In this document: positions 1-31,144 of the stretch, one piece after another | Numbering within the stretch: the stretch's first letter is position 1 | Layout of the letters: each line of letters begins with the position of its first letter | NCBI GenBank assembly: GCA_964247135.1 | Contig: CAXTTL010000030.1 | Coordinates: 1-31,144 of the forward strand | DNA: 31,144 nucleotides | Source of the DNA: an uncultured Deinococcales bacterium | GTDB taxonomy: Bacteria; Deinococcota; Deinococci; Deinococcales; JAAFIG01 | Direction: 5' to 3' | Made by a program: the position numbers and the translations under genes | Notes under the pieces: generated by a model | What the model was told of the DNA's origin: nothing | What the model saw: only the letters and a program-made list of their open reading frames with translations | Databases searched by the model: none

Positions 1-30
1 GTATGAGTTCAAATCTCGCCACCCCAACCA
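1..30 (+). tRNA. 3' end of a tRNA (Pro-like acceptor arm), truncated by the window edge or a displaced att-site fragment
   Basis: GAG-TTCAAAT-CTC T-arm, then CACCCC-A-A-CCA; the outer T-stem pairs are imperfect (T.G, A.C). Confidence 0.65.
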
Positions 31-32
31 AG

Positions 33-62
33 AAAAGACCCTGTTTAACACAAGGTCTTTTT
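33..62. terminator. Rho-independent terminator, probably bidirectional
   Basis: AAAAGACC...GGTCTTTT inverted repeat between the tRNA end and a convergent CDS. Confidence 0.7.
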
Positions 63-115
63 GTTGCTTAAAATTTTTAAGGAACTCGAGTATTCAGGGC
101 TGATCGACTCCGGAT

Positions 116-2275
116 TTAGGGGGCAATGATGATGCTTGTGCCAGAGACGGCATTCAACACACGATCCGATCCGTACTGGGTTCCCTGTACCGGATTGGTG
201 AGTGGAATGATTGCCCCTGGATTGTTGGAGCTGACCGTCAACACGCCGGTGGTTTTATTCCAAATTGCCGTTGCGCCAGCATTGTCAAAAGCCGTGCGCA
301 GTAAAAGTCGCTTGGCAATATCTGCCATTGATAAATTAACCACGGGCAAGGTCTTTAATTTGGCGTATTTGCTGGCAACATTTTTCATAAAAATGCACAG
401 CAGGCAATTTCCATTTCCGTAATTGCGCAAGTTCGATTGGTGGACAAAGTGTGGGTTGACCGAACCCGACAGAATATGTGAGATCACCACGTCCGACTCG
501 AAATCCATGATTTCTTGGAAGCTGAGGTCACGTCCCCAGTAACCACGGTAAATCGTGTTGTACTCGTCGGTGAGTTCGACGGGTGTGGTGGTGTTGTAAA
601 AAATGTTGATCGGAAAGCGTGGCTCGAGCAAGATGTCGTTGGCGGGAAGATTGCTTGGGAATCGCAAGCCTTGGTTTGGTGACGGGTTATTTTGCGAGCA
701 GTCTTCCGGGGTGGAAATGCAAATCGGTGGGGTGGTGGGCGCCGAGGTGTTGCTTGCCAAAACCCGAATCCCCAAAGCCTGAGCACCAGTGATCAAATTG
801 GCACTGGCATGGCTTTTACCGGCGTTGACCAGCGGCAAGACCTCGTCGAAATAGCCGAGTCCAGAGTGGTTGCCTGTGACCAAAACGCTGGGGTCAAACT
901 CTTTTGCCGAGAGCTTCAAGCCGCCCAAACCGGTTGCCACCGCAAGGTTTTGGGAGATTTGCGAGTTGACATCTGCCAGGCTGGTGCTGTCATCAAAAGA
1001 CAGGTGTCCAAAGGTGTGATTGATCCAGCGAAAGGCGCTGTGATAACAGTGGGTGACTGCCGAAAGCGCATCGTTGGTGCTGGTGCCAATTGGAAAGCAG
1101 TTCGCCCTCGAGTTGACCTGGTATCCTTCGCCGTTGAAAGCATGGTCGATGGTGAAGCTGTTAAACAGCGGGTTGGTGAAGCGGAAGAGTTGTTGCCAAA
1201 TGACCAAATTGATCACATCGTTGGAACGCAACCTGAAGATACCACTGTTGGCGTGGGTGCTTGGATTCCAGACATCGTTGTCCAAAAAGTAATCGTCGCT
1301 GTGGGCGGCAAAATACATTTTTTGTTCGCCCAAGAACACGCCGCGACTGACCCAGCGAACCAAACCGTATTGTAGAAGCAACGAGTGCATCAAGTATTGG
1401 TTGTGCGCGGCGGTGACTGCCAGACCTTCACGTCCATCGGGTGAGGTGTGGAGTGCGGCGACAACCGATCCGTTGGCGGTTTGCAGCAGCGGAATCGCGC
1501 TGTCGGTGACTTGGGCAAGGTAGGTGTAGGCTTGACGGATGCCAATGCTGATGTCTGGCTTGAGGTCGCTAAAAATTGCCTTACCCTGGGTGGTCAAGCT
1601 GACATTCAGTGGCGTGCTCGAGGTGTCGGCGTAGCCGGTGTAGTTTAATCCAGTGTTGGCACCGTCCGGATAGGCGTACATGGTGACTTGACGAATTTTG
1701 TAATCGCGTTCAAAGTCGCTTAAAATTTGCCATTCAACGGGGTCAAACGCCGAGAGCCAAGTGGTGCCGTCAAAATAAGCCAAATTGTTGGTGGTCAAGA
1801 TCACGCCCGAGTAATTGCCTAACCCTGGTTCAGCCTCGAGCTTATCGCTGGTTAAAATATTTTTCGATGCCACCAAAACGTCAAATGGAACGCCGATTCG
1901 GGTCAAAAAGGTTTTCATGGCGTCAAAACCGGTTTCGGTATCGGTTGCCGTAATTAACAACAGTTTGAGTTGAACCCGTGTTGCTGTGCCCGCCGGTACG
2001 CCCCGAGGGCTGATCAGACCTCTGGTTTTGGCGGCTCGAGTTGGATTGACTGGGAATGCTCGGGCAATGTTTGCGTCGTCGATGGCGGCGGTTTGGACTT
2101 GAGGTTCGGGCAGGTTGTTCAGGTCTGGCAACGGCAGACGGTTGCTCGAGGTTCCAGTTTGGATGGCTGGTTCGGTATCGGTGACGGCATCGTCGGCTGG
2201 TGTGCTTGGCGTTTGGTTGCCGCAGCCAATCACTGCGATGAGCAGTGCAATCGACAAATAACGGTAAATTTTCAT
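116..2275 (-). CDS. Lipoprotein, Agd3-like (CBM87/CE18-type) polysaccharide deacetylase
   Basis: ATG at 2275 with AAGGGGA RBS; signal peptide with VIGC lipobox; motifs HSDDYFL, WINHTFGH and HFVHQSN resemble the metal-binding and catalytic motifs of Agd3. Confidence 0.7.
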   Translation of the reverse strand: MKIYRYLSIALLIAVIGCGNQTPSTPADDAVTDTEPAIQTGTSSNRLPLPDLNNLPEPQVQTAAIDDANIARAFPVNPTRAAKTRGLISPRGVPAGTATRVQLKLLLITATDTETGFDAMKTFLTRIGVPFDVLVASKNILTSDKLEAEPGLGNYSGVILTTNNLAYFDGTTWLSAFDPVEWQILSDFERDYKIRQVTMYAYPDGANTGLNYTGYADTSSTPLNVSLTTQGKAIFSDLKPDISIGIRQAYTYLAQVTDSAIPLLQTANGSVVAALHTSPDGREGLAVTAAHNQYLMHSLLLQYGLVRWVSRGVFLGEQKMYFAAHSDDYFLDNDVWNPSTHANSGIFRLRSNDVINLVIWQQLFRFTNPLFNSFTIDHAFNGEGYQVNSRANCFPIGTSTNDALSAVTHCYHSAFRWINHTFGHLSFDDSTSLADVNSQISQNLAVATGLGGLKLSAKEFDPSVLVTGNHSGLGYFDEVLPLVNAGKSHASANLITGAQALGIRVLASNTSAPTTPPICISTPEDCSQNNPSPNQGLRFPSNLPANDILLEPRFPINIFYNTTTPVELTDEYNTIYRGYWGRDLSFQEIMDFESDVVISHILSGSVNPHFVHQSNLRNYGNGNCLLCIFMKNVASKYAKLKTLPVVNLSMADIAKRLLLRTAFDNAGATAIWNKTTGVLTVSSNNPGAIIPLTNPVQGTQYGSDRVLNAVSGTSIIIAP

Positions 2276-2613
2276 GGTTCCCCTTAATGCTTTGCTTGGA
2301 TGGACTTTAGGCAAATTGGATGGCTTCATTCTCTTCACGATTCTGACCGCTTATGTTACGAAACAGCCCATGAACTGGGCGTTAAACCCGTCCTCGCCTT
2401 GAAAAGCACAAGAATTCAGAACATTAAAGTTTCTTTATTTCGTTCAAAATGAGTAGTTTAACGTGAGCTTCATGAATTAAATTAAGTCCCAAAGATTGAT
2501 GCAATTCTCGAGCTACAGCCTCAACTGGCTCGCTTAAGATTCTCGAGGAGTACTGAAATTTTAACTATTCTCGGACTCGAGCGCCCACAAATTGCGCAAC
2601 CAAAAAACATCAA

Positions 2614-2649
2614 CGAAAAGCCCCGAACTAAAAAGTTCGGGGCTTTTCG
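2614..2649. terminator. Rho-independent terminator downstream of the DGC gene
   Basis: Perfect 16-bp stem CGAAAAGCCCCGAACT/AGTTCGGGGCTTTTCG with a 4-nt loop. Confidence 0.9.
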
Positions 2650-2665
2650 ATTTGCTCAAATAGGC

Positions 2666-4324
2666 TTACAGGACCTCTTCCAGTCGATCATTGCGCACCA
2701 GATTTTTACCGTAACGTTTGGCTTCGTACAATCGGTCATCGGCTCGAGCGATCAATCTTTCAAAATTGGCAACGCTGGTGTCCCAGACCATGCCAATGCT
2801 GACCGTGACTTTCAAACCCGCCTGAATCGCTTCCCAATCGTAATGCTCGACCGTACTGCGGATTCGCTCACAGACCAGCAAGGCATCCTGAGGAGATGAT
2901 CGCGGCAGGACAAAGGCAAATTCTTCGCCGCCGTAACGGGCTGGCATGTCCGAACTGCGCAGGACCGTGTGCAAAATTCCAGCCAAGTGCTGCAAGACCT
3001 GGTCGCCAATCAAATGCCCAAAGGAATCGTTGACAAATTTGAAATCGTCAACGTCGAGCATTGCCACCGGCAAGGGATGGTTGCCAAGGCTGGCACGGGT
3101 AAATTCCTCGGTCAGATAATTCTCGAGGTGGCGGCGGTTGTACAAACGGGTGAGTGGGTCTTGTAAAATAAGCAACTCGAGTTCAGAAGATTTTTCCTCG
3201 AGTTCGACCAGGAGTGTGGTTTTGGCTTGATTGGCTTGCTCGAGCGCCTCGAGGGCTTGCATCAGTTCGACGTTGCGCAGTTGCTCGAGTTTGGCTTCGC
3301 CGCGAAGGCGCTCTGCCTCGCGCTGGGCGTTGAAGACCCGCATTTTTCGGTTGGCGGCATCGTCACGAACCTCTTTTTCCAGACGGTGAAATTCTTCAAA
3401 AGCGCTTAATGCCTGTTCAAAATCGTTTTGTTGCTTAAACGCCTGACTTTTGATCTCAAAACCTTGAAACTCGAGCGATTTAAGATCGCTGTCTTGAGCG
3501 GCTTCGATGGCGGCGCTCGAGTAAGCAATAGCCTCGCTTGCATGGCGCTGCGCAAGTTCGATTTTTGCGGCGTTCAGCAGGCAATAGACCACACCCTCGG
3601 TTTGTTTGTTGGCGCGAACCATCTCGAGTGCGGTATCGAGGGTTGCCAGGGCTTTGGCGTGCGATCCAGAACCTGAAAGCGCCTCGGCAAGGTTGACCAG
3701 GGTTTGGGCGGTAATATCGTGCAGCTCGAGGTCGCGGGTGATGACCAGCGACGCCTCAAAATCGTTGATCGCCTCAATAAAACGTCCGAGGGCGCAACGC
3801 GCAATCCCTCGGTTGGTGAGTGCCGAGGATTTACGAACCAGATCGCCTATCGAATCACAGCGTTCAATGGCTTTGGTGGCATATTCGAGGGAGGTCTGGT
3901 TGTCACCAAGCTGGTGGTACATCCCCGAAATGTTGTTTAAACTCCAGATCATGCCAAGCACATCCTCTAACTCGGTGTTGATTCGGTAGGCGCTAAAAAC
4001 GGCATCGATGGCAGACTCGAACTCTCCTAAGGACGCGTATGCAAAACAGGTGACATTCAAGCAATCGCGCTCGAGCTTGAGGTCCCCAAAGTTACGAGCC
4101 ACCTCGAGTGCCAAATCGAGGTGATGCAGGGCTTGGGCATGATCGCCCGAGTGGAATTGACTGTAGGCGATGTTGCGCCTGGCAAGCCCCTGGGCAAAAA
4201 CATGCCCGATGGCTTTGGCTTGTTCAAGACCCTGCACGCTCTGCTCGAGGCAACGTTCACGGTTCTCGAATCGCAACATCCAAGCGCCGTGCAAAAGCTC
4301 TTCAATTTGAGATCGATTTTGCAT
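2666..4324 (-). CDS. TPR-repeat diguanylate cyclase (GGDEF)
   Basis: N-terminal TPR array, coiled coil, DPLTRLYNRR, DVDDFKFVND, I-site RSSD and active site GGEEF. Confidence 0.93.
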   Translation of the reverse strand: MQNRSQIEELLHGAWMLRFENRERCLEQSVQGLEQAKAIGHVFAQGLARRNIAYSQFHSGDHAQALHHLDLALEVARNFGDLKLERDCLNVTCFAYASLGEFESAIDAVFSAYRINTELEDVLGMIWSLNNISGMYHQLGDNQTSLEYATKAIERCDSIGDLVRKSSALTNRGIARCALGRFIEAINDFEASLVITRDLELHDITAQTLVNLAEALSGSGSHAKALATLDTALEMVRANKQTEGVVYCLLNAAKIELAQRHASEAIAYSSAAIEAAQDSDLKSLEFQGFEIKSQAFKQQNDFEQALSAFEEFHRLEKEVRDDAANRKMRVFNAQREAERLRGEAKLEQLRNVELMQALEALEQANQAKTTLLVELEEKSSELELLILQDPLTRLYNRRHLENYLTEEFTRASLGNHPLPVAMLDVDDFKFVNDSFGHLIGDQVLQHLAGILHTVLRSSDMPARYGGEEFAFVLPRSSPQDALLVCERIRSTVEHYDWEAIQAGLKVTVSIGMVWDTSVANFERLIARADDRLYEAKRYGKNLVRNDRLEEVL

Positions 4325-4489
4325 AAAACCTTTTGGGGACTTCTGTTTGAGGGGCTAAAGTTGTGAAAAACAGTCTCGAGGCAACAGGTCAGGTTGTGGG
4401 TTGACATCAGTTTACCTCTTGTTTGGGTACATGTGTTTAGTTGTCCCACAGCATGAAGAGTCATATTGACCGAGCTGAGGACAAGAATT

Positions 4490-5800
4490 TTAGAATAGAT
4501 TCAATGCAAACTGCATAAAGCGTTGAAGATTGACGCGACCACTTCCCAGGTTAATCCCGTATTGGAGGTCTTTTACAACCAAACCATCGGCGGTGTAGCC
4601 CATCGTTTTGCCCAATTCGCGTAATCCCCAGGCAGAATATGTTTTTTGTCCCAACGCCAAGGCAAACCCTCCGGCAACGATTGGCGCAGCCATGCTGGTT
4701 CCCGTCCATTTTGCCACCCTCAAGTTTGGGGCTGGAACAAAAATGTTCTCGCCTGGGGCAGTCACTTCGACGTTTCCATAGGTCGAAAACGATGATTTCT
4801 TATCGTTCAAATCGGTGCTGGCGACACCGACGGTCAAATCGCCCCAGGTGCCAAAATTTTTGGAGGCATAGGCAGGAAAGGTCACGTTGGTATTGCCCGT
4901 GTTGCCCGATGAGGACACCACAATCACACCGTTCTGGGTTGCCCAGTTGATCTCGGCGTCCAAGGATGCCAAATACTGCGAGCCGAGCGAAAGGTTGATG
5001 ACTTTTGCACCGTGGGCAACCGCCCAGTCGATGGCGGCGACCACGCTGTCAGAATTTCCAGAACCGTTTGGAGCCAGTACCCGAAGCGGCATGATTTTGG
5101 CTTTGGGTGCAACTTGAGCCACGATGCCTGCGACACATGTACCATGACCAAAACCCTTGCTCGAGCCATCAACGTAAACTTCTTGTGGCGTTGCGTCGTT
5201 GTCAACAAAATCGTACATGTCGTGCGGGGCAACCAAACGGTTGGCGAATGCAGGATGGTTAAGATCAATGCCCGTGTCGATCACGGCAACAATGATTCCA
5301 GTGCCAGCTTTTGGTGCCAGGCTCAAGGCTTCGGGCAGTTTTATTTTGGTCCAAGTGGTGGCATTTAAACTGCTGGTGACGCTCGAGACGAGATCGGTCA
5401 CCAACCCAGAGCCGTAAACCGACCAACCCGACGCCCAGGTCGTCCAACCGCTCATGTTTGAGTTGACGGCGGATGCGGCACTGGTGTCTTGTTGAGATTC
5501 CAAGGTGTTTTCGTTGGGGTCGGTGGCGTTAAACGCTTCACGGCTGAGGCGGGCAGCTCGGTCTTGGCTGAGTGCCAAAACCGCCTCGCCGGTTTCTGGG
5601 TGAAAGGTCAGGATTTTGGCATCGTATTTGCTTGCCAAGTTTTCGGCGGTATCCCCTGCTTGAATATTGACCGTCATGAGCCTGCTTGTGCCGGTGACAA
5701 TCGCTGGCAACTGGGCGCAACCCACCAAAATTGAGGGTACGCCAATTAGGGCTACACTGAGGACTCGAGATAGAAACGACTTTCCTATGGATTGACTCAT
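4490..5800 (-). CDS. S8 (subtilisin-family) serine protease lipoprotein
   Basis: LVGC lipobox; catalytic motifs VIDTG, HGT and GTSMA; oxyanion-hole SSGN. Confidence 0.93.
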   Translation of the reverse strand: MSQSIGKSFLSRVLSVALIGVPSILVGCAQLPAIVTGTSRLMTVNIQAGDTAENLASKYDAKILTFHPETGEAVLALSQDRAARLSREAFNATDPNENTLESQQDTSAASAVNSNMSGWTTWASGWSVYGSGLVTDLVSSVTSSLNATTWTKIKLPEALSLAPKAGTGIIVAVIDTGIDLNHPAFANRLVAPHDMYDFVDNDATPQEVYVDGSSKGFGHGTCVAGIVAQVAPKAKIMPLRVLAPNGSGNSDSVVAAIDWAVAHGAKVINLSLGSQYLASLDAEINWATQNGVIVVSSSGNTGNTNVTFPAYASKNFGTWGDLTVGVASTDLNDKKSSFSTYGNVEVTAPGENIFVPAPNLRVAKWTGTSMAAPIVAGGFALALGQKTYSAWGLRELGKTMGYTADGLVVKDLQYGINLGSGRVNLQRFMQFALNLF

Positions 5801-5885
5801 GGTACACCTGCTTTCTTCCGTAACGTCGGTTTATGAGAAGCTGAAATTGAGATTGTCATTCAAAAAACAATCCGTATTGCCTGCC

Positions 5886-5918
5886 ATTGTGCAACAGCCT
5901 GCCTCACCAATTCCTTAC
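5886..5918 (-). promoter_or_regulatory. Putative S8 promoter with an 11-bp-spaced direct repeat
   Basis: Minus strand GTAAG-N6-GTGAG, then 11 nt, then a -10-like CACAAT. Confidence 0.4.
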
Positions 5919-6144
5919 AACAATCTGATGTGTGCAGCAACTTCGCTACAACCAATTTAAGTAAGACTTACGAATTGCGTTCCTTTATTTTTAAGCGAAA
6001 TTGGGCAGGGTTTTGAAGACCAAAACGCCAAAAACAGAACTTTTCATGAGAAGCCAAACAGTACTTTCCCTCGAGATGCGCTGGGGTAAAATGAACTCCG
6101 TTTTAAGCCTTGAAAGAACTCGGTTTTAAACCTTGGAGGACATT

Positions 6145-7320
6145 GTGAAAGCCGTCATTGTTTCAGCCACCCGCACGCCAATTGGCAAGTTCCTTGGAAG
6201 CCTCAAAGACCTGAGCGCCCCGCAACTCGGGGCGATAGCCGCCCGAGAGGCGGTGCGGCGAGCTGGGCTGGATTCCAGCTTGATCCAAGACACGATTATG
6301 GGGCAGGTCGTCACGGCGGGCGCGGGGCAAAACCCCGCCCGTCAAGCCTCGGTCAATGCGGGAATGGAAGTCTCGAGCGGCGCGGTGACGGTTAACATGG
6401 TTTGCGGTTCGGGTTTGAAAGCCATCATGATGGCTGCCCAGGGCATCAAAGCTGGCGACATTCAGGCGGCGCTGGCAGGCGGCATGGAGAGCATGTCGAG
6501 CAGCCCGTACTTGCTGCCCGATGCCAGAATGGGCTTGAAGGCGGGTCACAAACAAATTTTGGACGCCAACAACGTCGACGGTTTGTGGTGCGCCTTCGAG
6601 CATTGGGGCATGGGTGACGCCGCCGAAATGATCGCGGTTGAACAAAAAATTTCACGGCTCGAGCAAGACGAATTTGCCTTGCGTTCGCATCAGAAAGCCA
6701 TTCAGGCAATCGATGCAGGGCGTTTCAAGTCCGAAATTGTGCCAGTTTCGCTCGAGACCAAAAAAGGCAAGGTGCTGATCGACCAGGACGAAGCGCCACG
6801 CAGGGATTCCAACCTCGAGGCGCTCGGCAAGCTCAAACCTGCGTTCTCCAAAAATGGCACGGTCACCGCCGGCAACGCCCCAGGTTTGAACGATGCGGCG
6901 GCGGCGCTGGTGGTGGTCAGCGAAGATTTTGCCAAAGCCCACGGTTTAAAACCGCTGGCGGAGATTTTGGGTTATGCCACCACCGGACTCGAGCCAAAAT
7001 GGTTTGCCATGACGCCCGCGCCAGCCACGCGAAAGTTGCTCGAGCAACTGAACATGCAGCTTTCAGACATTGATTTGTTTGAACTCAACGAAGCCTTTGC
7101 CGTGCAAAGCCTGGCGGTGATCCGTGATCTGGGCATTGACGAGGGCAAGGTCAATGTCAACGGTGGCGCGGTGGCACTCGGGCATCCGATTGGTTGCTCG
7201 GGCGCAAGAATTGTCGTGACCTTATTACACGCGCTCGAGCAGCAAAATCTTGAAGTTGGTCTGGCGAGTTTGTGCATGGGTGGTGCAAACGGTTTGGCGC
7301 TGGCGGTGCGCCGAGTTTAG
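6145..7320 (+). CDS. Acetyl-CoA C-acetyltransferase (thiolase)
   Basis: GTG start after GGAGG; motifs NMVCGSG, NEAF, GHPIG and CMGG; TAAAAT -10 candidate at 6087-6092. Confidence 0.95.
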
Positions 7321-7614
7321 TCGCGCTTGTTTCATTTGAGAAATGATTCTGGTCTTGGATGTTCTCGGAAATATTCTCGAGAAGCCATTTTTATGTCGCA
7401 ACACAAACAGTTTTTGCACCAAGATTTCATGAATTCTCGTGTATCGTTGGATGATGCCCAAAATTCTTGTCGCCATGTAAAGCATCGACGGTCACCAAAA
7501 TCTTTAGCGTTCAAAACCAAATAGTCAACTGTAAGCAAATTGAAAGTTTTTAAAAAGTATTCTTTTAATCGGTAAAAACACGGCTTTCATCAGATAAAGG
7601 AAACCTTTCAACAC

Positions 7615-8406
7615 ATGGATCAACCGATGAGCAACGCGCACGATCTGCAAGGAGATTTCACCAAATCGAGCCTGCCCAGTTTATTGCAGTACTTGGGCAT
7701 GATTGGCGCGACGGGCGAACTGGTGCTGACCATCCCACCAAACGACAAAGCCGTCCTCAGCCTCGAGAAGGGCAAATTGATCGACGCCATTTACCGCGAA
7801 CACACCGGACAACTGGCGCTTTTTCAGGTCATGCAAACCCAAAACGGTTACTTTGCATTCAAAGCCGGAATTTACGATGTCAAAGCCTCGATTGACAGTT
7901 CGCTCGAGCGTCTGTTGATGGGCGCCGCCGCTTTTGAACACGCCCGCACCCAATTTCAACCAGGTGATGTGCCCTCCATTTTGCCCAGTTCGACCTCTGG
8001 GAACATCAATTTGCAAGCCGCCCAGCTTCGGGTGGTCGCCATGATTGACTCTCAGCGCAGCATCAGCCAACTCGCCAGCGCGGTGCGCGGCAGTATCGGC
8101 GACGTCACCGCCTTGATTTCACAATTGGTCGAATCCGGTTTGGTGGCGGTCAAAACCAACACCGTGGAAAGCGTCAACCCACAATTTTTTGAAGACCTGC
8201 GCCCGCGACTCTCGAGCCTGGTCGGACCGATGGCGCACATCATGATGGTCGATGCCGCCGAGCGGCTCGGTTTTGGCTTGGAAAACCTCGACAAAAAATT
8301 GGTTCGCGCCTTCTTGACCGAACTTCACAAAGAAGTCCCCAGCAATCAAATGAAGCAATTTGTGGTGCTGGTCGAACCGTTGTTGCGCCAATACGAAAAT
8401 CAGTAA
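7615..8406 (+). CDS. DUF4388 (PATAN-like) domain protein with a wHTH-like and a C-terminal helical domain
   Basis: LQGDF..SLPSLLQYL..TGELVL..G.LIDA pattern; IDSQRSISQLA..ISQLVESGLV wHTH-like segment; LVGPMA-type C-terminal helix bundle. Confidence 0.75.
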   Translation: MDQPMSNAHDLQGDFTKSSLPSLLQYLGMIGATGELVLTIPPNDKAVLSLEKGKLIDAIYREHTGQLALFQVMQTQNGYFAFKAGIYDVKASIDSSLERLLMGAAAFEHARTQFQPGDVPSILPSSTSGNINLQAAQLRVVAMIDSQRSISQLASAVRGSIGDVTALISQLVESGLVAVKTNTVESVNPQFFEDLRPRLSSLVGPMAHIMMVDAAERLGFGLENLDKKLVRAFLTELHKEVPSNQMKQFVVLVEPLLRQYENQ

Positions 8407-8463
8407 ACAGGCGCTGAAAGATCAAACCCGAGCATCAAAAAATGAATCGCAAAAAGGAGTTTT

Positions 8464-9669
8464 ATGCAGGACAGTTACAATCTTAGGTTAAAACAACCCA
8501 TCCTCGAGCCGCTCGAGCGTTCCAACAAAGCGGCGGTGATTGCGGCGGGCATGGGCGTCTCGAGTGAAACCGTCGAAAAACTTTTGGGCGCAGGTGGTTT
8601 GTTGTTAAAACCGCAGTCGATTCAATCTGTCAACGACATTGCCACCAAGTTTAAAGCGGCAGGGGTCGATGTTGAGGTTGTACCGCACACAGAAAATGTT
8701 GTTCCAGGCAAAGCCAATGCAGGCTCGGGGGTTTCCCAGCAGTTAAATTCAGTTGCAACCATCAAAGCTCCAGATACAACGTTCGGAACTCGCCCAAAAG
8801 GTTGGTTGTCGTTGCAATACAAAATTCTGCCACTGGCAATTTTGCCGGTCTTGTTGCTGGGCGGCGCATGGCTCACCGATACGTTCACCAGCCGCGCCAA
8901 AACCTCCGAGGGTTTGTTGGTGCGCGGTGCGCTTCAGACAGCCGCCCTGTTCTCGAGACAAATTTTAAGTGGTGTGGACGATGCCAGCGGTGGTTTAAAC
9001 ACCCCAGTTAACTTGGCAATTGTTCAACAAAACGTGACCGATTTGTTCAAAGCTCAGGTTTTACCACTGACCCACGTGGCTCTCACCGACACGACAGGCA
9101 AATTGATTGCGGTTTACGATCAAGATTTTAGTCGCAACGATATTGGTTCAGAAAAATACAATGACCCAGTTGGAACCTACAAAAAACTGGCTCCAGAAGA
9201 TGTCACAACGCTTGAGCGAATCGGGGCACTGAACATCTCGCAAGACACCAAAAACGCTTTGCAATTCGCTGAAAATCCCAATCCCGAAAACCCGTTCGCC
9301 CAAATTTTTAAGGACGCCCAAGGCAAAACCGAATACTTTGTCGCCTACCCCATCGAAAATAAACTGGGTTCGGTGCATCTGGCACTCGACGCCAGCACCA
9401 TCGGCGAACCCGCCGCCCGATCAATCAACATCACACTGATTGTCCTGGCGATCACCCTGGCGTTGGTCAGCGCCATCGCCAGCTATTTTGCCAACGCCAT
9501 CTCGAGACGAATGCTGAACCTGGCAAGCCTCGCCGACCAGGTCAGCATGGGTGATCTCGAGCAAGCCATCACCGCCACCAGCAAAGACGAAATTGGCGAT
9601 CTGGCTCAAGCCCTGGAGCGAATGCGCATCAGTTTGCGAGCCGCCGTGACCCGAATCTCGAGGAGATAA
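8464..9669 (+). CDS. Membrane receptor-like protein: N-terminal cytoplasmic domain, two TM helices, extracytoplasmic domain and C-terminal HAMP, with no output domain
   Basis: AAGGAG RBS; two hydrophobic helices; HAMP motif ADQVSMGDLEQ..DEIGDLAQALERMR ends 13 aa before the stop. Confidence 0.85.
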   Translation: MQDSYNLRLKQPILEPLERSNKAAVIAAGMGVSSETVEKLLGAGGLLLKPQSIQSVNDIATKFKAAGVDVEVVPHTENVVPGKANAGSGVSQQLNSVATIKAPDTTFGTRPKGWLSLQYKILPLAILPVLLLGGAWLTDTFTSRAKTSEGLLVRGALQTAALFSRQILSGVDDASGGLNTPVNLAIVQQNVTDLFKAQVLPLTHVALTDTTGKLIAVYDQDFSRNDIGSEKYNDPVGTYKKLAPEDVTTLERIGALNISQDTKNALQFAENPNPENPFAQIFKDAQGKTEYFVAYPIENKLGSVHLALDASTIGEPAARSINITLIVLAITLALVSAIASYFANAISRRMLNLASLADQVSMGDLEQAITATSKDEIGDLAQALERMRISLRAAVTRISRR

Positions 9670-9670
9670 C

Positions 9671-10705
9671 ATGAAAAAATATTTTTGGATTCTCTCGAGC
9701 TTGACCATTGCCGCGATTGGACTCTCGAGCTTGGCGCAAACCCGAGAACTAAATCTGTTCACCTGGAACGATTATATCGACCCTGCGCTGGTGAAAAAAT
9801 TTGAACAACAGTACAGCGCCAAAGTGAAGATCGAGATTTTTGACACCAACCCAGATTTGATCCAGAAGCTCGAGAATAAGGGTTTGGGCAAATACGATGT
9901 GGTGATCCCAACCGATTACGTGATCGGGGAAATGTTGCGCCGTCATCTACTGCGCCCACTCGAGATGCGCAAGATCATCAATTTGCGCAATTTGGCAGAT
10001 CGTTTTCGCAGTCCCATTTATGACCTCGGCAACAAATTTAGCGCCGCCTACCAATGGGGAACGCTGGGGATTGCCTACCGCAAAGACAAGATCAAAAACC
10101 CCGAAAAAACCTGGGGTTTGCTGCTGGACCCCAAGCTTCAAAAAGGCAAATTTGCACTCTACGATGCGCCCAGAGAGATGATCGGCTCGGCGCTTTTATA
10201 CCTGGGCAAGGGCATGAGCAGCACCAACAAGAACGACATCGCTCGAGCCGAAAAAGTTGTTTTGGCAGCCAAAGCGCGTTCGCTGGGATTGCTGAACGGC
10301 GCAGACGTTCGCGCCAAGTTGCTGAAGGGCGAAATTGTTGCCGGAATTTTATTCAACACTGACGCGGGGCAACTGGCGGCGCAAAATCCGAACATCGGTT
10401 ACTTCATTCCCAAAGAGGGAGCGCAGATTTACGTGGACAACATGGCGATTCCGGTCGGCGCACCCAACGCGGATTTGGCACACCAATTTATCAATTTTAT
10501 TCTGGACGCCCAAAACGGCGCGACGCTGTCCGAATACACCAAATCGGGCACACCCAACGAAAAATCCAAAGCCTTGCTGCCGATAACCGACCTCAAAAAC
10601 GCCATCACCTACCCGGCAGCAGACACCAAACTCGAGTTTATTGCCGACCTGGGCGACCAAGAAAAACTGTACTTGGATGCCTGGAAAAAAATCAAAAACC
10701 CCTAA
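9671..10705 (+). CDS. PotD/PotF-family polyamine ABC substrate-binding protein (orphan)
   Basis: Signal peptide; LNLFTWNDYID, YDVVIPTDY, YQWGTLGIAY, IPKEGA..DNMAIP and AHQFINFILD. Confidence 0.88.
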   Translation: MKKYFWILSSLTIAAIGLSSLAQTRELNLFTWNDYIDPALVKKFEQQYSAKVKIEIFDTNPDLIQKLENKGLGKYDVVIPTDYVIGEMLRRHLLRPLEMRKIINLRNLADRFRSPIYDLGNKFSAAYQWGTLGIAYRKDKIKNPEKTWGLLLDPKLQKGKFALYDAPREMIGSALLYLGKGMSSTNKNDIARAEKVVLAAKARSLGLLNGADVRAKLLKGEIVAGILFNTDAGQLAAQNPNIGYFIPKEGAQIYVDNMAIPVGAPNADLAHQFINFILDAQNGATLSEYTKSGTPNEKSKALLPITDLKNAITYPAADTKLEFIADLGDQEKLYLDAWKKIKNP

Positions 10706-10738
10706 AACCCAAACCGACGTTGCTGGCTCGAGACGCGG

Positions 10739-10750
10739 TAAACTCGAGCC
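10739..10750 (+). promoter_or_regulatory. -10 box of a leaderless transcript
   Basis: TAAACT 6 nt before ATG 10751, with no SD. Confidence 0.6.
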
Positions 10751-12364
10751 ATGAAACCCATCACGATTTTGGACACCACCTTGCGCGACGGCGCACTGGC
10801 GGGCGATGTCACCTTAAGCACAGACGACAAACTCCGAATCGCGCCCCTGATTGACAGCCTTGGCGTCACCTACCTCGAGGGGGGCTGGCCTCAAGTGTTC
10901 CCGCGCGACCTCGAGTTTTTTGAACGGGTACCAGAACTCGAATTGAAGGCAAAACTGGTGGCGTTCGGTGCGACCCGCCGTCCAGAAACCCTGGTTTCGA
11001 GGGATGCGGGCTTGCAGCGCACCCTCGAGGCAAATACGCCCGTGGTGCAGTTGTACGGCAAGGTCTGGCCACTGCACGTCGAAAAAGTCTTGCGCACAAC
11101 CCTCGAGGAAAACCTCAAAATGCTCTCCGAGTCGCTCGAGTTTGTGAAAAACGCTGGACGCGAGGTGCTGGTGATTTGCGAGCACTTTTTTGACGCCCTG
11201 CCGAGCAGCCAAGATTACGCCATGCTGTTCGTCAAAACCGCGCTCGAGGCTGGCGCGGACACGGTGGTGCTCGCCGATTCCAACGGCTCGAGCCTGCCCA
11301 AATTTGTGGCTGATGGTGTGGCTCGGGTGCTCGAGATTGCGGGGGACCGCGCGGTTGGGGTTCATTTGCACAACGATTTTGGGCTGGCATTGGCGAACGC
11401 GCTGGCGGCGCTCGAGGCTGGCGCGAGTCATTTGCAGGGCAGCATCAATGGTTACGGCGCCCGAAATGGCATTACCGATTTGACGGCGCTGCTGCCAATT
11501 TTAAAACTGAAACTTGGGCTGGATGTGGTCACTGACGCGCAACTGGCGAAACTCACGCCCGTGGCGCTCGAGATTGCCGAACGGGTCGGCAAAGCCGGCG
11601 GCATGGAAGACGCTCCTTTTGTCGGAAGGCGCGTGTTCGAGCACAAAACCGATACCCACATTGCCGCCGTGCTCTCCAGCCCCGAAGCCTACGAACCGAT
11701 CCCGCCAGAAAAAGTCGGCAACCAGCGCCGCATGGTGATCCCTGGCATCTCGAGACCCAGTTATTTGGCGCGAATTGCCGAACAGTACGGCGTTGACTTG
11801 AGCGACGCCAGCGCCAGCTCTGGGCGGATTCTCGCCGAACTCAAGCACCTCGAGGATGAGGGTTACAGCTTTGAAGATGCGCCCGCCAGCCTCGAGTTGG
11901 CGTTGGGGCAACTGACTGGACGTTTTCCAAAAATACTTTCTGTCGAACGCGTGCGGATTTTTGACGCGATTCGTGGACGCGACCGCCCCGTGGTCGAAGC
12001 CAGCTTGAGTGTCCGCGTCGGGCTTGAAAATGAATATGTGGCAGCCGAAGCCGAAGGACCCGTCAAAGCGCTGCTCGAGGCGCTCAAACGCGCACTCGAG
12101 CTTTCCAAGGACGGCAGTCTGCAAGAATACGCCAAGACCCTCGAGGCGAGCGGTTTTCGCGGACGCAATGTGCAATCTCGAGGTGAACCCTTGAAGGTTC
12201 GGGTGGCGATTACGGTCACCGATGGCACTCGAGAATGGACTTGCGTTGGAATAAGTTTGGATTTGATCGGCGCGGTCTGGAAGGCGCTGGTGGACGCGGT
12301 GGAATACGGTTTGGCGACTCGAGCGAAAGCTGTTGAAAACGAAACGGTCAATCTTGAAGCCTAA
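10751..12364 (+). CDS. cimA: Divergent citramalate synthase / alpha-IPMS family (DRE-TIM) protein with a LeuA-type regulatory domain
   Basis: DTTLRDG, YLEGGWP, EHFFD, HLHND, EGYSFEDAPASLEL and the GPV motif match the CimA type; several active-site motifs are altered. Confidence 0.75.
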   Translation: MKPITILDTTLRDGALAGDVTLSTDDKLRIAPLIDSLGVTYLEGGWPQVFPRDLEFFERVPELELKAKLVAFGATRRPETLVSRDAGLQRTLEANTPVVQLYGKVWPLHVEKVLRTTLEENLKMLSESLEFVKNAGREVLVICEHFFDALPSSQDYAMLFVKTALEAGADTVVLADSNGSSLPKFVADGVARVLEIAGDRAVGVHLHNDFGLALANALAALEAGASHLQGSINGYGARNGITDLTALLPILKLKLGLDVVTDAQLAKLTPVALEIAERVGKAGGMEDAPFVGRRVFEHKTDTHIAAVLSSPEAYEPIPPEKVGNQRRMVIPGISRPSYLARIAEQYGVDLSDASASSGRILAELKHLEDEGYSFEDAPASLELALGQLTGRFPKILSVERVRIFDAIRGRDRPVVEASLSVRVGLENEYVAAEAEGPVKALLEALKRALELSKDGSLQEYAKTLEASGFRGRNVQSRGEPLKVRVAITVTDGTREWTCVGISLDLIGAVWKALVDAVEYGLATRAKAVENETVNLEA

Positions 12365-12390
12365 TCTTATTTTGGTGCTAAACTACAACC

Positions 12391-12597
12391 ATGCCAACCC
12401 TGTTGGAAACCCTTAAAAACCTATCGATCTCAGACCGCGCCGATCTTGCACAGGCGCTCTGGGATAGCGTTCTTGAGGAATCAGAAAATTTAGAATTGAT
12501 TGAATCGCACCGCGCCGAACTTGAAAAACGCTTAAATAATCCTGATCCAAAATTGATTCCTTGGGAAGAAGTCAAATCTCGCTTGCAAATCTCATGA
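12391..12597 (+). CDS. Addiction-module antitoxin (TIGR02574-like), leaderless
   Basis: LSISDRADLAQALWDSV..ELEKR..IPWEEVK pattern; TGcTAAACT 6 nt before the ATG. Confidence 0.85.
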   Translation: MPTLLETLKNLSISDRADLAQALWDSVLEESENLELIESHRAELEKRLNNPDPKLIPWEEVKSRLQIS

Positions 12598-12893
12598 GAT
12601 TTTGGATCACTTTCCGCCAAGAAGCGCTTGACGATCTTGAATCTGCCATCACATATTTCTCGAAATATCCTGGATTCTTTGAACGTTTCAGACTTGAATT
12701 GGATTCTCGAGTTGAACATTTGCGTGAATTCCCTGAGATGCACCAGAAAGTATATTTGACTGTTCGCAGAATGCTTTTAACTCAATTTTCTATTGCGGTG
12801 TACTACATTGTGCATCTCGAAACTGAAATGATTGAAGTGATTGCGGTGATGGATGTTCGCCGCGATCCCAGACTCTGGCAAACGCGCCTTTGA
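12594..12893 (+). CDS. Type II toxin, RelE/ParE family
   Basis: ATGA overlap with the antitoxin; EALDDLESAITYF..FPEM..VRRMLL.QF..AVYY..IEVIAVMD.RRDP. Confidence 0.85.
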   Translation: MRFWITFRQEALDDLESAITYFSKYPGFFERFRLELDSRVEHLREFPEMHQKVYLTVRRMLLTQFSIAVYYIVHLETEMIEVIAVMDVRRDPRLWQTRL

Positions 12894-12895
12894 CT

Positions 12896-14212
12896 TCAGA
12901 CCACAGGCAAAGCACAAACGAACTCTGCGCCGCCCTCGAGACGGTTTTTGACGCTGATCTTGCCGCCGTGAAGCTCGAGAATCGTTCTGGCAATCGCCAA
13001 CCCAAGTCCACTGCCGCCACTCGAGCGGTTGCGGCTTTCATCGACGCGGTAGAAGCGATCAAAGACGTGTTCCAGACTTTCACTTGGCAAGCCTTGACCG
13101 GAATCGCTGACGATCACCCGAGCGGTGTTCTGGGTGCTCTCGAGGGCAATACAGACCGTGCCGTGTTCGGGCGTGTAACGCAGGGCATTGTCCAGCAGAT
13201 TTGAGAGCACTTGCGCAATCCGGTCAGGGTCGCCGTGAAGCTCGAGCCTTTCGGGCGCCCTGACCTCGAGTTTGACGCGCTTTTGCTGGGCGCTGGGTTC
13301 AAAACCAGAGGTGATTTCACGAATTTTAGCCGCCAAATTAAAAGAACGCGTCTCGAGTTGCAACTGTCCCGCGTCGGCGAGTGACAGGGTACGTAAATCT
13401 TGAACGAGCCGCGCCAAGAGCTGCGTTTGTTTGGAAAGTTTTTTGATTTCTTCTATCGACAGCGGAAAAACACCATCTTCGATTGCCTCGAGTTTGGCTT
13501 GCATCACCCCAATCGGCGTGCGCAGCTCGTGGGCGATGTCGGCAACCATGTTTTTGCGTTCGCGCTCTTGACGCTCTAAACTTTCAGCCATCGCGTTGAA
13601 ATTGGTTGCCAGGTCTTCTGGCTCGCCCGTGATGCTTGAAGGTGGCATCGGTGCTCGAGCGCTTAAATCACCGCCGCGCATTTTTTTGGCGGCTTTGGAC
13701 ACAGCCTCGAGCGGTTGCGCCAAACGACGCGCAAAAATCGTAGACACCACGATCCCAAGCAATGCCGAAATGGCAATGCTAATCAGTTGCGAACTGCCGA
13801 GCGCCCGAAAGAAAAAATCTGAATTGCGGTGGGGCGGTTTGATGTTGGGCAACTGGGCAATCAAATCGGTACTCAAAGAATTGACCATCAAAGGCGCACC
13901 TTTGGAAAACGGCGCTGAGTTGCTCGAGTTTGACGCCCCTTGATCCCCACCTGAAGGATCGCCAGGACGCGCAAAAATCACCAAACGATCAAAAGAATCG
14001 GGGGTGATGTTGATCCCGTTCTCTTGAAGTTGCCGAATTCGGTCTTGTTGATCTTTGGGCATGGTGAAATACCGAATTGAGGTAATGGCACCAAACGAAA
14101 CCGTAAAGGTAAACATGGCAAACAAAACCACCATCATCATCATGCCTGCCAGTCGCACCGACAAGGGAACACGCCAAACTTTGGCTCGAAAAAACTTGAC
14201 AAACTTGGTCAT
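12896..14212 (-). CDS. BaeS-like sensor histidine kinase
   Basis: Two TM helices, HAMP, H-box DIAHELRTP, N-box NLLDNALRY, DSGQG, FDRFYR and GSGLGL; ATGA overlap with the response regulator. Confidence 0.93.
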   Translation of the reverse strand: MTKFVKFFRAKVWRVPLSVRLAGMMMMVVLFAMFTFTVSFGAITSIRYFTMPKDQQDRIRQLQENGINITPDSFDRLVIFARPGDPSGGDQGASNSSNSAPFSKGAPLMVNSLSTDLIAQLPNIKPPHRNSDFFFRALGSSQLISIAISALLGIVVSTIFARRLAQPLEAVSKAAKKMRGGDLSARAPMPPSSITGEPEDLATNFNAMAESLERQERERKNMVADIAHELRTPIGVMQAKLEAIEDGVFPLSIEEIKKLSKQTQLLARLVQDLRTLSLADAGQLQLETRSFNLAAKIREITSGFEPSAQQKRVKLEVRAPERLELHGDPDRIAQVLSNLLDNALRYTPEHGTVCIALESTQNTARVIVSDSGQGLPSESLEHVFDRFYRVDESRNRSSGGSGLGLAIARTILELHGGKISVKNRLEGGAEFVCALPVV

Positions 14213-14892
14213 ACGCCGCCCCACAATCGGTAGCCAATACCGCGCACCGTCTCGAGCAAATCCCTTGCGCCCGCATCGTCAAGTTTACGCCTTAGATTTT
14301 TCAGGTGTGCATCGACCACGCGCTCCAAAGCGTCCGATTCGGGCAATGCCGCCTCGAGCAGTTCGGTGCGAGAAAATGCCCGCGCCGGCGAACGGGCGAG
14401 CGTCTCGAGCAGACGGTATTCGGTGGGGGTGATCTCGAGTCGGGTGCCATGAATTTTGACGATCACCGATTGTGTGTCCAACTCGAGCGAACCGACCCGC
14501 AAGACGTTGCTGGTTTGCGGATTGACGCGCCGTAAGACCGCTTTGACCCTCGCCACGACCTCGCGGGGACTGAAGGGTTTGACCACATAATCATCAGCGC
14601 CAAGTTCCAAACCGATCAGTTTGTCAATGTCTTCGGCTCGAGCCGTCAGCATGATGACAGGCGTTGTGCCGTCGCCGCGCACACGCCTTAAAACCTCGAG
14701 ACCGTCAAGGATCGGCATTTGAATGTCGAGCAGAATTAAATCGGGTTTGGTGGCGCGGTACAAATCGAGCGCCCGCTGTCCATCGAGCGCCCGCTCGGTG
14801 CGCCAACCCTCGCGGCGCAAGTAGGCTTCGAGCACTTCGGCAATCTCGAGTTCGTCTTCGACGATCAATATCAGGTTGCTGCTGGGGGTCAT
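14209..14892 (-). CDS. OmpR-family (BaeR-like) response regulator, leaderless
   Basis: IVEDE, LLDIQMP, GADDYVVKPF and wHTH ETVRGIGY; CATAAT 8 nt upstream of the ATG. Confidence 0.95.
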   Translation of the reverse strand: MTPSSNLILIVEDELEIAEVLEAYLRREGWRTERALDGQRALDLYRATKPDLILLDIQMPILDGLEVLRRVRGDGTTPVIMLTARAEDIDKLIGLELGADDYVVKPFSPREVVARVKAVLRRVNPQTSNVLRVGSLELDTQSVIVKIHGTRLEITPTEYRLLETLARSPARAFSRTELLEAALPESDALERVVDAHLKNLRRKLDDAGARDLLETVRGIGYRLWGGV

Positions 14893-14900
14893 GGTTCAAC

Positions 14901-14972
14901 ATTATGCGCGGGTTGTGAACGAAACCGCGAAAAGCTGTGAAGGTTTGGTGAAGCTGTGAAGACAGTGTGAAT
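14901..14972 (-). promoter_or_regulatory. Response-regulator promoter with six TTCAC-type direct repeats
   Basis: Plus-strand GTGAA/GCGAA at 14915, 14927, 14937, 14948, 14956 and 14967, upstream of the -10 CATAAT. Confidence 0.65.
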
Positions 14973-15164
14973 TTGGGACCAATTCAATTCTAAAAATAAC
15001 GCGTCTGTCAGGATTCAAACCTCAAAAACCCGATTGCGGTGTTTTCTCAATCAATTCTTCTTCTTGCCTGCCCCAAGGCTTCACCACCCAAAAGCAAACT
15101 GTGTTCATCGAAGCGAGCAAGCAGTTCGCAGGGTGCGAACCTCGAAGAGATAAGGAGAAATACC

Positions 15165-15626
15165 ATGAATCATATCCGTAAACTAACCGTTGCCGCCATC
15201 ATCGCCCTTGCCGCTTCAGGTGCATCTTTTGCCCAGTCCATTGACCGTGGTGAAATGGTCGTTGCAAGCCAAACCACACCAATCGTTCGGGTTCAGACCT
15301 TTGGTTCGGACAGTGTGACCGTTTCCGCAGGCAGCTCCGACATCGGCGACCTGTCCACAAGCGACCTGTTTATGAATCCAGCCATCGATGTCAGCAACCA
15401 ATTCAAGATCGTTTCGGTCAAAAACGCGGACTGCTTTGACATCACCCTCAGCAATGCAACTTTACAGGGTGATTCCGTCAACGGCAGTGCTTCACGCGCC
15501 AGCTTTGAATTCAATGTTCAGTATGCTCGAGGCACAGATTCAGGAGTTCAACTGGTCACGGTCACCTTGGAGAACCTGCAAACCCACACGCAATTTGATG
15601 TCACATTTCAAGCCGTTTTAATCTGA
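15165..15626 (+). CDS. Secreted beta-rich hypothetical protein (153 aa)
   Basis: TAAGGAG RBS; Sec signal ending ASFA-Q; own terminator. Confidence 0.8.
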   Translation: MNHIRKLTVAAIIALAASGASFAQSIDRGEMVVASQTTPIVRVQTFGSDSVTVSAGSSDIGDLSTSDLFMNPAIDVSNQFKIVSVKNADCFDITLSNATLQGDSVNGSASRASFEFNVQYARGTDSGVQLVTVTLENLQTHTQFDVTFQAVLI

Positions 15627-15644
15627 GCAACCTTCAAACAACCC

Positions 15645-15681
15645 AAATGAAGAGGTAACCAAAAGGTGATCTCTTCATTTT
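15645..15681 (+). terminator. Rho-independent terminator
   Basis: AAATGAAGAG..ACC-AAAA-GGT..CTCTTCATTT stem-loop. Confidence 0.75.
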
Positions 15682-15728
15682 CAATTTCACATGTCTTTGA
15701 CCAAAAGAAAACACGATGATTTTCAAAA

Positions 15729-15762
15729 TTCACACAACCTGCACAATTCCTCCGCATACCAT
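15729..15762 (+). promoter_or_regulatory. Export operon promoter with three 11-bp-spaced boxes
   Basis: TTCACA (15729), TGCACA (15740) and TCCGCA (15751), then -10-like TACCAT. Confidence 0.5.
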
Positions 15763-15801
15763 TCAGACGTACACTCGAGGATGGGTGAACAGGAGGAACG
15801 C

Positions 15802-17187
15802 ATGGTTTTTTGGAAACAAGTCTCGAAGCCCAACTGGATCACCGCAAGCGCCTTTGCCGTGATCGTCGGATTTTCGCCAGGCATTGCACAATCAAACCCC
15901 GAGTTGACGCTCGAGCAAGCCTTGAAAGCCTTACCGAACAGTTTGGAATGGCAGCAAGCCGATTTGACTTTTTTGAACGCTCAAAAAAGTTTGGACAGCG
16001 CCAGAGCGGCAGCAGGGTTAAGGGTGAACGCTGGGGCGGACACCAGTTTGGGGTTTCCAAGTTCGGGCAACAGCAGCCAAACCCTAACGGTTTCGGCAAC
16101 CGCGAGTTTAACGGTATTGCCGTGGTCGAGTACCTTTGACGCAGTGCGGAGTGCGGAACGCGCCTTGGCTCGAGCCGAATTGGATCGGGTTGACACCAGA
16201 AATACTTTGGCGCTCAATGTCTTCAATCAGTATTTTACTGCTCGACTCTCGAGCACCGATGTCGAACTGGGCAAAACAAACCTGAGTTTGAGCGAAGCCC
16301 AACTCAAAGTTGCCACGGCACAACAAAAAAATGGACAAATCAGCAAAGACAGCCTTTTGAACGCACAAAAAAGCCTCGAGACTGCGAATCTAAACGTCCT
16401 TCAAGCAACAAGTACGCTCGAGGTCAACCGCCTGACGCTTTGGAACAGCCTGAACCTCGAGATTTCGGACGCGGTGTTCTCGAGCATTCCAAGCGAACGG
16501 GCATTAAGCACCGCCAGTTTGGATGATTTGACCGCCAAAGCCTTGACCAAACGCAGCGATGTGCAAAAAGCGCTCTCGAGGATTAGCGACGCGCAAGATG
16601 CACTTTCTTCGGCGCAACGAGATCGTGTGGTGCCGAACGCCAGTGTGAATGTTGGTGTGACCAACTCGAGCGTCGGCGGCATCTCGAGCGGCTTGAACCT
16701 GCAAACAGGGAGCTTGAGCGTCACGGGAACAGTGCCAGTGGTTGCCAATACGACCACCACTGGCTCGAACACCACCGGATCAAACCTGACCATCAGTGCC
16801 AGCGTCAGCATTCCGATCATCGCGCCGAGCGGCGACACGAAAATCTCGAGTGCCGAGGTGAGTTTGCAAAGCGCCAAAAAGTCGCTCGAGCAGACCAAAT
16901 TAAGCGCCAAATTGGACGTGCGCCAAAAGTACAACAATGCCAAGCTTGCAGTGGCGAAACTGAACCTTGCCAAAACGACTTTGAGCACTTCACAAAAAAG
17001 TTTTGAAACCACCAAAGCCAGATTCGACGCGGGTTTGAGCACATCCAACGACCTCGAGCAAAGCCGCATCAATGTCTTGCAAGCAAACCGTGACCTCGAA
17101 CAAGCCACTCTCAATCAAGACCTCGCCGCGTACCAACTCGAGAATGCAGTTGGTGAAATCAACATTCTTCCTGGGGGAAATCTATGA
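15802..17187 (+). CDS. TolC-family outer membrane efflux protein 1
   Basis: AGGAGG RBS; signal peptide; LTLEQAL; two OEP helical repeats; RFDAGL..DL motif. Confidence 0.85.
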   Translation: MVFWKQVSKPNWITASAFAVIVGFSPGIAQSNPELTLEQALKALPNSLEWQQADLTFLNAQKSLDSARAAAGLRVNAGADTSLGFPSSGNSSQTLTVSATASLTVLPWSSTFDAVRSAERALARAELDRVDTRNTLALNVFNQYFTARLSSTDVELGKTNLSLSEAQLKVATAQQKNGQISKDSLLNAQKSLETANLNVLQATSTLEVNRLTLWNSLNLEISDAVFSSIPSERALSTASLDDLTAKALTKRSDVQKALSRISDAQDALSSAQRDRVVPNASVNVGVTNSSVGGISSGLNLQTGSLSVTGTVPVVANTTTTGSNTTGSNLTISASVSIPIIAPSGDTKISSAEVSLQSAKKSLEQTKLSAKLDVRQKYNNAKLAVAKLNLAKTTLSTSQKSFETTKARFDAGLSTSNDLEQSRINVLQANRDLEQATLNQDLAAYQLENAVGEINILPGGNL

Positions 17188-18248
17188 AAAAAATCTTCGT
17201 ACCTGCACTGCTCTTGGTCGCCAGCTTCGCCCTCGCCCAAACCGCCGCCACGCCAATCACTTTGAACAGCGCCATTCAAAAAGCCTTTAAATTCGGTCCA
17301 GATTTGGCATCCAGCACGGCATCGCTCGAGAATGCCAAAGCCAATTTGGCTTCGACTTTGGCTGATCCAAGTTCAGTCATCACCCAGATCACGACCGCAC
17401 AAAACGCCGTGGAATTGCAAAGCGTGGGATTGCAGGCGCAACGCATTACCGTGACGGGCAACGTCACGACAGCATTTTTAAACTTGTTTGAGGCACAAGA
17501 AAACATCGCGGTGCTGCAAGCCAACATTGCGCTGGATCAGACAAATTTGAATGTTGCCAAAGCCAAACTGGCGCAAAAGAACGGCACGCAGCTCGATGTC
17601 GCCAAAGCCGAAAACACGCTTGCCAACGACACCCAAAGCCTGGCAAACGCCAACAACAACCTGCCGATTTTAAGCAACAAACTCGAGCCACTGCTCGGAA
17701 CGCCGCTCAATTCAAACCTCAAAGCCGCCGAAGCGCCAGCCTTCAAAGAGGTCAAAATCGATTATGCCAGCTTGGAAAACGGTCTCGAGAAACGCGTCTC
17801 CAGCGTCTTACAAGCCGCGCAAAGTGTCGAAGTGGCGGACTTGAACGTGCAACTTGCCGACAATGATTACACCGCACCAGCCACCCTGCGCGACAACAAG
17901 ATCACCCTCGAGAATGCAAAGCGCAGCTTGGAGACCAGCAAAGCCAACGCCGTGACCAGCCTGAAAGATGCCTACCGCAATGTGTTAAACGCTCTGGAGT
18001 TGATCAAGGTTGCCAGCAAAAACCTCGAGAATGCCAACACCTCTTTGGCGCAGGACAGCGTGAAATTCAAGAGCGGCACGATCTCGAAGGTGGCATTGCA
18101 ACAAACCCAAAACTCCAAATTGCAATCTGAATACAGTTACCTGACCACAACCGACAATTATTTCAAAGCCCTCAGTCAACTGTCCTCCGCCGCTGGAACG
18201 GACGTGACCGGTTTGGTTGCCATCGGGCTGGGAGAAGGTGCGAAATGA
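17184..18248 (+). CDS. TolC-family protein 2 (short, mostly helical)
   Basis: ATGA overlap; signal peptide; OEP-like helical repeats (KFKSGTISK). Confidence 0.75.
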   Translation: MKKIFVPALLLVASFALAQTAATPITLNSAIQKAFKFGPDLASSTASLENAKANLASTLADPSSVITQITTAQNAVELQSVGLQAQRITVTGNVTTAFLNLFEAQENIAVLQANIALDQTNLNVAKAKLAQKNGTQLDVAKAENTLANDTQSLANANNNLPILSNKLEPLLGTPLNSNLKAAEAPAFKEVKIDYASLENGLEKRVSSVLQAAQSVEVADLNVQLADNDYTAPATLRDNKITLENAKRSLETSKANAVTSLKDAYRNVLNALELIKVASKNLENANTSLAQDSVKFKSGTISKVALQQTQNSKLQSEYSYLTTTDNYFKALSQLSSAAGTDVTGLVAIGLGEGAK

Positions 18249-19558
18249 CAAGTACCCGACCACGGGCAAAGAGGGGTTTTAACACGCGGTGGTTGCTTGT
18301 TTTGTTACCAATTCTTGCGCTGGTCGGATTGTTTGCTTCGGGAATCATTAAACTACCAGGCTCGAAGAGCACCGACACGACCGCCAAACTCGAGACGGTC
18401 AACGCCACACGAGGCACGTTTCGGGTTTCGGTGACGGGTCCCGGCACGCTTGAAGCCGTGCAAAGTTTGGATGTCAAACCGCAAGTGAGCGGCACCATTT
18501 TAAGCCTACCCAAAGAGGGACAGCGCGTTTTAAAGGGTGAATTGATTGCCACACTCGACCAAACCACCCTGCAACGAACCTTTGAGAACGCACAACTGAG
18601 TTTGAGAAAAGCCAACGCCCAACTCGAGTCACAACGCAGTTCGCAAGCCAGCAGTCGCGCCAGTCAGCAGCAACAAATCGCCTCGAGTCAAGCCAGTTAT
18701 TCCAATGCCCTACTCCAGGTGACGAACGCCCAGACCGCTTTGAACAGCGCCCACAAACTCTTTACGGCAGGCGGAAACTCGAGTTTAGACGTACAAAATG
18801 CCCAAAGCACACTCGAGACAGCGCAAGCCAACCTCGAATCGGCGCGGGTGGCACTCGACACCAACAAAAATGCGGTGGGTTTAAAAGCCAGTTCGGACTC
18901 GCAAGACCTCAAAAACCTGCAACTCGCCATCGATCAAGCCAATATCAGTTTGCGCAACGCCCAGACCGACCTGGCAGACACCAAAATTTACGCCCAGATG
19001 AACGGCGTGGTTTACAACATCGCCGCCCAAATCGGCGGCTCGCCGAGCAACGGAGCTGCACTTTTCACGCTTCTGGACGACTCGAGCGTCAATTTGCCCG
19101 TACAGGTGGACGAGACCGAAATTGCCAAAATTAAACTCGGGCAGAGCGCCGAACTGAGCCTCGACGCGATTCCAGACCAAAAATTTCAGGGCAAAGTCAC
19201 CAAAATTTCGCCGCAAGCCAAAATCTCGCAGAACATCGCCGTGTTTTACGTGACCGTGACCGTGCCGAACGCCGACCTGCAACTGCGCCCAGGCATGACC
19301 GCCGAAGCCGAGGTGATCTCGCTCGAGGTGGCAAACGCACTAACGCTGCCCAAACGCGCCATCCAGACGGTGCGAACCCGCTCTTACGTGACCGTGATCG
19401 ACCCCAAAACCAAAGTCCAAGACACCGTGCGCGTGCATACCGGCGCGGACGACGGCACGAACATTGTGATCGAATCTGGACTTGACCCGCAGCAAACCGT
19501 GGTGCTTCCAACCCGTGCCAGCGCAGGCTCGAGCGGCGCCGCCATTGGGGGCAACTGA
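18245..19558 (+). CDS. Periplasmic adaptor / membrane fusion protein (MacA/HlyD-like)
   Basis: N-terminal TM, VKPQVSGTI lipoyl half, long alpha-hairpin, VDETEI and LRPGMTA. Confidence 0.9.
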   Translation: MTSTRPRAKRGFNTRWLLVLLPILALVGLFASGIIKLPGSKSTDTTAKLETVNATRGTFRVSVTGPGTLEAVQSLDVKPQVSGTILSLPKEGQRVLKGELIATLDQTTLQRTFENAQLSLRKANAQLESQRSSQASSRASQQQQIASSQASYSNALLQVTNAQTALNSAHKLFTAGGNSSLDVQNAQSTLETAQANLESARVALDTNKNAVGLKASSDSQDLKNLQLAIDQANISLRNAQTDLADTKIYAQMNGVVYNIAAQIGGSPSNGAALFTLLDDSSVNLPVQVDETEIAKIKLGQSAELSLDAIPDQKFQGKVTKISPQAKISQNIAVFYVTVTVPNADLQLRPGMTAEAEVISLEVANALTLPKRAIQTVRTRSYVTVIDPKTKVQDTVRVHTGADDGTNIVIESGLDPQQTVVLPTRASAGSSGAAIGGN

Positions 19559-19559
19559 G

Positions 19560-20309
19560 ATGGACGCCATCTTGAAGCTCGAGAACATCACCAAAACCTA
19601 CACGATGGGCGAAATGGATTTTCAAGCCCTGAAGGGCGTGAGCTTGGAGATTTTTGATGGCGACATGGTGGCGCTGATGGGTCCAAGCGGAAGCGGCAAA
19701 ACCACCATGATGCAAGTGATCGGGCTGTTGGATCGCCCAACCACCGGCGAGTATTATTTGCGCGGACGTGACGTGACCGAACTGACCGAGAACGAACGCT
19801 CTGAAGCCCGTAACCTCGAGATTGGCTTTGTCTTCCAAGCCTTCCATTTGCTGAGCCGCCAGAATTTGCTCGAGAACGTCGAAGTGCCGCTGACCTACGC
19901 GGGTTGGAATTCCAGAGAACGCCGCGAACGCGCCATGCAGATGCTCGAGAAGGTCGGGCTGGCGGACAAAGCCAGAAACCTGCCGAGCCAGATTTCGGGC
20001 GGTCAAAAACAGCGCGTCGCCGTGGCGAGGGCGCTCACCATGAGTCCAGCGATTTTGCTGGCGGATGAACCCACGGGCAACCTGGATTCCAGAACTTCTG
20101 AAGAAATCATGGCATTGTTTCAAGAACTCAACGATGAGGGCAGCACCGTGGTGATTGTGACCCACGAACCCGACATTGGGGCGCACTGCAAACGCATTGT
20201 ACGGCTGCGCGACGGTCTGCTCGAGTCCGACACCATCCAAGCCAACCCACGCCGCGCCCTCGCCTACGGCACAAATGCGCCGAACACCGTCAGCGCCATC
20301 AGCATTTAA
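19560..20309 (+). CDS. ABC transporter ATP-binding protein (MacB/LolD-like)
   Basis: Walker A GPSGSGKT, signature ISGGQKQR, Walker B LLADEPTGNLD and H-loop VTHE. Confidence 0.95.
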   Translation: MDAILKLENITKTYTMGEMDFQALKGVSLEIFDGDMVALMGPSGSGKTTMMQVIGLLDRPTTGEYYLRGRDVTELTENERSEARNLEIGFVFQAFHLLSRQNLLENVEVPLTYAGWNSRERRERAMQMLEKVGLADKARNLPSQISGGQKQRVAVARALTMSPAILLADEPTGNLDSRTSEEIMALFQELNDEGSTVVIVTHEPDIGAHCKRIVRLRDGLLESDTIQANPRRALAYGTNAPNTVSAISI

Positions 20310-20330
20310 ACTCTCGAGGAGGATGAAGTT

Positions 20331-21638
20331 ATGGAAGCCATCAACAATCGCCCCCTCGAGAAAGCCGCGCCGCAACCTCGGGTTGGCAATAAGGTCGGAC
20401 TGAACTTTGGGCAAACCCTGCAAATCGCCTGGCGGGCGATCCTCGCCAACAAAACCCGCAGTTTATTGACCGCCCTGGGCGTGATTATCGGCGTCGCCGC
20501 CGTGATCGCCCTGACCAGCCTGGGTTCGGGCGCGACGGGCGGCATCACCAAACAACTCGAGGGACTTGGCACAAACCTGCTGACCGTCGGCAGTGGTGCA
20601 GGCGGACGCGGTGGACCTCCAGGTTTGGTGCGCACGGGTGGTCAGCAAACCATCACGATGGGCGATGTCAAAGCCATCAAAGACCTGGGCGGCGACATTG
20701 CTGGCGTTGCGCCGACGATTCAAACCAATTCCCAAGCCAAATATTCGGGCACCAACATGAGCGTGACCGTGATCGGCACGACCCCAGATTACGAGATCGT
20801 GCGCAACTCGAGCGTCGCCAAAGGCGCTTGGTTCAGCACCAGCGACGTCAATGGGCGCAAACGCGTGGCGGTGATCGGTTATCAGGTGCAAACCGATTTG
20901 TTCGGCAACACCGACGCGATGGGACAAAAATTTAAGGTCGGCGGCGTCAGTTTTACCGTGGTCGGAATCATGCCCGACAAGGGCAACAGCGGTTTTGCCA
21001 GTCCGAACTCGCAGGTTTTTGTGCCGCTCAATACTTTCCAGCAGCGCCTGTCCAAAACCTCGAGCGCCAGCGGTCAACTGACGGTGCAAAGCATCAGCGT
21101 GCAGGGCAAAAACAAAGACACGTTAAAAGACTTGCAGCAAAAAATCACCGATTTGCTGGCACTGCGGCACAAAAAAGCAACCCCCGACGATTACGATTTT
21201 AACGTCTCGAACCAAGCAGACGCCCTCTCGAGCGTCAACCAGATCACGACCATTTTGACGCTTTTCTTGGGCGGTGTGGCGGGCATTTCGCTCTTGGTCG
21301 GCGGCATTGGCATCATGAATATCATGCTGGTTTCTGTCACCGAACGCACCAGGGAAATTGGGATTCGCAAAGCCCTCGGCGCAAAACCTCGAGACATCTT
21401 GACCCAATTTTTGGTCGAGGCGTTCGTGCTCTCCGTCGGTGGTGGCATCATCGGGATCATGATCGGGCTGGGTTTGGCTTTCGGGGCTGGAAGTGCCATC
21501 AGCATCGTTCCCGTGGTCAGTCCGACCAGCGTCTTGCTGGCGTTTGGCTTCAGCGCCGCCGTCGGGATTTTCTTCGGATATTACCCCGCCTCGCAAGCCG
21601 CCAAACTTGACCCCGTGGAAAGTCTGCGTTACGAATAG
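20331..21638 (+). CDS. ABC permease, MacB/FtsX family
   Basis: RSLLTALGVIIG, GIMNIMLVSVTERTREIGIRKALGA and LDPVESLRYE. Confidence 0.95.
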   Translation: MEAINNRPLEKAAPQPRVGNKVGLNFGQTLQIAWRAILANKTRSLLTALGVIIGVAAVIALTSLGSGATGGITKQLEGLGTNLLTVGSGAGGRGGPPGLVRTGGQQTITMGDVKAIKDLGGDIAGVAPTIQTNSQAKYSGTNMSVTVIGTTPDYEIVRNSSVAKGAWFSTSDVNGRKRVAVIGYQVQTDLFGNTDAMGQKFKVGGVSFTVVGIMPDKGNSGFASPNSQVFVPLNTFQQRLSKTSSASGQLTVQSISVQGKNKDTLKDLQQKITDLLALRHKKATPDDYDFNVSNQADALSSVNQITTILTLFLGGVAGISLLVGGIGIMNIMLVSVTERTREIGIRKALGAKPRDILTQFLVEAFVLSVGGGIIGIMIGLGLAFGAGSAISIVPVVSPTSVLLAFGFSAAVGIFFGYYPASQAAKLDPVESLRYE

Positions 21639-21746
21639 TTTAAACAGTAAATAATCTGAAACCCGTATCAAACCCAAACGCACAACAAACGCCCAGCTTC
21701 CCGAGACATACTGAAGCTCGAGAAAGACCGCTCAAAGGAGAAATTT

Positions 21747-22352
21747 ATGCGAAAACCACTCTTATTCACCCTGGCAATCTCGAGTTTGTTTGCGCTGGCA
21801 ATCGCCCAGCAAGCTCCCCCACCTGGCGGCGGATTTGGTCAAAACCCTGCCATGCAAGCCAAATTTAAAAAATACCAACCCTGGTTTGACCTGACCAACA
21901 CCGTAACCCTGATGAACGACGTGGACAAAGAAAAAGGCTTGGCATTTACCAAAGCCCAAGCCAAACTGGCGCTGCCAATTCTCAAAGACCTGGCGAACCG
22001 AGCCGTTTTAAAACCCGAAGACGCCACCAAAATCACCACCACGCTCGAGGATAAGGTCATCAACGACAAGCAACTGAAATGGATGGACGATACCCAACTC
22101 AAACGCGACGAGGAGCGCCGCAAGCAAATGGCGGCTCGAGCGGCGGCAAACGCCGCGAATAACACCAGCGCCGTTCGTCTTCCAGGGGTTGGCGGCGCGG
22201 GAAACCGTCCCCCTGGCGCGGGCGGACCTGGCGGCGGCGGGCAACGCGCCATGTTCGACGCGATCATGAACGACAAACCGTACAACCCATTCAAAGCTGG
22301 GCGAGGGGCGGATGCCCTGAAAACCCTGACCGACACCCTTTCAAAGCGTTAA
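21747..22352 (+). CDS. Secreted helical hypothetical protein with a Gly/Pro-rich linker
   Basis: AAGGAG RBS; signal peptide ending AIA-Q; CATACT -10 candidate at 21707. Confidence 0.8.
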   Translation: MRKPLLFTLAISSLFALAIAQQAPPPGGGFGQNPAMQAKFKKYQPWFDLTNTVTLMNDVDKEKGLAFTKAQAKLALPILKDLANRAVLKPEDATKITTTLEDKVINDKQLKWMDDTQLKRDEERRKQMAARAAANAANNTSAVRLPGVGGAGNRPPGAGGPGGGGQRAMFDAIMNDKPYNPFKAGRGADALKTLTDTLSKR

Positions 22353-22367
22353 TCGATTCAACATACC

Positions 22368-22396
22368 AAAGGCTCGAGCGCAAATCTCGAGCCTTT
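22368..22396. terminator. Bidirectional terminator built from two CTCGAG sites
   Basis: AAAGGCTCGAG-cgcaaat-CTCGAGCCTTT between convergent genes. Confidence 0.8.
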
Positions 22397-22888
22397 TTAC
22401 CGTTGGTAATTCCAAGACAGCATTTTCCCACCCTCGTAAGGCATGACCCCGTGAAAAACTCGACGGTCAGCGTCAAACACGAGCGGCAAAAAATTCTTGT
22501 CGCCCTCCCAGAGCGGCAACGCCCCAGAGAGCAAACCCGAGACGGGTTGCCACTCAAGATCACCCTCGGGATTGGAGGTTTTGAGCGTGCCAGAGTAACC
22601 TCGAGCCAGGAAAATAAAACCAAACCAATCCTCGCCAGCTTTGCCAAAACCCGCCCAGGAAATCGTGCCGCGCAACTCCACCCGCTCGAGCGTGACACCA
22701 GCCTCCTCGAAAAATTCGCGGTTTAAACACTCGAGCACGGTTTCACTTGGCTCGAGTTTGCCGCCCAGACCGTTGTACTTGCCAAGATGCGCGTCCGAAG
22801 CTCGAGCGTTACGGTGAATCAACAACACGCTTTGTTCGTCTTCGGACAGCAAATACCCAAGCGTGGCAAGAATCGGCGTGTACGGCAT
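22397..22888 (-). CDS. Nudix hydrolase (8-oxo-dGTP diphosphatase, MutT/MTH1-like)
   Basis: Nudix box GGKLEPSETVLECLNREFFEEAG; PEGDLEW and LWEGD motifs. Confidence 0.88.
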   Translation of the reverse strand: MPYTPILATLGYLLSEDEQSVLLIHRNARASDAHLGKYNGLGGKLEPSETVLECLNREFFEEAGVTLERVELRGTISWAGFGKAGEDWFGFIFLARGYSGTLKTSNPEGDLEWQPVSGLLSGALPLWEGDKNFLPLVFDADRRVFHGVMPYEGGKMLSWNYQR

Positions 22889-23458
22889 TTAAGACCCGAT
22901 CACTTTCTCGAGAAACAACTGGTGCAACCTCGAGTCGTTGGTCAATTCCGGGTGAAAACTGCTCGCCATGATCCGGTCTTTTCGCGCCACGACAATGCAA
23001 TCCTCAAAGCTCGAGAGGACCTCCACACCCTCGCCAACCGATTCGATCACCGGAGCACGAATAAAAACCGTGTGAAACGGCGCGTCCAAACCTTTGACCA
23101 AAAGCGGCACTTCAAACGAATCGACTTGCCGCCCAAACGCATTGCGCCGAATTCGCATCTCGAGCAGACCAAGGCGCGGTTGAGAGGATTGCACAATATC
23201 CGTGGCGAGCAAAATTGCGCCCGCGCACGTTCCCCAAATTGCCCCGCCTCGAGCCGCAAATTCTTTTAACGCCGTGTCCAGCCCGTAAGCCACCATCAGC
23301 TTGCCAATCGTGGTGCTCTCCCCTCCTGGAAAAATCACACCAGCCAAACCCTCCAAGTGCTTTGGGAGCCGCACCTCCTGCACCGAACACCCCAGACGCT
23401 CGAGCATCAATTTGTGCTCACGGAAATCACCTTGCAATGCCAGAACGCCTACATTCAT
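22889..23458 (-). CDS. pdxT: Pyridoxal 5'-phosphate synthase glutaminase subunit
   Basis: GVLALQGDF, PGGESTT, GTCAG, FIRAP and FHPELT. Confidence 0.97.
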   Translation of the reverse strand: MNVGVLALQGDFREHKLMLERLGCSVQEVRLPKHLEGLAGVIFPGGESTTIGKLMVAYGLDTALKEFAARGGAIWGTCAGAILLATDIVQSSQPRLGLLEMRIRRNAFGRQVDSFEVPLLVKGLDAPFHTVFIRAPVIESVGEGVEVLSSFEDCIVVARKDRIMASSFHPELTNDSRLHQLFLEKVIGS

Positions 23459-23511
23459 GCACACCTCGAGAATCACAAAATGACAACGAATACACCTTGC
23501 CTCACCTGAAG

Positions 23512-23691
23512 CCCTCACCCGACTTCTTGCCCCTTACAGCAGCACCTGACGGGCTTGGGGCGCTCGCTTAGGCTCGTCACCCTCTCCCTCTCCCGCAAGC
23601 GGGAGAGGGTTCAAAACGCATTATTTTCGTTTCTCAAGTTGGGAATAAAACTCCCTTCTCCTGATGTTGGGAGAAGGGTTGGGGATGAGGG
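23512..23691. repeat. Inverted pair of REP-like CCCTCACCC/CCCTCTCCC..GGGAGAGGG palindromic units
   Basis: Hairpins at 23586-23609 and 23653-23678; termini CCCTCACCC and GGGGATGAGGG are near-complementary. Confidence 0.75.
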
Positions 23692-23735
23692 TAGAAAAAC
23701 GATCATTCCAAATGAGCAAGGGCTAATTGCTGTCC

Positions 23736-24641
23736 TTACCAGCCGCGAACAGCCATTTTTTGATCTGGAGTTAACGCGACAACTTGAATCCCAACCATTG
23801 CTTCGCCCAGGTTTCTCGAGACTTCCGCCAAAATTTCTGGGTCTTTGTAATGCGTGACGGCTTTGACAATCGCTTGGGCGCGTTTGACCGGGTCGCCTGA
23901 TTTGAAGATGCCCGAACCGACGAACACGCCGTCCAAGCCAAGGTGCATCATCAGGGCGGCATCGGCTGGGGTTGCCACGCCACCGGCGGCAAAGTTAGGC
24001 ACTGGAAGCTTGCCATTTGCCCAGACGTACCGCACCAACTCAAATGGCGCCTGTAAATCCCTTGCCATCGTCATCAGTTCGTCCTCGGGCAAGCCTTGGA
24101 CTTTACGGATTTCGCCCATGATCTGCCTGGCGTGGGTCACGGCTTCGACCACATCGCCCGTGCCAGGTTCGCCTTTGGTGCGAATCATGGCAGCGCCCTC
24201 ACCGATGCGGCGCAAGGCTTCACCGAGGTTTCTCGAGCCGCAAACGAACGGCACTTTGAAATCGTGTTTGTTGACGTGGTACTGGTTGTCGGCTGGGGTC
24301 AAGACTTCGGATTCGTCGATGAAATCCACGCCCAAAGATTGCAAGATTTGCGCCTCGACAAAATGCCCGATGCGGCACTTTGCCATGACCGGAATGCTGA
24401 CCGCGTTGACGATGCCGACCACCATGTCGGGGTCGCTCATGCGGGCGACGCCACCGTCGCGGCGAATGTCGGCTGGGACGCGCTCGAGCGCCATGACTGC
24501 GGTTGCGCCCGCGTCTTCGGCGATGATGGCTTGTTCGGGCGTGACGACGTCCATGATCACGCCGCCTTTGAACATTTCGGCAAAGCCCGTTTTGACACGC
24601 AACGTGCCCGTTTCGGTGTGATTTACTTTGGATTCCAACAT
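23736..24641 (-). CDS. pdxS: Pyridoxal 5'-phosphate synthase lyase subunit
   Basis: GGAGG RBS before ATG 24641; [26 protein letters not shown] and FVGSGIFKS. Confidence 0.98.
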
Positions 24642-24767
24642 ATTCGTACCTCCGAAACGTGATATTAGCACTTTGAAAAAGGGATTATTGTTGCTCCAGT
24701 GTGATTCTCGAGACTCGAGTAACACTGAGATGAAGCCGTGCTGAAAATCCGTTGATGGTTGTGGATA

Positions 24768-24950
24768 TCAACGCAACCCGACCGTTCTGGCACGAACTGG
24801 CACAATGCGCTCGAGGTAACGGGCAAGTTCGAGGGCACTTTCAAACTCGCGTTTTTCGTGATTGTCGGATCGCTCGAGACTTGCAGACCAAATACGTGGC
24901 GGGTTGGAAATGTAGACGATGACCTCGAGGTGGACGGTGCGTTGATTCAC
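24768..24950 (-). CDS. Small hypothetical protein (60 aa)
   Basis: AAGGAGG RBS 5 nt before GTG; WSASLE..REFESALELARYL pattern. Confidence 0.7.
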   Translation of the reverse strand: MNQRTVHLEVIVYISNPPRIWSASLERSDNHEKREFESALELARYLERIVPVRARTVGLR

Positions 24951-24984
24951 GGCTTCCTCCTTTGGAAAGCTAAACAAAAGTTGC

Positions 24985-25024
24985 GAAACAAGAAACTCGA
25001 GATGCAACAATCTGCACCTCGAGT
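24985..25024 (-). terminator. Terminator-like hairpin built from two CTCGAG sites
   Basis: Minus strand ACTCGAGGTGCA-gattgt-TGCATCTCGAGT followed by TTCTTGTTT. Confidence 0.6.
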
Positions 25025-25041
25025 CTTTTATTGAAGCGGTG

Positions 25042-28000
25042 TTAACCTGGAGGACAGACGATGCTGATCTCGCTCGAGGGGCTGACGCTCGTGCCTGCGT
25101 TGTCGGTCACGGTCAGGTCAAGTCTGACCCGCTGGTTGGCAAGGGTTTGGCACAGCACCACAGGTTCGCTGAACAGAAAGTTGTACGTCGCCGTAACAGA
25201 AAGCGCCCAAGGGACGGTTGCCGTGCTGCCAAGTCCAAGCGGTGTTCCTTGAACCGCTCCAGCGTCAGAAAGCTTGGTGGCTTTCCACAGGTACGTGTAC
25301 GGCGCAACGCCGCCCGAAACACTCGAGCTGAGGCTGAGGGTGTCCGCCCCACCGCTGCTGGTAAACGTGTACACGGGTTTGGGTCTGGCGGGTGCAACGG
25401 TAATGCTGGCGCTCAAAGCCGAGATGCTCGAGCAATAGCCTTTGGGAACCGTGATGTTGAGCGGGAAGAAACTGTTGTTGGTGAAATCTGATTCGTCAAT
25501 GGTGTGCGCGTCGTTGATCGTGACCTTAAACTGATGCGAACCCTCCATTGCGCCAGGGTCGGCGGCATAGTAGGGAATGTTGAAGGTGATGGTTGGCTCG
25601 GTTGGGGTCGGTGGTGGCTCGAGCGCGGGCACATCGGCGGTTCCGACCCAGTCGGTGTGGAGCGAATCGTAAGCCTTTAAGCTGCCTGCGGCGGCGGGGC
25701 TGGCAACATTGCCAAAGTTACGGACTTCGGCTTGGACGATCAGCACGGGTTGGTCTTTTTGGCAAACTTGCCCCAAGCTGACGGTTGCCGATTTGATGAA
25801 CAGATCGGGTTTTTGCACGACCGACGGCTTCTTGATGATGATGCCCGAGCAAACCGCATTGTTGGCTTCATCCGATTCGACCACCTTGGCAAACGGGTCA
25901 ACTCGAGTGCAGAGGTAGTAACTTCCCTCTGGCGTGTCGCTGGGAATGATGCCGCCCGCCGGCAGGGTCACACTTGCGCCAAGTGCGAGGTCTGGCGTGG
26001 CTGAGACTCTCGAGATCAGCATGTCTTCCATGTAAGTGGCGCTGGCGCTGGCTGCCCCCGTCGGAACGCTGGTGTCGCTCGAGAGGATCAAATCAATCAT
26101 GTAACCCTGGCTTGGGTTCAGTGTGCCGCTCGTGCCAGGTGCGGGGGCAAGACCAGCGTTTTCGACTCTGACGCTCGAGCTTGCGCCAAGGTCAGTGCCT
26201 GGGGTGACGCCCGTTGGGCTGATCGGGTTGGCTTCGAGGTCGGGTTTAATCAGCTCGAGTCTGGCTGTCGGGGCGGGCGTTCTGGCTGCCGCCTGAGCGA
26301 AGCTTTCGTCGTTGGTCAGCGCCACATCGGTGATGCAACCCTCGAGCGTGAACGGGTTGGTCACTCCAGCCGCGTCGCAAATGCCTCGAGCGCGGGCGCG
26401 ATCAGCCTCAGAGAGGCTCGGGGTGTTGTTGGGGAAAGCAGCCAGATCAAAGCCCCCGAACGATTCGCCGGTCAGGTAGACGAACAAGGATTCGGACAGG
26501 TTGGGAATACGCCAGGAATTGTTGTATTCGCCGTAAAACTGGGCGAACGGTGCTGGTTGTGGCAGCACAGCGCCCGCTCGGGTTTGAATCTCGTCGGTGA
26601 GGTTGGCATTGAAGTTGCCCGCCAGACCCTTGAGTGCGCCGCGCCTCGTTTCGGTCGGATAGACACTCACATTGAGATAACCGTAGTCCACAACAACGAT
26701 CTTCTCGCCGTGAGCGAAATCAAAAGTGTAGCTGTTCGCCGATTTGGAGATTCTGTTGCCCGCACCAAGCTCGAGTCCGGCGGCAGGGATCGCCGTCGGT
26801 GTGCCCAAAACACCGAGGCGCAAGGTGGTTGTTCCCTCGGCGTACAGACCGACCGTCTGACCATTCATGCGGGTTGCAAATGCCGTGGTGATGCTGACGG
26901 TGTGTGATGTTCCGTAGGGTTTCATGCGAAGCTGGACCCGAAAGTCGTCGCTGGTGGACTGCACATAATCGTACTCGCCCGCACCCTGAAAATCAAAATA
27001 CAGACCATCGAGCGAGACAAAGTGCGGGTCGCCCCAATCCGTCGTGCTCGGACCGGTCGGCGTGAGGGGATTGGTGATGACATCGCGTCCAGCCTCGTCG
27101 CCATTTCGGATTGCCATTCTCGAGCCTGTCTCGAATGCCCCAGCAAAAGTTTCTGTGCCGTCGTTGTACGCATAAACGCGCACCTTGAGCGTCCGACCTG
27201 CGGGCAGGCTGGCGGCGGGAATCGTGAAATTCCGTGCGGTGTTTGGCAGGTCGCTCGAGGTGAACGCATTTGTACCGTTGCCCAAGTCATCAACACGCAC
27301 CACAAAACGGTCTGGGTTGACTGAGCTTGTCCAGGTCACAGCAAGCGGACTCGAGACGTTGACGCTGGCATTCGCGGCGGGTGCGGTCATGGCTGGCGCC
27401 TCGGGCACCCAGTCGTAGGCGGCAAGGCTGCACTCGCCAGATTGGACGCGCAAGAACAAGCCGTTGCCGACTGCGACGGCGGAGGTAAGCTCGTCTTGGT
27501 AGAGGTTTGTTGGTTTGATGCCGATGGCTTCGCCATTGACGGTGACGCTTGCCGTGAGCAAATCCACACCCGCCTTTGAGACTCGAATATTCTGAAATTT
27601 CGCGCCCATGTCTGTGCCACGCATCAGCATTCGGTCACACACCAACGGCGTGACTGGCGATTCTTCGGACGGTGTGCCCTCCTTGCCATCGGTGCTGATT
27701 GCCAAGACTTTGAACTTGAACTTTTGGGCATTGGTTAAGCCCGAGTCCCTGAACGAAAAGTGCCTGATCTTAAATTTGGGTCTGGCACTTCGCGGCTCGA
27801 GGGTTGGCGCTCTTTGACCCGAAGTGATCGGCGCGGCGTTGACCTTCAAGCCATCGCGGTAGACGTTGTAGCCAGCAATATTGGGGTCGTCCTCACCCTG
27901 CCAGAAGACCACGGCGGCATGGTCTTCTGGCACAACGGTCACGTCGGTAGGTGCGCTCAAGCTCGAGCCGTCAGGTGGCGTGACCGGGCAGGCGGTGAGC

Positions 28001-28206
28001 AGCATCATGCCGAACAAGGTTGCCAACAGTCCCCGTCGAATCACGGCTTTGGATCGGCGTGGCGGCTCTGGCGGTGAACTCGAGTAGGCATATTTGAGTT
28101 TCTGGTGTTGCTGTGCCTCAAAGTGAAGGCTCGAGAGATGGCTGCGTCCAGGGTTGACCATGTTTTGTATCCCCTGGTGTTCGATGCGATCTTGATTGTT
28201 CCTCAT
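25042..28206 (-). CDS. Large surface lipoprotein with Fn3, VWD (GDPH) and two CARDB-like domains
   Basis: AAGGAG RBS; LTAC lipobox; Fn3 AGYNVYRDG; VWD WGDPHFVSLDGLYFDFQGAGEY..GLAGNFN; KPDL..ESDE.NN CARDB-like repeats. Confidence 0.82.
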   Translation of the reverse strand: MRNNQDRIEHQGIQNMVNPGRSHLSSLHFEAQQHQKLKYAYSSSPPEPPRRSKAVIRRGLLATLFGMMLLTACPVTPPDGSSLSAPTDVTVVPEDHAAVVFWQGEDDPNIAGYNVYRDGLKVNAAPITSGQRAPTLEPRSARPKFKIRHFSFRDSGLTNAQKFKFKVLAISTDGKEGTPSEESPVTPLVCDRMLMRGTDMGAKFQNIRVSKAGVDLLTASVTVNGEAIGIKPTNLYQDELTSAVAVGNGLFLRVQSGECSLAAYDWVPEAPAMTAPAANASVNVSSPLAVTWTSSVNPDRFVVRVDDLGNGTNAFTSSDLPNTARNFTIPAASLPAGRTLKVRVYAYNDGTETFAGAFETGSRMAIRNGDEAGRDVITNPLTPTGPSTTDWGDPHFVSLDGLYFDFQGAGEYDYVQSTSDDFRVQLRMKPYGTSHTVSITTAFATRMNGQTVGLYAEGTTTLRLGVLGTPTAIPAAGLELGAGNRISKSANSYTFDFAHGEKIVVVDYGYLNVSVYPTETRRGALKGLAGNFNANLTDEIQTRAGAVLPQPAPFAQFYGEYNNSWRIPNLSESLFVYLTGESFGGFDLAAFPNNTPSLSEADRARARGICDAAGVTNPFTLEGCITDVALTNDESFAQAAARTPAPTARLELIKPDLEANPISPTGVTPGTDLGASSSVRVENAGLAPAPGTSGTLNPSQGYMIDLILSSDTSVPTGAASASATYMEDMLISRVSATPDLALGASVTLPAGGIIPSDTPEGSYYLCTRVDPFAKVVESDEANNAVCSGIIIKKPSVVQKPDLFIKSATVSLGQVCQKDQPVLIVQAEVRNFGNVASPAAAGSLKAYDSLHTDWVGTADVPALEPPPTPTEPTITFNIPYYAADPGAMEGSHQFKVTINDAHTIDESDFTNNSFFPLNITVPKGYCSSISALSASITVAPARPKPVYTFTSSGGADTLSLSSSVSGGVAPYTYLWKATKLSDAGAVQGTPLGLGSTATVPWALSVTATYNFLFSEPVVLCQTLANQRVRLDLTVTDNAGTSVSPSSEISIVCPPG

Positions 28207-28242
28207 GGCGTTCTCCTTCTCGACCCTGCTGGTCGTGAACAG

Positions 28243-28310
28243 AAGGTAGTCCGAGCTGCGACACAAGGGCGACACAAGAACGCTCGGGTTTTAATCTCGA
28301 GCGTTACAAG
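28243..28310 (-). promoter_or_regulatory. SARP/AfsR-type direct-repeat operator and -10 box
   Basis: CTTGTGTCGC twice at 11-bp periodicity (28258-28278), 9 nt upstream of TACCTT; a third 8/10 copy CTTGTAACGC at 28301-28310. Confidence 0.65.
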
Positions 28311-28328
28311 CTGTCCAGGACTGAATTT

Positions 28329-31144
28329 TTACTGATTCAAAACACCGAGCAGAATCTGATTGATGGGCATCTCGAGGAAGGCAAGCCGCAATGCTGGGTC
28401 GCGCAGTTGCTCGAGGTGGTTTCGGGCTTCGGTTCGGGCGGTCTCGAGAATACTTTCGGCTTCGAGCTTGCGCCCATTGGCTTCGAGCGCTTGGGCATGA
28501 ACCAGGCGCACCGTTTCGGGCAGCGCTTCCCGGATTCCGCTGCCCGACTCGAGCAAGGTCATGGCTTGGCTGGTGTCCTCGAGTGCAGGGATGGCTCGAT
28601 TCAATTTGAGCTGCGTACTGGCTCGAGCACTCAAGGTCAAAATCCGATCCGTCATCGAACTGGTGCTGGCGGCAGTCTCGAGCGCCCGGTTGGCGGCTTC
28701 GAGCGCGGCAGAAAAATCACCAAACTCATTCAGCAATTGCACCAAATGGCATAGGCAGTGCGAGACCAAACGGTGGTTGCCGGTGCGCGTCCCAAGGGCG
28801 ATGGCAGCCTCGAGTTCGGCTTTGGCTTCATCAAACCGTCCAAGACCGCGAAGCGCACCGACTCGGGTGTCCCGAACAAAACCCTCGAGTTGACGCAGAC
28901 CATCGCGGGTGGCAATCTGGAGCGCCGCGTCTGAATTTTCGAGCGCCTTTTGAAAACTGCCGTACAAATTGAGCATGGTGGCGCGGTTGTTGTGCAGCCT
29001 GGCTTTCAAGATTGGGCTGGCGGCGAACTGCCACGCCTCGAGTGCGGCGGCGTTTTGCTCGAGCGCGGTTTGAGGTTGCCCGAGGGTGGCGTAGAGAATG
29101 GATTGCCAATTGAGGGACAGCGCGAGTTGGCGTGAATCGAATTGTTGTGCCAACGCGACGGCTTGGCTGGCTCGCTCGAGCGCCTTAGAAAAATCTTCAA
29201 CGTAATAGCTGGCTTCGGCAAGTCGAACCATTGCCTGAACGTGCTCAGAGCCGCCCAGTGGCTCGAGCAGGGCATACGCGCGTTCGGCTGCCTCGAGCGC
29301 TTTCTGCGGCTGCCCAGTCAACGACCAGAGGTTTGAGCGGCGCAGGAGCACCGTACCGAGTTGTTCGGAAGTGCTGGCACGATTCTCAAGCGCGTCAAGG
29401 TCTGTCTCTTGGATTTGCCGCTCGCCAAGTTCACGCGCCAGACGTTCATGCTCGAGCAACCATTCAAATCGCTCAAAAGCATCGGTTTTGGCAAGCTCGA
29501 GCGCCCGCGTGAAGTAAGCGAGGGCTTGGGGCAAGTTAAACAGCGTTGAGGCTGCCAGCGCGGCTTTAGCCCAGTGTGGCGCGGCTTCGGGATGCCGACC
29601 TGCCTGCTCGAGGTGAATGGCAATTGGGGCGCTCGGTCCGCCGCTTGTTTCGAGTTCCCGGGCGAGCCGACGGTGAATCAAACGGCGTCGCTCCAAGCCA
29701 AGTTCCTCGGCTTGGGTGCGGCGAATCAGATCGTGGCTAAATTGATAACCGCCCGCAGTCTCGCGCAACAAGCCCGCCAAAATCGCTTGCTCGAGTGCCT
29801 CGATTGCCTCCCATTCGGCGAGGGCGCTGACCCCCGCGACGGTGCTCAATTGAAACGGTTCGGAAGCCAGGCTGCCAACCTCCAACAAACGCCGCGTCGC
29901 CGAACCCAAACGGTTCGATCTTGCCAGAATGGCTTCGCGCACGGTGGCTGGAATCGGCAATTCGCGGTAATCCTCGGTGGACTCGTCGTAAGGCGTGGTC
30001 CAGATGCCGTCCGAATTGATGAACAACTCACCAGACTCGAACAGGGTTCGCAGCGTCTCGAGCACAAAAAACGGATTTCCGCCAGTCGAGGCATAGAGCC
30101 GACGTGGGAACAAGACCAGCGCATCACCGCAAAGTTGTTCCATCAATTCGCTGATTCCAGCCTCATCGAGCGGTTCGAGTTCGATCAACTCGATCACATC
30201 AGCTTTCATCAAGGCTCGAAGTTGCGCCTCGAGGGCGGGGGTCAGACCGTCAAACCGCACGGTGGCGATTGTCGGTCTGGCAATACCGCGCTCGAGCAAT
30301 CTGGCGGCGGCAAAATTGCCCATCTCGAGGCTGGAGGCATCAAAATACTGAAGGTCGTCGCTGACCAGCAGGTCAAATCTGGTGTACACCGCCATCAGGT
30401 ATTCGCCAAACGCATCAAACAAGCGCAAACGATCACCCTCGGACTGCATGGCGGGCATGGTTTCATCACTCAATTCAGGCACCAACCTCGAGAGTTCGCG
30501 CCGCACCCAGGCGGGCAATTCCAAATCAGGTTCGAGGGTGAGGACCTGACGAATCGCCCGTGAAAGCGTCGAAAATGGCACGTTGGCATCGTGCGGCTGA
30601 CCGCGATTGAGGTGATACCGACCCTTAAAAGCCGCGAACTCTCGTAGCAGCCGACTCTTTCCAATACCCGCCTCGCCCGCCAACAGCACGGGTTTGCCTT
30701 CACGGCAAGCTTGCTCGAGTTTTTGCCAGGTTGCGGCACGTCCGATCAAAGGCGATTCAAGACCAGGTGTCTGCACCACACCAGGTTGTTCCGTCAAAAT
30801 CTGAACTCCTCGAGCGCGGGCGCGTTCGGCGACCGCCACCGTTTCTGGCAGCGGCTCGAGCGCAAATTCACGGCGCAAAACCGTCTGGCAGCGCTCGAAT
30901 TGCCTCAGTGCCGCCTCGCGCTGACCGAGCAAAATCTGCAAACGCATCGTCTCGCGGTGATGGCGTTCTTGCAGTTCATCCTCCGCCAGCAGCCTCAAAT
31001 ACGCCTCGAGCGCCGCTCGGGCATCGCCAGCCGCTTCACGCGCCCGCGCGGCATTCTCGAGCGCCTTGGCGTGTTCTGACGCCATTGCCTCACGCGCCAG
31101 CGGCAACCACCCGTCAAAACCTGGTGCGCCGCGCAACTCCAAGC
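28329..31144 (-). CDS. BTAD-AAA(STAND)-TPR transcriptional regulator, 5' end outside the window
   Basis: BTAD DELQERHHRETMRL..LEPLPET; Walker A GEAGIGKS; Walker B LLVSDDLQ; GGNPFF; FSHDLIR; C-terminal TPR array. Confidence 0.9.
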   Translation of the reverse strand, partial: LELRGAPGFDGWLPLAREAMASEHAKALENAARAREAAGDARAALEAYLRLLAEDELQERHHRETMRLQILLGQREAALRQFERCQTVLRREFALEPLPETVAVAERARARGVQILTEQPGVVQTPGLESPLIGRAATWQKLEQACREGKPVLLAGEAGIGKSRLLREFAAFKGRYHLNRGQPHDANVPFSTLSRAIRQVLTLEPDLELPAWVRRELSRLVPELSDETMPAMQSEGDRLRLFDAFGEYLMAVYTRFDLLVSDDLQYFDASSLEMGNFAAARLLERGIARPTIATVRFDGLTPALEAQLRALMKADVIELIELEPLDEAGISELMEQLCGDALVLFPRRLYASTGGNPFFVLETLRTLFESGELFINSDGIWTTPYDESTEDYRELPIPATVREAILARSNRLGSATRRLLEVGSLASEPFQLSTVAGVSALAEWEAIEALEQAILAGLLRETAGGYQFSHDLIRRTQAEELGLERRRLIHRRLARELETSGGPSAPIAIHLEQAGRHPEAAPHWAKAALAASTLFNLPQALAYFTRALELAKTDAFERFEWLLEHERLARELGERQIQETDLDALENRASTSEQLGTVLLRRSNLWSLTGQPQKALEAAERAYALLEPLGGSEHVQAMVRLAEASYYVEDFSKALERASQAVALAQQFDSRQLALSLNWQSILYATLGQPQTALEQNAAALEAWQFAASPILKARLHNNRATMLNLYGSFQKALENSDAALQIATRDGLRQLEGFVRDTRVGALRGLGRFDEAKAELEAAIALGTRTGNHRLVSHCLCHLVQLLNEFGDFSAALEAANRALETAASTSSMTDRILTLSARASTQLKLNRAIPALEDTSQAMTLLESGSGIREALPETVRLVHAQALEANGRKLEAESILETARTEARNHLEQLRDPALRLAFLEMPINQILLGVLNQ

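Follow-up and report, generated by a model that had tools for sequence, protein, structure and literature searches.

To our knowledge, highly iterated palindromes (HIPs) have been studied in one phylum only, and their function and origin have remained open for three decades. The DNA uptake sequences of Neisseria (DUS) and Pasteurellaceae (USS) are 9-12 bases long, non-palindromic and often arranged as inverted pairs behind genes, and uptake sequences vary as dialects. Recognition sites of active restriction systems are normally avoided, and CCWGG, the word of Dcm/Vsr very-short-patch repair, is over-represented in E. coli. CTCGAG is the recognition site of XhoI and PaeR7I.

The over-representation of HIPs is given as 15- to 300-fold (PMC5861425). 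Cyanobacterial alternates to HIP1 (GCGATCGC) include hexamers such as GGCGCC in a Calothrix strain, and according to the same author a palindrome-specific methyltransferase is present wherever a HIP is abundant (Elhai, 2015; PMC4390886). A quasi-periodic spacing of HIPs was described by Xu (2018, as cited in PMC13756078), and a role of HIP1 as an uptake sequence has been put forward (PMC13756078). Methylated HIP1 is reported to raise transformation, and the same preprint describes RAATTY of Campylobacter jejuni as a methylated palindromic hexamer that occurs about every 60 bp (bioRxiv 10.1101/2024.09.10.611283).

Here, we analyzed a stretch of 31,144 bases from an uncultured Deinococcales bacterium (the window), in which an earlier note had described CTCGAG as a HIP1-like palindrome. 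The observation was confirmed and is stronger than the earlier note had stated.

Abundance of CTCGAG in the window and its genome

An exact search of the window found 211 CTCGAG sites (6.77 per kb; 85-31061), where a hand count had given about 210. The first site lies at 85-90, as reported before, while the last one, at 31056-31061, falls slightly past the end of the span given then (31031). About eight copies had been expected by chance; the zero-order and first-order Markov expectations for the window are 8.8 and 6.7, respectively, and 100 dinucleotide-preserving shuffles yielded 6.74 sites (sd 2.42, maximum 15). Markov models of orders 3 and 4 expect 60 and 171 sites, because the sub-words on which they rely themselves consist of the motif. 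CTCGAG is the top hexamer of the window, followed by TCGAGC with 100 copies.

The 21 long open reading frames (ORFs) of the window (116-31142; 20 of them covered by Pfam annotation) contain 186 of the sites, and all three codon frames are used, as had been claimed: 115 sites read CTC GAG (Leu-Glu), 21 nCT CGA Gnn (x-Arg-x) and 50 nnC TCG AGn (x-Ser-Ser/Arg). The intergenic copies mentioned previously were also recovered, with 26 sites lying entirely outside these ORFs within 3,477 bases. An example is the stretch 24726-25041 between a PdxS-like gene (23736-24725, minus strand) and a CARDB/VWD gene (25042-28275, minus strand), which holds five sites (24810, 24873, 24924, 24996 and 25018). Another site (6070-6075) lies in the divergent region between an S8 peptidase gene (4490-5800, minus strand) and a thiolase gene (6133-7320, plus strand); these four genes were assigned from ORFs and Pfam. 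Close pairs such as 24707-24712 and 24714-24719, found 7 bases apart by exact search, are rare, and spacings below ~18 bases are 2-3 fold depleted genome-wide.

The sites of the window are part of 33,925 in the 5.09-Mb metagenome-assembled genome (MAG), which corresponds to 6.66 per kb and 24.7 times the zero-order expectation. As expected of a HIP, this short palindrome stands far above what composition predicts and ranks first among words of its length; the next palindromic hexamer reaches 3.7x. Each of the 297 contigs above 5 kb carries 2.56-10.53 sites per kb (median 6.77), so the enrichment is not limited to the contig of the window, although binning on k-mer composition may itself account for part of the evenness among contigs of a single bin. 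No 16S rRNA was found in the MAG; its taxonomy therefore follows from that of relatives, which bears out the guess of Deinococcota in the earlier note. In a search of sequencing runs, three freshwater metagenomes alone held 5-10% of the sampled words.

The nine classes of one-nucleotide variants, each counted with its reverse complement, occur at 0.08-1.74x compared to 24.7x for CTCGAG; therefore, the whole hexamer is read. The transition neighbours are not depleted (CTTGAG 1.17x, TTCGAG 1.74x, CCCGAG 1.43x). Among 54,610 copies of TCGA, 33,925 lie within CTCGAG and the remainder is near expectation. Weak symmetric preferences in the flanks extend to ±4 bases, roughly GAAG-CTCGAG-CTTC, and persist at the 5,347 non-ORF sites.

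Genome-wide, the spacing between sites is near geometric (CV 0.96), which fits independent sites better than a requirement for one site per interval. No periodicity beyond that of 3 nt (codon) was detected; apart from this and the deficit below ~18 bp, nothing resembling the quasi-periodic spacing of HIPs was found. Gaps above 800 bases number 202 compared to a Poisson expectation of ~152, those above 1,500 bases 16 compared to ~1.4, and the longest site-free stretch measures 2,644 bases. Stretches of low density are few; among them are a cluster of conjugation genes, a STAND NTPase gene, an island of 30.5% GC and a methyltransferase gene without any site, a content that fits accumulation of sites with residence time. 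Further islands of this kind may have been lost in binning.

Amino-acid usage alone had been judged unable to explain the copies, and this held against a codon-aware null. Ten synonymous-codon shuffles within genes, performed on 4,211 proxy ORFs genome-wide, gave 3,954±75 sites versus 27,880 observed, a 7.05x excess that remains even though such shuffles already keep the inflated codon usage. Site density is higher in non-ORF DNA (7.39 per kb, 32x the expected 0.23 per kb) than in ORFs (6.5 per kb), which contain 27,923 of the 33,925 sites (~82%). Convergent intergenic regions reach 8.7 per kb and the other intergenic classes 7.3-8.2 per kb, and no preference of note for gene position, promoters or terminators was observed, the density being uniform along genes. 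With ~82% of the sites in ORFs and no conserved context past ±4, the longer and mostly intergenic unit of REP or MITE elements is not seen. Instead, the word is dispersed over coding and non-coding DNA via substitution, without a longer or mobile repeat, as in HIPs.

The effect on coding is pronounced. CTCGAG encodes 76.7% of the Leu-Glu dipeptides (n = 22,207), while elsewhere CTC accounts for 15% of Leu codons and GAG for 32.6% of Glu codons, which amounts to ~64-fold odds at Leu-Glu. None of the 9,441 Glu-Leu dipeptides is encoded as GAGCTC. Leu-Glu itself is over-used 2.38x in the proteome, compared to 1.01 for the reverse dipeptide. For the remaining two frames, 43% and 46% of the synonymously reachable sites are realised, versus 2.2% and 3.5% expected. 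Across lineages, the Leu-Glu skew follows motif density, ranging from 1.85 to 2.68 in the family and measuring 1.04 in Deinococcus-like and 1.17 in Thermus-like samples.

Conservation of the sites and spread across the order

At Leu-Glu dipeptides that the window shares with two relatives of the same genus, all letters agree for 113 of 132 CTCGAG sites (86%), compared to 20 of 47 for other Leu-Glu encodings and 123 of 278 for Leu followed by another two-fold residue (controls 43-49%, about 44%). Site loss at synonymous positions is ~4-fold below the controls, and over whole alignments 70-85% of the sites are conserved versus 37-43% for other hexamers. The comparison with other genera of the family was centred on the citramalate/isopropylmalate-synthase-like gene (10751-12364, plus strand; assigned by Pfam), which served as a marker for finding relatives. 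In these alignments of ~66-70% nucleotide identity, 33-67% of the window sites recur in place versus 10-18% for control words. Interspecies conservation thus exceeds that of control words within and beyond the genus, as it does for HIPs. Where a relative has non-site sequence opposite a site, the two align base for base (155 substituted cases, 5 gapped), and the commonest states at lost sites are the transition neighbours CTTGAG, TTCGAG and CCCGAG.

Each of the 18 genomes sampled from the family is enriched, and so are all 15 loci from 13 other public Deinococcales MAG records, one of them a 5.09-Mb single-contig chromosome (OZ252252.1), which speaks against an assembly or synthetic artefact. 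While the whole family is enriched, other genera of the order are graded, with ~5-10x in genera resembling Meiothermus, Allomeiothermus and Calidithermus, none in Thermus-like and depletion in Deinococcus-like genera. High-GC Thermus-like genomes show CTCGAG at 2.5-4x the zero-order expectation, yet about equal to the reversed word GAGCTC; therefore, codon usage alone gives a small effect. The enriched word stays the same across very deeply diverged lineages.

The family has a further signature, namely ~50% GC with GGCC near zero. Among at least 80 viral loci with clustered CTCGAG, which are mostly of high GC, none shows this combination; these loci were selected for the clustered-site pattern and have no bearing on phages of the lineage.

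Possible causes of the enrichment

The enrichment very probably reflects a real, DNA-level and site-autonomous bias, and we favour a CTCGAG-specific factor that would exert a fixation bias on the DNA. Such a force would work on each potential site independently, driving the sequence to the exact hexamer and holding it there, and would override synonymous codon choice and shift proteins toward Leu-Glu. The symmetric recognition, with an exact 6-mer and weak symmetric flanks, suggests as the reader a dimeric DNA-binding factor akin to restriction enzymes or methyltransferases; this factor would be native to Deinococcales and vary in strength between lineages.

As for the mechanism, we tentatively prefer a self-DNA tag that would be read in DNA uptake or recombination. 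Tagged DNA would preferentially be taken up or recombined among relatives, and the sites would spread by molecular drive. RAATTY in C. jejuni, the effect of methylated HIP1 on transformation and the uptake proposal for HIP1 are precedents in its favour, as is the presence of ComEC and DprA, but these two proteins are widespread and say little. Several observations count against it. In Thermus-like groups CTCGAG is about as frequent as the reversed control, and in Deinococcus-like ones it is depleted, although we take Thermus and Deinococcus to be the model naturally transformable genera of the phylum. A 6-base tag would discriminate poorly compared to the known uptake sequences of 9-12 bases, and there is no concentration in convergent intergenic regions, unlike that of paired, terminator-like uptake sequences. 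Finally, uptake sequences come in dialects, whereas this hexamer has remained unchanged at very great phylogenetic depth.

A methylation-coupled repair ratchet, as in Elhai's model for HIP1, is a doubtful alternative. A CTCGAG methyltransferase would mark the parental strand, and repair of mismatches in or close to a hemimethylated site would favour the methylated strand, so that sites would rarely be lost and would accumulate. The ~4-fold lower site loss at synonymous positions is as this model predicts, and cyanobacterial HIPs are reported to co-occur with cognate methyltransferases (PMC4390886). A preprint also describes methylated CTCGAG and TCGA as common to genomes and phages from hot springs that belong to a single network group (10.64898/2026.06.24.734251).

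A methyltransferase that could drive such a ratchet was sought by scanning six Pfam families in the genome of the window and annotating 10 candidates against NCBIfam and Pfam. Four methyltransferases were then used as protein queries in 30 relatives and a fifth in five family genomes, leaving out the candidates C178, C169, C112, C21, C192 and C189. Orthologues of the four were present in 2, 3, 4-5 and 6 of 18 relatives and of the fifth in one of five; none of the five is common to the family, and the link to methylation through an orphan methyltransferase, which the earlier note had suggested, found no support. Scans for PF02384 and PF07669 in 30 relatives likewise showed a highly variable repertoire with no enzyme common to the family, whose searched genomes are 57-94% complete. 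One family genome (G015, 82% complete) gave no match in any methyltransferase scan, and among the small enzymes a single-contig genome (G011) shares only a Dam-like one, which is itself missing from most of the family.

In favour of the ratchet, CTCGAG-type methyltransferases do exist in the order. XhoI-family endonucleases with partner methyltransferases occur in three relatives and a decayed copy in a fourth; a beta-class methyltransferase adjoins the intact endonucleases and a gamma-class one the decayed copy. With 64-67% identity, the gamma-class enzyme resembles a family in which one source names a member 'modification methylase PaeR7I', and it is solitary among housekeeping genes in two Meiothermus-like genomes. 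However, neither methyltransferase type has an orthologue in the 19 family genomes, in none of which the XhoI-family endonuclease (PF04555) was found either. The gamma-class type occurs in only 8 of 160 other genomes, and in two CTCGAG-rich genera 13 of 17 and 4 of 4 genomes lack it, while the beta-class type is present in Thermus-like genomes without CTCGAG enrichment. The XhoI-linked methyltransferases were rejected, as they lack family orthologues and do not track enrichment elsewhere. A 500-aa gamma-class methyltransferase that two family genomes encode together with a 307/338-aa partner, and a TaqI_C-type enzyme of a third genome, were set aside as unrelated variable cassettes.

An array of binding sites under weak selection is unlikely. 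CTCGAG would be bound by an abundant protein that associates with the nucleoid, organises the chromosome or protects DNA or, in a variant that we judge jointly with it, would act as a Chi-like protective 'self' signal for an endogenous nuclease, and each copy would confer a weak advantage. The ~14 bp symmetric consensus in non-coding DNA and the deficit below ~18 bp resemble the footprint of a dimeric binder, and the uniform density along genes and across intergenic classes, with no site-free stretch above 2,644 bases, is consistent with such an array. However, the spacing is otherwise random and aperiodic, gaps above 800 and 1,500 bases are commoner than Poisson, coverage would require a far lower density and far less than the observed 43-77% occupancy of reachable sites, and no candidate protein was identified. 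Chi-like signals are moreover strand-oriented, which a palindrome cannot be.

Repair of the very-short-patch type is improbable. A mismatch endonuclease comparable to Vsr at CCWGG would convert near-cognate heteroduplexes to CTCGAG without needing methylation, and it would act site by site, within coding sequence and outside it, and on any DNA with a long residence, as is seen. However, no match to Vsr (PF03852) was found in the genome of the window, which is 84% complete, and the transition neighbours, including the T-containing CTTGAG and TTCGAG, are not depleted and are the commonest states at lost sites.

A by-product of base composition, codon or amino-acid usage would match the Thermus-like genomes, where CTCGAG and GAGCTC are alike at 2.5-4x, but is already refuted by the 7x excess over synonymous shuffles, the 32x excess in non-ORF DNA and the contrast between Leu-Glu (77% CTCGAG) and Glu-Leu (0 of 9,441 GAGCTC), and an assembly, binning, adaptor or synthetic artefact, although k-mer binning could make one bin appear uniform, is equally refuted by sites that fit the reading frames of the conserved genes around them, are retained at the orthologous positions of other records, and recur in the 15 loci, the single-contig chromosome included, and the 18 family genomes.

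It is conceivable, if rather questionable, that the whole family carries the densest HIP yet seen and keeps it without any dedicated methyltransferase. If true, this would be a sequence-specific drive or self-tag that acts genome-wide and independently of methylation and, through its Leu-Glu excess, remodels the proteome as well, and the same force, graded in cultured Meiothermus-like bacteria, would be open to experimental dissection. The gradient from depletion to 25-fold enrichment across related genera allows comparative tests, for example for genes that co-vary with enrichment, and assays of uptake, binding and repair are feasible in some moderately enriched relatives, which are apparently available in culture. 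The reach of a DNA-level force is illustrated by three quarters of Leu-Glu codon pairs being fixed and the dipeptide frequency being doubled proteome-wide. In practice, motif density tells the resident DNA of these genomes from recent acquisitions, and digestion with XhoI-type enzymes will cut the DNA of this lineage into small fragments if it is unmodified.

Comparison with known systems

Among the matches listed in literature searches for CTCGAG with highly iterated or overrepresented palindromes, no prior description was found. The text available for the matches listed for CTCGAG and Deinococc described no enrichment, and those for Meiothermus and CTCGAG concerned, by title, cloning contexts only. 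A broader search on overrepresented palindromes returned only an 18-nt REP-like repeat in Caldithrix.

Like DUS, USS and RAATTY, CTCGAG is a dispersed short word that occurs genome-wide and in genes in several frames, and these three are thought to spread by drive. The form of DUS is not shared, as CTCGAG is a 6-base palindrome with 8.7 sites per kb in convergent intergenic regions versus 7.3-8.2 per kb elsewhere. RAATTY depends on an orphan methyltransferase, whereas none was found for CTCGAG. XhoI/PaeR7I-type systems recognise the same word, but here it is 25-fold enriched, in a family in which neither the endonuclease nor either partner methyltransferase type was found. Dcm/Vsr offers the parallel of a repair bias that raises a short palindrome genome-wide, with a far smaller effect; unlike in that system, no Vsr was found in the genome of the window and the neighbours that deamination would produce are undepleted.

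The closest likeness is to HIP1 (GCGATCGC) and its alternates. Each is a short, GC-rich palindrome that is hyper-abundant within and outside coding DNA, belongs to no larger repeat, is conserved above background and occurs lineage-wide with exceptions among relatives. The two differ in phylum, sequence and length (8 bases for HIP1, 6 for CTCGAG), and CTCGAG is denser, with 6,660 per Mb versus the 300-2,700 per Mb listed for HIP1 in Elhai's table (PMC4390886). No shared cognate methyltransferase was found for CTCGAG, and it is without the quasi-periodic spacing reported for HIP1. The likeness proposed in the earlier note therefore stands for the palindrome, its abundance in coding and non-coding DNA, its codon independence, its conservation and its lineage-wide occurrence, while the link to a methyltransferase found no support. 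CTCGAG is a genuine, lineage-wide, HIP1-like highly iterated palindrome, and it provides a second, independent case without an obvious methyltransferase partner, with another word and in a new phylum.

Enrichment of CTCGAG in the window and its genome

The exact hexamer CTCGAG occurs 211 times in the window (first copy at 85-90, last at 31056-31061; 6.8 per kb) and is its most frequent hexamer, while 100 dinucleotide-preserving shuffles gave 6.74 ± 2.42 copies with a maximum of 15. The estimates of the earlier note, about 210 copies against about 8 expected, were thus correct, as was its claim that the word is found in all three codon frames: the 21 long ORFs contain 186 copies, 115 read as CTC-GAG, 21 as nCT-CGA-G and 50 as nnC-TCG-AGn. 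Entirely outside these ORFs, 26 copies lie within 3,477 bases, and a site-rich intergenic stretch of 316 bases (24726-25041) carries five. The window also contains an efflux-type gene row (15691-21638) with two outer-membrane OEP proteins, an HlyD-type adaptor and a MacB-like permease, the ATPase ORF of which is probably that at 19482-20309; a divergent two-component pair lies upstream (12896-14892).

The window's own MAG, G000 (5.09 Mb in 386 contigs, 52.7% GC, 84% complete, 1.8% contamination, no 16S found), contains 33,925 copies (6.66 per kb, 24.7 times the zero-order expectation). CTCGAG ranks first among all its hexamers, the next palindromic hexamer reaching just 3.7-fold, and its density lies between 2.56 and 10.53 sites per kb in 297 of 297 contigs longer than 5 kb, a uniformity that composition-based binning may have exaggerated. 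Since all one-nucleotide variants occur at 0.08- to 1.74-fold and TCGA not within CTCGAG is close to expectation, the full hexamer is the recognised unit; the favoured octamer, GCTCGAGC, has 4,225 copies (44-fold).

Several other palindromes are missing or nearly missing from G000 (GAGCTC, the reversed-word control, 0; GGGCCC 1; CGGCCG 3; AGGCCT 4; CGTACG 5; GGATCC 7; CCGCGG 11; CAGCTG 15), and GGCC (380 copies) and CTAG stand at 0.016- and 0.07-fold; the window has no GAGCTC and two GGCC. None of the 9,441 Glu-Leu dipeptides of G000 is written GAGCTC, and 23 sampled loci of the family contain this word 0 or 1 times (0 in 21), with GGCC avoidance differing by genus. This avoidance suggests a heavy, changing restriction pressure.

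The codon level was assessed in a proxy gene set of G000, 4,211 non-overlapping ORFs with a minimum length of 120 aa, which are not gene-caller predictions. CTCGAG density is 6.52 per kb in these ORFs versus 7.39 per kb in the remaining genome (48.6% GC, 0.23 per kb expected). Ten within-gene synonymous-codon shuffles, which leave unchanged both the proteins and a codon usage that is itself inflated, gave 3,954 ± 75 copies versus the 27,880 observed, and the enrichment therefore persists under the codon-aware null that the earlier note had proposed. Leu-Glu is written CTCGAG in 17,038 of 22,207 dipeptides (76.7%); at other positions CTC makes up 15% of the Leu codons and GAG 32.6% of the Glu codons, for an expected share of about 4.9% and, by our own arithmetic, an odds ratio of about 64. 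Of the tripeptides that could synonymously spell the word in the other two frames, 43% and 46% do so, with 2.2% and 3.5% expected. The bias reaches the protein level, Leu-Glu occurring at 2.38 times the composition expectation in the proxy ORFs (Glu-Leu 1.01, Ser-Ser 1.63). This Leu-Glu excess tracks CTCGAG density between lineages: it is 1.85-2.68 in six samples of the family, 1.49-1.55 in moderately enriched groups and 1.04-1.17 where specific enrichment is lacking (four groups: Deinococcus-like, Thermus-like and two genera of family f2).

Conservation of sites and taxonomic spread

In blastn alignments to relatives of the same genus (about 83% nucleotide identity), CTCGAG sites of the window were kept in 70-85% of cases versus 37-43% for other hexamers, and at 66-70% identity in 33-67% versus 10-18%. 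To control for protein conservation, dipeptides conserved in two relatives were compared letter by letter in their encoding. Conserved Leu-Glu written CTCGAG was letter-identical in 113 of 132 cases, versus 20 of 47 for its other encodings, 123 of 278 for Leu with another two-fold residue and 25 of 51 for Arg/Ser with Glu; 8 of the 27 changed Leu-Glu pairs in other encodings were CTCGAG in the relative. The control agrees with the alignment result that CTCGAG sites are preferentially kept.

By the matches of a marker protein, at 96%, 73-75% and 59% identity, the window falls among 'Deinococcales bacterium' MAG records. CTCGAG stands at 13.7- to 37.4-fold in 15 of 15 Deinococcales MAG loci, with GAGCTC absent, and at 0- to 2.0-fold in 17 unrelated loci. 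All 18 same-family genomes among 30 relatives (five genera, GC 46-62% in samples) contain 838-4,448 GCTCGAGC versus 0-165 for the reversed control, and the enrichment is not specific to the contig. Across 160 further genomes of the phylum there is a gradient: genus g7 (79 genomes) is depleted at 26-1,010 CTCGAG per genome, g9 (28 genomes) has 1,455-2,803, a number roughly matched by the reversed word, families f2 and f4 lie in between, and g13, g14 and g15 reach 3,336-12,522 (about 1,400-3,400 per Mb), GAGCTC being much scarcer there. Named plasmid records (CTCGAG and GAGCTC counts) from Allomeiothermus silvanus (pMESIL01, 599 and 99), Thermus thermophilus (pTT27, 257 and 238), Deinococcus radiodurans (MP1, 15 and 26) and Oceanithermus profundus (pOCEPR01, 343 and 183) fit these group patterns, from which we infer the names of the anonymous genera. 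Three high-GC viral contigs from IMG/VR (L123, L125, L131), in a sample selected by search pattern, carry 3-5 CTCGAG per kb with GAGCTC near absent (for example 49 versus 2 in 14.7 kb) and may be phages of CTCGAG-rich hosts.

In G000, density falls to 1.5 sites per kb or fewer in only three stretches of 4 kb or longer, whose genes include an ABC transporter, conjugation genes and a STAND NTPase. The conjugation-type cluster (C75:14000-19420, locus L097; TraC/VirB4-like ATPase, TrbC/VirB2 pilin; 1.5 per kb) probably represents an integrative element or a plasmid. The longest CTCGAG-free gap, 2.6 kb at 30.5% GC (C13:11892-14536, about 1393-4037 of L099), is probably recently acquired DNA; its two ORFs (393 and 360 aa) have no Pfam match, and a Deinococci-type RecJ gene adjoins it. 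Recent acquisition also seems to apply to a beta-class methyltransferase gene (C189:4856-5632, L036), whose 777 bases have no CTCGAG where genome density predicts about 5.

Candidate explanations and comparison with HIP1

These results reveal a DNA-level bias that acts on each site autonomously and favours one exact palindrome; the bias is strong (about 64-fold odds at the synonymous level), old and quantitatively variable between lineages. Codon usage, longer repeats and artefact are excluded as causes by the data.

The mechanism ranked first, albeit tentatively, is that CTCGAG would act as a self-tag that is read at DNA uptake or recombination and spreads by drive. However, a six-base word discriminates poorly, and the enrichment is lacking in the groups that match the transformable models Thermus and Deinococcus.

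Ranked second, and rather doubtful, is a methylation-coupled repair ratchet with a methyltransferase that is present but not recognised. The methyltransferase-like genes of G000 number 11 or more: two are MmeI-like, one encodes a protein of 1,500 aa, four belong to the beta class and two to the m5C type, and there is one HsdM-like and one Dam-like gene. The orphan methyltransferase envisaged in the earlier note did not emerge, orthologues of the G000 enzymes being sporadic among the 18 family relatives (2, and one genome outside the family, for the enzyme on C36; 3 for C14; 4 and a fragment for C207; 6 for C320) and that of the C4 enzyme occurring in 1 of 5 family genomes. Family scans with PF02384 and PF07669 revealed a large, variable repertoire with no obvious common methyltransferase, and one relative (G015, 82% complete) gave zero matches in the methyltransferase protein and Pfam scans.

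Neither an XhoI-family endonuclease nor Vsr was found in G000 (84% complete). XhoI-family endonucleases are present in 4 of 61 genomes and 0 of 19 of the family, three f4 genomes having an intact copy and one f2 genome a broken one (loci include G021:C1:73699-77256, L222; G084, L220; G104:C1:1094188-1097598, L223). Their neighbours are the genes of a 340-aa beta-class methyltransferase, convergent with the endonuclease in the relatives, and of a gamma-class enzyme of the Eco57I/TaqI_C type; stops and a frame change disrupt the endonuclease of G104, beside which lies a PaeR7I-like methyltransferase. The beta-class enzyme has orthologues (63-73%) in f4, four Thermus-like genomes and one f2 genome, and none in the 19 family genomes. 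The gamma-class enzyme is 64-67% identical to Pseudomonas and E. coli enzymes, one of these homologues bearing the source name 'modification methylase PaeR7I'. It is found in only 8 of 160 genomes, stands alone in two Meiothermus-like genomes in conserved synteny between amidase and Na/Ca-exchanger genes, is missing from 13 of 17 g13 and 4 of 4 g14 genomes, which are equally CTCGAG-enriched, and has no homologue in G000 at E ≤ 1e-3. Judged by sequence, CTCGAG-specific enzymes circulate in the order, but neither XhoI-linked methyltransferase type appears to explain the enrichment.

A two-gene cassette in two other genomes (G009:C11:20000-27000, L087; G014:C92:58500-65500, L088), comprising a 307/338-aa protein (48% identical, no Pfam match) and a gamma-class methyltransferase of 500 aa (41% identical), probably forms a restriction-modification system whose endonuclease is of an undescribed kind. 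TCGA is depleted in two Thermus-like loci (20 and 35 per 20 kb; G022, L058, and G026, L062). Both genomes have PF07669 genes of M.TaqI size (415-423 aa), in keeping with TaqI-type restriction in that genus; in the f4 samples TCGA is over-represented.

An array of binding sites under weak selection ranks third and is unlikely, and short-patch repair independent of methylation ranks fourth and is improbable.

Spacing in G000 is near geometric (mean 148, median 108, CV 0.96) with only the codon period, long site-free gaps are somewhat commoner than Poisson (maximum 2,644 bases), and pairs less than about 18 bases apart show a 2-3 fold deficit; a distance of 6 is never seen because GAGCTC would arise. 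Density is flat along genes and similar in divergent, tandem and convergent intergenic regions (7.3, 8.2 and 8.7 per kb). The flanks of the 5,347 sites wholly outside ORFs are symmetric (G-4 0.32, A-3 0.42, A-2 0.33, G-1 0.35; C+1 0.36, T+2 0.34, T+3 0.42, C+4 0.30; background about 0.25 per base), which together with the short-range exclusion suggests that the reader is a dimer covering about 14 bp. Even predicted tRNA genes contain 10 copies, in 8 of 66 predictions (for example C14:11589-11664 and C157:3282-3357), where genome density would give 34. Several lie at the T-stem/acceptor junction, the genes bearing them encode the CCA end, and a 95-nt 'tRNA-Arg' with two copies may be a false call.

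Where a lost site differs by a single base, the change is usually a transition (TTCGAG class 29, CCCGAG 13, CTTGAG 9), and no methylcytosine-specific signal is seen among these changes.

No prior description of CTCGAG enrichment in Deinococcota was found in the open-licence papers and preprints searched. The enrichment is real, robust and striking, and its nearest known phenomenon is HIP1, the cyanobacterial highly iterated palindrome, with its alternates (PMC4390886; PMC13756078; PMC5861425). Five HIP features were compared. No counterpart of the HIP methyltransferase partner, shared by the family, was found with the protein queries and Pfam scans used. CTCGAG has in common with HIP an abundance far above expectation, dispersal in coding and non-coding DNA and conservation of sites, and departs from it in the quasi-periodic spacing.

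Follow-up and report, generated by a model that had tools for sequence, protein, structure and literature searches.

A HAMP-terminated receptor of Deinococcales encoded between a PATAN protein with a STAC-like tail and a PotD-like binding protein: a possible bacterial variant of the Af1503/Af1502 pair

How can a transmembrane receptor that ends at its HAMP domain hand on a signal, and what feeds a signal into it? We know of no mechanism for signal transfer by receptors that end in HAMP, and the question is raised again by three genes on the plus strand of a contig from an uncultured Deinococcales bacterium (the window is the whole stretch analysed, 31,144 nucleotides; all features described here lie on its plus strand). 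These genes encode a cytoplasmic protein of 263 aa with a PATAN domain, a putative winged helix and a STAC-like tail (7615..8406), a HAMP-terminated, Af1503-type transmembrane receptor of 401 aa (8464..9669) and a secreted solute-binding protein of the PotD/PotF family with an N-terminal signal-like segment (344 aa; 9671..10705). An initial annotation had described the trio as tightly linked and as an undescribed system, in which a ligand-bound polyamine-binding protein docks on an output-less receptor whose HAMP domain signals by contact with the DUF4388 (PATAN) protein. The linkage is borne out by the exact coordinates of the open reading frame list, with gaps of 57 nt (8407-8463) and 1 nt (9670).

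Compared with three related loci, the trio genes showed dN/dS of 0.04-0.16 at dS of 0.5-0.75; purifying selection acts on all three, which argues that the genes are real. The receptor and binding-protein genes meet in a translational-coupling junction (9660-9673), read from the sequence: GAGGAG (9660-9665) lies inside the last receptor codons and is followed by the TAA stop codon (9667-9669), one base and the binding-protein ATG at 9671. By tblastn coordinates, this spacing is identical in L001, L002, L004 and L005, the four loci where the receptor was matched over its full length. The trio is syntenic in four of five related loci, namely those holding all three genes, so the possibility foreseen in the initial annotation, that the genes might stand apart elsewhere, was not borne out among what are close relatives only: all are metagenome-assembled genomes (MAGs) of Deinococcales with receptor identity of 82-84%, and their flanks are syntenic too, the whole neighbourhood from thiolase to citramalate synthase being kept.

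Such data would also suit three unrelated neighbours that stay together only through the close kinship of the genomes compared; the synteny of the flanking housekeeping genes across these five loci fits that explanation, as do promoter and terminator scans at chance level (2 against 2.8 expected; 10 against 9.8 expected). It is opposed by the 1-nt junction with its internal Shine–Dalgarno sequence and by the recurrence of the receptor/STAC-like pairing at 24-30% identity on two plasmids (below) and, as far as the available portion of the source goes, in archaeal Af1503/Af1502 (PMC4834066), and we consider it improbable. None of the three proteins matched a PADLOC defence model (0 matches).

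The architecture of the receptor is that of a sensor without a C-terminal output. Hydropathy windows place transmembrane helices at aa ~115-139 (8806..8880) and aa ~321-339 (9424..9480; score 2.51), and the structural model (mean pLDDT 89.2) has long helices at 117-170 and 310-361. Between the membrane segments, the model and Foldseek point to a periplasmic PAS/Cache-like sensor domain (aa ~140-320; 8881..9423), which matched the sensor domains of WalK, DctB, CitA and PctD; it has no Pfam match in the window protein itself, and sCache_3_2 is the Pfam match in P0034, P0035 and P0149, which are more distantly related. Pfam detected only HAMP in the receptor (PF00672, aa 342-393 of 401; 9487..9642; 46.6 bits, E 4.2e-12), with eight residues left to the C-terminal end, which agrees with the earlier description of a receptor that has an extracytoplasmic sensor and stops at HAMP without an output domain. 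The best PDB sequence match was the HAMP domain of Af1503 (4gn0, E 1.5e-6).

Is this ending a local accident? A search without length limit against 1.84 billion representatives gave 1318 matches at E ≤ 1e-3; HAMP was detectable in 147 of the best 150, and 142 of those 147 proteins end no more than 20 residues past it, rather than continuing into a catalytic domain as the initial annotation had thought they might. Full-length relatives at 40-100% identity formed 33 clusters, none above 440 aa (P0029, for example, at 61% identity), and receptor relatives bear Deinococcus spp. names. Termination at HAMP is a family trait and the receptor is not truncated; a truncated-gene reading was rejected because the ending is common to the family. 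A related idea, that the receptor is what remains of a kinase, chemoreceptor or cyclase after loss of the catalytic part, could draw on NCBIfam matches to histidine kinases and chemoreceptors, all of them sub-threshold, whose best stretches end in the HAMP region, some reaching into the sensor or second transmembrane helix. The idea is nonetheless scarcely credible, given the shared end point of those 142 proteins among the best HAMP-bearing representatives, the constraint on the receptor (dN/dS 0.14-0.16 overall, 0.07-0.16 for the second transmembrane helix plus HAMP) and the coupled gene directly after the stop codon.

The term 'output-less' was apt for the C-terminus, which has nothing after HAMP, but it passed over a conserved cytoplasmic domain at the N-terminus (aa 1-78; 8464..8697; recognised from the model and jackhmmer), so the receptor is not free of other cytoplasmic parts. 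This domain is modelled as a strand (5-9), three helices (16-30, 34-42 and 53-65) and a second strand (70-74) at pLDDT 89-97; the linker after it (aa 79-112) is disordered, with residues 79-98 below pLDDT 50. It gave no Pfam match, no PDB sequence match better than E 0.23 and no Atlas match above 0.76; its modelled topology may resemble that of the C-terminal domain of ribosomal protein L7/L12. The winged helix and the C-terminal helical domain of the DUF4388 protein had likewise been overlooked.

One point against the reading of the locus that we favour below is that the receptor might really act through this N-terminal domain, the DUF4388 protein then being an independent regulator sharing no more than its transcript. 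The distribution of the domain lends this some weight—local jackhmmer found it in 129 of 214 pooled receptor relatives, 69 of 150 representatives and every one of the 31 Deinococcus-type relatives of 508-653 aa listed (P0036-P0066)—as does purifying selection on the domain (dN/dS 0.09-0.27). Yet two plasmid-borne receptors, from Deinococcus sp. QL22 and D. taeanensis, and also Af1503 as presented in the available part of PMC4834066, do without the domain and keep a STAC-type neighbour, which leaves the transmembrane/HAMP part as the partner surface in common. We therefore think an N-terminal output with an unconnected DUF4388 protein unlikely.

The likelier partner for HAMP is found at the far end of the upstream protein. 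Its PATAN domain (DUF4388, PatA_N; PF14332, aa 12-105; 7648..7929) scores 36.4 bits against a gathering cutoff of 25 (E 5.9e-9) and is beta-rich in the model (pLDDT 75-90); the invariant Met5, at 7627, is a possible true start of the protein. The AlphaFold2 model of the whole protein has a mean pLDDT of 75.9, no hydrophobic segment was detected in it, and its gene has a dN/dS of 0.04-0.07. A winged-helix-like region (aa ~132-185; 8008..8169) is suggested by weak, sub-threshold Pfam matches to DUF742 (E 0.0037), MarR, HTH_47, HTH_20 and ScpB and by a model with three helices and one strand (pLDDT 58-74). The protein ends in a helical block (aa 186-263; 8170..8403; helices 189-217, 227-238 and 243-261, pLDDT 64-87) that corresponds to PF26309, precomputed on homologues and named DUF8082 in the Atlas output.

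This block looks like STAC, an Af1502-like helical bundle. It contains the motif LVGPMA (aa 202-207), which fits the STAC motif LGPx(x)A between the first two helices, is aligned with IGPIA of Af1502 and has its G204 and P205 invariant in 11 of 11 sequences. Af1502 (5a1q) was the top PDB match, at E 0.016 with a four-sequence profile and 0.029 with a seven-sequence profile over only ~29 residues, so that by sequence the relation to Af1502 is borderline. Foldseek matched the block to 5a1q_B with a probability of 1.00, a target-normalised TM score of 0.60 and an rmsd of 3.5 Å over 72 columns, at 22% identity, E 0.061 and rank 18, in a class of small helical bundles that match easily. The STAC domain of CbrA was not matched by the profile of aa 186-263 in PDB searches. 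Relatives of the DUF4388 protein were few in word-indexed searches (8 and 9 clusters; P0073 at 81% identity), with P0223 and P0224 as the sole additions from a profile search. The longest NCBI contig is given as 14668 bp for P0073 and for the receptor relative P0029 alike, a faint pointer to adjacency of the two genes. Six-frame hmmsearch with a STAC-like profile found no further STAC-like reading frames beyond the known genes in the window and all fetched loci, and no STAC fused to receptor relatives. With this tail in view, and with a plasmid relative that carries it on a GntR regulator without PATAN (below), the tail is a better candidate for the HAMP contact than the PATAN domain to which the initial annotation had assigned it.

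Pairing of such a receptor with STAC was described in 2015 (Korycinski et al.; PMC4834066, PMC7918813, both cited here from partial text). In the available portion of PMC4834066, Af1502-like STAC proteins of 60-90 aa with the LGPx(x)A motif are frequent genomic partners of Af1503-like receptors, translation of Af1502 is coupled to that of Af1503, the neighbourhoods are rich in transport components and STAC is proposed as a regulator of solute transport. HAMP-only Af1503-like receptors and small STAC proteins thus being in print, on the evidence of that same portion, the claim of an undescribed system falls away; the HAMP-only receptor and Af1502-like tail make the locus the bacterial form of a signalling pair that is itself little understood, not a system new in every respect. 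The two arrangements share a receptor with two transmembrane helices, an outside sensor and HAMP as the last domain, an adjacent gene encoding an [LIV]GPxA motif with an Af1502-like helical fold, and transport-related genes nearby; coupling of the present receptor to a STAC gene holds if DUF8082 is accepted as STAC-like. They differ in that the family of Af1503, a protein from Archaeoglobus fulgidus, is archaeal in print and the present receptor bacterial; in that Af1502 is a 68-aa protein encoded downstream, whereas the STAC-like domain here is the C-terminus of a 263-aa protein encoded upstream; and in that the present receptor has an extra N-terminal cytoplasmic domain and a translationally coupled PotD-like gene.

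A literature search for STAC with Af1503 returned PMC4834066 only; those for DUF4388 with HAMP and PATAN with STAC returned nothing relevant, that for DUF8082 found no literature, and the accessible texts contained no experiment that showed binding for any Af1503-like receptor/STAC pair. The 2015 J Mol Biol STAC paper may itself list PATAN or GntR fusions and bacterial receptors.

The pairing of receptor and STAC-like protein recurs in divergent replicons, at 24-30% identity and with different neighbours. On a plasmid of Deinococcus sp. QL22, the gene for a HAMP-terminated receptor of 270 aa (30% identity, E 3e-30) is preceded at a distance of 61 nt by one whose product is DUF4388-like and has the STAC-like domain twice (24% identity, E 3e-14). 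On a D. taeanensis plasmid, there is a 4-nt overlap between the gene for a HAMP-terminated receptor of 317 aa and that for a GntR+FCD regulator, which has a STAC-like domain as its C-terminus (hhalign 97.2%, E 4.6e-11) and no PATAN; a complete operon for an ABC importer of the branched-chain type is oriented divergently from these genes. Genes for solute-binding proteins of other families adjoin both modules; no PotD-like gene lies downstream in the QL22 module, so the binding protein of the window is not a constant member. The tblastn matches were restricted to the QL22 record for the window receptor, P0035 and P0082, to the QL22 and D. taeanensis records for P0037 and to the D. taeanensis record for the window DUF4388 protein.

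We propose, as a reading with about an even chance of being right, that the locus is a Deinococcales version of a signalling pair of the Af1503/Af1502 type, running from HAMP to the STAC-like domain with a PotD-like input. A dimeric receptor, with HAMP as its only C-terminal cytoplasmic part, would pass its state on by protein contact, its HAMP touching the STAC-like domain (aa 186-263) of the separate cytoplasmic protein, and the output would probably lie with PATAN (protein-protein contact), the winged helix (DNA binding) or both. A pair of this kind is suggested by the matches to the Af1503 HAMP domain and to Af1502, by the two bacterial repeats and by a cryo-EM preprint, available in part, in which the STAC domain of CbrA docks on the cytoplasmic face of the membrane domain (PMC13022988). 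The input would probably be the PotD/PotF-like protein, loaded with a polyamine-like amine and docking on the PAS/Cache-like domain, a role suggested by the junction of Shine–Dalgarno sequence, stop codon, 1 nt and ATG, the lack of importer genes in the window, the solute-binding genes beside both plasmid modules and P0149, a relative in which the receptor is continued by a signal-like segment and then a binding protein of the NMT1 type. Restriction of full-trio synteny to close relatives weighs against this reading. A complex prediction for two copies of receptor aa 112-401 with aa 186-263, run without controls, scored 0.27/0.25, below the mark of 0.32, and is given no weight in either direction.

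How far does the binding protein itself fit such a role? Its Pfam match is SBP_bac_8 (101.6 bits), and its NCBIfam scores of 138.5 bits for PotF and 129.5 for PotD against equivalog cutoffs of 636 and 582 place it, by sequence, only in the wider PotD/PotF family; PDB matches were Lmo0810 (4gl0, 198.9 bits), S. pneumoniae PotD (4eqb, 176.2 bits) and PotF. In an alignment with E. coli PotD and PotF, W32-N33-D34-Y35 fall on WTEY of PotD and WSDY of PotF and T81/Y83 on S83/Y85; E169, F228 (Trp in PotD), Y254 (Trp/Phe) and D256 are kept, and Tyr293 of PotD (Tyr314 of PotF) is Ser292 here. We take the aligned PotD/PotF positions to be the ligand contacts of the structure papers.

Most of these positions being kept is what a working transport protein would lead one to expect, and the receptor and STAC-like protein might be partners while the PotD-like protein is a transport component (with PotABC encoded elsewhere) or a regulated target, in which case the module would control solute transport. 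The divergent D. taeanensis operons have the classic layout of regulator and target and point the same way, as do, within the accessible text of PMC4834066, the proposal of STAC as a transport regulator and the setting of Af1503-like receptors amid transport genes. On the other side stand the translational coupling of the binding-protein gene to the receptor gene, the fusion in P0149 and the lack of importer genes: as the initial annotation had remarked, the PotD-like protein has no permease or ATPase nearby, and a domain scan of the 23 larger window reading frames found none of an importer, potABC and potGHI included, within the 31 kb. The only ABC genes in the window (19482-21638) are of the MacB/FtsX type, with HlyD and OEP neighbours. 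On balance we hold a transport role to be rather doubtful and a co-sensor role, as in the proposed signalling pair, plausible.

NspS-MbaA of Vibrio cholerae offers a precedent for the input side: NspS is a PotD-like periplasmic protein, and the neighbouring gene encodes MbaA, a membrane receptor whose periplasmic domain and HAMP are followed by GGDEF and EAL domains. The window likewise has a PotD-like gene beside a membrane receptor, but one without GGDEF/EAL. In the SLC5-type kinases CbrA and CrbS/MxtR, a small helical bundle also has the membrane module on one side and the cytoplasmic signalling portion on the other; there STAC is covalently placed between transporter and histidine kinase, whereas here it belongs to a separate soluble protein with no kinase. 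PatA-type PATAN-REC regulators (Synechocystis PixE and PixG) share an N-terminal PATAN able to act as output; in the present protein REC is replaced by the winged helix and STAC-like domain, no Response_reg was found even at E ≤ 10, and no kinase is involved.

More tentatively, STAC/DUF8082 might be a general docking module by which HAMP-only receptors, widespread among bacteria and archaea alike, recruit or release interchangeable effectors: PATAN plus winged helix here, GntR-FCD in D. taeanensis and, in Archaeoglobus, STAC on its own. If so, these would form a class of transmembrane signalling without phosphorylation or second messenger, with periplasmic solute-binding proteins from various families as a frequent source of input. 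Af1503 is a long-standing structural model for HAMP domains, and an Af1502-like domain fused to recognisable effectors—PATAN and winged helix here and, in a cultured Deinococcus, a GntR regulator encoded next to the operon of an ABC importer—would give an experimental handle on HAMP-only signalling, since a reporter or a motility or competence phenotype could now be linked to such a receptor. It would also tie two Pfam families of unknown function, PatA_N and DUF8082, to a defined signalling context; proteins that combine the two occur in clusters from Deinococcota, Thermodesulfobacteriota and Chloroflexota.

We recovered all three open reading frames of the module proposed in the initial annotation, each on the + strand: a gene for a 263-aa PATAN (DUF4388) protein (7615-8406), a gene for a 401-aa HAMP-terminated receptor (8464-9669) and a gene for a 344-aa PotD/PotF-like binding protein (9671-10705), with the expected intergenic gaps of 57 nt and 1 nt, respectively. 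The junction between the receptor and binding-protein genes has a translational-coupling layout: GAGGAG lies within the last receptor codons, and a single base separates the TAA stop after them from the ATG that opens the binding-protein gene. Three clusters of PATAN-protein homologues (P0071, P0073, P0074) begin at the residue aligned with an invariant Met5, so the PATAN gene may, on this alignment, really start at 7627 and not at 7615.

A scan of species-representative genomes identified five related loci (L001-L005), all from Deinococcales MAGs, with receptors 82-84% identical. The predicted synteny of the trio outside the window held among these close relatives. In L001, L004 and L005, synteny extends over the entire stretch, with thiolase at one end, citramalate synthase at the other and the trio between them; L002 has the same thiolase-to-citramalate-synthase stretch with the binding-protein match in two pieces, and in L003 the contig end cuts the locus before the PATAN gene. 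The overlapping pieces in L002 (4774-5816), one at 85% over 89% of the query and the other at 36%, suggest a frameshift, a misassembly or a second copy that has diverged. Because these loci are close relatives with syntenic housekeeping flanks, synteny of the trio alone says little about function. At dS 0.5-0.75 from the related loci, the PATAN protein has a dN/dS of 0.04-0.07, the binding protein one of 0.06-0.07 and the receptor one of 0.14-0.16; all three genes are maintained. Synonymous divergence within the receptor gene was uneven, at ~0.30-0.35 across TM2 and HAMP (9424-9666), 0.30-0.66 across TM1 (8806-8880) and ~1.0 across the periplasmic domain; the low values in TM1 and in TM2 plus HAMP could reflect mRNA constraint near the coupled junction, or recombination.

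The only Pfam match in the receptor was HAMP (aa 342-393 of 401). In a word-indexed search, 33 full-length relatives (40-100% identity) were all ≤440 aa long with HAMP alone in Pfam, and longer Deinococcus-named relatives (508-653 aa) also end ~10 residues past HAMP. An exhaustive search of 1.84 billion representatives, performed with no length filter, returned 1318 relatives at E ≤ 1e-3, of which 64 reach E ≤ 1e-10. Among the best 150 of the 1318, three were N-terminal fragments without HAMP, and 142 of the 147 HAMP-bearing proteins end ≤20 residues from HAMP. Of the five exceptions, three are multi-HAMP proteins (the one scanned proved to be a chemoreceptor), one has a 70-residue tail and the last is P0149, a 725-aa protein. 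The reading that the receptor stops at HAMP with no kinase, MCP or cyclase domain is thus borne out, and the alternative that it is a truncated kinase or chemoreceptor is contradicted by the like endings of those 142 relatives. The best solved sequence relative of the receptor was the HAMP domain of Af1503 (4gn0, E 1.5e-6), the HAMP-only receptor of Archaeoglobus fulgidus.

In the AlphaFold2 model built for the receptor from a 56-row alignment (mean pLDDT 89.2), a compact alpha/beta domain (aa 5-74) and a disordered linker precede TM1, which extends into a long helix; the periplasmic domain that comes next is PAS/Cache-like, and TM2 and HAMP complete the protein. Foldseek matched the periplasmic domain to the sensors of WalK, DctB, CitA and PctD. 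Sensor and HAMP are therefore both present as first described; what had been missed is the conserved cytoplasmic N-terminal domain (8464-8697, + strand, aa 1-78), confidently modelled as beta-alpha-alpha-alpha-beta. A local jackhmmer run found this domain kept in 69 of the 150 best representatives and, when relatives were pooled, in 129 of 214; it also occurs in the Deinococcus-named relatives P0036-P0066, and had no match among Pfam families, PDB sequences or Atlas clusters.

The PATAN protein matched DUF4388/PATAN above the Pfam threshold, in agreement with the initial annotation, which had overlooked two further parts. In the AlphaFold2 model (11-row alignment, mean pLDDT 75.9), a beta-rich PATAN domain is joined by a winged-helix-like part, whose Pfam matches are all weak (DUF742, MarR, HTH families), and a helical C-terminal domain (aa 189-261). 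The precomputed family PF26309, named DUF8082 in the Atlas, covers the C-terminal part of homologues; on the window protein itself, PF26309 was not matched with the local copy of Pfam. Atlas clusters combining PatA_N with DUF8082 (~264 aa) come from Deinococcota, Thermodesulfobacteriota and Chloroflexota. Foldseek placed SEA and GATOR1 complex subunits at the top of its matches to the whole model (E 3.4e-4 to 2e-3, probability 0.9-0.98, with a TM-score of only ~0.25). This model-based resemblance of the PATAN and winged-helix parts (7615-8169) to domain pairs of GTPase-regulating subunits is a hint to be taken as a lead only; the weak DUF742 match points in the same direction.

The helical C-terminal domain looks like STAC, the domain represented by Af1502, the small partner of Af1503. 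When the whole PATAN-protein model was compared with the PDB using Foldseek, Af1502 (5a1q_B) appeared at rank 18, with probability 1.00, a target-normalised TM-score of 0.60, an rmsd of 3.5 Å over 72 columns and 22% identity. A profile of the C-terminal domain also had Af1502 as its top match among 177,635 distinct PDB sequences, with marginal E-values of 0.016 (four sequences) and 0.029 (seven sequences) and an alignment covering the segment around an I/L-G-P-x-A motif. In the PATAN protein this motif reads LVGPMA (aa 202-207); all 11 of the 11 sequences compared keep G204 and P205. The window domain thus resembles Af1502 in its [LIV]GPxA-type motif and helical fold, although the sequence link is marginal. 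Af1502 is described as too divergent for BLAST, HMMER or HHblits to join it with its own kind, which is recognised by where the genes lie, by the pattern of helices and by an LGPx(x)A motif (PMC4834066). The same source reports that Af1502 is translationally coupled to Af1503, that genomic coupling to Af1502-like proteins of 60-90 residues is frequent among Af1503-like receptors, that the neighbourhoods are rich in transport genes, and that STAC also serves in CbrA as the link from SLC5 transporter to kinase domains (PMC4834066). A 2026 cryo-EM preprint places the STAC bundle of CbrA docked beneath the membrane domain (PMC13022988). Systems of this kind, pairing a HAMP-only receptor with STAC, are already in print, and the module, first put forward as undescribed, reveals no new class. 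We found no published text linking PATAN/DUF8082 with STAC or Af1503-like receptors in a search that did not extend to the original J Mol Biol STAC paper.

Searches of plasmids by tblastn identified two Deinococcus replicons with further receptor and STAC-like pairs. The plasmid of Deinococcus sp. QL22 encodes a 329-aa protein, 24% identical full-length to the window PATAN protein (E 3e-14), in which a weak DUF4388 match is accompanied by the STAC-like C-terminal domain in two copies. Its gene lies 61 nt upstream of that for a 270-aa HAMP-terminated receptor, 30% identical to the window receptor from TM1 to the end (E 3e-30), in the same gene order as in the window. On the D. taeanensis plasmid, there is a 4-nt overlap between the genes for a 317-aa HAMP-terminated receptor and for a GntR + FCD regulator, whose last 100 residues are the same STAC-like domain (hhalign 97.2%, E 4.6e-11). 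The receptor N-terminal domain is absent from both plasmid receptors. From these sequence comparisons, the STAC-like domain is the element that travels with HAMP-only receptors, with the domain before it exchangeable. This argues against the initial proposal of DUF4388 as the contact of HAMP, given that the D. taeanensis partner carries the STAC-like domain on GntR + FCD.

The binding protein matched Pfam SBP_bac_8; its nearest NCBIfam models were PotF and PotD, far below equivalog cutoffs, and its best solved relatives were Listeria Lmo0810, pneumococcal PotD and E. coli PotF. In an alignment with E. coli PotD and PotF, most positions that we take to be ligand contacts were kept or conservatively changed (WNDY, T81/Y83, E169, F228, Y254, D256); PotD Y293/PotF Y314, presumably a contact tyrosine, is Ser292. 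Judged by its sequence, the protein likely has a polyamine-like ligand. As initially noted, it lacks a nearby permease or ATPase: neither was found for an importer among the 23 larger window ORFs scanned, and the sole ABC genes of the window belong to a MacB/FtsX-HlyD-OEP efflux set (15.7-21.6 kb). The QL22 module is divergent from two adjacent TctC-type solute-binding-protein genes, and that of D. taeanensis from an adjacent Peripla_BP_6 gene with a full ABC importer. P0149 comprises sCache_3_2-HAMP, a signal-like hydrophobic segment, an NMT1/THI5-type solute-binding domain and LysM, and could be a genuine fusion of receptor and binding protein or a gene-calling merger of two neighbours. The coupled junction, the lack of importer genes nearby, the solute-binding-protein neighbours on the plasmids and P0149 are the four grounds for linking the binding protein to the module. 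It is not a fixed member, since no PotD-like gene lies downstream of the QL22 module.

In the following mechanism, the architectures and gene pairings are what was observed, and every contact is inferred. The loaded binding protein, or the ligand directly, would alter the PAS/Cache-like periplasmic domain; this change would pass through TM2 and HAMP, and the HAMP/membrane-proximal surface would then bind or release the STAC-like domain of the PATAN protein. The PATAN domain would in turn act on a protein target, which by analogy could be a type IV pilus motor, because the PATAN domain of Synechocystis PixE is reported to bind PilB1 and PilC and to be enough for output (bioRxiv 10.1101/2021.06.11.447907); alternatively or in addition, the winged helix might act on DNA. 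The module supplies effectors and cultured relatives for testing the old question of Af1503 output.

Several neighbouring features were also recorded. A 110-aa ORF (12561-12893, +) with a ParE toxin match (E 3.2e-5) is flanked on one side by the citramalate synthase gene and on the other by a convergent pair encoding a HAMP histidine kinase and an OmpR-type regulator (12896-14892, -). This two-component pair is adjoined by the MacAB-type efflux cluster (15691-21638, +). The products of this cluster are a MacB/FtsX permease with an ABC ATPase, an HlyD adaptor and two OEP outer-membrane proteins, and it has no relation to the PotD-like protein. At 116-4324 (-), a gene for an Agd3-like deacetylase with a CBM87 domain adjoins one for a TPR-GGDEF diguanylate cyclase, in what looks like an exopolysaccharide/biofilm pair upstream of an S8 peptidase gene; related loci have two tandem copies of this peptidase, compared with one in the window.
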